DNA from: Pseudomonas phage vB_PseudoP-SA22 | DNA: 45,458 bases | Sequence record: OP793496.1 | Reading direction: 5' to 3' (one strand) | Shown: positions 1 to 45,458 of the stretch, one piece after another | Numbering within the stretch: position 1 is the first letter of the stretch | Layout: each line of letters opens with the position of its first letter | Program-made: the position numbers and the translations under genes | The notes under the pieces: generated by a model | Databases searched by the model: none | Told to the model about the DNA's origin: nothing | Seen by the model: only the letters and a program-made list of their open reading frames with translations

Positions 1-55
1 CCTTGATCTGCACGATACGCTCGTCGTGCTCTTCCAGTTGGCCCTTGTCTATGGC
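1..55. repeat. Terminal identical segment (copy 1); nt 1-55 equal nt 45404-45458. Circular closure/assembly overlap or short terminal redundancy
   Basis: Direct comparison of the first and last 55 nt of the window: identical. Confidence 0.9.
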
Positions 56-448
56 GCGTTGGATCTTGGCACGGAAGGCTGCGATGGCCGCGTCGAGGGA
101 GAACTCGTCGGCCACGTCACGTTCCTTGCGATACCCGAACCACGGCTTTTCGGTTGCACGCTCCAGGTTGGTGGTCTTGCTGCCGTCGTACACGAAGGGG
201 AATTCCGCCGACTTGGTCTTGTCCGACTGAGCCTTGATCTTGCCGTGATCGATGAACCACGCGGCCAGGGCGTTGCGACGGGAGCCCTTGGGCATGGCCT
301 TGAACAGCTTGCACGCCAGCGAAACCTCGCCGTGCTCTTCGATGTGCTTGAGGATATCCAGGCCGGTGGTTTGGATCAGCTTATCCAGGGACGCACCACG
401 CTGGGCGATGGTCTTGATGATGCCGTTGATACGCTTGTAGTCGCTCAT
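2..448 (-). CDS. Early hypothetical protein, about 161 aa. The gene crosses the window junction: ATG at 448-446, body runs down to nt 1, C-terminal 11 codons continue at 45403..45369 (stop 45369-45371)
   Basis: Manual minus-strand translation MSDYKRINGIIKTIAQRG...ERIVQIKVLKFEEPTKAA*. Uninterrupted reading frame across the 55-nt repeat. Directly follows upstream gene 452..757 (4-nt spacing). Confidence 0.6.
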   Translation of the reverse strand, partial: MSDYKRINGIIKTIAQRGASLDKLIQTTGLDILKHIEEHGEVSLACKLFKAMPKGSRRNALAAWFIDHGKIKAQSDKTKSAEFPFVYDGSKTTNLERATEKPWFGYRKERDVADEFSLDAAIAAFRAKIQRAIDKGQLEEHDERIVQIK

Positions 449-451
449 AAC

Positions 452-757
452 TTATACCTCGGGTTTGATGTGGGTGACGGGGGAGTTCTTGCACTTGCTA
501 GGCTTGTACCAATTGCGCAGCTTAGTGTCCTCGCGGTTACGCCAATCGGTATTCATCAGAGCCTTGCGCTTGCGTGCTCCAGCCTTTTCCTGTAGGGAAA
601 CATACTTGCTGTCCAGGATCTTGTTACAATTGGAAATAATCCCGAACTTCTGTTCTGCCCGCTGCTGAGCTTTGCCAAGATGCCCAATGTTGATACCTTG
701 AGCACGAGCCTTGCGGCTAGCCTTGCGGCGCAGCTTCTTATCCAAAGCAGCGTTCAT
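452..757 (-). CDS. First early gene; very basic 101-aa protein (Lys/Arg-rich)
   Basis: ORF track; first ORF downstream of the tandem leftward promoters. Confidence 0.5.
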   Translation of the reverse strand: MNAALDKKLRRKASRKARAQGINIGHLGKAQQRAEQKFGIISNCNKILDSKYVSLQEKAGARKRKALMNTDWRNREDTKLRNWYKPSKCKNSPVTHIKPEV

Positions 758-1191
758 CGTTTCATCCTTTTGGAATCATCAGCCGGGACACGCATCCCGA
801 TACGATAAAGGGGTTAGTCGGCAAACCTTGGCATTGGCGTAGCCGGCCCCTTTCCGCGTTAGTATCGCTGTTATGGTCTGTCCTCTGGCTATCCTCGGGA
901 GTCTTCGTGTCTACTCGTCCCTACCTTCGCCAGTATCTACCAAGCTTCGCCCTCTGCGCTAAGCCATTGATACTAACCCAACATACTGTCCATCACGATT
1001 CCACCATGGACTCTGCTAATTGTTTACGCTGGAGCAGGCAACCAGTCGGAAAGTCATAAGGCAGCGACTTTCAAAGCCAGCGCTCTAAAGGAGTATGCGC
1101 TATTCCCTCAGCTTTCGGGTTTCTCCCTTGTTCAGTCCAAGGACCGTCGAAGGTACACTTTCCCCAGGTGGCCGTCACCTGATGGGTGCCC

Positions 1192-1220
1192 ATGTTAGAG
1201 CCGTGGGCTTGGCTTGTCAA
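1192..1220 (-). promoter_or_regulatory. Candidate leftward early promoter (TTGACA-17-TAACAT); weaker -10
   Basis: Minus-strand reading ggTTGACAagccaagcccacggctcTAACAT. Confidence 0.35.
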
Positions 1221-1350
1221 CCCTCTGACGGGGGTTAGTTCGTCCGGTTCTCCGGCATAGGCTCTTTTGCTGAGTGGCCATCAGTCTTACTTGTCAAGGC
1301 TACGCTAATCCCGAGGGAGTCATGCACGTTATGCCGTTGACGTGGGGCGA

Positions 1351-1379
1351 ACTATACCGCTTCACCGATCCCTTGTCAA
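1351..1379 (-). promoter_or_regulatory. Leftward early promoter TTGACA-17-TATAGT
   Basis: Minus strand ggTTGACAagggatcggtgaagcggTATAGT; exact 17-nt spacer. Confidence 0.55.
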
Positions 1380-1493
1380 CCCCCGATACCTGCCGGCTTT
1401 ACACTTGGGTGACTTGGGCGCTCTTCCTTGGTTGGCAGCCCCCGGATAGCACTGCGGCAAGGGGGATGGTGGCCTAGGTAGAACGTGGGGGCC

Positions 1494-1522
1494 ATTAGAC
1501 CCGGTTCCGCGGGGTTTGTCAA
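1494..1522 (-). promoter_or_regulatory. Leftward early promoter TTGACA-17-TCTAAT
   Basis: Minus strand cTTGACAaaccccgcggaaccgggTCTAAT. Confidence 0.5.
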
Positions 1523-2035
1523 GCCCCTGGGGTTTCCCCCGTTGCCTATTGGTTTCCCTCAAGGCGGCGCCATTACGCCATATTCTTTACGGGGTTGTCT
1601 ACTGGTTTTTTATACAGTCTATGGACTATCAGTCCCCCAGCAAACCCCCGGATATAGACAGTCTTTGATTAACATAGGGTATCGTGGGATGTCAATAGGG
1701 GATCAAGGGATATTCCCCCCGATCCACCCCCTGAATACCCTAAGATTTTTCTTATGAATACCCTAGGGTCCACCCGATGAACGGTATCCCAAGGGGTTGA
1801 CCCCCGGACTAGCCTTATGGTATCCTGGGGGAGCCCTAGGGGCTAGTACCCCTGGGAGAGGGCCACCCCAACGTTAGCCTGGGGGACTCTGGGGGGATAT
1901 TCCCCAGATACACCGGAGGATAAAATAGACTTTTGGGGTAACCCCCGGTTATAGGACCTGGATCAAAGGCAACCTCCGATACCTGTTGGTATATTACTGG
2001 ATAAAGGGGCAATAGGCCAGGACATAGCAAACAGA

Positions 2036-2063
2036 GGTAGTCTTAGGGTATACCTATAGAACC
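2036..2063. repeat. 28-nt direct repeat copy 1 (GGTAGTCTTAGGGTATACCTATAGAACC)
   Basis: Exact 28/28 match with 2114..2141. Confidence 0.85.
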
Positions 2064-2113
2064 TGGATCAGAGGAACCCTATGCCACTTACCCCTTACCA
2101 GCAACCTACGAAG

Positions 2114-2141
2114 GGTAGTCTTAGGGTATACCTATAGAACC
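2114..2141. repeat. 28-nt direct repeat copy 2
   Basis: Exact match with 2036..2063; 78-nt spacing. Confidence 0.85.
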
Positions 2142-2198
2142 CTATCATACCGTTCGTCGGGTAAATCGTGTGATTATCAAAGAAATATCAAAAAGTAC

Positions 2199-2227
2199 TT
2201 GACAAGGTATCCAAAATGTAGTATAAT
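2199..2227 (+). promoter_or_regulatory. Perfect-consensus sigma70 promoter TTGACA-17-TATAAT
   Basis: cTTGACAaggtatccaaaatgtagTATAATag; downstream leader conserved with the 17.06-kb promoter. Confidence 0.8.
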
Positions 2228-2393
2228 AGACCTATAGGCTCTTAAGATTCCTTCTTCCTTTTGACTTACTTACTAAGAAGGTTAGTTACCTTAAGGTTAT
2301 CTTAAGATAGTCTTAAGAACCCCTTTCCCATTCCAGCAAAACCCCTAACAAATCCGGGTCTTGCGACTAAAAATAAAAAAGATGAAAAGGGGC

Positions 2394-2422
2394 TTGACAA
2401 AATAGAAAAAGTGTGATATAAT
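2394..2422 (+). promoter_or_regulatory. Perfect-consensus sigma70 promoter with extended -10 (TGTGaTATAAT), 40 nt upstream of the tRNA cluster
   Basis: cTTGACAaaatagaaaaagtgtgaTATAATag. Confidence 0.8.
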
Positions 2423-2460
2423 AGTATTATAAGGTTGAGAAATTAACCTTAAGAATTCAT

Positions 2461-2536
2461 TGGGATGTAGCTCAGTTGGTAGAGCAGGGAGCTGTTAACT
2501 CTCAGGTCGTAGGTTCGAGCCCTGCCATCCCAGCCA
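2461..2536 (+). tRNA. tRNA-Asn (anticodon GTT)
   Basis: Hand-folded cloverleaf: acceptor tgggatg/catccca, D arm gctc-agttggta-gagc, anticodon loop cuGUUaa, T arm gtagg-ttcgagc-cctgc, discriminator G, encoded CCA. Confidence 0.85.
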
Positions 2537-2540
2537 TTAT

Positions 2541-2616
2541 GGCCCATTAACTCAGCGGTTAGAGTGCTCCCCTGTCTAGGGAGAAGCCGTCGGTTCGAAT
2601 CCGACATGGGTCGCCA
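2541..2616 (+). tRNA. tRNA-Asp (anticodon GTC); position 37 is U, which is unusual
   Basis: Acceptor ggcccat/atgggtc, D stem actc/gagt, anticodon stem ctccc/gggag with loop cuGUCua, T arm gtcgg-ttcgaat-ccgac, encoded CCA. Confidence 0.75.
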
Positions 2617-2621
2617 ACAAA

Positions 2622-2708
2622 GGTCGTTGTAGAGGTAGATGGCTACTACCATCCGGTTGTAACCCGGACGCCTTAGGCTAGAGGTTCAATTCCTTCCTTC
2701 GACCACCA
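2622..2708 (+). tRNA. tRNA-Tyr-like (anticodon GTA), type-II with long variable arm; acceptor stem has two T:T mismatches
   Basis: Anticodon arm tccgg-uuGUAac-ccgga; variable arm cGCCttaGGCt; T loop ggttcaattcc; 3' end gaccaCCA; 87 nt. Acceptor 5' ggtcgtt vs 3' ttcgacc pairs only 5/7. Confidence 0.5.
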
Positions 2709-2712
2709 TTAA

Positions 2713-2789
2713 CTCCTCGTAGCTCAGTTGGTTAGAGTGCCTGTCTTGGACACAGGAGGTCGTAGGTTCGAGTCCTACCGGGGTGACCA
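2713..2789 (+). tRNA. tRNA-Pro (anticodon TGG)
   Basis: D arm gctc-agttggtt-agagt, anticodon stem cctgt/acagg with loop cuUGGac, T arm gtagg-ttcgagt-cctac, acceptor ctcctcg/cggggtg (one mismatch, one G:U), encoded CCA. Confidence 0.75.
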
Positions 2790-2811
2790 TTTAGAGAGAT
2801 CGGAGCAGTGT

Positions 2812-3270
2812 ATGTCAGACGAAAAGGTTGTCTCGATTGGGGCTGCTCCTCTTTCTGCTAAAGAAAAGCTAGACCTCTATTGTGAGGCTCTGGCAGATGG
2901 TATGAACAAAACCCAAGCATATATAGCCGCTGGGTTCTCTCCTAATCATGCGCAACGCAACGTAGCTGCATACCATCGAAAGCATGCCGAATACATCAAC
3001 GCCTTTATCTCTGAGCGCATCGGGAGTCATGTCCCCATGGCGCTTCGTGTGGTTGTAGAGATCGCTAGCAACCCAGAAGAGAAAGGTGGGATTCGTCTCA
3101 AGGCGGCCCAGGATATCCTGGATCGTGGAGGCTTCGGAGCTAAGCAGAAACTGGAGCTTACTACTAAGAATGTGGAAGATATGTCCGCAGAGGATCTAAT
3201 CAGTGAAGTTCGACGAATTCTCGACGAAGAGCCAGAGTTGGCTAAAGTCATTTCTTTCCCAACCTCTTAA
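2812..3270 (+). CDS. Terminase small subunit (Terminase_2-type N-terminal HTH). The track ORF 2728..3270 overlaps tRNA-Pro; start re-set to the ATG at 2812 preceded by GGAG
   Basis: MSDEKVVSIGAAP...LDLYCEALADGMNKTQAYIAAGFSPNHAQRNVAAYHRKHAEYINAFISERIG is a typical TerS DNA-binding region. Lies immediately upstream of TerL. Confidence 0.7.
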   Translation: MSDEKVVSIGAAPLSAKEKLDLYCEALADGMNKTQAYIAAGFSPNHAQRNVAAYHRKHAEYINAFISERIGSHVPMALRVVVEIASNPEEKGGIRLKAAQDILDRGGFGAKQKLELTTKNVEDMSAEDLISEVRRILDEEPELAKVISFPTS

Positions 3271-3700
3271 GTACTTTGATCTAATCAAGCGAAGAGAGGG
3301 GTTGGTACTAAAGTGGTACAAAGACTCCCTCGGGAAGATAACTGGTGGTTATGGCCACTTGCAACTCCCTGGGGAAGACGGACCGATTACCCTAGCACGA
3401 GCAGAGACTTGGCTAGAGAAAGATAGTAAGGCAGCCTATGATGCAGCCCAAGGGCAAGTATCTCAGCTGCCTTTTTGCACTCCAGAACTATTCGATGCCC
3501 TCGTTAGCGTCAACTTCCAGCTGGGTACAGCGTGGACGAAGAAGTTCCCCAAGACGTGGAATCTTCTGAAATCAGGAAGGTTTGATGAGGCTGCATGGGA
3601 GGCAGAGGATAGCCTCTGGGCTAAACAAACTCCAGTGCGCGTAAGGGACCTCCAACGGGCCCTCTGGCGTGCATCAACAGTAGGTGACAAGGTGGTCTAA
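3203..3700 (+). CDS. GH24 (T4-type) lysozyme. The only in-frame start overlaps the TerS 3' end by 68 nt
   Basis: REGLVLKWYKDSLGKITGGYGH matches the catalytic Glu-containing E...Y.D..G..TIGyGH motif of phage lysozymes. Confidence 0.7.
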   Translation: MKFDEFSTKSQSWLKSFLSQPLKYFDLIKRREGLVLKWYKDSLGKITGGYGHLQLPGEDGPITLARAETWLEKDSKAAYDAAQGQVSQLPFCTPELFDALVSVNFQLGTAWTKKFPKTWNLLKSGRFDEAAWEAEDSLWAKQTPVRVRDLQRALWRASTVGDKVV

Positions 3701-5148
3701 TGGATACCCAAGAGCGGCTACGGAATCTAGTCAGGGAGTTGGCGGAGCGGCAGAAGTATTTCCGCATGAACCAGTATACTCCTTATGGGTGGCAAGAGAA
3801 GTTTATCGCAGCTTCCTCGAACTGCGCCCAGTTGCTGGCTATGACTGGTAACCGCTGTGGTAAAACCTACACCGGGGCCTTTATCATGGCCTGCCACCTC
3901 ACCGGTCGCTACCCTGAGTGGTGGACTGGTAGAAAGTATGATCGTCCAGTGAACTGCTGGGCGGCGGGGATCTCCACGGATACCACTCGGGATATTCTTC
4001 AGTCAGAACTACTAGGTGACTGGAAGAACCCTGAGGCTTTTGGAACGGGGATGATCCCCAAGGAAGATATCGTAGAGACGATTCGTAGGGAAGGTAAACC
4101 CGGATGTGTGCAAGCAGTAGTTGTTAAGCACGCCTCCGGGGGCCTCTCGTCCCTCATATTCAAGTCCTACGAAATGTCCCAGGACAAATTCATGGGTACT
4201 GCCATCGACGTCATCTGGCTCGATGAGGAATGCCCCAAGGATATTTATACCCAGTGTGTAACCCGAACGGCTACTACTGGGGGTATTGTATATCTGACGT
4301 TTACCCCAGAGCATGGTCTGACGGAGATCGTCAAGGACTTCCTCCAGGATCTTAAACCTGGTCAGTTCCTTGTCCATGCAAGCTGGGAAGATGCCCCACA
4401 CCTCAGTCCAGAAGTTAAAGAGCAGCTACTCTCGGTATACTCTCCAGCAGAACGCAGGATGAGGGCCGAGGGTGTTCCTATGCTCGGCTCTGGTGTAGTC
4501 TTCCCCATTCTGGAAGAGAAGTTCGTATGTGAGCCCTTTGATATCCCGGATCACTTCCACAGGATCATCGGTATCGACCTGGGGTTTGACCACCCCAACG
4601 CTATCGCTTGTGTAGCCTGGGATGCAGAGAAGGACAAGTATTACCTGTATGATGAACGAAGTGAATCTGGCGAAACCCTCGGTATGCACGCTGATGCTAT
4701 CTACCTCAAGGGTGGTCACCAGATCCCTGTAGTAGTCCCCCACGATGCGTTTAAGCATGATGGAGCTACCTCAGGTCGCCGCTTCGTAGACCTCCTGAAG
4801 GATGACCACAACCTCAACGTTGTTTATGAACCCTTCAGTAACCCACCAGGTCCTGATGGTAAGCATGGGGGCAACTCTGTAGAGTTTGGCGTCAACTGGA
4901 TGCTTACTCGTATGGAGAATGGGGATCTCAAGGTATTCAATACTTGTACTAACTTCCTCAAAGAAATGAAGATGTACCACCGTAAGGACGGTAAGATTGT
5001 GGACCGTAATGATGACATGATCTCAGCAACTCGGTATGCCCTTCTGATGGCTTCCCGTCATGCTCGCCCCGGTGCTGTACGCAACAGTGGATACTACAGG
5101 AGTGATACTGCAAAGTTGATCCCTGATTGGTTTGGGAGTATTGTCTAA
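3700..5148 (+). CDS. Terminase large subunit (ATPase + nuclease)
   Basis: Walker A GNRCGKTYTG, Walker B VIWLDEE, 482 aa; start overlaps lysozyme stop (TAATG); followed directly by portal. Confidence 0.9.
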   Translation: MDTQERLRNLVRELAERQKYFRMNQYTPYGWQEKFIAASSNCAQLLAMTGNRCGKTYTGAFIMACHLTGRYPEWWTGRKYDRPVNCWAAGISTDTTRDILQSELLGDWKNPEAFGTGMIPKEDIVETIRREGKPGCVQAVVVKHASGGLSSLIFKSYEMSQDKFMGTAIDVIWLDEECPKDIYTQCVTRTATTGGIVYLTFTPEHGLTEIVKDFLQDLKPGQFLVHASWEDAPHLSPEVKEQLLSVYSPAERRMRAEGVPMLGSGVVFPILEEKFVCEPFDIPDHFHRIIGIDLGFDHPNAIACVAWDAEKDKYYLYDERSESGETLGMHADAIYLKGGHQIPVVVPHDAFKHDGATSGRRFVDLLKDDHNLNVVYEPFSNPPGPDGKHGGNSVEFGVNWMLTRMENGDLKVFNTCTNFLKEMKMYHRKDGKIVDRNDDMISATRYALLMASRHARPGAVRNSGYYRSDTAKLIPDWFGSIV

Positions 5149-7266
5149 ATGGCTAAGCGTCGTAAGATCAAGCCAATGGATGATGAACAGGTACTTCGTC
5201 ATCTAGACCAACTTGTGAATGACGCTCTAGACTTCAACTCTTCGGAACTATCCAAGCAACGTTCTGAGGCCCTAAAGTATTACTTTGGTGAGCCCTTCGG
5301 TAATGAACGCCCTGGTAAGTCCGGGATTGTATCTAGGGACGTCCAAGAGACCGTAGATTGGATTATGCCTTCTCTTATGAAGGTGTTCACGTCTGGTGGT
5401 CAAGTAGTTAAATATGAGCCTGATACTGCCGAGGATGTTGAGCAGGCAGAGCAAGAGACTGAGTATGTGAACTACCTCTTCATGCGTAAGAATGAGGGGT
5501 TCAAGGTAATGTTCGACTGGTTCCAAGACACCCTCATGATGAAGACTGGGGTTGTTAAGGTCTATGTAGAAGAGGTCCTGAACCCTACCTTCGAACGATT
5601 CTCTGGTCTCTCTGAGGAAATGGTAGCGGATATCCTGGCTGATCCAGACACTGAGATTCTAGCACAGAGTGTGGACGAGGATGGAACCTACAGCATTAAA
5701 ATTCGCAAGGACAAGAAGAAGCGAGAGATTAAGGTCACCTGTATCAAGCCTGAGAACTTCCTGGTTGATCGGTTGGCTACCTGTATCGATGATGCTCGCT
5801 TCCTTTGTCACCGAGAGAAGTACACTGTAAGCGACCTACGGCTCCTGGGGGTTCCCGAGGATGTACTGGATGAGCTTCCATACGATGAGTATGAGTTCTC
5901 TGATAGTCAGCCAGAAAGGTTGGTACGTGATAACTTCGATATGACTGGCCAACTCCAGTACAACTCTGGGGATGATGCTGAAGCCAACCGTGAGGTATGG
6001 GCCTCTGAGTGCTACACCCTTCTGGACGTAGATGGGGATGGTATCTCTGAGTTGCGCCGTATCCTGTACGTGGGCGACTACATCATCAGCAACGAGCCTT
6101 GGGATTGCCGTCCCTTCGCTGACCTGAATGCCTATCGAATTGCCCATAAGTTCCACGGGATGAGTGTCTACGATAAGATCCGAGACATTCAAGAGATCCG
6201 TTCGGTGCTCATGCGCAACATCATGGACAACATCTACCGGACCAACCAAGGGCGCTCTGTAGTCCTGGATGGACAGGTTAACCTCGAAGACTTGCTGACC
6301 AATGAGGCAGCGGGTATCGTTCGGGTTAAGGCCATGAACTCTATCATGCCTCTGGAGACTCCACAGCTGTCTGGGGAAGTCTACGGTATGCTAGATCGTC
6401 TAGAGGCAGACAGGGGTAAGCGGACAGGTATCACTGACCGTACCCGAGGCCTAGATCAAAACACCCTACACTCTAACCAAGCGGCTATGAGTGTGAACCA
6501 GTTGATGACTGCTGCTGAGCAACAGATTGACTTGATTGCCCGGATGTTTGCAGAGACTGGTGTTAAGCGTTTGTTCCAACTTCTGCATGACCATGCCATT
6601 AAGTACCAGAATCAGGAAGAGGTCTTCCAGCTACGAGGCAAGTGGGTTGCTATTAACCCTGCCAACTGGCGAGAGAGATCCGATCTGACGGTTACCGTTG
6701 GTATTGGCAACATGAACAAAGACCAGCAGATGCTCCACCTTATGCGTATCTGGGAAATGGCCCAGGCTGTAGTAGGGGGTGGTGGTCTCGGGGTCCTAGT
6801 CTCTGAGCAGAACCTTTATAACATCCTTAAGGAAGTCACAGAGAACGCTGGGTATAAAGACCCGGATCGCTTCTGGACTAACCCGGATTCCCCTGAAGCT
6901 CAACGGGCTAAGGCCATCAGAGAGCAGAAGGAAGCACAACCTAAGCCTGAAGATATCAAAGCCCAAGCTGATGCCCAACGTGCCCAATCGGACGCTATGG
7001 CTAAGCAAGCGGAGGCTCAGATGAAGCAGGTAGAGGCTCAGATCCGACTGGCTGAGATCGAACTGAAGAAGCAAGAGGCTGTCCTTCAGCAGAGAGAAAT
7101 GGCCCTTAAGGAAGCGGAACTACAACTTGAGCGTGATCGTTTCACTTGGGAACGGGCTCGTAACGAAGCGGAGTATCATCTTGAGGCTACTCAGGCTCGG
7201 GCTGCTTATATCGGAGACGGTAAGGTACCTGAGACTAAGAAGCCCGCTAAGGCAGTGAGGAAATAA
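5149..7266 (+). CDS. Portal protein with long C-terminal coiled-coil barrel
   Basis: 705 aa, position between TerL and scaffold; C-terminal 120 aa Ala/Gln/Glu heptads (AQADAQRAQSDAMAKQAEAQMKQVEAQIRLAEIELKK). Confidence 0.8.
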   Translation: MAKRRKIKPMDDEQVLRHLDQLVNDALDFNSSELSKQRSEALKYYFGEPFGNERPGKSGIVSRDVQETVDWIMPSLMKVFTSGGQVVKYEPDTAEDVEQAEQETEYVNYLFMRKNEGFKVMFDWFQDTLMMKTGVVKVYVEEVLNPTFERFSGLSEEMVADILADPDTEILAQSVDEDGTYSIKIRKDKKKREIKVTCIKPENFLVDRLATCIDDARFLCHREKYTVSDLRLLGVPEDVLDELPYDEYEFSDSQPERLVRDNFDMTGQLQYNSGDDAEANREVWASECYTLLDVDGDGISELRRILYVGDYIISNEPWDCRPFADLNAYRIAHKFHGMSVYDKIRDIQEIRSVLMRNIMDNIYRTNQGRSVVLDGQVNLEDLLTNEAAGIVRVKAMNSIMPLETPQLSGEVYGMLDRLEADRGKRTGITDRTRGLDQNTLHSNQAAMSVNQLMTAAEQQIDLIARMFAETGVKRLFQLLHDHAIKYQNQEEVFQLRGKWVAINPANWRERSDLTVTVGIGNMNKDQQMLHLMRIWEMAQAVVGGGGLGVLVSEQNLYNILKEVTENAGYKDPDRFWTNPDSPEAQRAKAIREQKEAQPKPEDIKAQADAQRAQSDAMAKQAEAQMKQVEAQIRLAEIELKKQEAVLQQREMALKEAELQLERDRFTWERARNEAEYHLEATQARAAYIGDGKVPETKKPAKAVRK

Positions 7267-7268
7267 TC

Positions 7269-7511
7269 TTGGGAGAACGTTTTGGCTATAGTCTAGTGCT
7301 GACTGATGCGGCACAACAGATGGTACGTGAGAACGTTCTTCCTGAGCTTTTCCGTATTGTCCAAGAAGAGATCGAGGGAGAGTGGAAGTCTACGGCACCT
7401 AAGGATTCAGAGTCCAGGGAGGCCATCTACCACGAACTACATGCCCTCAACCGCGTACAACTTCGTATTCAGGCTATCCTGGATTCGATCACTCTAAAGG
7501 AGTATAAGTAA
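7269..7511 (+). CDS. Small hypothetical protein (possible TTG start with GAGGA SD; first ATG at 7321)
   Basis: ORF track; fills the portal-scaffold gap. Confidence 0.4.
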   Translation: MGERFGYSLVLTDAAQQMVRENVLPELFRIVQEEIEGEWKSTAPKDSESREAIYHELHALNRVQLRIQAILDSITLKEYK

Positions 7512-8503
7512 TGGACCTTGAGAATCAAGGCATGGATGAATTCGAGGCAGCGGAAGCCTTCGGAGATTTGCTAGGTGATGACCTCCTGGCCCCCGGTGAT
7601 GAAACCGTGGATGGTAAAGTCGTAGGGGAAGAAGAGGAGGAAGAGGTAGTAGACGAAGGTACTCCAGAGGACACCGAAGAGGTTGAGTCCGAGGAGGAAG
7701 AAGAGGGTTCTGAGGAAGATCCCGAGGTTGAGTCCGAGGAAGATCCTGAGGATAAACTCTTCGAGATCCCGATTGGGGATGAAGTCTACGAGGTTAACTT
7801 CGAAGAGCTTAAGAGTGGCTACCTTCGCAATGAAGAGTTCGTAACTCGACAAGCTGAACTAGAGGATCAGTATGCAGCTAAATTCGAAGAGCTTGATGCT
7901 GAACGCTCTAATCTACTGGCCGAGCTTGAGCAGTATGCTGTTACCGCTATTGCTGGTGCTAATCAGTATGACAATGTAAACTGGGAGCAGCTTAAGGCCC
8001 AGGATCCAGAGAAGTATCAAACCCTTCGACTGGAAGCCTTGGAAGCCCGAGACCGAGCCCAGGCTCTTATCAAACGTCGTAACGACATTAAGGCTATGCA
8101 AGAGAAGCGAGCCGAGATTGTCCACTCTGCCTACGTTAAGCGTCAGACAGAGCTAGCCAAGAAGCTTATCCCGGAAATGACTACGGATGAGTCTTGGGGT
8201 GACAAGATTGTGTCCTACGGCAAATCGATTGGATACTCCGAGGATGAGATCCGAGGGATATCTGATGCCCGCCAACTGGCTGTACTCGATGCAGCACGTA
8301 AGTGGGCTGAATCTCAGGTCCGTCGCAAGGCTGCCCTAGAGAAGAAGGAGGAGACTGAACTACCTGCCGCAGTTAAACCTGCTGCTCGTAGGGCGGAAGC
8401 CTCAGAGGGTTCTAAGCGGGTTAAAGCTGCCCGCGCTAATCTGAGGAAAGACCAGTCGGTTGAAGCCGCTGCTGCTCTCTTCTCCTCTCTCGATATTTTC
8501 TAA
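7511..8503 (+). CDS. Scaffolding protein
   Basis: Highly acidic N-terminus (EEEEEEVVDEGTPEDTEEVESEEEEEGSEEDPE), long coiled coil, immediately upstream of the capsid gene. Confidence 0.75.
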   Translation: MDLENQGMDEFEAAEAFGDLLGDDLLAPGDETVDGKVVGEEEEEEVVDEGTPEDTEEVESEEEEEGSEEDPEVESEEDPEDKLFEIPIGDEVYEVNFEELKSGYLRNEEFVTRQAELEDQYAAKFEELDAERSNLLAELEQYAVTAIAGANQYDNVNWEQLKAQDPEKYQTLRLEALEARDRAQALIKRRNDIKAMQEKRAEIVHSAYVKRQTELAKKLIPEMTTDESWGDKIVSYGKSIGYSEDEIRGISDARQLAVLDAARKWAESQVRRKAALEKKEETELPAAVKPAARRAEASEGSKRVKAARANLRKDQSVEAAAALFSSLDIF

Positions 8504-8521
8504 TAGAAGGAAACGTAACTT

Positions 8522-9475
8522 ATGGCAACTCCAACTAATGCCGTCTCGACTGTAGAGATCAACGGTAAGCGCGAAGACCTTATCGATATCATCTACAACA
8601 TCGCACCCTATGACACCCCGTTCATGACTGCTATCGGCAAGGGCGTAGCTACCGCTATCACCCACGAGTGGCAGACTGATGAACTCCGCCAGCCGGGTAA
8701 GAACACCCGAGTGGAAGGTGAGGATGCAACCATCAAGGCTGGTAGCTTCACCACCATGCTGAACAACTACTGCCAAATCTCGGACGAGACCCTGCAAGTC
8801 ACCGGTACCGCAGATAAGGTCAAGAAGGCTGGTCGTAAGAACGAACTGGCGTATCAGCTGGCTAAGAAGTCGAAGGAACTGAAGCTGGACATGGAATACG
8901 CCATGGTCGGTGCCCCTCAGGCTAAGATCCAGCGTAACACCACTACTCCGGGTCAGATGGCAAACATCTTTGCCTACTACAAGACCAACGGTTCGGTAGG
9001 TGCTAACGGTACCCTGCCAACTGGTGATGGTTCCGACACTGGTACCGCTGGTGACCTCCGTCTTCTGACCGAAGACATGCTCCTGAATGCCTCTGAGGCT
9101 ATCTGGCGCAACGGTGGTCAGGCTAACTCGATCCAGACTTCGAGCTCGATCAAGAAGGCCATCAGCAAGAACATGAAGGGTCGTGCAACTGAGATCACCC
9201 TGGATGCCTCGGACAACCGCATTGCGCAGACCGTGGACGTCTATGAGAGTGACTTCGGTAAGTACACCATTCGTGCCAACCGCTGGTTCCACGAAAACAC
9301 CATGTTCATCTTTGATCCGAAGATGCACGCCCTCTGCTACCTGCGTCCGTTCTTCCAGCATGAACTGGCTAAGACCGGTGACAGCGAGAAGCGCCAGCTG
9401 CTGGTTGAGTACACCCTGCGTGTAAACAACGAGAAGTCCGGTGCTCTGATCCGCGACGTTGTAGCCCAGGTCTAA
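8522..9475 (+). CDS. Major capsid protein
   Basis: 317 aa after scaffold, strong SD, followed by GC-stem/UUCG-tetraloop terminator. Confidence 0.8.
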   Translation: MATPTNAVSTVEINGKREDLIDIIYNIAPYDTPFMTAIGKGVATAITHEWQTDELRQPGKNTRVEGEDATIKAGSFTTMLNNYCQISDETLQVTGTADKVKKAGRKNELAYQLAKKSKELKLDMEYAMVGAPQAKIQRNTTTPGQMANIFAYYKTNGSVGANGTLPTGDGSDTGTAGDLRLLTEDMLLNASEAIWRNGGQANSIQTSSSIKKAISKNMKGRATEITLDASDNRIAQTVDVYESDFGKYTIRANRWFHENTMFIFDPKMHALCYLRPFFQHELAKTGDSEKRQLLVEYTLRVNNEKSGALIRDVVAQV

Positions 9476-9482
9476 CCCAACG

Positions 9483-9505
9483 GGGCCCTTCGGGGCCCTT
9501 TGTTT
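9483..9505 (+). terminator. Intrinsic terminator after capsid gene (6-bp GC stem, UUCG tetraloop, TTTGTTT)
   Basis: gggccc-ttcg-gggccc then tttgttt. Confidence 0.7.
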
Positions 9506-9523
9506 CCCCTTAGGAGGTACATC

Positions 9524-9844
9524 ATGAGTATCCAATCGACTTATGCAATTGACGAAGACCTTGGGCTCTTTATCCGAAAGGATACTCAAGATGTTGAGTC
9601 AATCCTGTCCGCTAACGCCGAAGAGCGCCACTCGGGTGTCAATAGCAACCGCAAGGATAATATGCGTAAGGTAGCAAGTATCCCCCTGGTTGTCGTAGAG
9701 GCACTACGGAATCGTCCCATGGCTGAAGGTGGTCCTATCGATCTAAACCTGATTGGTTGTGACCCAGATCATGCCGCAAGATTTACCCGTTGGCTTAATG
9801 ACCGAGATAACTATCGGATGCGGACCTCTGAGGCACGGGTGTAA
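9524..9844 (+). CDS. Virion-module hypothetical protein (start re-set to ATG at 9524 with AGGAGG SD)
   Basis: ORF track frame 9500..9844; taggaggtacatcATG. Confidence 0.55.
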   Translation: MSIQSTYAIDEDLGLFIRKDTQDVESILSANAEERHSGVNSNRKDNMRKVASIPLVVVEALRNRPMAEGGPIDLNLIGCDPDHAARFTRWLNDRDNYRMRTSEARV

Positions 9845-9847
9845 TGA

Positions 9848-10474
9848 ATGGCTACGATCAATAACGTAACTGATCTCGCTATTGCTGCTATCCAGTGGTC
9901 TGACCGTCAGGATCTTACCCAAGAACTTCTGATGTTGTTCATTGGGAACACTACTGACCGTCTTAACCGATTGCTACGAGTGAGGGAGAACGAACACTTC
10001 GAAACTCTCATGGCCTTCGGTGGTGGCATTGAGATCCCTGAGCACTTTGTTGCTCTAAGGTCTATCACGGGTGACTCTCTTATCGGTGGGCGTACTCTCC
10101 AGTACATCACCCAAGATATCTTCACCCACTATGTTAACTACAACTACCAACCTCAGGGTGTAACCTACTACACTCGGTTGGGTAACTTCTGGCGAGTATT
10201 CCCCGTTGTTCCTGACGGTGCCCCGTTCATTGTGAACTACTGGACTGTACTCCCAGAGCTAAGCCTCGCTAACCCAACGACTTGGGCTCTGACGAAGTAT
10301 CCGCAGATTTATCTCTATGGTGTCCTTGAGCAGATTTATCTGTACACCATGGATGAAGCTCGGTCCCAGTTCTGGGGTCAGAAACTCGAACGGGCTGTTA
10401 TGGAACTCCAGAACGAGGAGAATGCCGCTGACTTCGCTAGCACTCGACTGGCGATCAAAGACATTGAACGTTAA
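9848..10474 (+). CDS. Virion structural protein (adaptor/tail-tube candidate)
   Basis: 208 aa, co-directional, tightly packed after capsid. Confidence 0.5.
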   Translation: MATINNVTDLAIAAIQWSDRQDLTQELLMLFIGNTTDRLNRLLRVRENEHFETLMAFGGGIEIPEHFVALRSITGDSLIGGRTLQYITQDIFTHYVNYNYQPQGVTYYTRLGNFWRVFPVVPDGAPFIVNYWTVLPELSLANPTTWALTKYPQIYLYGVLEQIYLYTMDEARSQFWGQKLERAVMELQNEENAADFASTRLAIKDIER

Positions 10475-10484
10475 GGAGCTTCAG

Positions 10485-10676
10485 ATGCCTATCTTTCTAA
10501 AAACCCTCGCAATCAACCTTCTGGCTACCCTCTTCCCAACCAAGGTAATCGCTAAGTCCATCGTGACTGGTGCTAAGGCCCTGGCGGAGAAGACTAACTC
10601 TAAGGTTGACGACGAGTTCGTAAAAGTCCTGGAAGACAACCTTAAGGAGAAGACGGAGGATGCAACTTCTAACTGA
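10485..10676 (+). CDS. Small protein with N-terminal hydrophobic segment (64 aa)
   Basis: MPIFLKTLAINLLATLFPTKVIA..., AAGGAG SD; inner ATG of track ORF 10317..10676. Confidence 0.45.
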   Translation: MPIFLKTLAINLLATLFPTKVIAKSIVTGAKALAEKTNSKVDDEFVKVLEDNLKEKTEDATSN

Positions 10677-10908
10677 TAACCTGGGCAGCATCGTCAGTGC
10701 CCTGGTCGTATCCTCGGTAGTGACGGTAGGTTCCTCGGTTGTCGGTCAGAATGTTCATCAGGCCCTGCTTGAAAGAAACATCCAGGCCACGGAGAAGCTC
10801 ACCCAAGCGGTGAGCGATCTCCAGATTTCTATGGCAATCTTTGGGGAGCGGTATGTCACCCGAAAAGAAATGAAAGAAGAGATAAAGGAGGCCAAGAATG
10901 GGTCTTGA
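10660..10908 (+). CDS. Single-pass membrane protein with periplasmic coiled coil (i-spanin-like or virion membrane protein)
   Basis: TM segment GSIVSALVVSSVVTVGSSVV followed by charged helix. Confidence 0.4.
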   Translation: MQLLTDNLGSIVSALVVSSVVTVGSSVVGQNVHQALLERNIQATEKLTQAVSDLQISMAIFGERYVTRKEMKEEIKEAKNGS

Positions 10909-11545
10909 GGTCGCAACTTATATTAACCAGTTGGTGCCTACGAACCCTACCGGCTCTGATCTGAAGTCCTTTGGGGATGACCACCTGCGACTCATTAAGA
11001 GTGCTATTAAGAATACCTTCCCCAATATTTCTCAGGCTGTCACTGTAACGGCAGCCCAGCTAAACGCAGTCGCTGATACAACCCAGTATGTTAAACCTGG
11101 GATGGTTATCATGTGGGCTGGGTCACTGGCTCAGATCCCAGCAGGTTGGAAGCTTTGTAATGGTGTAGGGACTACCTCTAACGGAATCCCTGTTCCCAAC
11201 CTCATTGGTGCATTCCCCTGGGGTATCGACGGATCTTCCCAGGCTGTAGGTACTAGAGGCGGTAGCGCTAACATTGTATGGGATGGGTTCACTGAAGGGA
11301 CTGCCCTTACCCTAGCCCAAATCCCATCACACACCCACACTTGGAGAACTAGGGGTGCTACTACCCTCACTGGTTCTGCGGGTGACTCGGGTGCTCTGAC
11401 GGGTGGCTCTGGTAACGCAGCCAATACCAACCTTGAGACTGGCCCTGCTGGTCAAGGTCAGACTCACAACCATGCAGTAAAGATCAACATGCCGTTGGGT
11501 AATATCCCACCGTTCTGTTCTGTGTTCTTCATCATTAAGAACTGA
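10898..11545 (+). CDS. Tail fibre / tail-collar domain protein
   Basis: MWAGSLAQIPAGWKLCNGVGTTSNGIPVPNLIGAFPWG fits the phage tail-collar motif (G..IP.GW..CdG......P.L); IPSHTHTW. Confidence 0.65.
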   Translation: MGLEVATYINQLVPTNPTGSDLKSFGDDHLRLIKSAIKNTFPNISQAVTVTAAQLNAVADTTQYVKPGMVIMWAGSLAQIPAGWKLCNGVGTTSNGIPVPNLIGAFPWGIDGSSQAVGTRGGSANIVWDGFTEGTALTLAQIPSHTHTWRTRGATTLTGSAGDSGALTGGSGNAANTNLETGPAGQGQTHNHAVKINMPLGNIPPFCSVFFIIKN

Positions 11546-11553
11546 GGTATACA

Positions 11554-13095
11554 ATGGCCCTAGAGAGACAAGAGGTCAAGAACCCTACGGGGATTGTGAC
11601 CGATATCGCCCCCGCTGACCTGCCGCTGGAGAAATGGTCCTTCGGGAACAACGTCCGGTTTAAGAACGGTAAGGCTCAGAAGGTTCTGGGCCATTCCCCC
11701 ATCTTTGATACTGCCCAGGCCCCTATCTTGGATATGTTCCCATTCATTCGGAACAACATCCCATACTGGCTCTTGTGCTCAGAAAAGAGGCTTTACCTGG
11801 CAGATGGGACTACCATCATTGATGTGTCCCCAGGTCCATACTCTGCGAGTGTAACCAACCGGTGGTCTGTAGGTTCCTTCAATGGAGTTATCTTTGCTAA
11901 CGATGGGGTTAACCCTCCCCACCACCTACCACCAACTGAGAGCGTGTTTAGGGTTCTACCTAACTTCCCAGCGAACACAACCTTTAGACGTCTTAAGTCC
12001 TTCAAGAGCTTCTTGGTTGGCTTGAATGTAACGTCTAACTCTATTGAAATGCCCCAGATGGTCTGGTGGAGTACCTCGGCAGATGCTGGTGGTGTACCGG
12101 CCTCTTGGGACCCAACAGACCCTACCAAAGATGCTGGACAGAACACCTTGGCTGATACCAATGGTGCTATCGTGGATGGTGTGAAGCTTCGTGACTCCTT
12201 CATCATCTACAAGGAAGACTCGGTATACTCCATGCGGTACATCGGTGGTCTGTACATCTTCCAATTCCAGCAGCTGTTTAATGACGTAGGTATCCTCGGT
12301 CCTAACTGCGCTATAGAGTTCGATGGTAACCACTTTGTTGTAGGTCATGGTGACGTCTATGTCCACAACGGTGTACAGAAGCAGTCCGTGATTGATGCTC
12401 AGGTCCGTAAGTTCTTCTTCTCGGATATCAACCCGGATAACTACCAACGGACCTTTGTGCTAGCTGACCATGTGAACACTGAAATGTGGGTATGCTACTC
12501 CTCGACTCGATCTGAGCCTGGGAAGCATTGCGATAGGGCTATCATTTGGAACTGGAAGGAGAACACTTGGAGTATCCGAGACCTCCCTAACGTCCTAAGT
12601 GGAGCCTACGGCATCATTGACCCTAAGACTTCTAACCTCTGGGATGACGACCCCAACCCCTGGGATACCGATACTTCGGTCTGGGGTGAAGGCTCTTATA
12701 ACCCAGCAAAGTCCAGTATGATCTTCTCGTCTTTCCAGGATAAGAAGTTGTTCCTCTTCGGTAATAACTCTACATTCTCTGGGCAGAACTTCGTTAGTAC
12801 CCTTGAGAGATCCGATATCTATCTTGGGGATGACCGAATGATGAAGACTGTGAGTGCTATCATCCCGCATATCACGGGTAACGGCACCTGCAACATCTGG
12901 GTTGGTAATGCTCAGGTACAAGGTTCTGGTATTCGGTGGAAGGGCCCCTACCCATACCGGATTGGCCAGGACTATAAGATTGACACTAAACATGTGGGCC
13001 GGTACATAGCCTTGAAGTTCGACTTCTCCTCAGAGGGTGACTGGTGCTTCAACGGATACACTATTGAAATGGCCCCGAAGGCAGGTATGCGATGA
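11554..13095 (+). CDS. Tail structural protein (513 aa)
   Basis: Position and size within structural module; no motif recognised. Confidence 0.45.
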   Translation: MALERQEVKNPTGIVTDIAPADLPLEKWSFGNNVRFKNGKAQKVLGHSPIFDTAQAPILDMFPFIRNNIPYWLLCSEKRLYLADGTTIIDVSPGPYSASVTNRWSVGSFNGVIFANDGVNPPHHLPPTESVFRVLPNFPANTTFRRLKSFKSFLVGLNVTSNSIEMPQMVWWSTSADAGGVPASWDPTDPTKDAGQNTLADTNGAIVDGVKLRDSFIIYKEDSVYSMRYIGGLYIFQFQQLFNDVGILGPNCAIEFDGNHFVVGHGDVYVHNGVQKQSVIDAQVRKFFFSDINPDNYQRTFVLADHVNTEMWVCYSSTRSEPGKHCDRAIIWNWKENTWSIRDLPNVLSGAYGIIDPKTSNLWDDDPNPWDTDTSVWGEGSYNPAKSSMIFSSFQDKKLFLFGNNSTFSGQNFVSTLERSDIYLGDDRMMKTVSAIIPHITGNGTCNIWVGNAQVQGSGIRWKGPYPYRIGQDYKIDTKHVGRYIALKFDFSSEGDWCFNGYTIEMAPKAGMR

Positions 13096-13781
13096 GTCAA
13101 AAGTACAGCCCTTCGATTCCACCACAGGAAGAGGAGGAACTGCTGCCCTTCCTTAATGAAGAATTCGTTAGGGTTGGACAGACTCTTAATGACCTAGCTG
13201 ACGGCTACTGGGGGGTCTCTATGGAGCCCCCTAAGAAGCTCAAGCCAGGGACTGTAAAGTATTTTGCCCCCGGAGTGGTAGGTCCAGTATCCGGCATCTA
13301 TCATTACGACTTGGATAACCAATGGAGACTCGCAGGTACTAAACCAAAGGACCTGCCGGGGGATTTTATCCTATTTACCCCACAGAACAACCATCAGCCG
13401 ATGGGTACCTGTGCCTATAGGATGAACACTGCTAAGGATGAAGTATGGATAACCATGCTCATGTCTGGTGGTAACTACACTAATGGAGCTACTGTCCTGG
13501 ATCTTCCCCAGGCGTATTGGCCTCCTGCTGAGTTGTTTATCCCGGCCTATTCCAGCATCATCCCAGCGCAGAGCACTATTACTTATCCACCTCCGTCTGA
13601 CCCTAACGCACCTCCGTTGGATCAAGTCTTTGATGTTCTCAACAGGGCTACTATTCAGACTGGGGTGGTTAACCAAGCAATGTTTAAGATCACAGCTAAT
13701 GGCCGTGTTCTAATCCAAGGAATTCCCCAAGGAGCAGTCTTCGGGGGTACATTCACATTCCCCCTGGTGGTGACTCCATGA
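13092..13781 (+). CDS. Structural protein (229 aa)
   Basis: Translational coupling with flanking genes. Confidence 0.4.
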   Translation: MSQKYSPSIPPQEEEELLPFLNEEFVRVGQTLNDLADGYWGVSMEPPKKLKPGTVKYFAPGVVGPVSGIYHYDLDNQWRLAGTKPKDLPGDFILFTPQNNHQPMGTCAYRMNTAKDEVWITMLMSGGNYTNGATVLDLPQAYWPPAELFIPAYSSIIPAQSTITYPPPSDPNAPPLDQVFDVLNRATIQTGVVNQAMFKITANGRVLIQGIPQGAVFGGTFTFPLVVTP

Positions 13782-14212
13782 TTCATTTGATTACTCGTGA
13801 GAATATCGATCTGCTTCCTACCGTAGTCCCTGCTCTGGCCCGAGCCTTCAACAGGACGGACCTCGGTAAGTTTTGGGACTTCGAACACTTGGTTCACTCC
13901 TTGGTTAACTACGAGGCCTATGTCTTCTACCAAGAAGAGAGTGGCTACGCTGGTGTAATTCAAGTGTCCCAAGCACCCCTGGGTAACATCCTTCACTTCT
14001 TCTGGAGTGGAAAGATGCCTGGGAATGAAACCCCGGTAGATTACTCGGAGGTAGACGACTTCCTCGGACAGTTCGCCCAACGAGTTAACTGTCGGTTTAT
14101 CCAATGCGAAGGTCGTCGGGGCTGGAAGCCTACCCTAGAGAAACTCGGGTACACCGAAGACTCCGTATCCTTCTATCGTGAGGTAACTCCAGATGAACTT
14201 CCTCCAATTTAA
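13778..14212 (+). CDS. Hypothetical protein (144 aa)
   Basis: ORF track, overlapping start/stop with neighbours. Confidence 0.4.
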   Translation: MIHLITRENIDLLPTVVPALARAFNRTDLGKFWDFEHLVHSLVNYEAYVFYQEESGYAGVIQVSQAPLGNILHFFWSGKMPGNETPVDYSEVDDFLGQFAQRVNCRFIQCEGRRGWKPTLEKLGYTEDSVSFYREVTPDELPPI

Positions 14213-15137
14213 TGTAAAGCGTCTGATGGGGTTCGATGTAGGGGATGCCCTAGATTCTCGGGCTTACAAGGGTGGTAGCAAGAAGCAAAAGACCACCTCT
14301 GTCTCTACACCCTATCAGCAAGGTAATTATAATGAACTACTCTCGGGTGCCAGTGATTGGCTACATAACGGGGGCTTTGACCCCAATTACGGGGGCGATC
14401 CGAACTTTGACCCGGTGGCTGACCAAAATGCTCTCCAGCTTGGTGGCATCGAAGGGCTGGGTGGTCTCGGGGGTGCCCTTCAGTCTCTCCTGGGTAGATC
14501 AGGTGTTAGCTCTCTGGCTGATTACCTTGGTCCTTACGATCCCAACAAAACTGGCTTGGCGAACGCCATTGGTGCAGCCAACGAGCAGATGCAATGGGAC
14601 TTCGACACTACGGTACGTCCAGACCTGCGAGCAGGGGCCACTAATGCTGGTCAGTATGGGAGTTCCCGAGCGGGTGTAGCAGAAGGTATTGCTACCGCTA
14701 GGTTGCTCCAGAATCAACAGAATAACGCCTCCCAGTTGGCTTTCCAAGACCAGCAGGCTTACAACCAGAATAGGTTGAATACCCTGGGTAACCTGTCGGC
14801 TATTGCTAAGGGTCTTGGCTCTGGTAATGCCATGCAGGTAGATGCTGGTTCTATTCTACAGAATCAGGAGCAACAGGAGATCAATGGTGCTCTCCAGAAG
14901 TGGGCCTATGAGAACAACGTTAGTCTTAACGACCTCCTCGCCTATAAGGAACTGATCTCGGGTGACATGGGTGGTACTAACGTATCCGTCACCAAGGGCT
15001 CTGGGGGCGGTGGTGGTGGCCTCGGTTCTGCCCTGGGTGCCCTGGGTGGTGCCTCCCTGGGAGCACTCTTCGGAGGCCCCGCAGGAGCTTCTGTGGGTAT
15101 GAACGCAGGTGGTCGAGTTGGGGGTCTGTTGTTCTAA
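14193..15137 (+). CDS. Gly-rich internal virion protein (314 aa)
   Basis: C-terminal GGGGGGLGSALGALGGASLGALFGG tract. Confidence 0.45.
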   Translation: MNFLQFNVKRLMGFDVGDALDSRAYKGGSKKQKTTSVSTPYQQGNYNELLSGASDWLHNGGFDPNYGGDPNFDPVADQNALQLGGIEGLGGLGGALQSLLGRSGVSSLADYLGPYDPNKTGLANAIGAANEQMQWDFDTTVRPDLRAGATNAGQYGSSRAGVAEGIATARLLQNQQNNASQLAFQDQQAYNQNRLNTLGNLSAIAKGLGSGNAMQVDAGSILQNQEQQEINGALQKWAYENNVSLNDLLAYKELISGDMGGTNVSVTKGSGGGGGGLGSALGALGGASLGALFGGPAGASVGMNAGGRVGGLLF

Positions 15138-15520
15138 TGGCCTCTTTAACTCAGAAGCTGTTCACCATTGGACAGAACATCGGTGGTGGGCAGGAGCGGG
15201 TACAGTTGAGTCGTCAAGGCTCCTACCGCCCTGTCCACCTGGGGTCGGGATTAAGTGAGGAATCTAGTAGTGGACAATCAAACCCCTTTGGCGCAATGGG
15301 CGGAGCAGCACTCGCGGCTCTCCTCGGGAAAGGAAGTGACTCTGCTCCAGAAACAGTACCAAGCTTTTCTGTCGAAGGGGCTAGGGGAGCAAGCGAGCAA
15401 GGCGCAGCAAATGTTGCAGCAGGTATGGGAGCGGGAATGGGCATTCTTCCTAGCGCAGAAGACCTCGGCTTTGGACAACTCCCAAAGTCAGGAATCCTAA
15501 GTAAACTCTTTGGAGGTTAA
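15137..15520 (+). CDS. Gly-rich small virion protein (127 aa)
   Basis: ORF track; ATGG overlap with upstream gene. Confidence 0.4.
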   Translation: MASLTQKLFTIGQNIGGGQERVQLSRQGSYRPVHLGSGLSEESSSGQSNPFGAMGGAALAALLGKGSDSAPETVPSFSVEGARGASEQGAANVAAGMGAGMGILPSAEDLGFGQLPKSGILSKLFGG

Positions 15521-17048
15521 TCCTATGGCCAGCATGGCTTATGAAGGGTCCCCAATTCGCCCTAGCATCCTTCGGGCTGCTCAGAATGAACTGGATATGG
15601 CGCGAATCGCAAGGAACAAACTGCCGCTGGCTGTAGAGGGCTCAGGTATTCCTGATCGTGTCCGTCGTGCTGCTCAGGCAGCCCTGGAGAACCCAGAGCG
15701 TTGGTCCCGTGCAGCCCAAGAGGTTGCACCTGCGGCTGAAGCTACTGGTCGTGGTGCCTTGGGTCGTATCGCAGGTATCCTTGGTGGTCCTGTTGGTGTA
15801 GGTGTTCAGGCTGCTGTAACCCCTGCCGACATTGGTGACCAAGAGCGTACTCGTGCTGAGGAAATGGCTCAGGCTGCTCAGGCAGTAGAGAATATGGGTC
15901 CCGAGGTTGCCCAGAGTGCTAACCAATGGGCCCAGGGTGTAGGCCAGAGGGCAGCTCAGAAGGCCACAGGAGGCCCCCAGGGAGCCGGTCTATTGTCTTA
16001 CGGTTTTACCCCTAACCAACCCTCTATCGAACCTGAAATAGCCCCTGAGGTGGCCTCAGAGGCCGGTGCAGCGGTAGCAGAGGAAGAAGAGGCTAACCGT
16101 CAGGTGATCCAACAGGGTGCTATCGAAGGTCTCCGTAGTGGAGCCGTAAGCCGTCCTGAAATGGCCCAGGCTGTAGTCGAGGCTGATGCCCAGCGGGAAG
16201 GTGTAGAGCTTAAACCTGAGGAACTTAAGACTCGGGTTAATGAAGAGCTCACCCAGATGAGGACTATGGATAATGATGACCTGTCTCGTTATGTATCTTA
16301 CGCTCTCATTGGTACTGGTCTTCTGGCTTCGGCCCTAGACAAGACTGGTAAGGCTGGGGATATGTTCGCTGCTTCCTATGAGCGTCAGCTTGATCGTAAC
16401 CTCCAGGCTGGTATCAACCAACAGAAGATGGCTGCTGCTGCTGCTGATCGTCAGATTAAAGAGAAGGATCTGGAACGCAAGGTTGCTAAGGATAAGTCTG
16501 ATGAGCGTCTGGGGATTGGTAACCTAGAGGTTAAGCGGGGAACTCTGGAAGAAACCTCTCGGAAGAATGAGGGTCTTCTGTCTAAATGGGAAAAACAGGC
16601 TGCTGTAGAACGGGCCAAGCTTGCCCTAACCCAGCGTGGTCAAGACCTAGCTACCCAACGGGCTCAGCTCCAGGCTGAAACCGCTAGACGTGGCCAGGAT
16701 ATGTCTCAAGAGAATGCTCAGCTTAGTTCTGCGGTACGTCTCAAGACTGCCAAGATCAGTGCTGCTGCACGTAAGGCTGCTGCTTCGGCTTCCCGTGGTG
16801 AGGCTATCACTACCAAGGATGCCAATGAGTTGGTCAAGGGTGTCTCTGGTTCGGATCTGGTAGGTGGTGCTAAGATTGGTGAACAAGACCAGTCGGCTAT
16901 CTCCCAGAAGCTTCGGAACCACCTGAGGCAGAATCCTGGGGCTGACCCCGTTACCTTCGTACAGCAGGAAGCGGCTAAGCTACAGAAGCAACCGTCGGGT
17001 CTTTTTGGCTGGGGGTCGGGTATTTTGAGTCGTCCTGCTCCTAAGTGA
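15510..17048 (+). CDS. Ala/Gln-rich internal virion / ejection protein (512 aa)
   Basis: Low-complexity coiled-coil composition typical of podovirus internal core proteins. Confidence 0.45.
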   Translation: MEVNPMASMAYEGSPIRPSILRAAQNELDMARIARNKLPLAVEGSGIPDRVRRAAQAALENPERWSRAAQEVAPAAEATGRGALGRIAGILGGPVGVGVQAAVTPADIGDQERTRAEEMAQAAQAVENMGPEVAQSANQWAQGVGQRAAQKATGGPQGAGLLSYGFTPNQPSIEPEIAPEVASEAGAAVAEEEEANRQVIQQGAIEGLRSGAVSRPEMAQAVVEADAQREGVELKPEELKTRVNEELTQMRTMDNDDLSRYVSYALIGTGLLASALDKTGKAGDMFAASYERQLDRNLQAGINQQKMAAAAADRQIKEKDLERKVAKDKSDERLGIGNLEVKRGTLEETSRKNEGLLSKWEKQAAVERAKLALTQRGQDLATQRAQLQAETARRGQDMSQENAQLSSAVRLKTAKISAAARKAAASASRGEAITTKDANELVKGVSGSDLVGGAKIGEQDQSAISQKLRNHLRQNPGADPVTFVQQEAAKLQKQPSGLFGWGSGILSRPAPK

Positions 17049-17058
17049 TAAAAGGTAC

Positions 17059-17087
17059 TTGACAAGTTATTAAAACTGTGGTATAAT
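17059..17087 (+). promoter_or_regulatory. Perfect-consensus sigma70 promoter TTGACA-17-TATAAT (extended TGTGg) with about 115-nt leader homologous to the 2.2-kb promoter leader
   Basis: cTTGACAagttattaaaactgtggTATAATag; shared downstream blocks ctataggc.cttaagatt, ggttatcttaagatagtcttaag, attccagcaaaa. Confidence 0.8.
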
Positions 17088-17203
17088 AGATCTATAGGCA
17101 CTTAAGATTATCTTAATAACTTATTGTATTATTAATTAAATCTTTAGGTTATCTTAAGATAGTCTTAAGTTGCTTATCTTCTATTCCAGCAAAAAGGTGA
17201 ATT

Positions 17204-20200
17204 ATGGCTCTTTCCCCTGAAATGAAAGCCGCTATTGCTGCGGAACTGGCTGAGGTAAAAGACCTCGATGTAGCCGCTGAATTGGCTTCGTTGAATGAGC
17301 CAGAAGAAGCAGAGGTAGCTCCCCAGGAAGTAACCCCTGAGGTTGTACCTGAAGCTGCCCCAGACCTGAGCGCTTTGGCTGCTCCGGCTGATCCTAATTC
17401 TATTGGTTCTGCGATCAATCGTGGGATCGATACCATGCAATCTAACATCGGTGGTACTATCGCTACCGTTGGTGAACTAACCGGAAGTGACTTCCTCAAA
17501 GACTACGGCACTCAGATGGCTGAGGAGAATGCCCAAGAGGTGTCACAGTACGGAACCCCAGATGTTCGGTCTTTTGCCGATATCCAAGATATTCCCTCCA
17601 TTGGTTCTTTCCTAAAGAATAATATCTCAGAAGCCCTCCCCTCAATGGGAGCCGTAATGGCTGGTGGTGCCGCAGGTGCTAAGGCTGGATCCATGTTTGG
17701 TGCCCCTGGTCGTATGGGTGGTGCCCTCATAGGTTCTTTCCTGAGCTCCATGGGCATCAACGTAGGTGCTCTGAACAACCAGATGAAGGAGCTTGACCCC
17801 GAGGGTAGTAACCCCTGGACTGCTGTCCTAGGTGGTGCTGGCCTCTCGGTACTAGATACTGCGGGTGCTGGTGTTATCGCTGCCCCACTCCTCAAGCACA
17901 TCGGTAAAGATGGCGCTTACCAAATGTTGGTCCAATCGGGCCTACCTAAGCAGACTGCCATTGAGGCTGTTACTCAGGCTGGTAAGCATGCGGCTGTCTC
18001 TGGTGTGGCTGAGGGTGTTACCTCTGGTGCCCAACAGGCCCTACAGGACACCATTGCTTATGATGCAGTAGGACAAGTACAACGTCCAGAAGAGTTCATG
18101 GATAACCTACTGACGGCTGCATTCGCTGGATCTGCCATGGGTGTAGGTGGGGGTGCTGTATCCTCTGGTCTTAACACTATGTCCAGCAACAAGGATGCAG
18201 CAGGCTCAGCCCATACCGACCCTAACGCCCCTGCGGCTGCTCCTACGGCTTCCGAAATGGAGCCTAGGGGTACTATCAGGAAGGCCTGGGATGCCATGGG
18301 TAATGAAGCTACGGCCCTCCTGGAGCCACTTGCTAAGGCCTCCCCGATAGCCCGTGAGTTCTCTGAGACCTTTAGGGCTGACATGAGTGGTGAGAGGGCT
18401 TCTGGTAAGACAATCTTCGAGGATCAGGAACTCCAGGCTGGTAAGTGGAACACTGCCCTGGATAACATCATCGAAGGCAAGTCCAATAAGGAGATCCGCC
18501 AGATCATCAATGATGCCTCTATGGGTGTCAATACCCCTGAGGCTACCGCCCTCCGAGATATCTTGAATGATGTTAGGGCTGAGGCTAGTGGTCGAGGAGG
18601 TATGTCCGTTGGGAATATCGTCAACTATATGCCCTTTGGACTGTCCCGTAAGAAGGTAGAATCCCCTGAGTTCCTAGATGATATTACTCCTTATTTTCAA
18701 GACCGTCAGGCTGCTGAGGACGCTGTAGCTAATTGGCTGGCAGAGACTTCGGATGATACCCGAGGTAATACTGCCCCAGAGGTTACCCGCCTAGTTACTC
18801 AGAATCAGACTACGGGTGCTTGGGAAGTAGATCCACGGTATCGTATCCAGGGAGATCCTGATACCCTTCGGGGACGGTTCGCCCAGAGTGATGCAGTACC
18901 TAAGTATGGTCAACTGGAGGAAAGTCGTTCCTTTGGATCTGTACCTCAGGAGATCCTTAATAAATACACCCTCAATGAATCCCCTAAAGACCTCATCCAA
19001 GAGATCCGGGATTACTTCGAGGGATCTTCCCACCGGATTGCCTTTACCGAGCGGTTTGGTATCAACGGGGAGAAGGCCAACGCTATGATTGCTTCGGCAG
19101 TAGCAGAGGCTCAACAAAATGGTAAGCGAGTAACTAAAGAAGAAGTAGACCGGATGTATGACCTAGTGGATGCCTATAACGGTATGCACGGTCGTATCAA
19201 AGATCCGAATATCAAGAAGCTGGCTGCTGTAGTGTCTGGTGGCTTGGTCTTGTCTCGTCTTCCTTTGGCTGGTCTCTCCACCCTAACTGAGTTCAGTATC
19301 CCATTTGCTAAGGCTGGTCCCATGACTGCCCTGGGTGCTGTTCTCCCGACGGTGGGTGAAGTTGCCCGTCAGGCTACTCGTAGTGTATTCAGCAGCATTC
19401 CTAAATCTGAGACTGGGAGACTCATGAGTGATATGAACCACACACTGGCCTCTGCTACCTCTTTGATGGCAGATCGGGTTGGTGCTGAGGTATTCAACCA
19501 GTACACTCAGAAGGCTGTACGTGGGATGTTCTTGGTCAACGGTCTGTCCATCCTGACCCATGTTGACCGAGTATTCGCCACAGAGACAGCCAAAAGGGTC
19601 TATCAGAACAACCTCATGGACCTCGCCGCTGGGCTTCCCTTTAGCTCAGCTAATGGTGCCCTTAAGGTTGCTCAACTTAGGGAAATGGGTGTGAACGTGA
19701 GTAGCCAAGCGGATGCCCTCAGATTGGTATCCCCAGCAACCCCTTCGGAGGTTCTGATGGCCAACAACGTTAAGACCCTAGCTATCCGCAGGTTCGTAGA
19801 CCAGACGGTCCTTGACCCCACCTTCGCTGACAAGCCTATGTGGATGAGTAATGGTAACGTCCAGATGTTCGGACTTCTGAAGGGTTATCCAGCAGCTTAT
19901 GGTAACATTATCCTCCCGATGATGCGCCGTAGGTTGTCCCCTCACTTCACTGGTTCTTGGACCAATGCTGGGATGGGGGCTGCGGGTGTAGCCTTCACGC
20001 TTGGTCTGATGATGAGCCTGGGTTACATCCAGGATGAACTCCGTCAGATGGCTAAACTTGGTGGCTCTAGTCGTGAGGATACCCGATCAGAAGAGCAAAG
20101 GATGATGGATGTATTGATGCAACAGATGCCACTCCAGGCCTCTATGATCTACGATATGCTAACAGCTTACCGGAGAGGCACCACCCCGGCAGAGGTACTC

Positions 20201-20374
20201 CTGGGCCCTGTCGCAGGTGCAGCTACCGAAGGTGCTCTGGCTGCTGGTAAGACTATTGCATCCTTCAATGATGATCCTTCCGCTGGTGAGATTTGGAAGT
20301 TCTTGTATAAGCAAACTCCGGCCCGTCCTTTCGTTGCAGGTATGGAAGCAATGGAAGACGCCCTGGATCTATAA
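17204..20374 (+). CDS. Large internal virion / DNA-ejection protein (1056 aa) with glycine-zipper hydrophobic segments
   Basis: GAVMAGGAAGAKAGSMFGAPGRMGGALIGSFLSSMGINVGAL and VLGGAGLSVLDTAGAGVIAAPLL; largest ORF, no polymerase motifs. Confidence 0.55.
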   Translation: MALSPEMKAAIAAELAEVKDLDVAAELASLNEPEEAEVAPQEVTPEVVPEAAPDLSALAAPADPNSIGSAINRGIDTMQSNIGGTIATVGELTGSDFLKDYGTQMAEENAQEVSQYGTPDVRSFADIQDIPSIGSFLKNNISEALPSMGAVMAGGAAGAKAGSMFGAPGRMGGALIGSFLSSMGINVGALNNQMKELDPEGSNPWTAVLGGAGLSVLDTAGAGVIAAPLLKHIGKDGAYQMLVQSGLPKQTAIEAVTQAGKHAAVSGVAEGVTSGAQQALQDTIAYDAVGQVQRPEEFMDNLLTAAFAGSAMGVGGGAVSSGLNTMSSNKDAAGSAHTDPNAPAAAPTASEMEPRGTIRKAWDAMGNEATALLEPLAKASPIAREFSETFRADMSGERASGKTIFEDQELQAGKWNTALDNIIEGKSNKEIRQIINDASMGVNTPEATALRDILNDVRAEASGRGGMSVGNIVNYMPFGLSRKKVESPEFLDDITPYFQDRQAAEDAVANWLAETSDDTRGNTAPEVTRLVTQNQTTGAWEVDPRYRIQGDPDTLRGRFAQSDAVPKYGQLEESRSFGSVPQEILNKYTLNESPKDLIQEIRDYFEGSSHRIAFTERFGINGEKANAMIASAVAEAQQNGKRVTKEEVDRMYDLVDAYNGMHGRIKDPNIKKLAAVVSGGLVLSRLPLAGLSTLTEFSIPFAKAGPMTALGAVLPTVGEVARQATRSVFSSIPKSETGRLMSDMNHTLASATSLMADRVGAEVFNQYTQKAVRGMFLVNGLSILTHVDRVFATETAKRVYQNNLMDLAAGLPFSSANGALKVAQLREMGVNVSSQADALRLVSPATPSEVLMANNVKTLAIRRFVDQTVLDPTFADKPMWMSNGNVQMFGLLKGYPAAYGNIILPMMRRRLSPHFTGSWTNAGMGAAGVAFTLGLMMSLGYIQDELRQMAKLGGSSREDTRSEEQRMMDVLMQQMPLQASMIYDMLTAYRRGTTPAEVLLGPVAGAATEGALAAGKTIASFNDDPSAGEIWKFLYKQTPARPFVAGMEAMEDALDL

Positions 20375-20385
20375 GGAGAAGTATA

Positions 20386-21272
20386 TGGCAACTTATGTAG
20401 AAACTGATGCCGCTGGTCCTGGTGGCCGTGCCTACGTGGTTGATGTGCCAAAAGTCTTCCGACGTAATGCCGATGGTGATCTCATTGAGATTACCTCGGA
20501 TGCCGGTCGGGTGAATACTAACATCGTTACCGCTACAGAGTTCCTCCCTGACTATTATGCAGTTAAGGAGAACGCAGCCCTAGTAGTAGAGAACGTTACA
20601 GCCTCCTTCCCGGAGAACCCCTCAGAGGCCGTTATCCCCTCTGTCCTGGTCAACACCCTCGTGGGTGCTCCTGGGGAAACCTCGGGTGGTAACCGTGACC
20701 CTGGCCACGTGATTGGTCTGTTCTCTGAGACCATGATTGAGGCACCTTGCGGTACTGCATTCGGTAGTGAATTCCGAGTGGACCCTCGACGGGAACACCT
20801 GGGTGTTTACGTGGCTATTAAGCACGTGATTGGCCCGGATGACCAAAACGGTGGTACCATCGGGGATTACATTATCGAGCAGTTTGATGACATGCGTGGT
20901 CCTGTGAAGAACATTGGTTCTCTCCAACAGAACTACCTGGATCCCCGCCTTGTGACTACTCACCTTGGGGGTAACGTCGTCAACACCCAGCAGCTTACTC
21001 AGAACATTACCCTGACTAAGCAGCAGTCTGGTTGGTTCTTCATGTCTCAAGGGACCACGGATATCACCGTGACTCTTGGTCCAGATGTAACCCCAGGTTG
21101 TCACTTCCACTTTATCCAAGGATCGGCGGCTAAGATCAAGTTCGCTGTATCTCCGGACAAGGCTTGGTATGCTAAGGGTAATCAGACGGAGACTGATGGT
21201 CAATTTGGGGAATGCACTGTCCGAGTGTATCCTTTCGGTGGTACCGTGGGTACCTTCAAATCGGCAGTTTAA
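20386..21272 (+). CDS. Structural protein (about 295 aa; inner ATG with GGAG SD of track ORF 20217..21272)
   Basis: ggagaagtatATGGCAACTTAT. Confidence 0.5.
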
Positions 21273-21286
21273 TTAGGAGTTAGATT

Positions 21287-21643
21287 ATGGCAGGTTATAT
21301 CGCTGACAACGACGGCAACAGTGTATTCGTTATTCAATCGAAAGCTATTGCTGTACGCAATGAAGATGGGACCCTTCGACAAGTCATTGGCCCGAAAGAC
21401 TTTGAGCCAGTGAAGTGGGAGGATATTGAGGGGAAGCCTAAGCTTCTGGAGGTGGGTGCTAAGGCTAGTGAGGCTAAACCAGGTAACTGGAAGCCTAAGG
21501 CTAGCGAAGTGAGTGGCCTATATGAAGCCATTGCGGCTTCCATCCAGGATAAGATATCTGAGATCCCCGTGGCTTCCTATACGGATACTCACGAGGCACT
21601 CGTGGATAAGTTCAATACACTACTGAACGCTCTCCGGAGCTAA
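21287..21643 (+). CDS. Last gene of rightward unit (118 aa)
   Basis: ORF track; followed by terminator. Confidence 0.5.
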   Translation: MAGYIADNDGNSVFVIQSKAIAVRNEDGTLRQVIGPKDFEPVKWEDIEGKPKLLEVGAKASEAKPGNWKPKASEVSGLYEAIAASIQDKISEIPVASYTDTHEALVDKFNTLLNALRS

Positions 21644-21647
21644 AGAT

Positions 21648-21685
21648 AAGGCCCCTTGGGATGATACCCTTGGGGCCTTTTTTTT
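21648..21685. terminator. Bidirectional intrinsic terminator at the convergence point of the two transcription units
   Basis: aaggcccc...ggggcctt 8-bp stem with inner 3-bp stem, then T8 on + strand; A-tract/stem on - strand. Confidence 0.75.
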
Positions 21686-21687
21686 GG

Positions 21688-21891
21688 TTACTCGACGGGG
21701 TGGTAGACTGGCGAATCCCTATACTGTAGGTCCTCCAGAATGAAATCTTTAGCATTTTTCAAGGAGTAGAAAGTTAGAAAATGACCGTCTATATCCTTGA
21801 GGGTTCTCCACATAAAGAAAACCCTCTTTTGTACATAGAAGACATGTTTTCCTATCTGCTGCACTCGATACTTCATAAGGAACCTGCCCAA
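21688..21891 (-). CDS. Hypothetical protein, last gene of leftward unit
   Basis: ORF track. Confidence 0.35.
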   Translation of the reverse strand: MGRFLMKYRVQQIGKHVFYVQKRVFFMWRTLKDIDGHFLTFYSLKNAKDFILEDLQYRDSPVYHPVE

Positions 21892-22020
21892 GATAACACT
21901 TCGATGAGGAGTCTGGATATTTCTCCCAGAGTCAGGAGTAACATCAGTCAGCTATATCCTACATAAACCAGCAGGGCAAACAAGGCTGCTACTGCAATGT
22001 AGGTCCAAGGAAATCTACCC

Positions 22021-22229
22021 TTATCCTTTTGATCTTTCTGCATAACCCCTCCAATCTCCGTAGAATACAGAAGCCCTGAGGTCTACTAGGTCTAGCATTC
22101 CTTCGAGGAATTCAATCTGTCTTTTAGCTTCTTCAGCCAACTCTTCAAAGGAAAAGGCCTTCGCCTCAGCCTTCGCAAGAGCGCTTTGCGTCTCTTCAAG
22201 TGCTTTCTCCAGTTCAGCCTTTGTCATAG
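22021..22229 (-). CDS. Small coiled-coil protein (start set at the ATG inside the GTACTATGAC motif)
   Basis: MTKAELEKALEETQSALAKAEAKAFSFEELAEEAKRQIEFLEG. Confidence 0.4.
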
Positions 22230-22423
22230 TACACCACCTTGTCACTGCTCCTGAGAACATACTCAGCGTCAATAGTCCAACTCATGGTCGGGCATTTGAT
22301 CCGAATCATCTTGGGGGTAAACCCATCGACGGTGCCAATGGCTAGATGGGAGGAGGTGTTCCTGTGGACCAGGAAGACTACACTGTCCCCTACCTCTAGC
22401 TTACGTCCCACTCGATCTTTCAT
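22214..22423 (-). CDS. Hypothetical protein (69 aa)
   Basis: ORF track. Confidence 0.35.
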   Translation of the reverse strand: MKDRVGRKLEVGDSVVFLVHRNTSSHLAIGTVDGFTPKMIRIKCPTMSWTIDAEYVLRSSDKVVYYDKG

Positions 22424-22426
22424 AGA

Positions 22427-22723
22427 TTACCCCAAGATATCCGGAAGGTGAACGCTGGGGATGTAGAGGATCTCCAGGACTTCGATGGAATACATCCCTC
22501 GCCTAAGCCCCTCCTCAGCACCCCCTTTCCCAAACTTCATATCCAGCCAGAGTTCTGCGGAGATCGGCGTCTTAAACGCCAACCCCCGTTGACCGAAGTC
22601 ATGCTCAGACTTAATGTAGTACAGGTCTGGCAAGAACTTACTCACAGGAACTCCTCCACGCTCATCAGTTTGAGGTCGTACTCTCCATCCTTGTGGTTCC
22701 GGAGGAGGGCTACACCTCGCCAA
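22427..22723 (-). CDS. Hypothetical protein (98 aa)
   Basis: ORF track. Confidence 0.35.
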   Translation of the reverse strand: MARCSPPPEPQGWRVRPQTDERGGVPVSKFLPDLYYIKSEHDFGQRGLAFKTPISAELWLDMKFGKGGAEEGLRRGMYSIEVLEILYIPSVHLPDILG

Positions 22724-23403
22724 TGGTCGTTACCCTGCGGCCCCTTGTAGGACTCATCGTGGGTATAGAAGCTTCCGACTACCAGCCCGTGGATTCGCTT
22801 CTTACCTACTGCCTCGATGTGGTACTTGAATCCTTGCTCATGACCTTGGACGAAGCTGCGCTTGATCTTATTGAGGCGATGCTCGGCACTCCCGCCGTAT
22901 GGCCGACCACTGTTGGGATTGTAGAAGTAGTGGGCGAAGGCGACACCTTCGATAACACCCACGTCGAGGAAATCATGGACAATCCAATCGGACAGATCAA
23001 AATGATCGTACCCAATAAAACCTTGGAGAGCAGGGTTAGAATTTTCATACCGCTTGATACGCTCCTCGTGGTTTCCGATGAAGAAGTGCATTTCTGGTCG
23101 GTAGATACGCTTCTTACAACCCGCTTGGTGTTGCTGTAGGCGGCGAAGAGGATCGAGCAGAACTCGCATCGCATCATTACCAGCTTGTATGTCAGCGAGG
23201 ACTCGACGGCCTTCGATCTTAGCGGTACCACGATCGTAGCTTGACAGACTGGGCATGTCCCAATGGTCCCCAATATGAACAATTCGCTTGGGGCGGTTAC
23301 GTGCGATCCACTCCCCAAGGTTCCCGAGGTGATCGATGTTGACCTCGGATCGAACTTGGGTGTCCGCAATGACGAGAGTGTCTTCATTATACTTCTTACT
23401 CAT
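22642..23403 (-). CDS. Calcineurin-like metallophosphoesterase
   Basis: IVHIGDHWDMP...YDRG and FFIGNHEERI correspond to the GDxxDRG and GNHE motifs of the PPP/lambda-phosphatase fold. Confidence 0.7.
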   Translation of the reverse strand: MSKKYNEDTLVIADTQVRSEVNIDHLGNLGEWIARNRPKRIVHIGDHWDMPSLSSYDRGTAKIEGRRVLADIQAGNDAMRVLLDPLRRLQQHQAGCKKRIYRPEMHFFIGNHEERIKRYENSNPALQGFIGYDHFDLSDWIVHDFLDVGVIEGVAFAHYFYNPNSGRPYGGSAEHRLNKIKRSFVQGHEQGFKYHIEAVGKKRIHGLVVGSFYTHDESYKGPQGNDHWRGVALLRNHKDGEYDLKLMSVEEFL

Positions 23404-23869
23404 TAGGGAAGGACTCCTTGAAAGTCTCTAGAGTAAACCAGCGGAATCCGTTACGTTCGGCCCATTCCGCCATGGATTGCTTTGTGCCATCTTTACGCTT
23501 GGAAAGCCAATGGCAAGCTGTGTTGGGTCGCTCGAAGATAAACACAAGTTCAGTATCTGGGGGGAGAGCCTCCCTCACCCAGACGTACTTGGCTGCCTCC
23601 GAGGCCTCCTGGAAGTACCCCTTGACTTCAACCAGCAGATGCTTCGTCGATCCACAGGGTTGTAAGGTCGATACCTTGAAATCCGGCTTGTACTTGTGTT
23701 CGATGACGTATGGTACCGGCTCCGGCTTGAACTGCATCCAAGGCATCGTCTCGTGGACGATCTTCTCGGTTTCGCTGTCGTACTTCGTCCCAATCAATGA
23801 CTTCAGTTTGGGTCTGAAGAATCTCCCCTGCTTTGCCAATGAGCCCTCCTTCTTGAAGCTTACGGACAA
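23396..23869 (-). CDS. T7 gene 3-like endonuclease I (Holliday-junction resolving PD-(D/E)xK nuclease)
   Basis: YKPDFKV...LLVEVKGYFQ aligns with T7 endo I YTPDFLLPNGIFVETKG; flanking PYVI..H and C-terminal similarity from memory. Confidence 0.75.
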   Translation of the reverse strand: MSVSFKKEGSLAKQGRFFRPKLKSLIGTKYDSETEKIVHETMPWMQFKPEPVPYVIEHKYKPDFKVSTLQPCGSTKHLLVEVKGYFQEASEAAKYVWVREALPPDTELVFIFERPNTACHWLSKRKDGTKQSMAEWAERNGFRWFTLETFKESFPNE

Positions 23870-24575
23870 CCGATAGCGTCCCCTCAGTGAGGACAGAGTT
23901 AGACCGGATCAGCAGCCAAACCCAATCCCCCAGGCACACCCGGAACTCCGGATACTTCAGTTTGATACGTTGGATATGAGAGACAACCTTTTCAACTTGG
24001 TTGTCAGTTAGGGGCTGAGAGTGATCCAGAAGAGGGTCTAGGACTCGGTTAAGAGTGATGCACTTCCCTTCTTTATCAAACTCATAAGCCCTTGAACGGT
24101 AGACTTGAGACTTCAGACCACGGATGCTTGTGGGCCAACATGCGATTTCACACAACCCAATATCGAACTCTGCTGGATGGGAGTGAGTACTCACGACAAG
24201 GTTGACGGGTAGGTCAACACCAATGGATTCCCACACATCAAACCCCGCAGGATACCCATCAGGCTTATCCCCAGTCCTACACCGGACCTTCTTGTGTCCT
24301 ATCTTATTGTAGAACCGAGTGACCTCTACCTCTAGGGTATCATCATCACAGGGGATCAACCGTGGGCCGAATCGACTACGGCGAGTATCAGTAGGGTCCT
24401 CCACATATGGTCTACGGACATAGAGGTCGATATCCTTAGGTGCAACCCCGTTGTCTGCATCCCGAAGGAAACCACCAGCAACCTTGTAGTCAGTGAAGCC
24501 AAGACCTTCGAGGATCTCAAAGAGACCTTCACAGATCCTCTGTGCTTCATCAATAGAATATTTCTTCATCGTCAT
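23628..24575 (-). CDS. Pol-beta-superfamily nucleotidyltransferase with CCA-adding/poly(A)-polymerase-type head domain
   Basis: VAGGFLRDADNGVAPKDIDLYV matches GGxVRD...DIDh of class-II tRNA nucleotidyltransferases. The last 242 nt overlap the endonuclease I gene in another frame. Confidence 0.55.
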   Translation of the reverse strand: MTMKKYSIDEAQRICEGLFEILEGLGFTDYKVAGGFLRDADNGVAPKDIDLYVRRPYVEDPTDTRRSRFGPRLIPCDDDTLEVEVTRFYNKIGHKKVRCRTGDKPDGYPAGFDVWESIGVDLPVNLVVSTHSHPAEFDIGLCEIACWPTSIRGLKSQVYRSRAYEFDKEGKCITLNRVLDPLLDHSQPLTDNQVEKVVSHIQRIKLKYPEFRVCLGDWVWLLIRSNSVLTEGTLSVVRKLQEGGLIGKAGEILQTQTEVIDWDEVRQRNREDRPRDDALDAVQAGAGTIRHRTQVQAGFQGIDLTTLWIDEASAG

Positions 24576-25437
24576 AGGGAATCTCCCAATGTTTCTTCAG
24601 TGAGCAGTGATACTCGTTACCGGACTGCTGAATATCAAGCCAAGAGCGGTCCCGAATGAGGTAGAGGAGACGAAAATTCTCCAGAAGGTACTCTTTCCAA
24701 CTATCTCCGTACTTCTGTTGGTAGGCGTAAGCGCAAGCTGCGAAGAGATCTCTCTCACTAGAAAGCTCCCCAAGCAAATCTGCCGCTGTCTTTGGTCCCG
24801 TCCCTGGGAGACCTGGTATGTTATCCACGGAGTCACCAACAAGGAGTTGCCCGTAGAGGAATGCCGTACCGTTGCCCTCAAGCTTCCATGACTTCTGGGG
24901 CTTCTTAACGCCATACATTCTCCAAGAAGCGGAGACCCTTCCAAGACCATCAACCTGAAACGGTCCCAACTCCGGCTGGGAATCTCCACAGGGCCAACTG
25001 TAATGGTAGCATCCTGGGACTTGGCGGATATCCTTGTCTCTAGAACACGCTGTAAAGTTATCTCCCTCTTCAGTCCCTCGAATCCCGAGCCAGTCATCAG
25101 CCTCGATACCGTGGAGAGTGATTGCTCCCCACTTGTTCTTAAGTCTGTCTGACACGGTTTCCCAGTGATGAGGCTTTTCAAGACCGATTCGAGTACCCTT
25201 ATATTGCTTGATTTTCGCAAGCTCCAGCCTAAAATTTCCTTGGCCAGTAAGGTAGATTTCATACTCATCTGCATTCACCCTTTTGATAATTTGTTCGACT
25301 TTATCATCGACGAGTTTGTGGACTTCTTCCTCAGGCCATGGCTTCTCCACCTGGATATCGAAGATGTGTTCCTTCGACATAGCCACGTGGCCTAGCTCAT
25401 ACCTAAGAACGTCACCATCGATACCAGCAATCATCAC
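24550..25437 (-). CDS. 5'-3' exonuclease / flap endonuclease (T7 gp6 / Pol I 5'-nuclease family)
   Basis: H3TH motif LVGDSVDNIPGLPGTGPKTAADLL; acidic clusters GIDGD, EADD. Confidence 0.85.
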   Translation of the reverse strand: MMIAGIDGDVLRYELGHVAMSKEHIFDIQVEKPWPEEEVHKLVDDKVEQIIKRVNADEYEIYLTGQGNFRLELAKIKQYKGTRIGLEKPHHWETVSDRLKNKWGAITLHGIEADDWLGIRGTEEGDNFTACSRDKDIRQVPGCYHYSWPCGDSQPELGPFQVDGLGRVSASWRMYGVKKPQKSWKLEGNGTAFLYGQLLVGDSVDNIPGLPGTGPKTAADLLGELSSERDLFAACAYAYQQKYGDSWKEYLLENFRLLYLIRDRSWLDIQQSGNEYHCSLKKHWEIPYDDEEIFY

Positions 25438-25718
25438 GTTACCTCTTCTACGACCTGAGACTCTTTGAGCTTCTCTTCCCAGAAGACACGAAGGGCAAAG
25501 GCTTCACCCTTGGCTCGATACTCTGGGTGCTCTACCACCGGATTAACCAGTGCCTCGTAGCCCTTCCAGTCGTAATATTCACTCTCTTGACGCTTGGCCT
25601 TGTCCATAGCTTCCTCCGTTAGGCTGTAGCCTGGGGGAAGCCCCAGGTCTACATCGATGCCCATTACAGAGTAGTTGCTAGGAACAGTCTTAGCCCTTGC
25701 ATCCAACAGAAGTTCCAT
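25434..25718 (-). CDS. Hypothetical protein (94 aa)
   Basis: ORF track; ATGA overlap with downstream gene. Confidence 0.4.
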   Translation of the reverse strand: MELLLDARAKTVPSNYSVMGIDVDLGLPPGYSLTEEAMDKAKRQESEYYDWKGYEALVNPVVEHPEYRAKGEAFALRVFWEEKLKESQVVEEVT

Positions 25719-26193
25719 TGGAGTCCTCCTCTTGCTGAATGACGAGTTCCAGAGACGCTAGGGCGTTCCATACTTCGTGATACCGGTGGGGTAGATTACT
25801 TTGGGGGTCCAAAGCTTCACCCTTGTGTCGCTCAAGGAGGTGTCTCCCGAAGGCAGCGTCATATCGCTGGACTCCGTTCTCGACGGATCTCCAACCCCCG
25901 CGACTATACTTGCTGGCTCCGAAGTTAGCAACTTGTGCCACTGCATATAGAGCCCTCGGGAACGCTTCGAAGATGATTCCAACATCCACCTTGCCGCTAT
26001 CGAGTTTAGCACCCGGTTCACCCGGCTTGATTCCATTAGGATCGACCTCTACTTTATTATTAGATGCAGCTGTAGAACTGACCACCCTTACACCCCACAC
26101 TCTCTCGAATTCAATTAAGCAGTAGGGGCAGCCCAATGGGCATACCCCCGCCTCGTGATCCTCCAAGCCCTTAGATAGGAGCGTCTTCGTCAT
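25690..26193 (-). CDS. Possible dATP/dGTP pyrophosphohydrolase-like domain protein (start set at inner Met)
   Basis: KLDSGKVDVGIIFEAFPRALYAVAQVANFGASKYSRGGWRS resembles the KYDsGK...P.al..VA.V...Ga.KY...W signature of the phage dATP/dGTP PPase N-terminal domain (from memory). Confidence 0.4.
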   Translation of the reverse strand: MTKTLLSKGLEDHEAGVCPLGCPYCLIEFERVWGVRVVSSTAASNNKVEVDPNGIKPGEPGAKLDSGKVDVGIIFEAFPRALYAVAQVANFGASKYSRGGWRSVENGVQRYDAAFGRHLLERHKGEALDPQSNLPHRYHEVWNALASLELVIQQEEDSNGTSVGCKG

Positions 26194-26725
26194 CGAATAC
26201 CTCGTCGAATACATCCTCGGGCTCTTCCTCGGTGAAGGCACCACCGAACAGCGGATCATCCTCACCGTCACCACCGGATACAATCTCGTGGAGTCGTACA
26301 CCACGGAGACGCAGGGCCGTCATAGTACCCTTACCTCGCGGACCCTTCTGAGTCTCGATCAGGATACCAACCTCGCCAGTAGAACCACCCCACGGATTGG
26401 GGCCATCATACGGCTTGTTGTCCGAGGTCAGAACCACCGGCTTCATCACGGCAGACTTGCGCTCACCGTCTTGCATCCAATCCACGTGCTTCTTCTGCTT
26501 TACCTTGAACAGGTACTCGCCATCACGCTCTTGGTATTTGATGGTATCCTTCAGACGGGCATCTTTGGATTCCATCTGTTGGACCAGCTTGTCTGCCTCT
26601 TCCTTGGTTGGAATGCAGATGGTTACTTGGTAGACTTCACCGTACTCGGTGTCCGGAGTTACGATGTAGGGGAAGATCAGCTTCGCTACCGGGAAGGTGA
26701 ATCGTTGGGATACTTTCTTAGACAT
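26171..26725 (-). CDS. Single-stranded DNA-binding protein, T7 gp2.5-like
   Basis: N-terminal PYIVTPDTEYGEVYQVTICIPTKEE parallels T7 gp2.5 PYAYIAKPDYG...YKVDLTIPNKD; acidic C-terminal tail EEEPEDVFDEVFDDEDAPI. Confidence 0.7.
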   Translation of the reverse strand: MSKKVSQRFTFPVAKLIFPYIVTPDTEYGEVYQVTICIPTKEEADKLVQQMESKDARLKDTIKYQERDGEYLFKVKQKKHVDWMQDGERKSAVMKPVVLTSDNKPYDGPNPWGGSTGEVGILIETQKGPRGKGTMTALRLRGVRLHEIVSGGDGEDDPLFGGAFTEEEPEDVFDEVFDDEDAPI

Positions 26726-26753
26726 ATCTTAAACCTCTCGTAGGGAAGAAGGT

Positions 26754-26782
26754 ATTATACCACAGAGGGGGCTGAAAGTCAA
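26754..26782 (-). promoter_or_regulatory. Near-consensus sigma70 promoter (TTGACT-17-TATAAT, extended TGTGg) upstream of SSB gene
   Basis: Minus strand gTTGACTttcagccccctctgtggTATAATacc. Confidence 0.7.
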
Positions 26783-26794
26783 CCCCCAGATGTA

Positions 26795-28432
26795 TCAGTG
26801 TGTGTCATACCATGAGCGACCAGCGATAGAATCACTAGCCAAAGGACAGTTAACCCCGAGGAGTTCCCCAGCATCCCGGACACAGACTTCCATCTGCCCA
26901 CGTAGCGCAAGGAGATCATCCGGGTGGCATTCCCACTGACCCTCATCATGGATATCCAAGACTTTCCAAGCACGCAGGTTTAGCCTACGAACCCGCTCGT
27001 CTAGGAGCACCATGGCCCACTTCATGACAATTGCACCTGCTGCTTGTAGGAGGGTGTTCAATGCCTTGTGGATCATCACGTCGCCAGACTCAGAACGTCG
27101 CATGGTTAGCTTCCGTCCGTCTAGCCCTTCGAGATAACCCCTCTCGGCTTCCTGCTTAACCCTCTCAATCAGTGCAGCAAGGTCAGGGTTAGCCTCAAGG
27201 AACTGGGCCCGGAGTCTAGCGCCGTCTGCCCTGGTGCCTCCAATGATAGTCCCGATCTTGGCATCCCCAGCACCGTAGATGAAGGCGTAGATGAACGTCT
27301 TAGCATCGTCACGGGTTGGGAGGCCTGCGGCTATCTGGTTGGCAGTGTGTACATCACCCTCGACCACCTCTTTGGTGTACTCTGGGTTATTGATGTAGGA
27401 TGCAAGCATCCGAAGCTCTAGTCCAGCACCATCATAGCCCACGAAGATCATTTGATTCGCTGGGACGTATATCTTGTGCTTTCCTACAGGCTTCCACTTA
27501 CCTTTCTTGAGTTCCTCCACTATGTTAGTGAAGGGCCTAACCCTTTCGTTCTCTCCAATGTCTCGGCGGAGGACAGTCCATTTCCATTCACCGGCATCAG
27601 GTGTCCCCTGGAACAACCCTCGGATTTCTGGTCCAAAGGGAGAACGAGCAGCGGGGATATTGACTACTACACGGTGCCTCATTCGGCCCGTAGGTGTTGC
27701 ACAGGGGTTAGCACTCCCCTCTAGGCGTCCATCGGGCCTCACCTGATCTACCAGCCCCTGCAAGAGGGACCGACGGTGGGCCCAAACCATTCGCTGCATC
27801 ACCAGCTTTCCCAGGTCGCCCTGGACGGTATCCATCGACTCTTCAGTCATCTTAGGAGTCGTTAGTACCTTTCGTTGCCTTTCTAGCTTTCTCTTGACCT
27901 CTCCGATTGTAGTCTTACCAGGGATGATCCCCTGGAGCTTCATTCGGAGTCGTCCAGATTTACTCTGTCGGAGATCCTCAATGTACTTATTCAAGGACTC
28001 GTTAAGGTCGGACCCACGTAGCTTCTTGCCATCAGTGCCGACAGTAATATCCTTGATGTTCCATTGGTCAGGAACCCATCCCTGATCCAGCATCCAATCC
28101 TTGAACTTGGCAGTCTTACCAAGATCGAAGGGTATGTACTCGATTGCAGTGAAGGGTCCAGAGACTTCGAAATGCCCAAGACGCTGCCATAAGGACTGGA
28201 GCCTTTGATTCGGCTTACCACTCTTTAGGAATGGCTTGCTGAAGGCCCCAGCCTTTACGATCATCATCGGCATCTGGGGGACGGCCTCAAGGTCAATCTT
28301 GAGGATTCGTTCGGTAAGCACATGGATCAGCCACTTGGCCCGCTGAGTCTTGAAGTGGACTCCACGTTTACTCTGGCGACTGATAATATCAGCTACCTTG
28401 TGCTCAACGAACAGTGACTTTCTCCAATCCAC
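26795..28432 (-). CDS. DNA polymerase, family A polymerase domain only (no exonuclease domain)
   Basis: Motif A VGYDGAGLELRMLA, motif B RDDAKTFIYAFIYGAG, motif C VLDIHDEGQWE. ORF as drawn begins at a GTG directly after an in-frame TAA; first ATG further in. Confidence 0.9.
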   Translation of the reverse strand: MDWRKSLFVEHKVADIISRQSKRGVHFKTQRAKWLIHVLTERILKIDLEAVPQMPMMIVKAGAFSKPFLKSGKPNQRLQSLWQRLGHFEVSGPFTAIEYIPFDLGKTAKFKDWMLDQGWVPDQWNIKDITVGTDGKKLRGSDLNESLNKYIEDLRQSKSGRLRMKLQGIIPGKTTIGEVKRKLERQRKVLTTPKMTEESMDTVQGDLGKLVMQRMVWAHRRSLLQGLVDQVRPDGRLEGSANPCATPTGRMRHRVVVNIPAARSPFGPEIRGLFQGTPDAGEWKWTVLRRDIGENERVRPFTNIVEELKKGKWKPVGKHKIYVPANQMIFVGYDGAGLELRMLASYINNPEYTKEVVEGDVHTANQIAAGLPTRDDAKTFIYAFIYGAGDAKIGTIIGGTRADGARLRAQFLEANPDLAALIERVKQEAERGYLEGLDGRKLTMRRSESGDVMIHKALNTLLQAAGAIVMKWAMVLLDERVRRLNLRAWKVLDIHDEGQWECHPDDLLALRGQMEVCVRDAGELLGVNCPLASDSIAGRSWYDTH

Positions 28433-28672
28433 TTAGTCCCCCTTAAGACGCTCCGCCAGATTCTCTACGACTACCTCCACGGCCTCGTCGGAGATACCCT
28501 CCAGGTAGGAGAGGTAGTCCACGGTTCCGCTTCGGTCCAGTCGCCATTGCTGCTCCAAGAACGCTACAGCAACTTGCTTGAGCAGGAAGTCATCTACCCG
28601 CTCCATGAGAACACTTTTGATCTTGCTCATGTTATCACCAGTCGAAAATGAAGTAGGAACATCCACGCTCAC
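28433..28672 (-). CDS. Hypothetical 79-aa protein, in the same frame as the polymerase ORF and separated from it by a single TAA
   Basis: Frame arithmetic on coordinates; ...AERLKGD * VDWRKSLFVEH. Confidence 0.35.
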   Translation of the reverse strand: MSVDVPTSFSTGDNMSKIKSVLMERVDDFLLKQVAVAFLEQQWRLDRSGTVDYLSYLEGISDEAVEVVVENLAERLKGD

Positions 28673-29144
28673 AGGCGAGGTCTACCAGGTACCAGGATAG
28701 GTCAACCTTGCGCTGGATATCCTTGATATCACTCAGCTCTTCATCGGACAGATTGAGGGTATCACCCCGCTTCTCCTTAAGGAATTGAAACTCCCATTTC
28801 TTCTCCTCTTGGGAGACAACCAGGGTATCCCGAGGATCCAGCTGGGTGCCCCTGTCCACATAGAAGTCATCGTAGAGACTCATATCCTTGTCACGAATCC
28901 GGGTGTTTCGACGATCCGAGTAGGAACTCAGGTTCAGGTGAGACCCCGTGAAATAGCTCACCCCCAGGAATCCCTCGGGCAGGCTCAGGAACACCCGACG
29001 CTTCTCCCGTAGGGTAATGTGGGGACTGCTGAGGAACTTACGGATGTTAGTCCTTTGTACCTCCATACCCTTATGTAGGGCAGAAGCCATATTACACAGG
29101 TACTTACCACGGACATGTTTGGAGTAGCTTACATGGTCACTCAT
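28635..29144 (-). CDS. Hypothetical protein (169 aa)
   Basis: ORF track; first gene after the 29.2-kb promoter, AGGAG SD. Confidence 0.45.
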   Translation of the reverse strand: MSDHVSYSKHVRGKYLCNMASALHKGMEVQRTNIRKFLSSPHITLREKRRVFLSLPEGFLGVSYFTGSHLNLSSYSDRRNTRIRDKDMSLYDDFYVDRGTQLDPRDTLVVSQEEKKWEFQFLKEKRGDTLNLSDEELSDIKDIQRKVDLSWYLVDLACERGCSYFIFDW

Positions 29145-29189
29145 TTGTATCTCCTATAGGGGTAAAGCAACCCCCGGCACCTTAAGGTT

Positions 29190-29218
29190 ATTATATCACA
29201 CTTTGCTGGATTTGTCAA
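29190..29218 (-). promoter_or_regulatory. Perfect-consensus sigma70 promoter TTGACA-17-TATAAT (extended TGTGa) with conserved leader AACCTTAAGGTGCCGGGGGTTGCTTT
   Basis: Minus strand cTTGACAaatccagcaaagtgtgaTATAATaaccttaagg. Confidence 0.8.
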
Positions 29219-29220
29219 GA

Positions 29221-29508
29221 CTATTTGTGGAAAACTCTGTCATACCACTTGTAGAAGTATTGAGCAGAGGTAATCCCAATAGCACCTCCCCACCCGGACA
29301 CGAAGATGAACCATCCGATATCCAGGTGAGAAGAGGCTACAGCCTTGATGTAAGCAAACTGAGCCAGCGTGATACACCAAGACACTACAAACCCAGCCTT
29401 GATCTTGTCATCCCGGAGCAGCTTAGAATTCAACCCCAGGAGGAATACCTGGAAGAATGCACTCCAGAAGATGACAAGGACTTGTAGAGCTATTGACATG
29501 ACTCGCAT
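29221..29508 (-). CDS. Three-TM small membrane protein (95 aa)
   Basis: Hydrophobic segments IALQVLVIFWSAFFQVFLLGL, GFVVSWCITLAQFAYIKAV, IGWFIFVSGWGGAIGITSAQYF. Confidence 0.5.
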   Translation of the reverse strand: MRVMSIALQVLVIFWSAFFQVFLLGLNSKLLRDDKIKAGFVVSWCITLAQFAYIKAVASSHLDIGWFIFVSGWGGAIGITSAQYFYKWYDRVFHK

Positions 29509-29693
29509 ACCTCGGGATCTAGGCCACAGGCACTACCCAAGGGGAAGTCATCAGCATCGATCTCGGGGCCACCCCAGCTACCAGAGAACTCCTTCTCCAG
29601 GGCAATCTCCTTCCGTGCCTGATCCTCCAGGCTTTCCTTCTTACTCGCCATCGTTAATCTCCTCCACAGAAACCCATCCACGGACAGCCCCAA
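29490..29693 (-). CDS. Hypothetical protein (67 aa)
   Basis: ORF track. Confidence 0.35.
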   Translation of the reverse strand: MGLSVDGFLWRRLTMASKKESLEDQARKEIALEKEFSGSWGGPEIDADDFPLGSACGLDPEVCESCQ

Positions 29694-29832
29694 CCTCGTT
29701 GGCCCGTACGGTCATTGGATTGGCATCGGAATCACCCAGGAAGAATCGAATGATATCCAACTCGATTCGATAGAAGTCCGCAGTGAACACCTTGGTGTCC
29801 TGGAACCCCACGTTAACCCGATACTTCTTCAT
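29641..29832 (-). CDS. Hypothetical protein (63 aa)
   Basis: ORF track. Confidence 0.35.
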   Translation of the reverse strand: MKKYRVNVGFQDTKVFTADFYRIELDIIRFFLGDSDANPMTVRANEVGAVRGWVSVEEINDGE

Positions 29833-30046
29833 TCTTACCTCCCAGAAGTTCTTCGAGATTAGCCAGTACCTTCTGGGCCTTCAGGTTGTCCTGCATGACC
29901 TGGGTACGCTCAGCTTTGAGAAGGCTGATCTCGTTGTAGATGCGCTCAGATTCCTCCGAAGACTCTTGGATGAAGGTCTTCAGGTTCACCAGAACCTTAT
30001 CGAAGGAACTGAGGATGTTACTGATGCTAAGCTTTCGATTGAACAT
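29813..30046 (-). CDS. Hypothetical coiled-coil protein (77 aa)
   Basis: ORF track. Confidence 0.35.
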   Translation of the reverse strand: MFNRKLSISNILSSFDKVLVNLKTFIQESSEESERIYNEISLLKAERTQVMQDNLKAQKVLANLEELLGGKNEEVSG

Positions 30047-30081
30047 AGAGAGTCCTCGGGGGCCCGAAGGCCCCTCCTTAG

Positions 30082-30393
30082 TTACTTTTTCTTACGAATG
30101 CCTTTGGCCTTACGATTGCCCACACGACCACCATCAGCAGCGTTAGAAGAATGACTACGGACGCGGAGATTAGAATCCCCGTTACCGCCACCATCTTTAA
30201 CACGTTTGATATGATCGACAACCTCGTCGGCTCCGAGTTTCCTTCCAAGACGCTTTTCCACCTTTCGGCGGGCTCGGTGCCGCTGAGCATCTCCAGACTT
30301 AGACCCCACGCCCGTTTCGCCGCGTCGAATAGCCAGTTCCCTTTCACGCTTGTAGTTCCTCACTCGCTTTTTAGCCAATCTACAGTCCTCCAT
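30082..30393 (-). CDS. HNH endonuclease (small, very basic)
   Basis: EVVDHIKRVKDGGGNGDSNLRVRSHSSN = DH...GG.....NL....N HNH signature; Lys/Arg-rich termini. Confidence 0.7.
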   Translation of the reverse strand: MEDCRLAKKRVRNYKRERELAIRRGETGVGSKSGDAQRHRARRKVEKRLGRKLGADEVVDHIKRVKDGGGNGDSNLRVRSHSSNAADGGRVGNRKAKGIRKKK

Positions 30394-30908
30394 TCAACAA
30401 GCTCTTGCCAAGTCATGCCGAGTACCCGGAGGAGGTAGTTGAACAGTGCGTGACTGACCACTCCATCCTGAAGGCAATACTCAAACATTTCTTCGGAGAA
30501 CTTGGAGAAGTCGTTGAAATCACCCTTGTGACACTTCAGGAATCTACCCCAGGCACCCAGGGAATGACCCTGGGGTCGGTCTGGCCAAGTCAACCTCGAT
30601 GCAACCAAGGTGTCGTAGCTTCGATCCGGAGGGATGATGATCCCATGAAGTTTCTCAAGGACCCGGTTGTCGTAGTCTAGGATGTTATGCCCGACCACGA
30701 ACTTTGCATGGGCGATGATGCGGTAGAACACATCCATTTCCTCGGGCCGGAATCCCCGGACTATCCCAGTTGGAATGTCTACTACAACAGCGCACCATAG
30801 CCTTGTGACCTCATTGAAGAGTCCATCCCCCTCAAGGTCATAGATCACGTAATCAAATTGGGGTGTCATCGTCAGCAGGTACCTCGTCGTAACTGCCCTC
30901 ACGCTCAA
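30360..30908 (-). CDS. DnaQ-like 3'-5' exonuclease (DEDDy): stand-alone proofreading domain of the split DNA polymerase
   Basis: Exo I YVIYDLEGDGL, Exo II VVGHNILDYD, Exo III YCLQD. Confidence 0.75.
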   Translation of the reverse strand: MSVRAVTTRYLLTMTPQFDYVIYDLEGDGLFNEVTRLWCAVVVDIPTGIVRGFRPEEMDVFYRIIAHAKFVVGHNILDYDNRVLEKLHGIIIPPDRSYDTLVASRLTWPDRPQGHSLGAWGRFLKCHKGDFNDFSKFSEEMFEYCLQDGVVSHALFNYLLRVLGMTWQELVEWRTVDWLKSE

Positions 30909-32562
30909 CCAATCGGCCCGTCTCAGGGTTATACTTGGTGAACACTAGGCCAGTGTTACCGTAGTTCCTGTCCTTGATTACACGGATTCGACTCTCGTGC
31001 TTCTCTTCGCCGTCAGCCTGCTTGTTCCGCTCGAAGCCGATCATAAGCTGACACCACCGCTGCATAGCTCGGGAACCAGTGAACTGGCTTTCCTTTACTT
31101 CAGCACCCTCCTCGTGGGTACGGTTACCCTTGGGTGGGTTAAGGTGGGAGAAGATGAAGATCCGCAGTCCTAGCTCGTCGGCCATCCCTGCGAGCTCTGT
31201 ACAGATACGAGCGATCTCCGTGTTCATTTCGGAAGGACTAAGGTGGTTGGTCATGGCGGTCATGTTATCCAGGAGGATAGTCTTCACATCCATGGCTACT
31301 GCCCAGAAGCGAATACACTCCTTGATATGATCCCAGTCGTTCTGACCCTTATTCTTCCACATGAAGAGCTTGCCACGTAGTTTACCCGCAGCATCTTTAA
31401 AGGCTTGCTCATCCCACTCAATATCCGGTCGGTGGAAGGGCACGTTGGCTACCTTCCCCGCGATATTCTTAAGTGTCATGGCTACCTGCTCTTCCAACAG
31501 GAATGTCCCTACGTTCTCCCCGTGCTCAATGCAATTCCAGGCAGCAATCTCGTGGGCCAACAGGGTCTTACCGATACCAGTACCACCGCCTACCCCGATG
31601 ATTTCACCATCACGCTGACCGTAGGTAAGGTTGGTTAGGCCCTCCCACGGATAGCTCTTGCCCCACTTAGGGGGTTCCAGAGCCTCAGCATATACCTCAT
31701 CGACAGTCACGGAGCAGTCAGGAGACTTCACCTTGCTGCCGAATCGGATCATCTGGTAGACCTCATCCCCCCGATTACGCATGAGCATGTCGTTAGCATC
31801 CTTCAGAGGAAGCTCGACAAACTTACACTCAGGGTACAGGGCACGTACTTTTTCTACTGACTTACGCCCCTCGTCATCAGCATCGTGGCAATAGATGACC
31901 TCGTTGAACCGATCAAGGACACCAGACTCCTTAAGGAATGCGATATCCCTCCCAGCAGAACCAACACCCGAGGACCAACTAATGGATGCCTGCCGAAGAT
32001 GCTTCCACTTCTCGGGCAGCTTCGACTCCATGATCTGGGCTACAGACATAGCCGACAGTTCATCCTCGCAGATGACTAACCGCAGGTGTCCCATATCCTT
32101 ATGCCGAAGGGTATTATACCCGAAGGGGTCTACACCGCCCTTGGGGCTTCCACGGTAGTAGAAGGCCTTAGGCTCTAGGATTCGGACGTTGAACGCTCGG
32201 TACTCCCCTTCGCGAGTGCGTGGATAGTAATGCTCGATAACGTCCTCACCATTTTCTTGTGATAGACCAACACGTACCCCGTACCGTTCAGCGATTGATT
32301 TGCTGATCTTTCGAGTATCGAGGGCTTTAATTGGATACTCAAGGACTTCGTTGACTTCATGGATGATATCCTCCTCGGATTTCTCCTTACGCTCTGGTAC
32401 CTTGAAACCCTCTTCTAGGACTTCGTAGTGGCCACAGCGGTTACAACTTCCGAACCGAGTACCCTTTTCTGTATCAACGAACAAGATGAGGTGATTTCCT
32501 GTTTTATCCCCACCTTTAGCTCGGCAACCCGGACAAGCCGTATCACCGATGATTTTCTTCAC
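30853..32562 (-). CDS. Primase-helicase, T7 gp4-like (Zn-ribbon + TOPRIM + DnaB-type helicase)
   Basis: CPGCRAKGG...CNRCGH zinc ribbon; TOPRIM LVICEDELSAMSVAQ; Walker A GVGGGTGIGKT; FIFSHLNPP. Confidence 0.9.
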   Translation of the reverse strand: MKKIIGDTACPGCRAKGGDKTGNHLILFVDTEKGTRFGSCNRCGHYEVLEEGFKVPERKEKSEEDIIHEVNEVLEYPIKALDTRKISKSIAERYGVRVGLSQENGEDVIEHYYPRTREGEYRAFNVRILEPKAFYYRGSPKGGVDPFGYNTLRHKDMGHLRLVICEDELSAMSVAQIMESKLPEKWKHLRQASISWSSGVGSAGRDIAFLKESGVLDRFNEVIYCHDADDEGRKSVEKVRALYPECKFVELPLKDANDMLMRNRGDEVYQMIRFGSKVKSPDCSVTVDEVYAEALEPPKWGKSYPWEGLTNLTYGQRDGEIIGVGGGTGIGKTLLAHEIAAWNCIEHGENVGTFLLEEQVAMTLKNIAGKVANVPFHRPDIEWDEQAFKDAAGKLRGKLFMWKNKGQNDWDHIKECIRFWAVAMDVKTILLDNMTAMTNHLSPSEMNTEIARICTELAGMADELGLRIFIFSHLNPPKGNRTHEEGAEVKESQFTGSRAMQRWCQLMIGFERNKQADGEEKHESRIRVIKDRNYGNTGLVFTKYNPETGRLVEREGSYDEVPADDDTPI

Positions 32563-32940
32563 TTACCCCTCCAGTTGACTCTTGAGAACCAGGCTTGGTA
32601 CAGCATTCACGTTGCCCGGTAGGGTTTTATAGGGAGTTGTTACGAAGGTACCGTAGACCTCCTCCAGTTCCCGAAGACGATCCTCGATTTTCTTCAGTCG
32701 CTCCCACATGAAGCGAATTCCAATGGATTCGTCACAGTACCCACCGTAGCTGGTCTCGGGACTATCCGAGGCCTCCGGAATCTTGGAGACCTCGATAGAG
32801 TCTTGGAGGTGTCGCTGGGAAGCTACAAGGCCCAGGATCTCCTTGAGAAGCATCTTCTGGGCATGTAGCTCTTGGTGTCCGAAGGTATTCGGAGTATCGC
32901 GGTAGACTTCTACTGCTTTGTCTACGGTCATTTCGTTCAT
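32563..32940 (-). CDS. Hypothetical protein (125 aa)
   Basis: ORF track; ATG overlaps the GGCT-like gene stop. Confidence 0.4.
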   Translation of the reverse strand: MNEMTVDKAVEVYRDTPNTFGHQELHAQKMLLKEILGLVASQRHLQDSIEVSKIPEASDSPETSYGGYCDESIGIRFMWERLKKIEDRLRELEEVYGTFVTTPYKTLPGNVNAVPSLVLKSQLEG

Positions 32941-33338
32941 TATACTGCTCCTTGTCGTTTTGCCAGGTGTGCCTTCCAGTCGCCATCCTTGACGATATCC
33001 ATCGCCATGTGGCTATCCTGATGGTACACCAGGGCCTTGATGCGTTCCCCATTGATTCGGAAATCCTTGAGGGTACGATCATACCAACCCGGATAACCCT
33101 CTAGGGCATCCAGGTTCTCCAGCATTTCATCCCCCGCTTCGCCCTCGGGGAGTTGCCAGATTTCACCTACGATGAGGTCAGCACGGGAGGCGAAGGAGAG
33201 GATGGGGAAGCCGCCAGCGGAGTACATCAGACCCCGCTCGCAGGATACAGCATTGCCGATGAACTCGGCCCCTTCCAGAAGGTAGTGGTTGTACAAACCT
33301 GACAGGAGAGTACCATAAACGAAAACACGAACAGCCAT
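32940..33338 (-). CDS. Gamma-glutamyl cyclotransferase-like (AIG2/GGCT fold) protein
   Basis: N-terminal VFVYGTLLSGLYNHYLL (YGTL motif) and conserved acidic region EGEAGDEMLENLDALEGYP; 132 aa, typical size. Confidence 0.6.
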   Translation of the reverse strand: MAVRVFVYGTLLSGLYNHYLLEGAEFIGNAVSCERGLMYSAGGFPILSFASRADLIVGEIWQLPEGEAGDEMLENLDALEGYPGWYDRTLKDFRINGERIKALVYHQDSHMAMDIVKDGDWKAHLAKRQGAV

Positions 33339-34219
33339 TAGATAGTCTCCTCGAAGATTTTGCTGAAGCCCTTGACGTATGCCTCCAGGGCGCTGCCTTC
33401 AGCGTCCAGACCTGGGGCGGTGTTGATCTCCAGGACAAAAGCCCGGCCAGTGGCGTGCTGGAAGATAATGTCTACTGCACCGAAGTCCAGTCCGGCCACC
33501 TGGATAGCCTCGGCAGCCGCAGACAGTGCCTGCTCTGCACCTTCACGGTCAGCCGCATCATTCACCCCATAGACCCAACCGCCGGCTACGTTACGGACGA
33601 TGCTGTTGCCGTTATCTTCCTCGCCATCGGCGCGACGACGGAGCTTGACTTGCAGGAGGACTGCTTCCCCACGGATGACGTGGACTCGGAACTCGGTACG
33701 CTTACCAACGATGCCCTGGGTAAACAGTTGTGCCCTGGTGATAACCTCCGGGATGTGGGTGTGACCGTAGATGTGTACCGGGTAGTGACCCTGACGGCGA
33801 AGGTTGTCGATTGCAGTAACCTCGGCGTCGTTGATCGAACATACCAGATGGATACCACGACCGCTATGGCCGTTCAGATCAGTACGTGCATACATACGGC
33901 CAGTGATGTTGAGGACACCCAGGGCGTCTTCCCATCGCTCTGTCCAACGGGGAATCAGGTGAGGGGCATTGGCCTCGAAGTGGCGGAAGAACTCCAGCTT
34001 GTTAGAGCAGCGGTGAACAACTGCCGGGTCGTTGAGGAACACAGGGGCAATATCCCGGAGTCGGTGAGCCTCTGCACCAACGGTACCCCAGTTGATTACC
34101 GCAGTACCCGCACGACCCCGATAGGTAGACCCCTCGGAGCGAAGGATTCGAGCACCCAGGGCGTTACGAAGAGCGACAGCACCAGCAGAGGGGCGGGAAC
34201 CTTTATAGATATAGAACAT
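33338..34219 (-). CDS. ATP-grasp carboxylate-amine ligase (RimK/glutathione-synthetase-like)
   Basis: C-terminal catalytic signature DIIFQHATGRAFVLEINTAPGL (E-x-N...PG), VRNVAGGWVYGVND; 293 aa. Confidence 0.7.
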   Translation of the reverse strand: MFYIYKGSRPSAGAVALRNALGARILRSEGSTYRGRAGTAVINWGTVGAEAHRLRDIAPVFLNDPAVVHRCSNKLEFFRHFEANAPHLIPRWTERWEDALGVLNITGRMYARTDLNGHSGRGIHLVCSINDAEVTAIDNLRRQGHYPVHIYGHTHIPEVITRAQLFTQGIVGKRTEFRVHVIRGEAVLLQVKLRRRADGEEDNGNSIVRNVAGGWVYGVNDAADREGAEQALSAAAEAIQVAGLDFGAVDIIFQHATGRAFVLEINTAPGLDAEGSALEAYVKGFSKIFEETI

Positions 34220-34253
34220 GGCAAATCTCCTGTTTCTGTTGAGGGTAGTGAAG

Positions 34254-34339
34254 CCAGCAATAGCCCCTGGAATCCTAAGTTAGATCCCATGTACGCATCT
34301 TAGGAACCGGCATGGGTCGGCCAGGGGCTATTACTAACG
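34254..34339. repeat. Conserved long stem-loop element, copy A (CCAGCAATAGCCCCTGG ... CCAGGGGCTATTACTAACG) with nested inner inverted repeats
   Basis: 12-bp perfect outer stem; shares both arms with element at 40594..40637; sits directly upstream of SD of the ATP-grasp gene on the - strand. Confidence 0.7.
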
Positions 34340-34346
34340 CACTACC

Positions 34347-34568
34347 TTACTCGAAGTAGTCTTCGAAGAGTCGGTCGATAGCTTCCGCAATGACTACCGG
34401 GGCCGGTACCAGGAATTCCTCGTCCGGGTTGGCATCATTGAGTTCCTGCTCCTTGACTCGACGAATCGACTGGATCTTGTCCAGGGTGTCACGGGAGAAG
34501 GGATACTTACGGGTTGCGTCGGTCTCCATCTGGATCACTACTTGACGCTTCATCGTTACTTGGGTCAT
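34347..34568 (-). CDS. Hypothetical 73-aa protein, last gene of the amidoligase operon
   Basis: ORF track; 10-nt gap to GATase gene. Confidence 0.4.
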   Translation of the reverse strand: MTQVTMKRQVVIQMETDATRKYPFSRDTLDKIQSIRRVKEQELNDANPDEEFLVPAPVVIAEAIDRLFEDYFE

Positions 34569-34577
34569 TTTGACCTC

Positions 34578-36110
34578 CTATTTATTTTCGATTACACACT
34601 CACCACAGATGAACTCGCACTCATCCAGGCTACCAGTGAACTTGGCACCTTCGTATACCGTCAGATGACGATTACGCTGGTCATATGCGGTTGGGATCTT
34701 CCCGCAAGATGCACATCCCTGGGACACGAAGTCCCGAAAGACATGCACGTTGTTGAAGGTGTGGCCTTGCACCTTCAGGGGGTAGGTGATGTTGGCCGGA
34801 GGGGTGTTCCCCGAGGTGCCGCCGACTTGAACCCTGGGTTTAGAATGGGATTTCGTCTCCGATGAGATCGTTCCAATCCTCAACACTGGGGTAGTCTCCC
34901 CAGGAGTCGGCCGATGCTTTGGGTCCAGGCAGCTTACCGCCAGATCCTCGACAGTAACCTTGAGATCACGGTCTTGGCCGATGAAGTAGGCATTGGATAT
35001 ACTCCCTCGGAGGACGGTGTATCCGTGGACTTTGGCGACGTTGATGCCATGAGCTTCGATGAGAAGGTTTTCTTCACGCTCGATTCCAGTGACAGTTCCG
35101 TATTCGCTTCCGTTTGCGTAGGCCTCGATCTTGACAACATCGAAGGTGACGAGTTGCCGGTGCTTGAAGGTGCTACCTGCTGCGTCGAGGTTGTTGTTGA
35201 TCCGGAGGGTGTTCCTTGCGTACGCATCGCCAGTCGTTCCATACGACGAGCCCGCTTGGCTGCCTTTCGTTCCCGCTTGGCTGCCTTGGCTTCGGCTGTA
35301 GTCATCGTAGTCCGAGACACCGATGTAGCGACTCCACCATGCCGCTGTTTGCCTTTCGCTTTCGGGAATCGGGAGGTCCAGAAACGTGACCGGAGTGGTC
35401 TGGGGTTCTGCACCCTTTCGCACTCCGGCCTCCGTGAACGGGATAGTTACCAGGACTTCGGCCTTCAGTTCAGCGATGGGAGAACGCAGGCGGATCTTAG
35501 CATTGGGTCGCTCCAGGAAAACCTTGAGCATCCCAGGCTCCGATGCCCATACGATGGTCCCGGTGGTGGTAACCGCCATGAACAGAGGACGATCCTCGTT
35601 ACGGATGAAGTTCAGGCTACGTTCCTTGGAATCCCACCAGACAACCGCAGCAGCACCAGAGAACTTCTCCTCGAACGTCTTCTTGGCACCGTGGTTGGCA
35701 ATGGTAGCGCATAGCATGTTGGAATCCACGTTGTACTTATCATTGCCGTCCAGCAGGTGCAGGCCCCAGGTATCTACGGTTCCGTTATGTACCATGGTGA
35801 TGTGGTCTACCTGGAAGGGGTGGGCATTACCATGGTCCGTCTTGTCGCCCATCGTGGCGTAACGGTTGTGACCCATGTAGATGCGAGCCCGACCCTTGTC
35901 CAGGAACTCCTTGGTTTCAGGATCAGCCAGGAAGTCGTAGGCATCTACTGCCCGCTTGTGAATTCCTACCTCGTTCTTAACCGGGTCGATCTTGGCCAAA
36001 CCGGTGGCGTGAGCACCACGGATAATATCCACGGCCAGGAGGGATTTGAGAAGAGCGATTTCGTTATCACTCGCGTTAGTTGTGGCACAGAAGCCTACCA
36101 ATCCACACAT
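34578..36110 (-). CDS. Class-II (Ntn) glutamine amidotransferase fused to an unknown beta-rich domain with C-terminal C4 zinc ribbon
   Basis: MCGLVGF...GAHATGLA...GHNRYATMG with Cys2 nucleophile, as in PurF/GlmS/AsnB N-terminal domains; low-complexity linker SQGSQAGTKGSQAGSS; C-terminal CASCG...CGEC. Confidence 0.75.
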   Translation of the reverse strand: MCGLVGFCATTNASDNEIALLKSLLAVDIIRGAHATGLAKIDPVKNEVGIHKRAVDAYDFLADPETKEFLDKGRARIYMGHNRYATMGDKTDHGNAHPFQVDHITMVHNGTVDTWGLHLLDGNDKYNVDSNMLCATIANHGAKKTFEEKFSGAAAVVWWDSKERSLNFIRNEDRPLFMAVTTTGTIVWASEPGMLKVFLERPNAKIRLRSPIAELKAEVLVTIPFTEAGVRKGAEPQTTPVTFLDLPIPESERQTAAWWSRYIGVSDYDDYSRSQGSQAGTKGSQAGSSYGTTGDAYARNTLRINNNLDAAGSTFKHRQLVTFDVVKIEAYANGSEYGTVTGIEREENLLIEAHGINVAKVHGYTVLRGSISNAYFIGQDRDLKVTVEDLAVSCLDPKHRPTPGETTPVLRIGTISSETKSHSKPRVQVGGTSGNTPPANITYPLKVQGHTFNNVHVFRDFVSQGCASCGKIPTAYDQRNRHLTVYEGAKFTGSLDECEFICGECVIENK

Positions 36111-36121
36111 TGTATTTCTCC

Positions 36122-37297
36122 TTAGTACATATCTGGTTCGATTGTTACGCCGGTATGGCGCTGAAGGTGCTGCGGGTTATCCATGAGCAGTACGAAGGCA
36201 TCTTGAAGAGCCTCTTGGTCCTCCAGAAGGTCTCGTACACGCACTTGGTGACCAATACGACGCAGAGAAGTTACCGCAGTAATCGCCGTATCCAGTCGAA
36301 CCTGGGTACCTGGGACCATTGCCAAGTTGTACCGCTCTGCTGCACCATCGAGTAGTCTGGAGGTAGTAGATCGAGCCAGCAGCAGCCTACGATCCAAAAC
36401 CCTCTGACGCTCACGTTCCTGCTCCCGGAGACGACGCTGACGGTTCTGTTCATCCTCCAGAGGGTCTACCCCGGAGCGAACAAATCCCATGGTTGCTACC
36501 GCGAGAGTAGCACTGGCGATCCCCATCTCACGACCACCTGGAGACATTTCATAGTCCGGAGATACCCCCAGGAAGAACACATCACGGAGATTCACCTCGG
36601 AGAGAACCTTGAGGAACTCTTCCAGCGGGGTTTCTGCGTGAGCCATAGCGAAGGCCTTGAGACACAACATACGCTGCATCAGGCCTACCATCTCCTGCCG
36701 AGTAGTGAGAGCATGGGCCCCACGGAACTCGATGGATCCGAAGTTGTGGGTTACCTGGAGGTTCAAGGCCGAATACTTTGGCCAGGAGGTAAGACCCAAG
36801 ACTTTCTCTCGGTCACCTTCCGGGGCCAGGATACGGCGACCAAAGGTCTGGGCCAGCCAGTCGTTGCTGAAGAACGGGATGCAGAAGTTACTATCCCGAC
36901 GATACGGCTGACAGTGATCGAAGAAAACATCCTCGAATGCCATGTAGGTCAGGACCGTTCGCTCATAAACCGGCCACTCTACGTCCCGCATATCCATGTG
37001 CAGGTGGGTGGAGCAACGGAAGGTGGGGGCCGGAGGGGTTTCTTCCATCGCACTAACGAAGGATTCAACCCGAGTGATTGCCTTCTGGCCAGAGGCGGGA
37101 CCGGAGAAGACATACTCCATACCCTCCCGCAGAGAACCGTCACCCTTCAGATCCCACCCATCCACTTCCGGCCAGTTGTTGAGGCCTTCCAGTTCGACTT
37201 CGAAACCGAAGGAAGCAACCGCAGGCAGTTCCTCGTGGTGTTCCGGGGCAATGATCTGGTTCTTACGGAACCCTATCTGTGTGCCAATAACTGACAT
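36122..37297 (-). CDS. Glutamine-synthetase-like amidoligase (GCS2/YbdK-type carboxylate-amine ligase), paralogue 1
   Basis: N-terminal FGFEVELEG (E-x-E), CSTHLHMDMRD (H-x-H), GSIEFRGAHA (E-x-R): the three signature strands of the GS/GCS2 fold. Confidence 0.6.
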   Translation of the reverse strand: MSVIGTQIGFRKNQIIAPEHHEELPAVASFGFEVELEGLNNWPEVDGWDLKGDGSLREGMEYVFSGPASGQKAITRVESFVSAMEETPPAPTFRCSTHLHMDMRDVEWPVYERTVLTYMAFEDVFFDHCQPYRRDSNFCIPFFSNDWLAQTFGRRILAPEGDREKVLGLTSWPKYSALNLQVTHNFGSIEFRGAHALTTRQEMVGLMQRMLCLKAFAMAHAETPLEEFLKVLSEVNLRDVFFLGVSPDYEMSPGGREMGIASATLAVATMGFVRSGVDPLEDEQNRQRRLREQERERQRVLDRRLLLARSTTSRLLDGAAERYNLAMVPGTQVRLDTAITAVTSLRRIGHQVRVRDLLEDQEALQDAFVLLMDNPQHLQRHTGVTIEPDMY

Positions 37298-37842
37298 AGC
37301 AAGTCCTCCTGGTTCTTGAATTGTTCATCTGCGGACAGTCGGCCATCTACCATCTGACCAACCTTCACCCCCTTCCAGTGAACTACCCCATCCTTGATGA
37401 AGAAGTCCCGGTGGGAGGGAGCAGAGATCATTTCCTCGGCCTGGGTGAAGATTCGGATCATCATTTCGCCGGTGATAGCCTGTTGGCCATGGTTCAGCAA
37501 GATGTTCCGTGGATCTACACCCTTACGCTGGGTCCGGTTGTTCACGAGGAATGATACATAGGTATCACGAACCCCACGGCCAAAGACGTCATAGTACCCA
37601 CTGGAGGGCCGCACGCTTTCTACCTCGCTGTAGACAACCCCACCGTAGTAGTTACTGCCGTCGGGTCGGTACACGTTGCCAAGGAGACGAAACCCATCGA
37701 ATTGACGGTCGTCACCAATGGACTCGGTATCGTCCACGTACACTACCCGAGGCTCGCCGTCCACCCGGAAGAAGGCATAGGTGGAGGAGTAGTACATGTT
37801 GAAGTCTCCGGACAACCGATGGCGATTATTCAGGTCATTCAT
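37273..37842 (-). CDS. Hypothetical protein (189 aa) within amidoligase operon
   Basis: Overlapping start/stop with both neighbours. Confidence 0.45.
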   Translation of the reverse strand: MNDLNNRHRLSGDFNMYYSSTYAFFRVDGEPRVVYVDDTESIGDDRQFDGFRLLGNVYRPDGSNYYGGVVYSEVESVRPSSGYYDVFGRGVRDTYVSFLVNNRTQRKGVDPRNILLNHGQQAITGEMMIRIFTQAEEMISAPSHRDFFIKDGVVHWKGVKVGQMVDGRLSADEQFKNQEDLLCQLLAHR

Positions 37843-38635
37843 ATACCACCCCCAGCGCTTTAAGTGCAGCTACCGCCGCGGCGCCGTCGTTCTCGTTGAT
37901 GATTCGCTGGACTTCATCGCCAGATACGATGGACTTGTACTCCTCCAGGAGGTGCTTGGAGGTGTAAGCCCGTACTGCCATTTCATAGACCCACTCGGTC
38001 AGATCGACAGAGAAGATCCAGAAGTTCGACAGGCTACGGTACTCGCCGCCGTAGGGCTTATAGCGCATTGCGCCAGCCTTGCCGTACAGCTTCTTACGCT
38101 GGGTGTCACCGTCGAGGATGACAGACGCCAGGCCCAGGAGGTAGTCACACATCTGCATGACCTCGCGGGTGTTCGCTTTGGTGACTCGCTCGATGTGGCT
38201 GAAGCCGATATGGACGTGGCCGCCAGCAGTTCGCAGGGTCGGAGGGGCATCCTTCGGCATCACGTTCTGACGACGAGTCCAGCAGTTGTAGTCCGGCTCG
38301 CAACCGAAGACGTAAGCCTGGGGACCGAAGCTGCGGAGGAGTTCCTCGTCGTACAGGTGAGACGACAGGTTCTCGATGATGTTCATGCCGAAGGGGTGGA
38401 GCATCTGGGCACCAAGGAGTCGGACGGAAATGATCCGCTTGACGAACTCTTCCTTGGTGCTGGCCGGGTCGATGTTGTACTCCAGAAGAACGTTGTCTTC
38501 TTGGACGGCACCACCGGCTACAGCCAAGGGCGCTTCCTTGGTTCCACCGATGAAGCCGATGACGCTCTGGGGGTTACGGTCGTAGCCGACGAAAACTTCG
38601 GGATCTGCACCGATCAGGGGGATTGCGTTGTTCAT
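37835..38635 (-). CDS. Glutamine-synthetase-like amidoligase, paralogue 2 (shorter)
   Basis: LIGADPEVFVG (E), TAGGHVHIGF (H-x-H), YGGEYRSLS (E-x-R). Confidence 0.55.
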   Translation of the reverse strand: MNNAIPLIGADPEVFVGYDRNPQSVIGFIGGTKEAPLAVAGGAVQEDNVLLEYNIDPASTKEEFVKRIISVRLLGAQMLHPFGMNIIENLSSHLYDEELLRSFGPQAYVFGCEPDYNCWTRRQNVMPKDAPPTLRTAGGHVHIGFSHIERVTKANTREVMQMCDYLLGLASVILDGDTQRKKLYGKAGAMRYKPYGGEYRSLSNFWIFSVDLTEWVYEMAVRAYTSKHLLEEYKSIVSGDEVQRIINENDGAAAVAALKALGVVYE

Positions 38636-39588
38636 TGCATGTTCTCCAGTTTTTCGAGGATTTCGGGGATGCTGTATTGGCTGGTGGGTACGACCTCGGA
38701 CCTTTCCCGACCTGGGTCACCTACGTCAATGGTGATTGGGGCCATGATGGAAAGGATTCGGTCATTAGGTACACCTTCAAGACCGTCGCATTCGATCAGG
38801 TAATCATCCTTGGTATACCCCTGCCACAACTCAGCGTCGTGATGCTTGAGCTTGTCCTTGAACTCTTCGCGAGTCCGCTCATGGATGCTCTTAATATCGA
38901 AGTAGGTGATATTCTTGTACCCACCTACGATACCATCCATGACCTCGCTTATGTAGCTGTCATCCACCTCCCAGCCGTGGCTCTCGCAGCCCTCCCGGTA
39001 TTCACCAGCAGTCACCGGGAACATGGCCGGATAGCTGTCGCAATGAGCAGTGCTACCTACCTGGGCACAAGCCGCGAGGGTGAGAATCTCTGCATTGCAG
39101 CCCAGGATTTTATCACGATTTTCCTGGGTGATGCGACGCATGGAATCACCTACACACCACAAGCGATCTCCCATTCGGAGAGCACAGATGATGGCCGATG
39201 CGTTCTTCCTGAGGTCCACCCGTACATACACTGCCTGCCGGCGTCCTGGGGGTGAGAAGTGGTTGGGATCACTGAGATTCTGGAGATCATCGTCGTAATT
39301 CCACCAACGGGTAGGCCAGTCGATAGAAGCCGAGAGGATACCGCCATCGGTAATCCTGTTGACCAGATCACTGTTCAGGAACTCCACCAGTTTACCAGAG
39401 GTATTCTCGTGGGTAGATACCAGCAGGTGGCCAACCCCGGTAACCCACCGGTCGCCCCCAACGTCGGAGGTCCGGTCGCAATAGGCCCCGAAGCAGTTTG
39501 TATATTCGGCCATCATTTTGACCGAGTAGTGGTGTACCACAGAGCCCTCGGCATCATAGTACACATTATGGGCTGCATACATTCCCAT
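38632..39588 (-). CDS. Hypothetical protein (318 aa), Cys/His-rich, within amidoligase operon
   Basis: ATGA overlap with paralogue 2; AGGAG SD. Confidence 0.45.
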   Translation of the reverse strand: MGMYAAHNVYYDAEGSVVHHYSVKMMAEYTNCFGAYCDRTSDVGGDRWVTGVGHLLVSTHENTSGKLVEFLNSDLVNRITDGGILSASIDWPTRWWNYDDDLQNLSDPNHFSPPGRRQAVYVRVDLRKNASAIICALRMGDRLWCVGDSMRRITQENRDKILGCNAEILTLAACAQVGSTAHCDSYPAMFPVTAGEYREGCESHGWEVDDSYISEVMDGIVGGYKNITYFDIKSIHERTREEFKDKLKHHDAELWQGYTKDDYLIECDGLEGVPNDRILSIMAPITIDVGDPGRERSEVVPTSQYSIPEILEKLENMQ

Positions 39589-39606
39589 TTGATTTCTCCT
39601 TGGTTG

Positions 39607-40569
39607 TCAGAAGTTTTTCTCGATGAAGTCTTCGAGGGCCGCATAGACAGCCTGTTCGCCGCTTCGCCAGCCAATCTCACCCATGATCCCCAGCATGACT
39701 ACTCCGTATTTTTCACAGGTATGAAGATAAAGGCGGATGAAACCTCCCACCTCGCTATCTACGGTCATGTAGGGGTCTTTCTTTCCGAAGACGGTTGGCT
39801 GAGGGGCTATGGTAACCACCTCCACCTTGTCCAACTGAATCTTCAGGAATTCAGACCGCCAGGGTGTACTCCTTACCCACTCACGTCCACCTGGGGCATC
39901 CCGATTGGCCATCCAACGACCGAATCGCATAGACTCTTCAGCGGATTGGATGTGGATATCCCCCTTCTTGAGATCATCCCAATCGCTACTGAACATGTAG
40001 TTGGAGAGGGGATACCCGGTGTAGCCATTGGCTATCAGCCCGTGGAAGGACATTGCGAGGTAGGACTTCCAGAAGCCATGCTTCTCAGCAAGCTTCAGAT
40101 GAACCTCCTCTTCACGACCTAGGTAATCGAGTCCGCTGGAGATCATCTTGAAGAGGAATTTCATGATGGGGTACCAGGAATCCAGGGTGTGTACCTTGGG
40201 GTTGAAGTAGATACCGCAGACCCCTTCCTTTCCGTGTTGGGTGGGGGAAATCATTTCCGGCCCGCAGACGTACTTCACGAAGGGGGAATCTTTGGCCTTG
40301 CTTTCGTAAGACCAGAAGTGGACCTTCGGGATCTTGAAGGCCTTGCCGCCGATGGTGATGGTCTTGAGTTCACCTTGGGTACACTTGTTGAGTGCATCGA
40401 CGAACTTCTTGCTTCGACGGGAGCAGATGAAGGTCCAACCGTCGAGCTTATAGCCGTGGGTTACCGGACCTTCCATGGTACCGAAGCAGGAGGAAGAGGT
40501 CATCACCTTGAGTGCCTTAACCCCAGACTCCTTGGACTTCATACCGAAGGCATACTTGATACGGGCCAT
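39607..40569 (-). CDS. Hypothetical enzyme-sized protein (320 aa), first gene of amidoligase operon
   Basis: AGGAG SD directly after stem-loop element B. Confidence 0.45.
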   Translation of the reverse strand: MARIKYAFGMKSKESGVKALKVMTSSSCFGTMEGPVTHGYKLDGWTFICSRRSKKFVDALNKCTQGELKTITIGGKAFKIPKVHFWSYESKAKDSPFVKYVCGPEMISPTQHGKEGVCGIYFNPKVHTLDSWYPIMKFLFKMISSGLDYLGREEEVHLKLAEKHGFWKSYLAMSFHGLIANGYTGYPLSNYMFSSDWDDLKKGDIHIQSAEESMRFGRWMANRDAPGGREWVRSTPWRSEFLKIQLDKVEVVTIAPQPTVFGKKDPYMTVDSEVGGFIRLYLHTCEKYGVVMLGIMGEIGWRSGEQAVYAALEDFIEKNF

Positions 40570-40593
40570 TTGTTTTCTCCTTGGTTGAGTTAG

Positions 40594-40637
40594 CCAGCAA
40601 TACCCCCAGGACAGGAATACTAGGGGTATTACTAGCG
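40594..40637. repeat. Conserved long stem-loop element, copy B (CCAGCAATACCCCCAGG ... CTAGGGGTATTACTAGCG)
   Basis: 14/17-bp stem, 9-nt loop; arms homologous to element A; immediately 5' of the operon first gene SD on - strand. Confidence 0.7.
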
Positions 40638-40657
40638 ACCTCTAAGTTACTTAGAAG

Positions 40658-40780
40658 GTGCCACGGCGCTGTTGCTTGCCTTTGGTCGGTGCCGACACCT
40701 TGGTGGCCTTGAGGTTGCCGTTCAGGGTCAATTCACCGTTGGAGCAGAGACGCTCATAGAAAACCTTACGCTTACCCATT
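40658..40780 (-). CDS. Possible 40-aa basic peptide
   Basis: Manual translation MGKRKVFYERLCSNGELTLNGNLKATKVSAPTKGKQQRRGTF; below ORF-track cutoff. Confidence 0.25.
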
Positions 40781-40790
40781 GTTCACCTCC

Positions 40791-41615
40791 TTAGCGAACG
40801 TTGATGAAGGGCATGGCTTGGCCGCCGGTGACGTAGGTAGGCAGCTTGCCGTCCCACTTCTCGATGGCATTCAGTTCTACCACGCCGGGGTTCTGGCGGA
40901 GGGCTTCACCCTGGATGCGGAGGCTTTCGGCCTTACCTTGTGCCACCAGGATAGCCGCTTGCTTCTCACCCTCGGCTGCCGCGATAGCCTTAGCTGCCTC
41001 GGCCTGGGTCTGACGCAGTTCGTTCTCGCGCTGCATCGCCGTCTGAGTGGCCTTGATCTTGGCATTGATCGCCTCGACCACCTGCGCCGGCAGACCGATC
41101 ATACCGTTGAGGTACAGGCTTTCGACGATGATGCCACGGGTGGAGAAGTGCTCACGGACGGCAGCTTCGACTTCCTTCACGAAGGCTTCCTTGCCCGGAC
41201 CATAGATGGACTCGGCGGACTTTTTGCTGCTGGCGTTGTTCACGGCGTTACGGACCACCTGCGGCACGTTCACGCTTACGATCTCGTTCATGCCCTTGCG
41301 GTAGGTCTGGAACAGCAGGGGTGCGCTACCCGGAGCAGCCCGGAGGGTGACGCCGATGGGGAAGTCCAGCTTCAGGCCGTCCTTGTCCTGGGCAGTAACC
41401 ACCGCCAGATCGAAGTTCTGGTTGAAGGTGGGGAACTTGAACAACTCCTCGTTGGGGGTCAGGAACTTCCAGCCGACCGGAGTTTCCTTCAGATCGACGC
41501 CTTTGGAGTCGCCCATCATGTTGACGACGACGCCGGTATAGCCAGCGGGAACCTTGGAGCAACCTGCGGTGATTGCGAGAGCAGCAATGGCCAGGAGGCC
41601 GAGGATTTTCTTCAT
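40791..41615 (-). CDS. SPFH (band-7/stomatin/HflKC-like) domain lipoprotein
   Basis: Lipoprotein signal MKKILGLLAIAALAITAGC; SPFH-like core then Ala/Glu/Gln-rich coiled coil AMQRENELRQTQAEAAKAIAAAEGEKQAAILVAQGKAESLRIQGEALRQ. Confidence 0.65.
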   Translation of the reverse strand: MKKILGLLAIAALAITAGCSKVPAGYTGVVVNMMGDSKGVDLKETPVGWKFLTPNEELFKFPTFNQNFDLAVVTAQDKDGLKLDFPIGVTLRAAPGSAPLLFQTYRKGMNEIVSVNVPQVVRNAVNNASSKKSAESIYGPGKEAFVKEVEAAVREHFSTRGIIVESLYLNGMIGLPAQVVEAINAKIKATQTAMQRENELRQTQAEAAKAIAAAEGEKQAAILVAQGKAESLRIQGEALRQNPGVVELNAIEKWDGKLPTYVTGGQAMPFINVR

Positions 41616-41624
41616 AGGGATTCC

Positions 41625-41843
41625 TTACTTGTAGAGAAGAGGGGTGATGTAGACCATGCACAATGCGATGAACATGACGAACATCAGTACATAGAAGCCC
41701 CAATCATGCGGGGGCTTACCTGGGTGGCCCAGCAGGCCGTCTATCTTATGTATGTTGTCGTAGAGGTCGGAGGTATCTTCGCCGATACCCTCCAGATCCA
41801 TGTGGATTGCCTTACGGAGGCGGTCTCGCTGCTGTTCCGTCAT
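41625..41843 (-). CDS. Small membrane protein with C-terminal TM; ATG lies inside a GTACTATGAC motif
   Basis: MTEQQRDRL...WGFYVLMFVMFIALCMVYITPLLYK. Confidence 0.5.
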   Translation of the reverse strand: MTEQQRDRLRKAIHMDLEGIGEDTSDLYDNIHKIDGLLGHPGKPPHDWGFYVLMFVMFIALCMVYITPLLYK

Positions 41844-41849
41844 AGTACA

Positions 41850-42302
41850 TCACACCTCCACCGTAAAGGGATGACCCTTGGGAAGTAACTCGAAGATGTA
41901 TTCCACCCGCTCGGGTTGAATGTCCCAACTGTCGCCAGTCTCCAGGCAGATGAAGGGAAGCGTCTCGGTGTCAAGGTTCAGTCTGCCTGACACGAAGATT
42001 CGACCATCCCCTCGGTGACGCCAGAAGTGGGGGACTACCTCTTGGGTAGTACGAACCTTTACTTCATTTTTCAGTCCTGCCAATTCATCACGAAGCTCCT
42101 GGATCTCCATTTCCATTCCTCCGCACTGATGGCGAGCATCATCACCCTTCGCTGCTGCGTCGAGTGCCATAGCCAACGACTTCTCCAATTCCTGGATCTT
42201 GGCCGTGGCTACCTCCAGACGCTTAGCGTACTCGTCGCGGTCATACATGACCTGCATGAACTTCTCGAAGCTGACGATGGGTTTCTCCGACTCACTCATC
42301 AT
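41850..42302 (-). CDS. Coiled-coil early protein (150 aa)
   Basis: ORF track. Confidence 0.45.
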   Translation of the reverse strand: MMSESEKPIVSFEKFMQVMYDRDEYAKRLEVATAKIQELEKSLAMALDAAAKGDDARHQCGGMEMEIQELRDELAGLKNEVKVRTTQEVVPHFWRHRGDGRIFVSGRLNLDTETLPFICLETGDSWDIQPERVEYIFELLPKGHPFTVEV

Positions 42303-42594
42303 CTACCCCCAGGGTCTTTACCCTTTTCTCCAGGCGTTTGCTGTAGTTGTACAGGTGGCTGACAGCCCAGAGGGAGTAGAGGATGGAGATCACCAGGAGG
42401 GCGGCACCGATGGCGTTAACCATGGTGTTAGCCGGGGACAGCATCTGGGGTACTACCCAGAGGATGCTTACCCATGCGGGGATAGCCAGAAGCATTACCC
42501 GAGTGTAGAGCTTGAGGACCATTGTTCTTACCTCTTTCTTAAGATGAAGAAGATAGAAGGTTAGAACCTTAGGTATCCTAGGGATATAAAGCAA
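42292..42594 (-). CDS. Two-TM membrane protein (100 aa), first gene after internal promoter
   Basis: LLAIPAWVSILWVVPQM and AIGAALLVISILYSLWAVSHL; AGAGG SD. Confidence 0.5.
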   Translation of the reverse strand: MLYIPRIPKVLTFYLLHLKKEVRTMVLKLYTRVMLLAIPAWVSILWVVPQMLSPANTMVNAIGAALLVISILYSLWAVSHLYNYSKRLEKRVKTLGVDDE

Positions 42595-42613
42595 CCCCGG
42601 ACACCTTAAGGTT

Positions 42614-42642
42614 ATTATACCACACTTTCAGCAGAATGTCAA
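42614..42642 (-). promoter_or_regulatory. Perfect-consensus sigma70 promoter TTGACA-17-TATAAT (extended TGTGg), leader homologous to the 29.2-kb promoter
   Basis: Minus strand cTTGACAttctgctgaaagtgtggTATAATaaccttaaggtgtccggggttgcttt. Confidence 0.8.
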
Positions 42643-42652
42643 GGTCTAGATG

Positions 42653-43078
42653 TTACAGACCTTTGCAGAGCTTGTCGAGGTATTCCGAGTGCTCGACAGT
42701 ACCGGGGAAGTCCTGCAAACCACCGAGTCGGCGGATGAGGACACCGTGGTTGATGAGGATCTCTGCCGCAGCTTGCACGTTGATGACGTGTACACGAACC
42801 TTCGTCGAGTGGTTGGCGCTGGACGCCCAGGGGTTGTAGTGGCTGCCCATGCGGCGGAGGATGGTATCGGCTACCACCTGCTCGTTGTTCACGGAGAAAA
42901 CGGCGGTGCCATGACCTTCGTTGTACTCACGACGGATGACGCCGATCAGTTCCCTGGCGAAAGTCCTGGGGCTGAACCCATTGGACGCAATGCCGGCGTA
43001 GTGGTCAGCAGTACCGGAGGGACCCATGCCGATGTAAATCTTGGCGGTGCAGCAGGAGGGGAAGTCTTTGCGTTGCAT
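42653..43078 (-). CDS. Hypothetical Rossmann-like protein (142 aa; start set at inner Met sharing TAATG with upstream stop)
   Basis: MQRKDFPSCCTAKIYIGMGPSGTADHYAGIASNG...; the track ORF (to 43180) would overlap the upstream gene by 100 nt. Confidence 0.4.
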   Translation of the reverse strand: MQRKDFPSCCTAKIYIGMGPSGTADHYAGIASNGFSPRTFARELIGVIRREYNEGHGTAVFSVNNEQVVADTILRRMGSHYNPWASSANHSTKVRVHVINVQAAAEILINHGVLIRRLGGLQDFPGTVEHSEYLDKLCKGL

Positions 43079-43332
43079 TAGTAATCTCCTTTGATTAGTC
43101 GTTTGGTTGACTTGATGAGGTTGACCAGGGGACAGTATATGACAGCCATAAAGCACATCCAGGGAAGTGATGCAGGCCACAGGGCACCCATTACGATTGC
43201 AATGTCCCGGTCTTTTTGGCTCATCCTTCCATACTCATCGCAGTTTGCCGCCAACCCGGCGATACCAGCCACGAGCAAGGATAAAGCCATATAGATCAGG
43301 ATCGCTGGGATTATCAGGAGGTATGTCATCAT
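43078..43332 (-). CDS. Two-TM small membrane protein (84 aa)
   Basis: LLIIPAILIYMALSLLVAGIAGLAA and IVMGALWPASLPWMCFMAVIYCPLV. Confidence 0.45.
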   Translation of the reverse strand: MMTYLLIIPAILIYMALSLLVAGIAGLAANCDEYGRMSQKDRDIAIVMGALWPASLPWMCFMAVIYCPLVNLIKSTKRLIKGDY

Positions 43333-43337
43333 TTTGC

Positions 43338-43679
43338 TTACCCTTGCTGAGACCCCTTCAATACATACTCATCGAAGGCATCTTCCCTGTCCTCGGGTAT
43401 TCCTTCAAGCTCGATGGTCACATATCGCCCATACTCCGCTCGTACCCAATCAAGGAATTCACCCTTGACTGCCTCGGGGTCAGTAGCACCACCAGCGGCA
43501 GCCATGTTGTAGAGGGATTCCAAATGGTATCGCCAAGGCACATAGACCGTGCCATCGTCAAGGACAGTGATCCTCGACGGGAGGAACGTGAGGTGTTTCG
43601 ACCGGCCCATCACCAATCCCTCGCGCAGTTGCAGCAACGTCCCTCTTTGGGACCGAAGACTGGCATGCAATGAGGGCAA
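43338..43679 (-). CDS. Hypothetical early protein (113 aa)
   Basis: ORF track. Confidence 0.4.
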   Translation of the reverse strand: MPSLHASLRSQRGTLLQLREGLVMGRSKHLTFLPSRITVLDDGTVYVPWRYHLESLYNMAAAGGATDPEAVKGEFLDWVRAEYGRYVTIELEGIPEDREDAFDEYVLKGSQQG

Positions 43680-43891
43680 GGCTCCCCGGATTGGATCATA
43701 GCCTCCCTGGCGTGCCTCAGGTAAGCCGATCGGCTGGACTCCATACCTACGGCAGCCAAGGTGAAACCAAGCTCACCACGGGGCTCCTGGGTGCCTTCCT
43801 GGAGGCTCATGTTGAACCCCCGCTTTTCTACACGACGCTTCATGCGACGCTCCTGGGCCATTATCTGGCCGATCATGGGTTTATTCTTCAT
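43610..43891 (-). CDS. Hypothetical protein with C-terminal Cys cluster (CPHCMP...CCNCARDW)
   Basis: ORF track. Confidence 0.35.
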   Translation of the reverse strand: MKNKPMIGQIMAQERRMKRRVEKRGFNMSLQEGTQEPRGELGFTLAAVGMESSRSAYLRHAREAMIQSGEPCPHCMPVFGPKEGRCCNCARDW

Positions 43892-44144
43892 ACGGCCCCC
43901 ACATGCAGGAATTCACCGACAACCATTTGGCCGGGAATAGCTCAAGGTGAGTGCCGATTTCCTTGCACTTGAGGATGTTGAAACCATCCTTGTGGATGAT
44001 GGTAACGAGTTCGCCCTTCTTGAGGTAAACCAGGTCGCCAGACCCGGAATCACCCGAATGGACGTAGGCACCATCCGCCATCTGGCTGATGTGGAATTCA
44101 ACCCTTGGCTTTGCTACAGACACGCTGAAAGAAGTATTGGTCAT
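43881..44144 (-). CDS. Hypothetical early protein (87 aa)
   Basis: ORF track. Confidence 0.4.
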   Translation of the reverse strand: MTNTSFSVSVAKPRVEFHISQMADGAYVHSGDSGSGDLVYLKKGELVTIIHKDGFNILKCKEIGTHLELFPAKWLSVNSCMWGPYEE

Positions 44145-44153
44145 GGCGTCACC

Positions 44154-44300
44154 TTACTGAACCCGATGAACGATGTGGTCCACCGGGATGCCGAGTTCGA
44201 AGAAGGTTTCGGTGATGAACTGCCCGAAGTTGATGACCTTTACGTGTCGCTCACCGTCCTTGCTTACCAACCAGAAAACCTGGGGTTTAGTGGAGTTCAT
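44154..44300 (-). CDS. Possible 48-aa early peptide
   Basis: Manual translation MNSTKPQVFWLVSKDGERHVKVINFGQFITETFFELGIPVDHIVHRVQ. Confidence 0.25.
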   Translation of the reverse strand: MNSTKPQVFWLVSKDGERHVKVINFGQFITETFFELGIPVDHIVHRVQ

Positions 44301-44442
44301 AGACGATACCTACACGTTTGCCGAAGATAGATACACGGATGTGGGTCACGTACCAACCAGGGTACGCCTTGGGGTTAGGCTGGAACCTGCGGATGCTGAC
44401 CAAGGATTCCAACCAGAGGAATAGATACAGGGCGGGCGTCAT
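44287..44442 (-). CDS. Possible 51-aa early peptide; ATG inside a GTACTATGAC motif
   Basis: Manual translation MTPALYLFLWLESLVSIRRFQPNPKAYPGWYVTHIRVSIFGKRVGIVYELH. Confidence 0.25.
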   Translation of the reverse strand: MTPALYLFLWLESLVSIRRFQPNPKAYPGWYVTHIRVSIFGKRVGIVYELH

Positions 44443-44576
44443 AGTACACCTACCTCACGATGCAAAAGGGATGCTGTCCAAGGTCGAGGACAGGACGAAG
44501 AGGACCACCCACGCTACCAGCAACAACCCATTGGAACGTGAGCGTATGGCGGCACATGCAATATACTTCCATGCCA

Positions 44577-44759
44577 TCACCGCGCCCTGTTCTTAGCCAA
44601 GGATGCACGCTTGGCACGGAGCTTGTTCAACTCCAGGGTTTTGCCAAGGTGGCTACCATTGGTATTGGTAAGCTCACGAGTAACCTTGGCAATCTTGCGG
44701 TCGATAGCCTCGATGGCTTGCATGTTGCGGCTGACCTTACGATAGTCGTTGCGTTTCAC
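44577..44759 (-). CDS. Small basic helical protein (60 aa)
   Basis: ORF track. Confidence 0.35.
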   Translation of the reverse strand: MKRNDYRKVSRNMQAIEAIDRKIAKVTRELTNTNGSHLGKTLELNKLRAKRASLAKNRAR

Positions 44760-45075
44760 GGGATAGTTTCCTTTGTTGATTTCCCAAGACGCCCCAGCCT
44801 GCGACCATAGGTCCGGTGGGGGTTTCGGCCAGGAATCACCATGGCCTCATCAGTTGGGTCAGTTGATACCCATTCCTTCCTTCCAGTCACGGAAGAAGAA
44901 GTATCCGATGCCTACGCAAGACACCACGATAGCGATAGTCATTTCTTCAACCTCTTAATCAATTCCTGTTGTTCTTGCTTCCACTTGGGATCGGGGTGAA
45001 CCCGCAGCATCCTCGTGAGCTTCTGCAACCGATTAACCATGAGTGCCCTTTCGTGGGCTGCTTCGTAGGGGGACT

Positions 45076-45303
45076 TCATTTGGTCCACCCGCAGAGGCCC
45101 ATGCAACGGCCTTCCACATAGACGCCGCAGGCGAATTTACCATCGACGAAAGCCCAACGGTAAACCACCTGTTCAACCCCGTTGCTATTGTACGAACGGG
45201 AGTTACAACGCCCTTGCACGTAGTCGTTTGTAACAGCTACCAGAAAGCTACCAAAAGGGGTCCACACGGTTATATCCTCGGTTAGTTCATCCATACAATA
45301 CAC
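45076..45303 (-). CDS. Cys-rich small early protein (75 aa)
   Basis: ORF track. Confidence 0.35.
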   Translation of the reverse strand: MYCMDELTEDITVWTPFGSFLVAVTNDYVQGRCNSRSYNSNGVEQVVYRWAFVDGKFACGVYVEGRCMGLCGWTK

Positions 45304-45403
45304 GGACCTACCATGTACTCTAGGGAGGAACCAAGGGGCGCGTCATAGTACGCCCCTGGCCCTGGCCGTTAGGCCGCTTTCGTAGGCTCTTCGAACTTCA
45401 GCA

Positions 45404-45458
45404 CCTTGATCTGCACGATACGCTCGTCGTGCTCTTCCAGTTGGCCCTTGTCTATGGC
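45404..45458. repeat. Terminal identical segment (copy 2)
   Basis: Identical to nt 1-55. Confidence 0.9.

Follow-up and report, generated by a model that had tools for sequence, protein, structure and literature searches.

The window, meaning here the whole stretch of 45,458 nucleotides that was analysed (OP793496.1, Pseudomonas phage vB_PseudoP-SA22), is the circularly permuted assembly of a Bruynoghevirus, a LUZ24-like podophage of P. aeruginosa, with 93–97% nucleotide identity to deposited members; its gene order is that of the LUZ24-like group (Bruynoghevirus, Krylovvirus and Vicosavirus; convergent arms, direct terminal repeat of ~184 bp). The repeat (DTR) is present in a single copy of 184 bp (1712–1895, minus strand), which shows where the genome physically ends and thereby fixes the coordinates used for the nick map. 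The minus strand of the window is the top strand in LUZ24 orientation, that is, the sense strand of the early and middle (left-arm) genes.

This strand carries a recurring 10-mer, which occurs as GTACTATGAC at 22223–22232, 26319–26328, 37588–37597, 41839–41848, 44438–44447 and 45342–45351, as GTACTGTGAC at 17542–17551 and 32731–32740, and as a ninth, degenerate copy, GTACTATGAT, at 39553–39562. The original prediction had listed four copies of GTACTATGAC, all of them real, but missed those at 26319 and 37588; likewise, its single GTACTGTGAC exists, but at 17542–17551 rather than 17543–17552, and the second copy at 32731–32740 escaped it. Its claim that the motif is confined to the minus strand and exceeds chance holds, as does the k-mer enrichment that it had proposed to check against shuffled genomes: GTACTATGAC is found six times with 0.04 expected, a count reached by none of 100 dinucleotide-preserving shuffles, and the commonest 10-mer and 11-mer of the genome are GTCATAGTAC and CGTCATAGTAC. 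All eight intact sites (six GTACTATGAC, two GTACTGTGAC) fit 5'-TACT/RTGMC-3'; TACTRTGMC matches eight times on the minus strand and never on the plus strand (1.15 expected). The ATG variant is present in six of the eight, and G at position -1 in all. Beyond ~12 nt the flanks of the sites are unrelated to one another, so that duplicated gene starts or paralogy are rejected as the source of the motif; a partial dyad symmetry centred on the nick (GT..TA..AC, three of five pairs symmetric) is not above chance.

Sites along the genome

Measured from the left genome end, the eight sites lie at 4.3, 6.3, 12.0, 21.3, 31.9, 46.0, 55.0 and 65.3% of genome length, in agreement with the published LUZ24 map (PMC3517423). 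The leftmost (45342–45351, minus strand; predicted nick between 45347 and 45346) is intergenic, between the gp2-like and gp3-like genes, and its ATG opens an ORF of only eight codons; it occupies the loop of a GC-rich hairpin, is kept in all six Bruynogheviruses compared, and has a counterpart annotated as a putative nickase recognition site in the PhiCHU and TL records. At the second (44438–44447, minus), the predicted nick at 44442/3 falls directly 5' of a start codon (ATG, 44442–44440) of a 51-aa ORF (44287–44442, MTPAL...); the site is orthologous to the start of oldone_7 and to annotated sites in PhiCHU and TL, and the SaPL record starts 4 nt 3' of its nick position. At the third (41839–41848, minus; predicted nick 41843/4), the ATG (41843–41841) starts a 72-aa ORF (41625–41843, MTEQQ...); orthologs of this start codon open oldone_16, PhiCHU_21 and TL gp11, and the site is kept in six of six genomes.

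The degenerate copy (39553–39562, minus) comes next, in the Tyr-Tyr-Asp frame of the gp15-like ORF 38632–39588, with C9 changed to T in a synonymous GAC to GAT exchange. Its ortholog is canonical in LUZ24 (6451) and oldone (7907); the GAT form is present in the window and in PA_CQ9. The record of phage 41C has its first base 1 nt 3' of where a canonical ortholog of this site would be nicked, so that two related deposited records start 1–4 nt 3' of predicted nick positions.

Three further sites lie within left-arm ORFs. The one in the gp17-like ORF 37273–37842 (37588–37597, minus; predicted nick 37592/3) is again read as Tyr-Tyr-Asp, kept in six of six genomes and annotated in TL; the one in the gp23-like ORF 32563–32940 (32731–32740, minus; predicted nick 32735/6) is the GTACTGTGAC form, read as Tyr-Cys-Asp, and its place is taken in Or01 and PaP3 by the ATG variant (Tyr-Tyr-Asp); the one in the Gp2.5-like SSB ORF 26171–26725 (26319–26328, minus; predicted nick 26323/4) is read as Thr-Met-Thr, with an in-frame internal Met, and is confined to the LUZ24 sub-clade, PaP3 having instead a non-orthologous site ~750 bp off. 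The site at 22223–22232 (minus; predicted nick 22227/8) again provides a start codon (ATG, 22227–22225), here of a 68-aa gp47-like ORF (22021–22227, MTKAELEK...); it matches the start of LUZ24 gp47 (25353) and of oldone_47 and is kept in six of six genomes. The last (17542–17551, minus; predicted nick 17546/7), also kept in six of six, lies antisense in the gene of a 1056-aa virion protein (17204–20374, plus), within which the original prediction had rightly placed a copy; the plus strand reads TCA CAG TAC (Ser-Gln-Tyr), and the G variant is found here because the ATG variant would create an in-frame TAG.

Seven of the eight sites are orthologous to sites of Or01. Across six genomes, in the seven universal site classes, one of 63 motif columns varies (the permitted A/G) versus 282 of 630 flank columns (45%; Fisher P = 4e-14); the motif is thus under strong purifying selection. 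In the eight genomes examined, oriented alike, the same strand carries 8–14 sites and the other none, and 30 of 35 sites over three clades fall in the left arm (P = 2e-4). Lost sites are replaced by nearby non-orthologous ones, and the synonymous decay of the orthologous site at 39553–39562 shows that individual sites are dispensable.

Predicted nicking of virion DNA

This 10-mer, repeated on one strand, has been published as the recognition sequence for single-strand breaks in the packaged DNA of LUZ24-like phages; the original prediction was right about the consensus TACT/RTGMC and about its connection with one-strand nicks in tf and LUZ24-like phages (PMC3517423, PMC3634792, PMC11780129). 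The analysis itself shows the motif, its confinement to one strand, how far it exceeds chance, the orthology to experimentally supported sites and the purifying selection on it, and nicking in the window phage is extrapolated from relatives that are 50–95% identical. On these grounds the window motif very probably represents the nick sites of the LUZ24 group, with the minus strand predicted to be nicked at eight positions in virion DNA. The breaks in this strand would fall between T4 and R5 of (G)TACT/RTGAC(G), the complementary strand staying intact. By analogy with tf, they would be simple, ligase-sealable nicks with 3'-OH and 5'-P ends; the relatives further suggest that a phage-encoded enzyme would introduce the breaks late in infection or at packaging, and that they would be sealed after entry.

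It is improbable that the sites are instead conserved relics or binding sites in DNA that is not nicked in this phage, for example with a nickase that was lost, inactive or host-dependent. Such an origin would accommodate the decayed ortholog shared by the window and PA_CQ9, and a cognate nickase gene in the window is only putative; but the 8:0 strand bias and a near-invariant motif within 45% variable flanks indicate ongoing selection in the lineage, all conserved candidate nucleases are present and 92–100% identical to those of LUZ24, and every experimentally tested relative is nicked at all consensus sites (PMC3517423, PMC11780129, PMC3634792).

Less probable still, and by a clear step, is a feature other than nicking, be it a base-modification site, a primase or replication signal with unligated Okazaki junctions, or a packaging pause signal. 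The complementary strand does contain 5'-GTC-3', the trinucleotide of T7-type primases, and the phage encodes a T7 gp4-like primase-helicase, from which a link may be inferred; a GTC-started primer would, however, begin at A8, and the nick is mapped before R5 (PMC3517423), so that the primase idea was rejected. Modification is opposed by Rembedalsseter, which gave breaks only and no modification signal (PMC11780129); in tf, ligase alone seals the breaks (PMC3517423). A link to terminase cutting at the DTR was likewise dropped, since the two borders of the DTR have GGGAAT|ATC|CCCC in common, a sequence unrelated to the motif.

Last, it is very unlikely that the motif is in the first place a translation-initiation or regulatory element common to small early genes (Shine-Dalgarno spacer, ATG and Thr codon): three of the eight sites do carry a real start codon after a GGAGG/GGTG-like sequence, and gene starts are over-represented, but four sites are intragenic (two read as Tyr-Tyr/Cys-Asp, one at the internal Met of SSB, one antisense in a late gene) and a fifth is the intergenic one with its eight-codon ORF, the choice of strand goes with the DNA molecule and not with gene orientation, the motif lies off annotated and predicted sigma-70 promoters (which also led to rejection of a promoter or terminator role), and nicks have been physically mapped at the motif sequence in relatives (PMC3517423).

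The overlap with start codons is nevertheless real at three sites and has been noted qualitatively before. The original prediction had recognised that the motif supplies the starts of the 51-, 72- and 68-aa ORFs, all three of which are annotated as genes in phage oldone; its proposal that the motif doubles as a translation-initiation region stands as a positional coincidence at three of eight sites but not as the defining property, the others being intragenic in four cases (three in other frames, one antisense) and intergenic in one. Annotated genes start at three of the 12 early-arm (left-arm) nick sites of tf; taken together with the window, six of 20 sites are gene starts, versus ~5% expected (P = 4e-4). 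The overlap is best explained by low coding cost at gene starts as compared with the interior of genes. On the sense strand one frame of the motif is ruled out by its TGA; within a gene, the motif imposes Tyr-Tyr/Cys-Asp or Thr-Met/Val-Thr on the protein; placed at a gene start, it requires only TACT in a free spacer and Thr as the second codon.

Candidate nickases and possible roles

The proteins that can be put forward as conserved nickase candidates are the endonuclease I-like, metallophosphoesterase-like, FEN-like and TerL proteins. Scans of the conserved left-arm proteins against Pfam, NCBIfam and PHROGs show no site-specific nuclease, nor do PDB sequence searches of the gp44-, gp42- and gp17-like proteins. 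The sporadic HNH/EndoVII homing nucleases of LUZ24 (gp30, gp35 and gp40) are excluded because neither the window nor the nicked relatives tf, Rembedalsseter and Or01 have them, and the homolog of a 'putative transposase' (40791–41615, minus) is an SPFH/Band 7 protein. An enzyme of the HUH type was also rejected: one of the eight sites lies in a hairpin loop and the other seven fold no better than shuffles, leaving no common hairpin structure of the HUH/relaxase type, and the nicks of tf are ligase-sealable (PMC3517423) and therefore carry no covalently attached protein.

As to what the nicks are for, a physical role in handling the left-hand, early portion of the genome, for instance by relieving torsion or strain in packaging or entry, is a tentative suggestion and a rough guess, made because the sites cluster in the left arm and lost ones are replaced by nearby non-orthologous ones. 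An equally rough guess, and a more doubtful one, is that nicks stimulate recombination and module exchange; what remains of this apportioning goes to anti-defence or some other purpose.

When 15 other Bruynogheviruses are compared with the window as the reference, the three leftmost sites have a homology breakpoint no more than 20 nt from the nick in 5, 11 and 8 comparators; their sum of 24 compares with a mean of 1.9 for random positions (P = 0.0006), and only four of the 19 other mapped gene starts have at least five breakpoint comparators. Across the three sites, upstream module types are reassorted with downstream ones, as 3x2, 4x1 and 4x3. Rembedalsseter, in the Vicosavirus trio, also has its first two experimentally nicked sites next to junctions; this replicate, with two of seven sites within 20 nt of a breakpoint, is alone not significant (P ~0.1). 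The coincidence of the three leftmost sites with mosaic module junctions is a new observation and only suggestive. That nick sites are preferred junctions of mosaic module exchange in the hyperplastic early region, either with the nick stimulating recombination or with the conserved island of 25–35 bp around it serving as crossover point, seems rather unlikely.

The existence of the one-strand nick-site motif is already known, having been described and annotated in public records since 2012–2013. The practical value lies in annotation and handling: the eight predicted nick positions of this genome can be entered as features, and nicks account for piled-up read ends, false termini and broken contigs in assemblies of the group, two deposited records beginning at nick sites. 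The window adds a naturally decayed site (GAT), which is a test of motif position 9, the exclusion of homing HNH nucleases as the nickase, and the suggestive link between nick sites and module junctions.

Nick systems in other phages

The family of phages that bear the motif has DNA polymerases at least 60% identical, the next relatives being phiEco32-like phages at ~40%, and one-strand enrichment of the motif extends to 61 relatives (Dougherty 2025, PMC11780129). Nick sites are annotated in the GenBank records of tf, as features sci1–14, and of TL and PhiCHU, as putative nickase sites. In tf (Pseudomonas putida, Krylovvirus), 14 nicks were mapped, ligatable and present in >90% of molecules, with 14 of 14 consensus sites nicked (Glukhov 2012, PMC3517423). 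Tf shares with the window the 9-mer consensus, the strand (top, sense for early genes), the concentration in the left arm and the placement of some nicks exactly 5' of a start codon (sci1, sci4, sci11); it differs in its 14 sites, 13 of them of the GTG variant, and in a variable base at -1. The two genomes are ~50% identical, and most sites are not orthologous.

Much closer is vB_PaeP_C1-14_Or01, of the same genus and with the same 10-mer on the same strand, in which read-end peaks occur at eight positions, all of the GTACTATGAC type (Essoh 2013, PMC3634792), in a genome with exactly eight motif sites. It differs from the window by an extra site in the gp19-like gene, by lacking the site in the SSB gene, and by ATG versus GTG at the gp23-like site. 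In Rembedalsseter (Vicosavirus), 13 of 13 sites show strand-specific ONT coverage breaks at WACTRTGAC (Dougherty 2025, PMC11780129); the core motif, its restriction to one strand, the left-arm bias, the frequent placement at the start of genes and G at +1 are as in the window, whereas A is tolerated at position 1, the sites number 13, and -1 is A or C.

The consensus of phiKMV nicks, CGACNNNNNCCTACTCCGG, has no match in the window at up to two mismatches. The phiKMV-like phages (CGACNNNNNCCTA/CTCCGG) and T5/BF23 belong to unrelated families and have unrelated recognition sequences, and it is the non-coding strand that is nicked in the phiKMV-like phages. What they have in common with the LUZ24-like group is that the nicks in virion DNA are site-specific, confined to one strand and dispensable; T5 mutants devoid of nicks are reported to be viable.

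Strand exclusivity and mapped counterparts in related phages

The recurring 10-mer that the original prediction placed on the minus strand alone is real and strand-exclusive, and is stronger than first stated, the earlier inventory having been short by three intact copies. The window contains six exact copies of GTACTATGAC, on the minus strand only (starts 22223, 26319, 37588, 41839, 44438, and 45342), where dinucleotide-preserving shuffles give 0.04 expected copies, bearing out an excess over a shuffled-genome null. When one mismatch is allowed, three more copies appear, on the minus strand every time: GTACTGTGAC at 17542-17551, originally placed one base too high, and at 32731-32740, and GTACTATGAT at 39553-39562, a decayed copy in a gp15-like gene. 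The published consensus TACTRTGMC has eight matches, against 1.15 expected, and all of them are on the minus strand; genome-wide, GTCATAGTAC is the commonest 10-mer and CGTCATAGTAC the commonest 11-mer (GTACTATGACG is the form of the nick motif named for a plasmid substrate). Since the flanks of the copies show no similarity to each other past about 12 nt, the copies are not duplications.

The nick consensus TACT/RTGMC, given in the original prediction for tf/LUZ24-like phages, is correct. Mapping in phage tf located 14 nicks, every one in the top strand and following base 4 of this sequence; T4 ligase seals them, and >90% of molecules carry them (Glukhov et al., 2012; PMC3517423), and the tf record carries them as features sci1-14. 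Nine same-strand copies were listed for LUZ24 and PaP3 in the same study (PMC3517423). The P. aeruginosa phage C1-14_Or01 shows read-end peaks at eight internal positions, all of them GTACTATGAC (Essoh et al., 2013; PMC3634792), and its genome holds exactly eight consensus sites; in Rembedalsseter, 13 strand-specific ONT coverage breaks lie at WACTRTGAC (Dougherty et al., 2025; PMC11780129). The records of TL and PhiCHU contain features labelled 'putative nickase recognition site'. For this phage group the feature is already in the literature and marked in sequence records, and the interpretation as nick sites is right, though nicking in SA22 itself is predicted from its relatives. Two deposited 'complete genomes' start beside predicted nicks, as read-end pile-ups would produce: SaPL (MH973725) begins 4 nt 3' of the predicted nick in the site corresponding to 44438, and 41C (PV880424) 1 nt 3' of that in the gp15-like site; this suggests that nick-induced read ends were mistaken for termini or broke the assembly.

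In each of eight genomes compared (the window, PA_CQ9, oldone, LUZ24, C1-14_Or01, PaP3, tf, and Rembedalsseter), the sense strand of the early genes carries the motif 8-14 times and the opposite strand not once. Among the six Bruynogheviruses the sites fall into seven universal and four lineage-specific classes; the window has the seven universal ones and a LUZ24-clade site within the gene for the Gp2.5-like protein SSB (26319), and 7/8 of its sites are orthologous to C1-14_Or01 sites with read-end support. Across the seven universal classes, 1/63 motif columns vary, compared with 282/630 in the flanks (Fisher P = 4e-14), and the sole varying column is the permitted A/G at position 5. The gp15-like site is intact in LUZ24 and oldone and decayed in the window and PA_CQ9 by a synonymous change, GAC to GAT. 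The loss of a site tends to be offset by a non-orthologous one close by, as for the LUZ24 and PaP3 sites that each lie at 45.5% of the genome, about 750 bp apart in the alignment. A G follows the 9-mer in 31/35 sites of the window, tf, and Rembedalsseter (P = 4e-14); a G also precedes it in nearly all Bruynoghevirus sites, but not in tf and Rembedalsseter. Left-arm sites make up 30/35 across the three clades (P = 2e-4).

Start codons and the coding cost of the motif

As originally proposed, three copies lie at start codons of small minus-strand genes, the ATG of the motif opening the ORFs 44287-44442, 41625-41843, and 22021-22227, all three annotated in oldone. In tf, three mapped nicks lie directly 5' of an annotated start codon, and in the left arms of the window and tf together 6/20 sites are start-codon sites, against about 5% expected (P = 4e-4); the overlap varies with annotation, standing at 1/8 in LUZ24 and 0/11 in Rembedalsseter as annotated. 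The suggestion that the motif doubles in translation-initiation regions thus holds for the overlap at these three starts. A primary role as a translation signal is very unlikely: of the five remaining window sites, four are intragenic (one in antisense orientation) and one is intergenic, and the strand of the motif is fixed relative to the molecule, not to the genes.

On the sense strand, the frame xTA CTR TGA is forbidden. Intragenic sense-strand copies impose Tyr-Tyr/Cys-Asp at 37588, 32731, and 39553, and Thr-Met-Thr at 26319; a gene start asks only for Thr as residue 2 and for TACT in the spacer, which is unconstrained. The copy predicted within the 1056-aa gene (17204-20374, plus strand) is indeed there, antisense at 17542-17551, reading Ser-Gln-Tyr; the G variant is required here, since with A a TAG would arise. 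The motif is therefore placed where its coding cost is lowest, exploiting the R degeneracy.

Candidate nickases and local context of the sites

The literature searched identifies no nickase for LUZ24-group sites. The HNH/EndoVII proteins gp30, gp35, and gp40 of LUZ24 cannot be the nickase, as none of the window, tf, Rembedalsseter, Or01, oldone, and PaP3 carries their genes. Four family-wide conserved, nuclease-like proteins are candidates by sequence, none of them diagnostic: a T7 endonuclease I-like protein (23396-23869), a FEN-type exonuclease (24550-25437), a gp44-like 'metallo-phosphoesterase' of PHROG 221 (22642-23403), all three on the minus strand, and TerL (3700-5148, plus strand). 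The gp44-like protein is 100% identical to LUZ24 gp44 and 74% to the tf homolog, placing it among the best-conserved left-arm proteins, while the adjacent gp42 falls to 30-45%; Pfam, NCBIfam, and PDB sequence searches returned no match for it, and an additional round of profile and PDB sequence searches was empty. Its PaP3 homolog is annotated as a virion 'constituent protein'.

No hairpin common to the sites was found, and the enzyme therefore probably recognises duplex sequence. One GC-rich hairpin, GGGGCG-TACTATGA-CGCCCC (45317-45376, minus strand; z = -2.0), has the site at 45342 in its 8-nt loop; it is intergenic, after the gp2-like gene, and the other sites are without such structure. 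The phiKMV nick consensus is absent from the window. A relation of the motif to terminase cutting at the direct terminal repeat (DTR) is rejected, the DTR cut sites being unrelated in sequence.

Mosaic junctions and the genome frame

The three leftmost sites in LUZ24 orientation (45342, 44438, and 41839, minus strand) coincide with mosaic junctions. A blastn comparison of the early regions of 15 further Bruynogheviruses with the window, taken as reference, places the start or end of a homology block no more than 20 nt from the nick in 5, 11, and 8 comparators, respectively; the total of 24 (random position triplets average 1.9; P = 0.0006) comes from non-independent comparators and from three sites of which two are gene boundaries, junction-prone regardless, and for these reasons we consider the observation tentative and a causal link between nick sites and junctions rather unlikely. 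Of the other gene starts in the mapped set of 21, just four reach at least 5 comparators. Module types are reassorted, upstream by downstream, as 3x2 at 45342, 4x1 at 44438, and 4x3 at 41839. In a Vicosavirus trio, the first two nicked sites of Rembedalsseter adjoin indel junctions; overall, this replicate is not significant.

Several further features were observed. The palindrome CCTTAAGG has 9 copies against 0.9 expected (2289-2317, 17153-17169, 42604-42611, and six other places). Copies at 11-nt spacing are found upstream of both plus-strand late operons, and a perfect sigma-70 consensus promoter (42642-42614, minus strand) has one a short way downstream; a phage regulator may use the copies as operators. 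CTTAAG occurs 25 times against 9.8 expected, and 17050-17195 resembles the 2036-2386 region, at about 75% similarity. The gene at 40791-41615 (minus strand), whose homologs in several relatives bear the label 'putative transposase' or 'transposase fusion protein', instead encodes an SPFH/Band 7 domain (Pfam E = 2e-21; PHROG 'lipoprotein'). A conserved minus-strand cluster at about 32940-38635 holds genes for a COOH-NH2 ligase, an amidoligase, a glutamine amidotransferase, a RimK-like ATP-grasp protein, and a gamma-glutamyl cyclotransferase, homologs of LUZ24 gp16-gp22 and common to tf, Rembedalsseter, and phiEco32-like phages. The DNA polymerase gene (26795-28432, minus strand; 545 aa) is unbroken, whereas in LUZ24 it is split by an intron with an EndoVII-like gene. 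The tRNA region 2459-2708 (Asn/Asp) is about 91% identical to tRNA clusters of unrelated Pseudomonas myophages of about 92 kb (PAK_P1/PaoP5-like), pointing to tRNA exchange or to a shared origin from a host.

Over its full length, the window shares 93-97% identity with deposited Bruynogheviruses, the LUZ24-like P. aeruginosa podophages. Positions 1-55 and 45404-45458 are identical, a circular-assembly overlap that leaves a unique length of 45,403 bp, and the 184-bp terminal repeat of LUZ24 has a single match, at 1712-1895 in reverse orientation, so that the physical ends lie inside the window; the assembly is therefore circularly permuted and reverse-complemented. The DTR borders in LUZ24, tf, and the window both fall within a common GGGAAT|ATC|CCCC-type sequence, a candidate terminase cutting signal. 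In LUZ24 orientation, all eight sites map to the top strand, at 4.3, 6.3, 12.0, 21.3, 31.9, 46.0, 55.0, and 65.3% of the inferred 45,587-bp genome, close to the values published for the putative LUZ24 sites.

Follow-up and report, generated by a model that had tools for sequence, protein, structure and literature searches.

The ATP-grasp ligase gene and the gamma-glutamyl cyclotransferase-like (GGCT) gene of Pseudomonas phage vB_PseudoP-SA22 are probably both parts of a larger phage-specific, middle-expressed module that builds and trims amide linkages, mostly gamma-glutamyl ones. The window analyzed here (the whole stretch of 45,458 nucleotides, record OP793496.1) is a complete genome of a LUZ24-like Bruynoghevirus, and its version of the module comprises a COOH-NH2 ligase, protein X, an Amidoligase_2, a class-II GATase-like amidohydrolase, the ATP-grasp ligase and the GGCT. 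The module, with up to eight genes, occurs in 311 cultured phages, therapeutic phages of Pseudomonas and E. coli among them, and in no fewer than 546 IMG/VR contigs.

The pair and the module are already known. The two genes are annotated as gp21 and gp22 in the LUZ24 RefSeq record, and Iyer, Abhiman, Burroughs and Aravind reportedly described in 2009 a phage neighbourhood of COOH-NH2 ligase, Amidoligase_2, GATase-II, ATP-grasp and AIG2 genes. With the pair annotated since LUZ24 and the module discussed in the comparative-genomics literature, the observation on its own adds little. The module has been named a "putative peptidoglycan modification module" (PMC11945000), and our literature searches found no biochemical or genetic experiments on any of its members. 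LUZ24 itself has the same genes in the same order, 92% protein identity at gp21 and all five Pfam/PHROG families; with no substantive difference between the two, vB_PseudoP-SA22 is another isolate. What the present analysis adds is that the ATP-grasp gene goes with the COOH-NH2 ligase and X, that the GGCT gene goes with Amidoligase_2, and that Peptidase_C26 is a frequent partner elsewhere. This split, together with the convergence of three cleaving classes on the module, narrows the choice of first experiments. The genes and other features concerned are the following.

30853-32562: primase/helicase gene, abutted by the gp23-like gene
32563-32940, minus strand: 125-aa protein with no assigned function (LUZ24 gp23; phrog_8197)
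32940-33338, minus strand: GGACT/AIG2-like gamma-glutamyl(amine) cyclotransferase, 132 aa (LUZ24 gp22 homologue; phrog_2520)
33336-33340, minus strand: TAATG stop/start overlap of the ATP-grasp and GGCT genes, read directly from the sequence
33338-34219, minus strand: ATP-grasp carboxylate-amine ligase, 293 aa (LUZ24 gp21 homologue; phrog_2599), of a RimK/LysX/ArgX-like, phage-restricted family
34240-34346, minus strand: long conserved RNA hairpin, located in the gap of 127 nt that precedes the ATP-grasp gene, from folding and covariation
34347-34568, minus strand: DUF7195 small protein, 73 aa (PF23825, 5e-19; LUZ24 gp20 homologue)
34578-36110, minus strand: class-II (Ntn, Cys2) glutamine amidotransferase-like protein, 510 aa (LUZ24 gp19 homologue)
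36122-37297, minus strand: Amidoligase_2 (PF12224) ligase, 391 aa (LUZ24 gp18 homologue)
37273-37842, minus strand: protein X, 189 aa, with no assigned function (LUZ24 gp17; phrog_4877)
37835-38635, minus strand: phiEco32-like COOH-NH2 ligase type 2 (PF14395), 266 aa (LUZ24 gp16 homologue)

A first-pass annotation of this DNA had proposed an ATP-grasp gene with an EINTAPGL motif and an AIG2/GGCT-like gene with a VFVYGTL motif, overlapping at 33338 and hence co-translated. Both ORFs were found where it had put them on the minus strand: the ATP-grasp ORF holds FVLEINTAPGLD, with EINTAPGL at nt 33407-33430, and the cyclotransferase ORF begins MAVRVFVYGTL. Reading the junction directly on the minus strand (...GAGGAGACTATCTAATGGCT) confirmed a 1-base overlap, base 33338 being common to the ATP-grasp TAA stop (33340-33338) and the GGCT ATG. 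A GAGGAG Shine-Dalgarno sequence lies 9-14 nt upstream, within the end of the ATP-grasp gene, and the overlap is kept in relatives L002-L008 (gap 0, -3 or -7). The coupling has no meaning specific to the pair: since the identical TAATG joins the GGCT gene to the gp23-like gene, which in turn abuts the primase/helicase gene, it is the ordinary packing of a tight four-gene run. Judged by their sequences, with PHROG matches of 2.6e-102 (ATP-grasp) and 4.3e-43 (GGCT), both ORFs are genuine genes and not chance ORFs.

The five amide-bond activities proposed to lie in a row are indeed all present (COOH-NH2 ligase, Amidoligase_2, GATase-II, ATP-grasp and GGCT), with two other genes interspersed; the corresponding families (PF14395, PF12224, class-II GATase, ATP-grasp and AIG2) all fall inside 32940-38635. 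The pair had been placed 130 nt downstream of the GATase operon, but its distance from the GATase gene is 358 nt, an interval occupied by the DUF7195 gene and by the 127-nt gap that the hairpin fills. The GATase-like protein carries a CxxC...CxxC region at its C-terminus and has subthreshold matches to the N-domains of GlmS, PurF, EgtC and AsnB. Protein X has an Arg-rich motif, R-x-P-x-R..(K/R)QG, and its gene always lies between the two GS/GCS-type ligases. No solved relative of Amidoligase_2, of the COOH-NH2 ligase or of U400, which is encoded in distant modules, was detectable by sequence. DUF7195, which ends in ...EDYFE and is encoded just upstream of the LysX-like ATP-grasp, was considered as a LysW-like carrier and rejected, because its C-terminus is variable (YFE, YFP, LFP) and the family is confined to LUZ24-like phages. 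Upstream of the COOH-NH2 ligase gene lie gp14/gp15-like genes; these were likewise considered as divergent counterparts of two genes seen in distant modules, U400 and Peptidase_C26, and no similarity was detected. The window contains no ACP-like gene, and PADLOC returned no relevant defence or anti-defence matches.

The ATP-grasp protein appears to be an active ligase of the RimK/LysX/ArgX type. Following the catalytic template of PMC4431377 (section 5), its invariant residues are K74, R112, the G-rich loop GHSGxGI, E176/R178, R209-N210, D250 and E264-x-N266. K74 (in NKL) is the linker Lys between the pre-ATP-grasp and RAGNYA domains; it aligns with the RimK DKL motif and is invariant in 79 sequences. 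R112, an Arg where the usual residue is Lys, stands at the end of RAGNYA strand 2 and is followed by the ssxGbGl loop (G117-H-S119-G-x-G122-I), while R178 is the first-strand Arg typical of peptide ligases, and D250 and the ExN motif (E264, N266) are the Mg/ATP-binding residues of the kinase-like domain. The predicted structure has the three-domain ATP-grasp fold (AF2 pLDDT 94.5). RimK, LysX and ArgX, rather than PurK or PurT, come out nearest to the protein both by sequence profile and by fold: the best matches of the family profile, at E 6e-9 to 9e-8, are the RimK proteins of Pseudomonas and E. coli, the best fold matches are ArgX, LysX and RimK, and Ddl enzymes are the second-best neighbours by both structure and sequence. 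As far as sequence can tell, it is a homologue within the RimK-like clade and not a RimK orthologue. The window protein has no match to PF08443 at E<=10, a model that some members of its family barely pass, and it scores 17.4 bits with TIGR00768 (cutoff 143.4) and 23 bits with the MptN model (cutoff 350). PHROG and RefSeq nevertheless name it S6 glutaminyl transferase. Weak matches to PF18299 and PF14243 raised the R2K clade as a candidate, which we rejected because the protein keeps two features missing from that clade, the ssxGbGl loop and the Lys of the linker.

More than 3700 homologues of the ATP-grasp protein were found, and the family is essentially phage-restricted: a search of 185,579 species genomes gave only 32 matches, most of them on MAG contigs of phage size. 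Compared with RimK/LysX/ArgX, which add an amino acid onto a protein C-terminal Glu, and with MptN/CofF, the phage protein shows only 16-18% identity, and its scores lie far below the family cut-offs. It differs from them in having Arg112 for the strand-2 Lys, an invariant INWG motif in the N-domain, a 35-aa insertion (around residues 129-165) in the LUZ24-like subgroup, and a constant linkage to GS/GCS-type ligases in phages.

The 132-aa protein looks like an active cyclotransferase of the AIG2/GGACT class. PF06094 matches it over its full length with 73.3 bits, where the gathering cutoff is 22.8, and E 3.3e-20. It has the GGCT fold, and all 24 homologues share, without variation, E80 and the N-terminal substrate-binding motif (YGTL/YGSL in the family, here Y8-G9-T10-L11). 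The residue opposite E80 in the LDDFE of 2kl2/1vkb is E82, and Glu82 is the catalytic residue of human and mouse GGACT; the protein keeps this catalytic Glu. Its close known systems are GGACT, YkqA, PH0828 and YtfP, all AIG2-like (PF06094), a family that includes BtrG.

The distribution of the two genes across phages separates their roles. Co-occurrence was counted on a biased sample, the best 80 IMG/VR matches per query, at loci flanked on each side by 8 kb of sequence or more (36 anchored on ATP-grasp, 24 on GGCT). GATase-II and Amidoligase_2 were present at all 36 distant ATP-grasp loci, the COOH-NH2 ligase and a conserved protein X of about 190 aa at 33/36 each, Peptidase_C26 at 28/36 and GGCT at 18/36. 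The gene next to ATP-grasp was Amidoligase_2 at 19 of these loci, the GATase at 6, the COOH-NH2 ligase at 2 and GGCT at none. Anchored on GGCT, 21 of the 24 loci had Amidoligase_2 and 9 had ATP-grasp; nine had only Amidoligase_2 and GGCT, often 24-70 nt apart. From these counts, ATP-grasp is a core member of the module, GGCT is an optional accessory that tracks Amidoligase_2, and their tight coupling is lineage-specific; the expectation that the pair is conserved together in relatives did not hold. The phiEco32-like E. coli phage NJ01 has an identical module gene order, with ATP-grasp followed by GGCT within 700 nt, and adjacency also occurs in the distant locus L063 and in L159. Since GGCT lies just downstream of ATP-grasp in LUZ24-like and phiEco32-like phages, a direct hand-off of substrate from one to the other may occur there. 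No fusion of the two was found among the homologues: the 399-aa protein P0066 (C-terminal half of ATP-grasp, GGCT and the next gene) is probably a frameshift or annotation artefact, the ATP-grasp region of its record aligning in two pieces at about 66% identity, and a GGCT domain is absent from the remaining long homologues (419-434 aa). Three unrelated gamma-glutamyl-cleaving classes are tied to the module, namely the Ntn-GATase with its subthreshold EgtC-like match, the PuuD-like Peptidase_C26 and AIG2/GGACT, and the presence of a Peptidase_C26 gamma-glutamyl hydrolase in most distant modules supports gamma-glutamyl chemistry overall.

We propose the following working scheme for the module. 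By analogy with the superfamily to which it and the COOH-NH2 ligase owe their assigned chemistry, Amidoligase_2 (GS/GCS-type) would activate the gamma-carboxylate of Glu and form gamma-Glu-amine bonds. The ATP-grasp enzyme would then add an amino acid, most likely Glu, to the growing conjugate (or an amine onto a terminal carboxylate) through an acyl-phosphate mechanism, as do GshB, RimK and LysX. GGCT would cyclise an N-terminal gamma-glutamyl unit to 5-oxoproline and release the amine, acting in parallel to, or in place of, the Ntn-amidohydrolase and, in other phages, the Peptidase_C26 gamma-glutamyl hydrolase. The 1-nt overlap of LUZ24-like phages would reflect operon compaction and co-expression with replication genes, and not a private two-enzyme cycle. 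The target may be a precursor of peptidoglycan, the one that the literature predicts; polyamines or other amines, cofactor tails and proteins are further candidates. A more specific version seems to us a long shot: a phage-specific conjugation pathway in which a carrier or target would receive a gamma-glutamyl-linked peptide built by the COOH-NH2 ligase, the Arg-rich X (phrog_4877) and ATP-grasp. Erasing or deprotecting would fall to GGCT, Peptidase_C26 or the Ntn-amidohydrolase as alternatives. LysW/LysX and pupylation offer analogies in which the peptide might be placed on X itself or on a host macromolecule, and such a pathway, if true, would be a new kind of phage amide-tagging or protecting-group system, active during genome replication.

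The module resembles several characterized pathways. A GS/GCS-type ligase is combined with an ATP-grasp enzyme in glutathione synthesis (GshA/GshB) and with a class-II GATase-like amidohydrolase in ergothioneine synthesis (EgtA/EgtC), and a GS-type ligase with Peptidase_C26 in the gamma-glutamyl-putrescine pathway (PuuA/PuuD). Unlike any of them, the phage module merges all three logics in one operon and adds protein X, and there is no orthology at curated thresholds.

The first-pass annotation had read the two genes through the BtrJ/BtrG pair of butirosin synthesis, in which ATP-grasp would protect an amine with a gamma-glutamyl group that GGCT later takes off as 5-oxoproline. Its broader idea of connected gamma-glutamylation and deglutamylation survives as proposed chemistry of the module, whereas a self-contained pair is contradicted by the co-occurrence counts, and we consider such a dedicated pair unlikely. 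As in butirosin synthesis, the genes of an ATP-grasp ligase and an AIG2-type cyclotransferase lie together, both enzymes look catalytically intact, and the overlap conserved in all LUZ24-like relatives and the arrangements in NJ01, L063 and L159 would suit a dedicated pair. It would however have to accommodate the absence of adjacency at all 36 distant loci, half of which have no GGCT, the 15 of 24 GGCT loci without ATP-grasp against 21 with Amidoligase_2, and the failure to find a fusion. There is also no BtrI-like carrier here, and the nearest characterized relatives of the phage ATP-grasp use Glu as nucleophile and not as acyl donor: in RimK, LysX, ArgX and MptN alike the amino acid supplies the attacking amine, and the carboxylate belongs to a macromolecule or a cofactor. 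Their products, with alpha-linked Glu or with a gamma-amide on N-blocked Glu, are not cyclisable by GGCT. The best fold matches, ArgX, LysX and RimK, all act on protein C-termini, which would suit a RimK-like tailing activity that adds Glu to the C-terminus of host S6, of another host protein or of phage X and so reprograms the host, with GGCT functionally unrelated. The RimK profile matches, the S6 glutaminyl transferase label and the co-inheritance of ATP-grasp with the conserved X are consistent with it. Still, we regard tailing as improbable: the scores are far below the RimK family thresholds, the identity is only 16-18%, neither X nor DUF7195 ends in a conserved acidic tail, and the obligatory linkage to two further ligases and up to three amidohydrolases is foreign to RimK systems.

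Peptidoglycan remodelling by the whole module is conceivable but doubtful. The module would add or amidate up to three unusual stem-peptide linkages and so block superinfection or ready the wall for lysis, with ATP-grasp as a Ddl/Mur-type ligase and GGCT acting on gamma-D-Glu linkages. This prediction, repeated in PMC11945000 and PMC10580990, agrees with Ddl being the second-best neighbour of ATP-grasp and with the hosts of all 311 cultured phages that encode it being peptidoglycan-bearing proteobacteria; a universal substrate would also fit N-domain residues that are strictly invariant across hosts. The idea is nonetheless purely contextual, signal peptides and cell-wall-binding domains were not detected, and the genes share location and expression with those for DNA replication and nucleotides (the primase/helicase and, in L064, ThyX) rather than with those for lysis. 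The module directly precedes the replication genes in nearly every phage, which could instead suggest that it hypermodifies nucleotides or DNA; ATP-grasp would then play the part of PurK, PurT or PurD, and the GATase that of PurF. Amidoligase and GATase genes have been noted beside thymidine-hypermodification clusters in viromes (PMC8989533). We disfavour this reading as very improbable given that DNA of Bruynoghevirus U17, which has the same module, is cut by 11/16 restriction enzymes (PMC11945000); moreover, RimK, LysX and ArgX rank above the Pur enzymes for ATP-grasp, and the window has no 5-hmdU kinase, aGPT-Pplase or similar gene.

The assignment of the module to middle expression comes from PaP3, in which ORF32-48, including the ATP-grasp gene (ORF43) and the primase gene (ORF40), form a single middle temporal class (PMC4707531). 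A scan for sigma-70 promoters and terminators around the ATP-grasp/GGCT pair gave nothing exceeding background. The hairpin at 34240-34346 is stable (MFE -55 kcal/mol, z -4.56), with compensatory changes in 9/20 pairs and two invariant U.G wobbles, and has a second copy at 40585-40645 on the minus strand. Because this conserved element lies between gp16-20 and gp21-24, the two gene groups may differ in processing or expression.

Both ORFs of the pair proposed in the first-pass annotation, the ATP-grasp gene and the GGCT-like gene, were found in the ORF list and in the sequence, with the stop/start overlap at 33338. The 45,458 bp make up the whole genome of a Bruynoghevirus, a LUZ24/PaP3-like podophage of Pseudomonas aeruginosa, with its early and middle genes on the minus strand, and region 32500-38700 shows 96-98% identity to dozens of deposited phages. 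The genes of the locus are as follows.

Genes at and around the ATP-grasp/GGCT pair (strand in brackets)
30853-32562, primase/helicase gene
32563-32940 (-), gene after the GGCT-like gene
32940-33338 (-), GGCT-like ORF, 132 aa, N-terminus MAVRVFVYGTL
33338-34219 (-), ATP-grasp ORF, 293 aa, containing FVLEINTAPGLD
34347-34568, DUF7195 gene, 73 aa
34578-36110 (-), class-II GATase-like protein
36122-37297, Amidoligase_2 (PF12224)
37273-37842 (-), protein X gene, 189 aa, LUZ24 gp17, phrog_4877
37835-38635, COOH-NH2 ligase (PF14395)

At the ATP-grasp/GGCT junction, GAGGAGACTATCTAATGGCT on the minus strand, base 33338 is common to the TAA stop and the ATG, and a Shine-Dalgarno sequence is located within the end of the ATP-grasp gene. 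The overlap thus exists, but it is not specific to the pair: an identical TAATG links the GGCT gene with the gene after it, which in turn abuts the primase/helicase gene. The coupling is therefore the usual close packing of four consecutive genes, nothing peculiar to these two. The pair had also been placed 130 nt downstream of the GATase/amidoligase operon; however, the DUF7195 gene intervenes between it and the GATase gene, and the remaining gap is 127 nt. The count of five successive amide-bond activities is correct, since the COOH-NH2 ligase, Amidoligase_2 and the class-II GATase-like protein neighbour the pair.

Pfam did not recognize the ATP-grasp protein at E<0.01, and in PHROGs it matched phrog_2599 (2.6e-102). 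Across alignments of 22 and 79 homologues we found every catalytic element of the ATP-grasp template (PMC4431377): the linker Lys (K74, within NKL), the glycine-rich loop (GHSGxGI), the peptide-ligase Arg (R178), R209-N210, and the Mg-binding residues D250 and E264-x-N266. RAGNYA strand 2 ends in a positive residue, normally Lys; here it is R112, an Arg that is invariant across the phage family. An I-N-W-G motif is likewise invariant in the N-terminal domain, and the LUZ24-like proteins carry an insertion of ~35 residues (about 129-165) that is missing from the ~250-aa family majority. The family profile matched RimK structures (Pseudomonas, E. coli) over nearly the full length with E-values of 6e-9 to 9e-8, and cyanophycin synthetase and Ddl at ~1e-4, yet NCBIfam gave far-subthreshold matches only, led by MptN and the RimK family. 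The protein is thus neither a RimK orthologue nor a purine enzyme, but a divergent member, specific to phages, of the RimK/LysX-like clade. Weak Pfam matches had suggested the R2K clade, which the linker Lys and the glycine-rich loop rule out.

The family is essentially confined to viruses: it is encoded by at least 546 IMG/VR contigs and by 311 of 50,697 cultured phage records (listed hosts all proteobacteria), and 185,579 species genomes yielded only 32 loci, most of them on MAG contigs of phage size. A 6.86-Mb Pseudomonas tolaasii contig carries homologues of both the ATP-grasp protein and X (P0053 and P0150; locus tags B5P22_31000 and B5P22_31025), which suggests an NV1-like phage, integrated or co-assembled, in a bacterial genome record.

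The GGCT-like protein matched PF06094 (GGACT/AIG2-like) over its full length (3.3e-20), as well as phrog_2520 (4e-43). Among 24 homologues Y8-G9-T10-L11, E59, D77, E80 and R88 are invariant, and E80 aligns, in the LDDFE motif, with Glu82 of mammalian GGACT, the catalytic residue of that enzyme. Both proteins of the pair look catalytically competent. In some marine or metagenomic phages (IMG/VR loci L009, L010, L021-L023 and L053), a second GATase-like gene downstream of the ATP-grasp gene overlaps a longer GGCT-like ORF (208-274 aa) without the catalytic Glu (LDRIMDN, IDELQQN, MDRQFCL), possibly an inactive, substrate-binding GGCT derivative.

Aiming at the conservation of the pair, we scanned all ORFs of 80 IMG/VR loci with ATP-grasp relatives and 80 with GGCT relatives (the 80 top matches for each query, not an unbiased sample) using iteratively built HMMs for every module protein, with assignments upheld by Pfam spot checks. 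Only distant loci in which the anchor gene had 8 kb or more on both sides entered the counts. Loci anchored on ATP-grasp always contained GATase-II and Amidoligase_2 (36/36 each), and commonly COOH-NH2 ligase and the ~190-aa X (33/36 each) and a Peptidase_C26 (gamma-glutamyl hydrolase/PuuD-like; 28/36); GGCT was present in only 18/36. Amidoligase_2 directly adjoined ATP-grasp in 19 of these 36 loci, GATase did so in 6 and COOH-NH2 ligase in 2, whereas GGCT never did. Conversely, GGCT-anchored loci had Amidoligase_2 in 21/24 and ATP-grasp in only 9/24; nine loci had Amidoligase_2 and GGCT alone, frequently 24-70 nt apart. The usual distant operon is [GGCT]-U400-C26-GATaseII-COOH-NH2 ligase-X-Amidoligase_2-ATP-grasp, followed by primase/helicase, with GGCT and ATP-grasp at opposite ends.

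From this co-occurrence and gene order we distinguish two sub-modules: one consists of GATase-II and Amidoligase_2, optionally joined by GGCT, and can occur alone; the other, COOH-NH2 ligase, X and ATP-grasp, is found only alongside the former. ATP-grasp is thereby shown to belong to the core of the ligase module, and GGCT to be an accessory whose conserved partner is Amidoligase_2. The specific BtrJ/BtrG-type pairing of ATP-grasp with GGCT is thus not borne out by comparative genomics. It may still hold in the LUZ24 and phiEco32 lineages: tight ATP-grasp->GGCT coupling (gap 0 to -7) was seen only in the LUZ24-like group, and phiEco32-like phages such as NJ01 keep the same order more loosely, with three small ORFs between. 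In LUZ24-like phages GGCT adjoins ATP-grasp, whereas most distant modules have Peptidase_C26. In these (L009-L081) the Peptidase_C26 gene (phrog_7218; for example L059:5485-6180 and L064:5196-5876) lies upstream of GATase-II, often preceded by U400 (360-425 aa); no homologue of either was found anywhere in the window.

Characterised ligases of the GS/GCS superfamily (GS, GshA, PuuA, PafA) activate the gamma-carboxylate of glutamate. By analogy with this superfamily we infer the chemistry of Amidoligase_2 and COOH-NH2 ligase, for which no solved relatives were detectable by sequence. Since three unrelated classes that cleave gamma-glutamyl amides accompany the module (an Ntn hydrolase of class-II GATase-like type, whose EgtC match is below threshold, Peptidase_C26 and AIG2/GGACT), gamma-glutamyl chemistry is its most economical reading, resembling fused GshA/GshB, EgtA/EgtC and PuuA/PuuD logics. 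The ATP-grasp would most plausibly join an amino acid to one of the intermediate's carboxylates, after which GGCT would take off an N-terminal gamma-glutamyl unit in the form of 5-oxoproline. The protecting-group idea may therefore hold in outline, with Amidoligase_2 instead of ATP-grasp installing the group.

The literature predicts peptidoglycan modification (PMC11945000, PMC10580990); other candidate substrates are amines such as polyamines, the glutamyl tails of cofactors, or a protein. A link between LUZ24 gp9 and PauA2, a gamma-glutamylpolyamine synthetase, is an unconfirmed yeast two-hybrid match (PMC4635203). Global DNA hypermodification is unlikely, as 11/16 restriction enzymes cut the DNA of a Bruynoghevirus that carries this module as well (PMC11945000). 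The homologous PaP3 genes (ORF42-48) belong to the middle temporal class, shared with replication genes (PMC4707531).

Protein X forms a divergent but clear family (phrog_4877, including the 189-aa protein here) that occupies the slot between COOH-NH2 ligase and Amidoligase_2 in 33/36 distant modules and in NJ01. It has conserved motifs (LGY.N, R-x-P-x-R-R-x-(W/K)-(R/K)-Q-G-L and K-G-x-x-VG) and no Pfam or PDB relatives, and could be a scaffold, carrier or substrate. In the GATase-like protein the Ntn-amidotransferase domain spans only about 200 aa; residues about 210-510 comprise a low-complexity Ser/Gly/Gln linker, a beta-rich region and a C-terminal, zinc-ribbon-like CxxC...CxxC. Since it has no synthase domain, it fits an amidohydrolase or ammonia-donor subunit, not a GlmS/PurF-type enzyme, despite common database labels.

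[quoted passage not shown] We found no experimental characterisation of the module in the literature.

The 127-nt gap itself is filled by a conserved, strongly structured RNA motif, present in two intergenic copies on the sense strand that bracket the gp14-gp20 block.

Copies of the RNA motif
34240-34346 (-), copy 1, MFE -55 kcal/mol, z -4.56
40585-40645 (-), copy 2

The motif reads 5'-TWGTAATA-[covarying 6-9 bp stem]-[8-70 nt variable apex]-[stem']-TATTGCWG, with no U-tract and no matching Rfam family. Aligning copy 1 with relatives L004-L008 revealed compensatory changes in 9/20 pairs and two invariant U.G wobbles, so the hairpin is an RNA structure, not a DNA cruciform; it is a candidate processing site, mRNA stabiliser or atypical terminator. 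Elsewhere in the genome we observed a gene for an SPFH/Band-7 protein in the early region, at 40791-41615 (-) (PF01145, 2e-21; "lipoprotein" in GenBank relatives), and a cluster of three tRNA genes at 2461-2786 (+) (Rfam RF00005, 62-67 bits), likewise reported in other Bruynogheviruses.

Follow-up and report, generated by a model that had tools for sequence, protein, structure and literature searches.

The window analysed here is the whole 45,458-nucleotide sequence of the Pseudomonas phage vB_PseudoP-SA22 (OP793496.1), a Bruynoghevirus (LUZ24-like Pseudomonas phage). It carries two long hairpins on the minus (mRNA-sense) strand, both located between genes (Table 1). Copy A begins 9 nt after the stop codon of the DUF7195 gene and is followed by a 22 nt C/A-rich leader and the Shine-Dalgarno sequence of the 293-aa gene (34231-34226). 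Copy B is separated by an 11 nt leader from the Shine-Dalgarno sequence of the 320-aa gene (40582-40576), so that both distances fall within the 10-25 nt given in the initial annotation. Copies A and B are the orthologues of the LUZ24 sites T011 and T006, respectively. The 42-aa ORF upstream of copy B is conserved in the PaP3 clade, and in this upstream region the window has extra genes that LUZ24 lost by deletion.

Phage therapy makes use of LUZ24-like phages, which are wholly dependent on the host RNA polymerase. How a single strong promoter supplies some 13 kb of genes for metabolism and replication is poorly described. The promoter at the upstream end of the region, a perfect match to the sigma70 consensus, probably gives rise to the transcripts that run into both hairpins. 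The next consensus promoter on the same strand closes a stretch of ~13.4 kb, and a consensus promoter scan of the window between 42614 and 29218 found none. Similarly, the LUZ24 tables list no TSS on this strand from 6630 to 17248 (bioRxiv 10.1101/2023.10.13.562163). As there is neither a TSS (LUZ24) nor a consensus promoter (window) in between, read-through past the hairpins is required. The genome contains no phage RNA polymerase gene and the phage is thus not T7-like, which does not support the T7 comparison of the initial annotation. On the best reading, both hairpins interrupt one long, sigma70-driven middle operon of ~13 kb, transcribed by the host RNA polymerase. They had been described as bracketing an amidoligase operon, and they do enclose the gp14-gp20 homologues, seven genes of one functional module; however, this amidoligase module continues beyond copy A, downstream of which its ATP-grasp and gamma-glutamyl cyclotransferase genes are found.

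Table 1. Hairpins, neighbouring genes and promoters in the window
Feature	Coordinates	Strand	Description or basis
Perfect sigma70 consensus promoter	42614..42642	-	TTGACA-17-TATAAT, TGTGG upstream of -10; LUZ24 P006 homologue
ORF upstream of copy B	40651..40779	-	42 aa; strong Shine-Dalgarno
Copy B hairpin	40593..40636	-	gap between 42-aa ORF and 320-aa gp14-like gene; sequence, fold, covariance model
Copy B 3' arm CCUGGGGGUAUUGCUGG	40594..40610	-	LUZ24 T006 comparison
Gene downstream of copy B	39607..40569	-	320 aa; LUZ24 gp14 homologue
Gene upstream of copy A	34347..34568	-	73 aa; DUF7195, LUZ24 gp20 homologue
Copy A long hairpin	34253..34338	-	gap between DUF7195 small gene and ATP-grasp gene; sequence, fold, covariance model
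Copy A 5' arm UUAGUAAUAGCCCCUGG	34321..34337	-	A/U-rich basal box, then GC-rich upper stem
Copy A interior	34271..34320	-	interleaved helices S1 and S2
Copy A 3' arm CCAGGGGCUAUUGCUGG	34254..34270	-	lower half UAUUGCU, tail score T = 2.0
Gene downstream of copy A	33338..34219	-	293 aa; ATP-grasp/RimK-like per annotation in relatives
Next downstream sigma70 consensus promoter	29190..29218	-	LUZ24 P010 homologue

Structure of the two hairpins

The two elements share a stem of 17-18 bp, at the top of the 12-17 bp range first reported or slightly over it. An A/U-rich basal box (UUAGUAAUA / UAUUGCUGG; GUAAUA / UAUUGC as RNA, with fixed U.G pairs) is continued by a GC-rich upper stem, GCCCCUGG/CCAGGGGC in copy A and CCCCUAG/CUGGGGG in copy B. 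In copy A the 18 bp stem closes a structured interior of 50 nt; copy B has a stem of 17 bp that is capped by a short loop region. Folding of the sense strand gave -42.6 kcal/mol for copy A (z -4.1) and -29.6 kcal/mol for copy B (z -5.3), confirming both hairpins where they had been annotated. The plus strand folds less well (-37.2 and -16.8 kcal/mol, respectively), because three to four U.G pairs turn into C.A mismatches; the U.G pairs at stem positions 1, 2 and 5 favour the sense strand. Moreover, a covariance model built from the stems has exactly two matches in the window, with 44.2 bits (A) and 41.1 bits (B) at E about 1e-7, and on the antisense strand the same model scores only 17-20 bits. 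These data support the view that the elements are sense-strand RNA structures. Motif and regex searches of the genome found no additional copy, as the initial annotation had proposed. Rfam covariance models gave no match at either element with E up to 10, and at gathering score they recovered only tRNAs in the whole window.

No U-tract follows the full stem, as was originally noted, but the lower 3' arm is itself U-rich: after the GC core comes UAUUGCU, with four U in seven nt, no continuous U-tract and a tail score of 2.0. In copy A this stretch reads as an interrupted U-tract.

The interior of copy A contains two inner repeats, CCCAUG/CAUGGG and UCCUAAG/CUUAGGA, which outscore 299 of 300 shuffles. 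Helix S1 pairs 34316-34311 with 34291-34286, and S2 pairs 34305-34299 with 34279-34273. Along the RNA the repeats interleave (a, b, a', b'). As this order is that of a pseudoknot, they are not necessarily mutually exclusive, as had been supposed, and the formation of a pseudoknot is possible. In the alignment, variation in the interior is almost wholly outside S1 and S2. The possible pseudoknot is kept only in the P. aeruginosa phages, and the interiors of tf, NV1 and Rembedalsseter are unrelated; the interior measures 50-66 nt in every lineage.

Conservation and transcript ends in relatives

In all relatives there are two copies per genome, at identical syntenic sites, and the alignment with phages carrying the operon showed that both the sequence and the structure of the elements are conserved. 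The stem is retained in four phage lineages, with 97.8% of the alignment cells paired and 9 of the 17 pairs altered on both sides. This level of pairing was reached by none of 500 shuffles, and slid controls gave 34-55%. The pattern supports selection acting on RNA pairing, including that of the lower stem. By fold z-score and covariation, each copy is a stable GC-rich stem-loop in the sense RNA. Identity is 90-96% within the element and 73-76% in its flanks; the four lineages keep the box with its wobble pairs, together with several nucleotides that follow the stem on its downstream side, and the upper stem and interior vary freely. At least 120 IMG/VR stretches match one box pattern, and the first 80 of them included no credible copy.

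Site B varies among the relatives. UFV-P2 retains the box; in tf, UUU comes after a short hairpin. NV1 (GAAAAAGCCCCGG...CCCGGGCUUUUUUG) and Rembedalsseter (GUGAAAAGCCCC...GGGGCUUUUUGC) carry A/U tracts (A5/U5-6) in place of the box, with the architecture and the downstream AGAUG unchanged. Since these two phages have A5/U5-6 there, the box itself reads as an interrupted A-tract/U-tract. The U-tract score is 2.0 for the box, 3.7-4.3 for the site-B variants and 3.3-5.4 for canonical sites.

Transcript mapping comes from LUZ24 and not from the window phage. In the ONT-cappable-seq list of LUZ24, TTS T006 is at 5415 and T011 at 11755 (bioRxiv 10.1101/2023.10.13.562163, Table S4), which bears out the idea that the hairpins punctuate a polycistronic RNA. 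These sites are direct orthologues of copies B and A, with identical or nearly identical arms and the same flanking genes. When placed on the LUZ24 sequence, both listed ends coincide with the final C of UAUUGC| within the 3' arm. As T011 is the same nucleotide of an identical arm, the RNA 3' end at copy A is predicted to be at 34257, the C of UAUUGC; by the same comparison with T006, the end at copy B would be at 40597. The published ends lie 6-7 nt past the GC-rich core, in agreement with the 6-9 nt from stem to RNA 3' end that characterises intrinsic terminators. Other ends in the same list have comparable distances: T020 and T023, which are canonical terminators, have 7 nt, as do the GC hairpins T012 and T019, and T003 has 8 nt. 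The listed end is located 3 nt within the full duplex, which speaks against simple trimming by 3' exonucleases, and the mapped RNAs keep the entire hairpin.

According to the same LUZ24 data, reads from P006-P008 run 170-300 nt beyond T006, and short transcripts, including an RNA of 166 nt, stop at it (bioRxiv 10.1101/2023.10.13.562163). The authors list the 166 nt RNA as a "5'UTR-derived ncRNA candidate" of gp14 arising by premature termination (Putzeys et al. 2024, microLife). ARNold called neither T006 nor T011 intrinsic (Table S4), and in the published listing the two appear singly, outside the intrinsic class and with no shared motif (Putzeys et al. 2024). The repeated box, the covariation and the cross-genus conservation are established here and go beyond that listing. 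A mapped 3' end is no proof of termination, because the TTSs of this data set include intragenic sites with no hairpin; the LUZ24 tables give 3' ends without processed 5' ends and do not tell termination from endonucleolytic cleavage.

Proposed roles in termination, processing and regulation

As they are located where LUZ24 transcript 3' ends were mapped, the hairpins are most likely weak terminators. We consider it somewhat probable that both elements are hairpin-dependent, deliberately leaky terminators (attenuators) acting within the sense transcript of the long middle operon. The GC-rich upper stem would fold in the nascent RNA and the polymerase would let go of some transcripts about 6 nt later, inside the interrupted U-tract UAUUGC. 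After release, the upstream A/U-rich box could pair with this tract, so that the RNA would end in a duplex of 14-17 bp with its 3' end base-paired, which should shield it from 3' exonucleases. The remaining polymerases would read through and express the downstream genes. We infer that termination, and not cleavage, produces the 3' ends, that the leakiness of the sites is by design and that the basal stem has a stabilising role.

Like canonical intrinsic terminators, these elements have a GC-rich stem with the RNA 3' end 6-8 nt on and an upstream A-rich tract that pairs with a 3' U-rich tract, and relatives have true A5/U5-6 versions at site B. However, the U-tract is interrupted (UAUUGCU, 2.0 versus 3.3-5.4), in copy A an interior of 50 nt separates the two arms of the closing stem, and termination at the window hairpins must be partial; a simple terminator scan of the window called neither of them. 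Weak terminators with imperfect U-tracts that are stimulated by NusA or NusG in Bacillus subtilis give partial, factor-sensitive termination. They may be a suitable analogy, as they also combine a hairpin with an interrupted U-tract, although the host and the polymerase are different here. Two further features count against termination: the exact basal box and its U.G pairs are kept across genera, more than a weak terminator obviously needs, and an interior of 50-66 nt in copy A is unusual for a simple one.

The initial annotation had named RNase III sites first. RNase III or another double-strand-specific endoribonuclease would cut the 3' arm and part the upstream and downstream cistrons, the protective hairpin staying on the upstream RNA as at the T7 early-region sites. 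In favour of this, the duplexes are long, perfect, conserved and present in sense RNA, and the lower stem is kept paired by selection. The downstream genes also lack promoters of their own, and the end listed for LUZ24 falls within the duplex, at a nucleotide that is the same for the two copies. There is also a resemblance to the R1.1-type sites of T7, which are intergenic hairpins of polycistronic phage RNA just upstream of the next ribosome-binding site, with the hairpin remaining on the upstream RNA. In T7 sites an internal loop between two stems directs cleavage to a single place, and RNase III substrates in vivo are typically of roughly 20-22 bp. The duplexes described here, in a phage that has no RNA polymerase of its own, are shorter (17-18 bp, a borderline length), perfect and without internal loop. 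In a perfect duplex both arms should be cleaved; yet the hairpin is intact in the mapped RNAs, and the LUZ24 tables report no 3' end in the 5' arm. RNase III would also leave the sequence conservation unexplained. The equal spacing from the GC core at canonical LUZ24 terminators and the canonical U-tract terminators at site B of relatives count against it as well. Our literature search found no link between LUZ24 and RNase III, and none of the tests run here points specifically to this enzyme. Processing is thus less well supported than leaky termination, and we regard it as rather unlikely.

The selective retention of the box, wobble pairs and downstream nucleotides, in an element far better conserved than its flanks, would fit binding of the box (GUAAUA / UAUUGC, fixed U.G) by a phage or host factor. 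The hairpins would then be regulated switches and not passive attenuators, and the factor would tune read-through (antitermination), the stability of the RNA or how the next gene is translated; the large structured interior of copy A in every lineage is consistent with such a role. We nevertheless consider it unlikely: no candidate factor was found, no Rfam family matches, and the plain A/U tracts of NV1 and Rembedalsseter indicate that the exact sequence is dispensable at site B. Moreover, the temporal classes of PaP3 change at neither hairpin, the early/middle boundary being at ORF49/48 or ORF57/56. Quite unlikely, in our estimate, is a version in which the box and the conserved nucleotides 3' of the stem are a dedicated factor site, the conserved, pseudoknot-like interior of copy A is a sensor and read-through is actively switched during infection. 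If true, this would affect the amidoligase genes first and then the ATP-grasp/primase-helicase genes, and would be a new device for antitermination or riboregulation in Pseudomonas podophages that depend on the host polymerase. As leaky terminators, the hairpins are an ordinary kind of signal that refines the published transcript maps and introduces no new principle. Nonetheless, the recognition of two mapped 3'-end sites as copies of one conserved, tunable hairpin would offer a handle on graded operon expression, and a weak terminator joined to a stabilising 3' duplex may serve as a compact building block in engineered Pseudomonas expression systems.

At the DNA level the inverted repeats exist as well, and two copies flank seven genes of one module, which could suggest cruciforms, sites nicked by the LUZ24-type nickase, footprints left by recombination when a cassette was acquired, or mobile palindromes. 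All of these are very improbable, since fold and covariance-model score are strongly strand-asymmetric, U.G pairs becoming C.A mismatches on the other strand. The nickase consensus TACTRTGMC (5'-TACT/RTGMC-3') occurs eight times in the window and never overlaps the hairpins, whose arms read TTACTAACG and TTACTAGCG when compared with it. The cassette proposed in the initial annotation was rejected, as the gene order on either side of the hairpins is syntenic across four lineages and in tf, NV1, UFV-P2 and Rembedalsseter, and the module extends past copy A; the deletion that LUZ24 has near copy B stops some 30 nt upstream of the hairpin and not at it. REP/MITE-like mobile palindromes were likewise discarded, given that each genome has two copies at fixed, syntenic sites instead of many dispersed ones.

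Two conserved hairpins on the minus strand

Both hairpins lie where the initial annotation had placed them (see table), and on the minus-strand transcript, the sense of both elements, each folds into a stable long stem. In copy A, a closing stem of 18 bp encloses 50 nt of interior sequence (-42.6 kcal/mol, z -4.1); copy B forms a stem of 17 bp (-29.6 kcal/mol, z -5.3). Folds of the opposite strand are clearly weaker (-37.2 and -16.8 kcal/mol, respectively), as U.G pairs turn into C.A mismatches there. With a covariance model of the stem, copy A scored 44.2 bits and copy B 41.1 bits in sense, and both 17-20 bits in antisense, with no third site in the window; covariance model, motif and regex searches agree that nothing similar occurs elsewhere in it. 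Two weak matches resembling the box, the A/U-rich basal part common to both stems, were without covariance model support. Rfam scans gave no match at either element, whether of the surrounding region with E values of up to 10 or of the entire window at gathering score. Among relatives, the model found two copies in LUZ24, two in p2-10_Or1 of the PaP3 clade and one in phage tf.

The 7.7 kb around the elements is 94-97% identical to many P. aeruginosa Bruynoghevirus podophages (LUZ24, PaP4, DL54 and others), the LUZ24 record having the reverse orientation. The flanking genes lie on the minus strand and are annotated in relatives as gp14/gp15-like proteins, COOH-NH2 ligase, amidoligase, glutamine amidotransferase, a small DUF7195 protein, an ATP-grasp protein and gamma-glutamyl cyclotransferase; Pfam confirmed the ligase, amidoligase, amidotransferase, DUF7195 and cyclotransferase families in the window. 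The phages of this group lack an RNA polymerase of their own and are thus not T7-like.

Both sites were extracted from 16 loci, and the arms of 16 distinct elements were aligned by anchoring on the box and joining them via an artificial loop. Standard pairs fill 97.8% of the alignment cells, and nine of the 17 pairs have changes on both sides; none of 500 shuffles reached the observed pairing and covariation values, and slid registers gave 34-55% pairing. The basal nine pairs constitute the box, which reads UUAGUAAUA / UAUUGCUGG in the P. aeruginosa phages and UUUGUAAUA / UAUUGCAGA in tf (Krylovvirus), NV1 and UFV-P2 (Vicosavirus) and Rembedalsseter. The GC-rich upper stem varies freely in sequence with pairing kept (variants GCCCCUGG, ACCCCUGG, CCCCUAGG, UCCCUAGG, ACCUCGGA, CCCUCUGG, AGCCCCG and GUCAUUGC), and the interior, 5 to 66 nt long, is unrelated between genera. 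Pairs 1, 2 and 5 are U.G almost throughout, which indicates selection on the sense RNA. The conservation of sequence and structure first noted between the two copies extends to the intergenic regions of relatives, where arms and pairing are conserved with the syntenic genes.

Across the P. aeruginosa phages, identity is 90-96% in copy A versus 73-76% in its flanks, and the copy A interior holds the interleaved helices CCCAUG/CAUGGG and UCCUAAG/CUUAGGA. These exceed 299 of 300 shuffles and sequence variation avoids both of them, with no double compensatory change in either. The inner repeats of the initial annotation are thus present, but they need not exclude each other, as a pseudoknot could hold both. 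In tf, NV1 and Rembedalsseter, a pseudoknot search of the copy A interiors did no better than shuffles, and no counterpart was found in other genera.

Each hairpin is separated from the Shine-Dalgarno that follows it by a leader that is C/A-rich and nearly G-free in all lineages (CUUCACUACCCUCAACAGAAAC and CACCAACCCAACCAAAC, for instance). Such leaders would remain unstructured, perhaps keeping the ribosome site open beside a very stable hairpin.

Features of the window, with LUZ24 counterparts
Feature	Position (strand)	Remark
Copy A hairpin	34253-34338 (-)	between DUF7195 and ATP-grasp genes
Copy B hairpin	40593-40636 (-)	between 42-aa ORF and 320-aa gp14-like gene
Equivalent of LUZ24 3' end T011	34257	LUZ24 11755(+)
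Equivalent of LUZ24 3' end T006	40597	LUZ24 5415(+)
Leader after copy A	34232-34253 (-)	
Leader after copy B	40583-40593 (-)	
42-aa ORF	40651-40779 (-)	just upstream of copy B
Perfect TTGACA-17-TATAAT promoter	42614-42642 (-)	homologue of LUZ24 promoter P006
Perfect TTGACA-17-TATAAT promoter	29190-29218 (-)	homologue of LUZ24 promoter P010
Perfect TTGACA-17-TATAAT promoter	17059-17087 (+)	
Perfect TTGACA-17-TATAAT promoter	2394-2422 (+)	directly upstream of tRNA cluster
Perfect TTGACA-17-TATAAT promoter	2199-2227 (+)	directly upstream of tRNA cluster
tRNA cluster	2461-2789 (+)	Asn-GTT, Asp-GTC, Tyr-GTA, Pro-TGG
Early-promoter cluster	1192-1522 (-)	
Weak box-like matches	16032, 16800	rejected
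TACTRTGMC sites	17542, 22223, 26319, 32731, 37588, 41839, 44438, 45342 (all -)	LUZ24/tf nickase consensus

Transcript ends mapped in LUZ24

Transcript ends of LUZ24 are known from an ONT-cappable-seq study (Putzeys et al. 2024, PMC10914365; supplement in preprint 10.1101/2023.10.13.562163). Table S4 of that supplement places 3' ends T006 and T011, neither called intrinsic by ARNold, at positions that on the LUZ24 sequence are the last C of ...UAUUGC, followed by UGG, in the 3' arms of the copy B and copy A orthologues. According to the same supplement, units from promoters P006, P007 and P008 end at T006 with some reads continuing for 170-300 nt, and the 166 nt RNA at 5249-5415 is an ncRNA candidate derived from the gp14 5'UTR, a premature termination product.

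The LUZ24 ends T020 and T023 (canonical) and T012 and T019 (U-poor hairpins) lie 7 nt past a GC-rich core and T003 lies 8 nt past one, T019 being also past a weaker lower stem. T006 and T011 fit this spacing, 6 nt past the GC core; when the 17 bp duplex is taken as a whole, they are base-paired, 3 nt inside the stem. GC-rich hairpins without a U-tract precede T019, T012 and T003 (LUZ24 21440-21477, 15925-15963 and 1900-1941, respectively), and thus hairpin-only 3'-end formation seems to be general in LUZ24.

At site B, the position of copy B, UFV-P2 carries the box, and NV1 (GAAAAAGCCCCGG...CCCGGGCUUUUUUGAGAUGC) and Rembedalsseter (GUGAAAAGCCCC...GGGGCUUUUUGCAAAGAUG) share its architecture and downstream context; tf has an 11 bp hairpin and then UUU. 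The box is converted into the NV1 and Rembedalsseter versions by compensatory changes (U-A to A-U, G-C to U.G, U.G to G.U). As a U-tract the box scores about 2.0, compared with 3.7-4.3 in the NV1 and Rembedalsseter versions and 3.3-5.4 at T023 and T020. Judged from sequence, these changes between box and tract indicate that the box is the interrupted A-tract/U-tract of an extended terminator hairpin.

The 42-aa ORF, conserved across the PaP3 clade, is preceded by a strong Shine-Dalgarno and encodes a basic C-terminus (KGKQQRRGTF). LUZ24 has lost about 330 nt here by an internal deletion and keeps only the last codons of the ORF (5330-5375), and what is left of the region corresponds to the 166 nt ncRNA candidate of the LUZ24 supplement.

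Four of the five perfect promoters have a TGTGG/TGTGA extended -10, and ten matches with up to two mismatches occur in the window, versus about 2 expected. Near the elements and on their strand, the only consensus sigma70 promoters are the P006 and P010 homologues. As the LUZ24 supplement (10.1101/2023.10.13.562163) lists no TSS on that strand from 6630 to 17248, the genes downstream of each hairpin must be expressed via read-through. A temporal switch at the hairpins was discarded, because in PaP3 the classes defined by microarray shift at ORF49/48 or ORF57/56 and not at the hairpins.

Probable leaky termination and alternative readings

A pair of leaky, hairpin-dependent terminators is the best-supported interpretation; they would grade expression along one sigma70-driven unit of about 13 kb. 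Termination would come first and the A/U box would then zip up, so that the 3' ends of the upstream RNAs would be fully paired and protected. This order of events would give the T006 and T011 ends, whereas an exonuclease stalling outside the duplex would not, so that 3'-exonuclease trimming alone is unlikely. RNase III cleavage at the hairpins is possible, as the published tables cannot separate it from termination, but it is less favoured because the duplex is perfect and short, the whole hairpin is kept on the mapped RNAs and relatives have ordinary terminators at the same place. Our literature search found nothing on LUZ24 and RNase III, or on Bruynoghevirus terminator hairpins, beyond the ONT-cappable-seq study.

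A sequence-specific factor acting at the hairpins is a less likely alternative, hinted at only by how unusually strictly the box is conserved and by the structured interior that copy A has kept. Readings at the DNA level are disfavoured by the strand asymmetry, by synteny and by the absence of the nickase consensus from the hairpin arms, which also eliminates the arms as nickase sites. The view of the elements as footprints of an acquired cassette is rejected, given the synteny in tf, NV1, UFV-P2 and Rembedalsseter and a LUZ24 deletion junction that lies away from the hairpin.

The nickase consensus occurs eight times in the window versus 1.15 expected, always outside the hairpins. This excess fits the localized single-strand interruptions described for the LUZ24-like phage group.

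Occurrence elsewhere and other features of the window

Both 3'-end sites were already in the published supplement, where T006 is flagged as a premature terminator (10.1101/2023.10.13.562163); neither the section on terminators in the main text nor the LUZ24 tables of the supplement (PMC10914365, 10.1101/2023.10.13.562163) describe a shared motif. What appears to be new is that the element is repeated, covaries and is conserved across genera, together with its reading as an interrupted U-tract; the literature search found nothing further on these points.

An IMG/VR search with the two flanking genes returned three contigs only, all Bruynoghevirus. The pattern TTGTAATA-N45-75-TATTGCAGA matched at least 120 stretches there, and the 80 loci listed, re-scored with the covariance model, stayed at chance level (at most 24 bits, versus 41-45); thus there are no further lineages among the matches listed. 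At least 11 low-GC viral contigs among them, mostly from sample 3300045988, share one box-pattern stretch of about 68 nt with an identical weak score of 19.5 bits, probably a repeat from an unrelated group of phages that fits the pattern by chance.

The window is circularly permuted relative to LUZ24. The LUZ24 DNA polymerase gene has a group I intron, and none was found in the whole window at the Rfam gathering score. In the tRNA cluster, ARAGORN found four genes and Rfam three.

Follow-up and report, generated by a model that had tools for sequence, protein, structure and literature searches.

The window, a 45,458-nucleotide stretch of Pseudomonas phage vB_PseudoP-SA22 (OP793496.1), belongs to a LUZ24-like Pseudomonas aeruginosa podophage (Bruynoghevirus) and shares 96-98% nucleotide identity with dozens of sequenced phages. 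Between 34347 and 40569, every gene lies on the minus strand and has a GGAG-type ribosome-binding site. An earlier note on this DNA had described six co-directional genes here; the common direction holds, but the interval contains seven ORFs, since a 73-aa DUF7195 gene (34347..34568) had been missed. Along the minus strand, these encode a gp14-like protein (39607..40569; 320 aa; phrog_9504), an acidic gp15-like protein (38632..39588; 318 aa; phrog_7973), LIG2, a phiEco32-type COOH-NH2 ligase (carboxylate-amine ligase; 37835..38635; 266 aa), a gp17-like core protein (37273..37842; 189 aa), AMID, an Amidoligase_2 carboxylate-amine ligase (36122..37297; 391 aa), a 510-aa glutamine amidotransferase (GAT), and DUF7195. 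The 320-aa and 318-aa genes are 18 nt apart; the 318-aa gene overlaps LIG2 by 4 nt (ATGA), LIG2 overlaps the gp17-like gene by 8 nt, the gp17-like gene overlaps AMID by 25 nt, and gaps of 11 and 9 nt follow AMID and GAT, respectively. Thus, the overlaps reported earlier were accurate, whereas the reported 10-11-nt gaps were so only in part (one gap is 18 nt). Spaced in this way, the genes are arranged for coupled translation. A scan of the cassette for promoter and terminator signals yielded none exceeding chance.

On the minus strand, the cassette runs from 40569 past 34347 and reaches at least 32940; LUZ24 gp14-gp24 match the region gene for gene. Past the DUF7195 gene lie a conserved structured spacer with a long hairpin (34220..34346), an ATP-grasp ligase (RimK/MptN-like; 33338..34219; 293 aa) that is the third ligase of the cassette, a gamma-glutamyl (amine) cyclotransferase of the AIG2/GGACT family (GGCT; 32940..33338; 132 aa), a conserved 125-aa ORF encoding a gp23-like protein (32563..32940; phrog_8197), and then a primase/helicase gene, all of the cassette features being on the minus strand. 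The ATP-grasp and GGCT genes overlap by 1 nt, as do the GGCT and gp23-like genes, coupling the gp23-like protein translationally to GGCT. The spacer has a minimum free energy of -53.7 kcal/mol (z -5.3) and 90% identity with PaP3, compared to 67-76% in the flanking genes, and its hairpin shows compensatory changes in 9 of 23 pairs across five genera. The earlier placement of these genes in the replication module was sound, as the cassette occupies the early/replication region upstream of the primase/helicase gene; the system was not complete as then delimited, because the interval stopped just short of the ATP-grasp and GGCT genes, which accompany the others in other phages.

The cassette encodes three intact predicted ATP-dependent carboxylate-amine ligases, each from a different family (COOH-NH2 ligase type 2, Amidoligase_2 and RimK-like ATP-grasp). 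Its other enzymes are an Ntn glutamine amidotransferase, likewise intact, and a gamma-glutamyl cyclotransferase; the chemistry proposed in the earlier note was correct. LIG2 matched Pfam COOH-NH2_lig (PF14395; E 1e-7) and phrog_3815, while AMID, which carries a helical C-terminal extension, matched Amidoligase_2 (PF12224; E 4e-5) and phrog_7631. Over 11-12 phage lineages, the invariant residues are D11, E13, D47, E52, H140, H142, E198 and R200 in LIG2 and E33, E35, D53, E61, H98, H100, E190 and R192 in AMID. The triad E-x-E/H-x-H/E-x-R, which had been ascribed to both proteins, is present without variation in AMID (E33-x-E35, H98-x-H100, E190-x-R192); LIG2 has an equally unvarying D11-x-E13 in place of E-x-E, along with the other two motifs (H140-x-H142, E198-x-R200). 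Similarly, the view of these proteins as two GCS2/YbdK paralogues survives only as the presence of two carboxylate-amine ligases: PF12224, which had been proposed, is the family of AMID, but LIG2 falls in PF14395 and neither in GCS2/YbdK, and close paralogy is unsupported by profile-profile comparison of the two (hhalign probability 1.7%). Profile searches with LIG2 and AMID found no relative of solved structure; a GS-like fold is predicted for them from their Pfam families and from the work of Iyer et al. in 2009, which reportedly assigned such a fold to phage amidoligase families. The ATP-grasp protein matched phrog_2599 (E 3e-102) and, in NCBIfam, MptN (E 3.5e-5) and the RimK family (E 2e-3); its orthologues matched the Pfam RimK domain at E 1e-8, and D250, E264 and N266 are invariant.

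The amidotransferase begins MCGLVGF, and its match to Pfam GATase_6 (E 2e-26) is confined to residues 1-208. Its Cys2, Arg83 and Asn109-Gly110 align with Cys1, Arg73 and Asn98-Gly99 of E. coli GlmS, bearing out the earlier assignment of a class-II GATase with Cys2. The N-domain (residues 1-248; 35367..36110), with a class-II (Ntn) glutamine amidotransferase fold, has a complete catalytic and glutamine-binding set. The middle module (residues 320-392; 34935..35153) is a five-stranded OB-like beta-barrel with strand order b1-b2-b3-helix-b4-b5, flanked by disordered linkers (249-295 and 405-438). The C-terminal module (residues 445-507; 34590..34778; pLDDT 84-91) is zinc-ribbon-like, and its C466, C469, C502 and C505 do not vary among 18 sequences, in agreement with the four-cysteine zinc element recognized before. 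In an exhaustive search of 1.84 billion proteins with the 281-residue tail, most of the distant matches covered only query residues 212-280 (~441-509 of the whole protein); within the tail, the C-terminal module is thus conserved most widely. We conclude that the tail is an OB-like barrel and a four-cysteine zinc module on disordered linkers.

Three enzyme-sized proteins had been described as lacking a recognizable fold, a description that stands for the gp14-like and gp15-like proteins, neither of which gave a match in sequence searches of Pfam, NCBIfam, PADLOC and PDB. We found tblastn matches to the gp14-like protein only in Bruynoghevirus-like Pseudomonas phages, with identities of 32, 20 and 18% to the PaP3, tf and UFV-P2 counterparts, respectively; the gp15-like protein (40, 25 and 23%) forms only 5 clusters among 5.8 billion proteins, and hhalign found no link to same-position proteins of other phages. 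These two are fast-evolving, lineage-restricted accessories rather than core parts of the cassette. In contrast, the 189-aa gp17-like protein is made up of small SH3/Sm/Tudor-like beta-barrels and helices, and is probably an adaptor, not an enzyme. DUF7195 (PF23825; E 5e-19) has a putatively ribbon-helix-helix-like sequence pattern, and several phage families have it conserved immediately downstream of GAT (25/92 loci, see below); we ruled it out as a Pup-like tag because its C-terminal residue varies (E/S/P/I/H). Thus, the non-catalytic modules of the cassette are the gp17 beta-barrel protein, the GAT-tethered OB-like barrel and zinc module, and DUF7195. The gp23-like protein occurs in 12/92 loci, in LUZ24-like phages only. 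No 19-residue window of any cassette protein reached the hydrophobicity expected of a membrane helix.

Relatives of LIG2 were found in 318 phage records and >534 IMG/VR contigs, and the core order (COOH-NH2 ligase, gp17-like, Amidoligase_2, Ntn glutamine amidotransferase, optional DUF7195, ATP-grasp, optional GGCT) recurs across many phage families. Among 92 LIG2 loci, we found Amidoligase_2 in 92, GAT in 91, ATP-grasp in 86 and the gp17-like gene in 79, in near-invariant order; synteny extends to phiEco32-like, Privateervirus, Zobellviridae, crAss-like, Aeromonas, Vibrio and Pseudoalteromonas phages. In cellular data (185,579 species genomes), LIG2 appeared at only 40 loci, nearly all on phage-sized MAG contigs, against the >534 viral contigs; this ligase family is essentially phage-restricted. 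GGCT (PF06094, E 3e-20; YGTL motif at residues 8-11) was detected in only 51 of the 92 loci (a set that includes truncated loci), and a Peptidase_C26 gamma-glutamyl hydrolase (Pfam E 1e-17) in 34/92. The two never co-occur, and together they cover 85/92 loci. Their exclusivity and coverage imply that gamma-glutamyl removal is an obligatory step in the cassette pathway and, since that step is separate, argue that GAT does a different job. The exclusivity may reflect only a few ancient replacements that track phage clades, in which case it counts lineages rather than independent events.

This is the form that a conserved amidoligase cassette, essentially confined to phages, takes in the LUZ24 lineage. 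It is the identical entity to that of the phiEco32, RIO-1, 7-11, PA11 and LUZ24-PaP3-tf phages, with all five enzyme families and their order shared. It differs from the cassettes of other phages in having gp14 and gp15 upstream where the others have a c36/c10-type protein, and in the structured spacer ahead of the ATP-grasp gene. Among known systems, butirosin side-chain synthesis also adds and later removes a transient gamma-glutamyl group, using the ATP-grasp gamma-glutamyl ligase BtrJ and the GGCT-family gamma-glutamyl cyclotransferase BtrG; the tf record labels its GGCT 'BtrG-like'. The phage cassette, however, lacks an acyl carrier protein, a PLP decarboxylase and an acyltransferase, and has two extra GS-like ligases and an Ntn amidotransferase. 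In the PuuA/PuuD (E. coli) and PauA/PauD (P. aeruginosa) pathways, a GS-superfamily ligase forms a gamma-glutamyl amine from which a Peptidase_C26 hydrolase removes the group, much as a C26 enzyme replaces GGCT in many cassette variants, but the window carries GGCT, the phage ligases are PF14395 and PF12224 rather than Gln-synt_C, and the oxidase/dehydrogenase steps are absent. Ergothioneine synthesis, with the gamma-glutamylcysteine ligase EgtA and the Ntn GAT-II amidohydrolase EgtC, is also among the closest systems. Pupylation shares two adjoining GS-superfamily enzymes (PafA/Dop) and a small protein encoded nearby, but its ligase families differ, and the cassette has neither a Pup-like protein with a conserved C-terminal Gln/Glu nor proteasome genes.

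The cassette is real but not new, contrary to the novelty first claimed for it: RefSeq LUZ24 gp16, gp18, gp19, gp21 and gp22 already carry matching annotation, and comparative genomics had described the LUZ24-type copy, with LUZ24, PaP3 and tf named and functions given as hypotheses only (PMC5498523; PMC10580990; PMC11706807). Iyer et al. (2009, Mol Biosyst) and Hardies et al. (2013, J Virol), both cited by PMC5498523 and PMC10580990, treat it as a putative peptidoglycan-modification or superinfection-exclusion cassette. We found no functional experiment in the literature on the cassette, and the earlier mention of comparative-genomics predictions without a demonstrated product was correct. 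New here are the mutual exclusivity of GGCT and Peptidase_C26 across 92 loci, the GAT tail architecture, the fold class of gp17, the lineage restriction and fast evolution of gp14 and gp15, and the phage restriction of the ligase family.

We considered the published hypothesis, in which the ligases and amidotransferase would remodel the stem peptide of peptidoglycan precursors (for instance through addition or amidation of residues), GGCT and GAT would reuse gamma-glutamyl material, and the changed envelope would keep later phages out. ATP-grasp ligases (Ddl, D-Asp ligase) and GAT-II enzymes (AsnB-type stem-peptide amidation) do modify wall precursors, and the cassette proteins are all cytoplasmic, as is precursor synthesis. 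We nevertheless regard this as unlikely: the 92 loci have no linked Mur-ligase, transpeptidase, flippase or envelope-targeted protein, and the cassette sits among replication genes, with a primase/helicase nearby in 56/92. Moreover, Poseidoniales archaea are not known to have murein. A GATase/amidoligase pair occurs in viruses assigned to these archaea, with the host by prediction only (PMC11706807), which counts against a wall target. In its favour, a wall target is what the literature proposes for exactly the LUZ24/PaP3/tf cassette (PMC5498523; PMC10580990). Modification of a host or phage protein with glutamate or a short peptide (RimK-, TTL- or PafA-like tagging), in which gp17 and the GAT OB/zinc tail would hold the target and GGCT or C26 would trim or reverse the tag, seems to us quite unlikely. 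The substrates of GGCT-family enzymes are gamma-glutamyl amines whose alpha-amino group is free, and these are typically small; a ubiquitin- or Pup-like tag is absent, the DUF7195 C-terminus being unconserved. Nonetheless, the SH3/Tudor-like barrels of gp17 would be apt for a macromolecular substrate, as would the binding modules tethered to GAT; the fast evolution of gp14 and gp15 would fit host-target arms races, and the RimK-like ATP-grasp has weak matches to the R2K clade, a predicted protein modifier in phages (PMC4431377), albeit below Pfam thresholds.

The same modules bear on nucleic acids, since the OB-like (S1/SSB-type) barrel and zinc ribbon of GAT, the Sm-like barrels of gp17 and a possibly ribbon-helix-helix-like DUF7195 are common nucleic-acid-binding types; if they recruited the enzymes, an amino-acid-derived group could be attached or amidated on phage DNA or tRNA. 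The phage has tRNA genes (tRNA-Asn, -Asp, -Tyr and -Pro), and the primase/helicase constantly adjoins the cassette. However, the binding proteins are acidic to neutral, not basic, the LUZ24 annotation has no hydroxymethylase, DNA kinase, pyrophosphorylase or transglycosylase to start base modification, and native nanopore sequencing of Rembedalsseter, a Vicosavirus like the cassette carrier UFV-P2, was normal with only a nick motif flagged (PMC11780129). We therefore consider a nucleic-acid target improbable, and DNA hypermodification, which the earlier note had left among the possible targets, is disfavoured. Least credible, and in our judgment highly improbable, is a generic nitrogen- or glutathione-type auxiliary metabolism that raises host glutamine, glutamate or gamma-glutamyl-cycle flux for phage replication, as proposed for a Planctomycetes phage with amidoligase, GATase, 'glutathione synthase' and GGCT genes (PMC10945688). 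All of the cassette enzymes do handle Glu or Gln, but none of the three ligases is a GshA, GshB or GlnA orthologue, the near-absence of LIG2 from cellular genomes indicates that these are not borrowed host metabolic genes, and the rigid multi-gene synteny and dedicated non-catalytic partners suggest a specific product over general flux.

We favour, with reasonable but not strong confidence, a cassette (40569 to at least 32940) that builds, on an amine acceptor, a peptide-like amide derived from glutamate/glutamine; this acceptor is likelier to be a small molecule than DNA. One feature counts against a small-molecule acceptor: OB-like, zinc-ribbon and Sm/SH3-like modules are typical of polymer-binding proteins, so that in this respect a macromolecular target fits better. 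In the pathway that we propose, which would be cytoplasmic and active from the early to the middle stage of infection, the ligases would perform successive ATP-dependent amide ligations, one of which would yield a gamma-glutamyl amide, later removed by GGCT here and by the C26 gamma-glutamyl hydrolase in other phages, in a transient gamma-glutamyl logic like that of butirosin synthesis or the Puu/Pau polyamine pathway. GAT would most likely feed glutamine-derived ammonia to an acyl-phosphate from one GS-like ligase, docking on its partner via the zinc module. The acceptor would more probably be a low-molecular-weight amine or peptide, such as a polyamine, an amino-acid derivative or a cell-wall precursor, than DNA, and in the LUZ24 lineage gp14 and gp15 may set host-specific targeting.

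The interval flagged in the earlier note (34347-40569, 6.2 kb) is 96-98% identical in nucleotide sequence to more than 60 sequenced P. aeruginosa podophages of Bruynoghevirus, with SaPL, oldone, LUZ24, DL54 and PaP4 among the near-identical phages. Alignment to the LUZ24 RefSeq record matched the genes of the interval one for one with gp14-gp20 and the next genes downstream with gp21-gp24, and we use the LUZ24 names here. According to the ORF list and a junction script, the relevant genes all lie on the minus strand, co-directional and tightly packed, with a GGAG-type ribosome-binding site before every start codon of the array; the earlier description of a co-directional array of overlapping or abutting genes was thus essentially right. 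We counted seven ORFs in 34347-40569 instead of the six claimed. An 18-nt gap separates gp14 (320 aa) from gp15 (318 aa), followed by overlaps of 4 nt (ATGA) between gp15 and gp16 (266 aa), 8 nt between gp16 and gp17 (189 aa) and 25 nt between gp17 and gp18 (391 aa), and then by gaps of 11 nt before gp19 (510 aa) and 9 nt before gp20 (73 aa). The three overlaps had therefore been read correctly, but one of the gaps given as 10-11 nt is actually 18 nt. The most important correction concerns the end of the operon, which had been placed at 34347: the array continues beyond a 127-nt spacer with gp21 (293 aa), gp22 (132 aa) and gp23 (125 aa), each overlapping the next by 1 nt, and the primase/helicase gene comes after gp23.

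Scans of 32000-42500 for consensus promoters and terminators gave signals at or below chance, and an Rfam search of the window returned tRNAs only. We noted that four tRNA genes, Asn(GTT), Asp(GTC), Tyr(GTA) and Pro(TGG), are clustered at 2461-2789 (plus strand), three of them members of the set that carries queuosine in bacteria. The 127-nt spacer between the gp20 and gp21 genes (34220-34346, minus strand) forms a long hairpin (-53.7 kcal/mol, z -5.3), and is 90% identical to PaP3, compared to 67-76% for the flanking genes. Hairpins are found at the same position in tf, UFV-P2 and BroderSalsa, with compensatory change in 9 of 23 pairs. The hairpin may act in processing, attenuation or termination, dividing the cassette into two units. 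Directly upstream of the cassette, a 274-aa ORF (40791-41615, minus strand) has an N-terminus resembling a lipoprotein signal (MKKILGLLAIAALAITAGC); a Band_7/SPFH domain is annotated in its UFV-P2 counterpart, and LUZ24 has different genes, gp12 and gp13, at this position.

The window agrees in all three aspects of gene content with the conserved phage cassette of the Iyer 2009 and Hardies 2013 type, and its gene order is that of the phiEco32-like phage ECBP2, of PaP3 and of tf. We found relatives of gp16 in 318 phage records by tblastn and in more than 534 contigs by a scan of IMG/VR. Among 92 cassette loci that we compared, Amidoligase_2 (gp18) was present in all 92, the amidotransferase (gp19) in 91, the ATP-grasp ligase (gp21) in 86, a gp17-like protein in 79 and DUF7195 (gp20) in 25, and gene order was almost invariant: one or two proteins of ~300 aa, the COOH-NH2 ligase (gp16), a ~190-aa protein, Amidoligase_2, the long-tailed amidotransferase, a ~73-aa protein, the ATP-grasp ligase and a gamma-glutamyl cyclotransferase (GGCT; gp22), usually near primase/helicase. 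This order is seen in ECBP2, Proteus phage 3H10_20, Aeromonas LAh_6, Pseudomonas TC6, Vibrio Phriendly, Pseudoalteromonas HP1, P. syringae Lyrsu02, PaP3, tf, UFV-P2 and BroderSalsa, and in reduced form in the crAss-like Cellulophaga phage phi14:2. The cassette tolerates insertions between its genes, since the Amidoligase_2 gene of UFV-P2 is separated from its amidotransferase gene by an inserted HNH homing endonuclease gene (homologous locus L012, 8700-9104) and the amidotransferase gene of Pseudomonas phage TL (L015) is apparently split into two ORFs. In LAh_6, genes for a ribose-phosphate pyrophosphokinase and a nicotinate phosphoribosyltransferase, of NAD-salvage type, directly follow the cassette (L007, 15027-16768); upstream of it, there is an RNA ligase 2 gene. 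This may be a coincidental grouping of middle genes.

In contrast to the viral contigs, cellular genomes (one genome per species, 185,579 bacteria and archaea) yielded the phiEco32-type ligase at 40 loci only (L094-L133), nearly all on phage-sized contigs of 45-100 kb binned into MAGs with labels that include Saccharibacteria, Bacilli and Clostridia; mis-binning of phage genomes is the probable reason. Since the cassette is nearly absent from cellular genomes, compared to more than 534 viral contigs, its genes do not qualify, in the usual sense, as metabolic genes derived from a host.

We examined the two ligases individually. The gp16 protein (37835-38635) belongs to the COOH-NH2_lig family, 'phiEco32-like ligase type 2' (PF14395, E 1e-7; score 32 bits, cut-off 25), and matches phrog_3815 (E 1e-118), while gp18 (36122-37297) is a member of Amidoligase_2 (PF12224, E 4e-5; score 24 bits, cut-off 22). 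We aligned the cassette proteins of 11-12 phage lineages; D11, E13, D47, E52, H140, H142, E198 and R200 are invariant in gp16, as are E33, E35, D53, E61, H98, H100, E190 and R192 in gp18. Thus, the E-x-E, H-x-H and E-x-R triads previously ascribed to these proteins are real in both, except that gp16 has D-x-E rather than E-x-E. Their assignment to GCS2/YbdK is wrong, because neither ligase matched GCS2 (PF04107) in Pfam at E up to 0.1, nor did any NCBIfam model match gp16 or gp18. The broader idea of a GS-like superfamily may hold, the GS/GCS-like assignment being based on the Pfam family definitions and the conserved pattern of acidic, His and Glu-Arg motifs; the 2009 work of Iyer et al. is reportedly a further basis for this placement. 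Profile searches of the PDB found no solved structure related to either protein. Support for calling the two ligases paralogous goes no further than a common motif layout, as profile-profile comparison did not bear out close paralogy (hhalign probability 1.7%, with only the HxH stretch aligned). Longer orthologues of the amidotransferase, Amidoligase_2, the ATP-grasp ligase and the COOH-NH2 ligase displayed no informative domain fusions in Pfam.

In the gp19 amidotransferase (34578-36110), only residues 1-208 match models of class-II glutamine amidotransferases (GATase_6, E 2e-26). Cys2 of the gp19 N-terminus (MCGLVGF) aligned on Cys1 of the glutaminase domain of E. coli GlmS, and Arg83 and Asn109-Gly110 aligned on GlmS Arg73 and Asn98-Gly99. 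Cys2 is kept in 11 of 12 lineages, and R31, R83, N109, G110 and D129 are invariant; from its position rather than from the alignment, D129 appears to be the equivalent of GlmS Asp123. These results confirmed that the catalytic Cys directly follows Met1. In a predicted model (built from 18 sequences; pLDDT 79), a high-confidence Ntn domain occupies residues 1-248. Residues 249-295 form a disordered linker rich in Ser, Gly and Gln, ahead of a helix and a barrel of five strands (320-392; order b1-b2-b3-helix-b4-b5); after another disordered linker at 405-438 comes a compact C-terminal module (445-507) that includes four invariant cysteines, C466, C469, C502 and C505. Thus, the C-terminal part, which had been described as an unrecognised beta-rich domain with a C4 zinc ribbon, resolves into an OB-like barrel and a zinc module, both flexibly tethered. 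Relatives of this tail are few: an exhaustive search of 1.84 billion proteins found only 21, most of which share the zinc module alone, and a shallow, word-indexed homologue search found one cluster. Foldseek comparison of the model to the PDB gave matches to the GATase domain only, and neither Pfam nor the model revealed a fused synthase (acceptor) domain among the C-terminal 260 residues; it is possible that the partner that receives ammonia acts in trans and is a neighbouring ligase.

Downstream of the spacer, gp21 (33338-34219) is a RimK-like ATP-grasp protein, which matches phrog_2599 (RimK-type 'S6 glutaminyl transferase') with E 3e-102. Its nearest NCBIfam models, MptN (E 3.5e-5) and the RimK family (E 2e-3), both fall below their curated cut-offs; its orthologues match the Pfam RimK domain (E 1e-8), and a triad of the Mg/ATP-binding type, D250, E264 and N266, is invariant in 11-12 phage lineages. 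The gp22 protein (32940-33338) belongs to the AIG2/GGACT gamma-glutamyl cyclotransferase family (Pfam, E 3e-20). By clustering the neighbours in the 92 loci, we also found a recurrent protein of ~212 aa that matches Peptidase_C26 (E 1e-17), a class-I GATase-like gamma-glutamyl hydrolase family that includes PuuD. GGCT is present in 51 of the 92 loci and C26 in 34, the two never together, and seven loci, several of them truncated, have neither (examples of C26/GGCT loci among L002-L093 are L004 5293-5913 and L008 5044-5730); this exclusivity may track a few deep clades, such that the counts are of lineages and not of independent events. The pattern looks like non-homologous replacement of one pathway step. 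Since two unrelated amine-releasing enzymes stand in for each other, we consider that there is good evidence for a pathway that goes via a gamma-glutamyl intermediate that must be removed. The amidotransferase accompanies either enzyme, in 91 of 92 loci, which suggests that it has a separate job; most plausibly, it would supply glutamine-derived ammonia to an acyl-phosphate made by a GS-like ligase.

Searches of Pfam, NCBIfam, PADLOC and PDB sequences gave no match of weight for gp14, gp15 or gp17, and short matches of gp17 to Cas1 (E 0.002-0.03) were judged to be chance. We found gp14 and gp15 in Bruynoghevirus-like phages only (gp15 in five clusters of the shallow, word-indexed homologue search), where their divergence runs at about double the rate of the enzymes: compared to PaP3, tf and UFV-P2, gp14 is 32, 20 and 18% identical and gp15 is 40, 25 and 23% identical, as against 63, 57 and 55% for gp16. 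Homology of gp14 and gp15 to each other or to proteins in the same slot of other phages was rejected (hhalign <5%). In phiEco32-like, Privateervirus/LAh6 and marine/Zobellviridae phages, the proteins encoded directly upstream of the ligase (c36, c10 and those of Privateervirus/LAh6) are mutual remote homologues (hhalign 78-79%), and these ~310-aa proteins (L002 7040-7990, L003 7037-7969, L007 7040-8008, L004 4368-5300 and 27 IMG/VR loci) are another uncharacterised near-core family. The LUZ24 lineage seems either to be without this family or to have a version diverged past recognition; gp14 and gp15 would be either extremely diverged versions of the upstream proteins of other phages or replacements for them. 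The 73-aa gp20 matches DUF7195 (E 5e-19). We rejected the possibility that it is a Pup-like tag, because the DUF7195 C-terminus is not conserved, homologues ending in E, S, P, I or H.

Several functions have been proposed for the cassette. A Pseudoalteromonas phage study described it as a 'peptidoglycan modification cassette' of seven genes, with prevention of superinfection as its hypothesised role, and named phiEco32, 7-11, PA11, tf, MR299-2, LUZ24, PaP3 and CW02 as carriers, citing Hardies et al. 2013 and Iyer et al. (PMC5498523). The cell-wall or superinfection idea returns in further papers, or secondary metabolites are suggested (PMC10580990; PMC11706807), one proposes a role in nitrogen metabolism (PMC10945688), and the UFV-P2 and tf genome papers only annotate the genes. 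Our full-text searches, which covered Iyer 2009 and Hardies 2013 through the papers citing them, turned up no experimental test of cassette function. Membrane-type hydrophobic segments are absent from all cassette proteins. With respect to a cell-wall precursor as the acceptor, the published idea is weakened because we found no envelope or Mur-type gene linked to the cassette. With respect to DNA, starter enzymes of hypermodification (dUMP/dCMP hydroxymethylase, 5-hmdU DNA kinase, aGPT-Pplase, DpdA/TGT) are absent from the annotation of LUZ24, which serves here as a stand-in at 96% identity to the window over the cassette, and from the annotations of recurrent neighbours in the 92 loci. Moreover, bulk DNA modification is unlikely, since the nick-associated motif was the only one flagged when a Vicosavirus relative was sequenced natively by nanopore (PMC11780129).

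We also considered that the cassette might be a machine specific to phages, with which a macromolecule is covalently modified. RNA, DNA or protein would be held by the OB-like barrel and zinc ribbon of the amidotransferase, the Sm/SH3-like gp17 and DUF7195, with gp14 and gp15 providing host-specific targeting, while the three ligases add a Glu-containing adduct that GGCT or C26 trims. An OB-like barrel, a zinc ribbon and Sm/SH3-like barrels would suit a polymer substrate; these acidic-to-neutral binding modules could also simply assemble the enzyme complex, and we regard such a machine as rather unlikely. If it does exist, it would represent a new class of tagging, in which enzymes mark nucleic acids or proteins during phage replication. 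We rank a low-molecular-weight amine or peptide first as the acceptor, ahead of a cell-wall precursor, a protein or a nucleic acid.

The earlier observation is itself real and mostly accurate, and the chemistry read from it is sensible, but its extent was incomplete and its novelty overstated. The region is a classic example of a known, biochemically uncharacterised phage cassette, and the window is one more LUZ24-like phage with an already annotated and discussed cassette, with nothing new that is specific to it and no new type of system. What the cassette makes is an interesting question, well suited to experiment. It takes up 15-17% of a 45-kb genome, and its order is kept in phages of Pseudomonas, enterobacteria, Vibrio, Aeromonas and marine bacteria as well as in crAss-like phages; this near-identical order, together with its near absence from cellular genomes, implies a strong phage-specific benefit. 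Knowing the product would define new activities for two uncharacterised ligase families, and the solution could show a new phage strategy, whether this involves a metabolite, a changed envelope or a tag on macromolecules.
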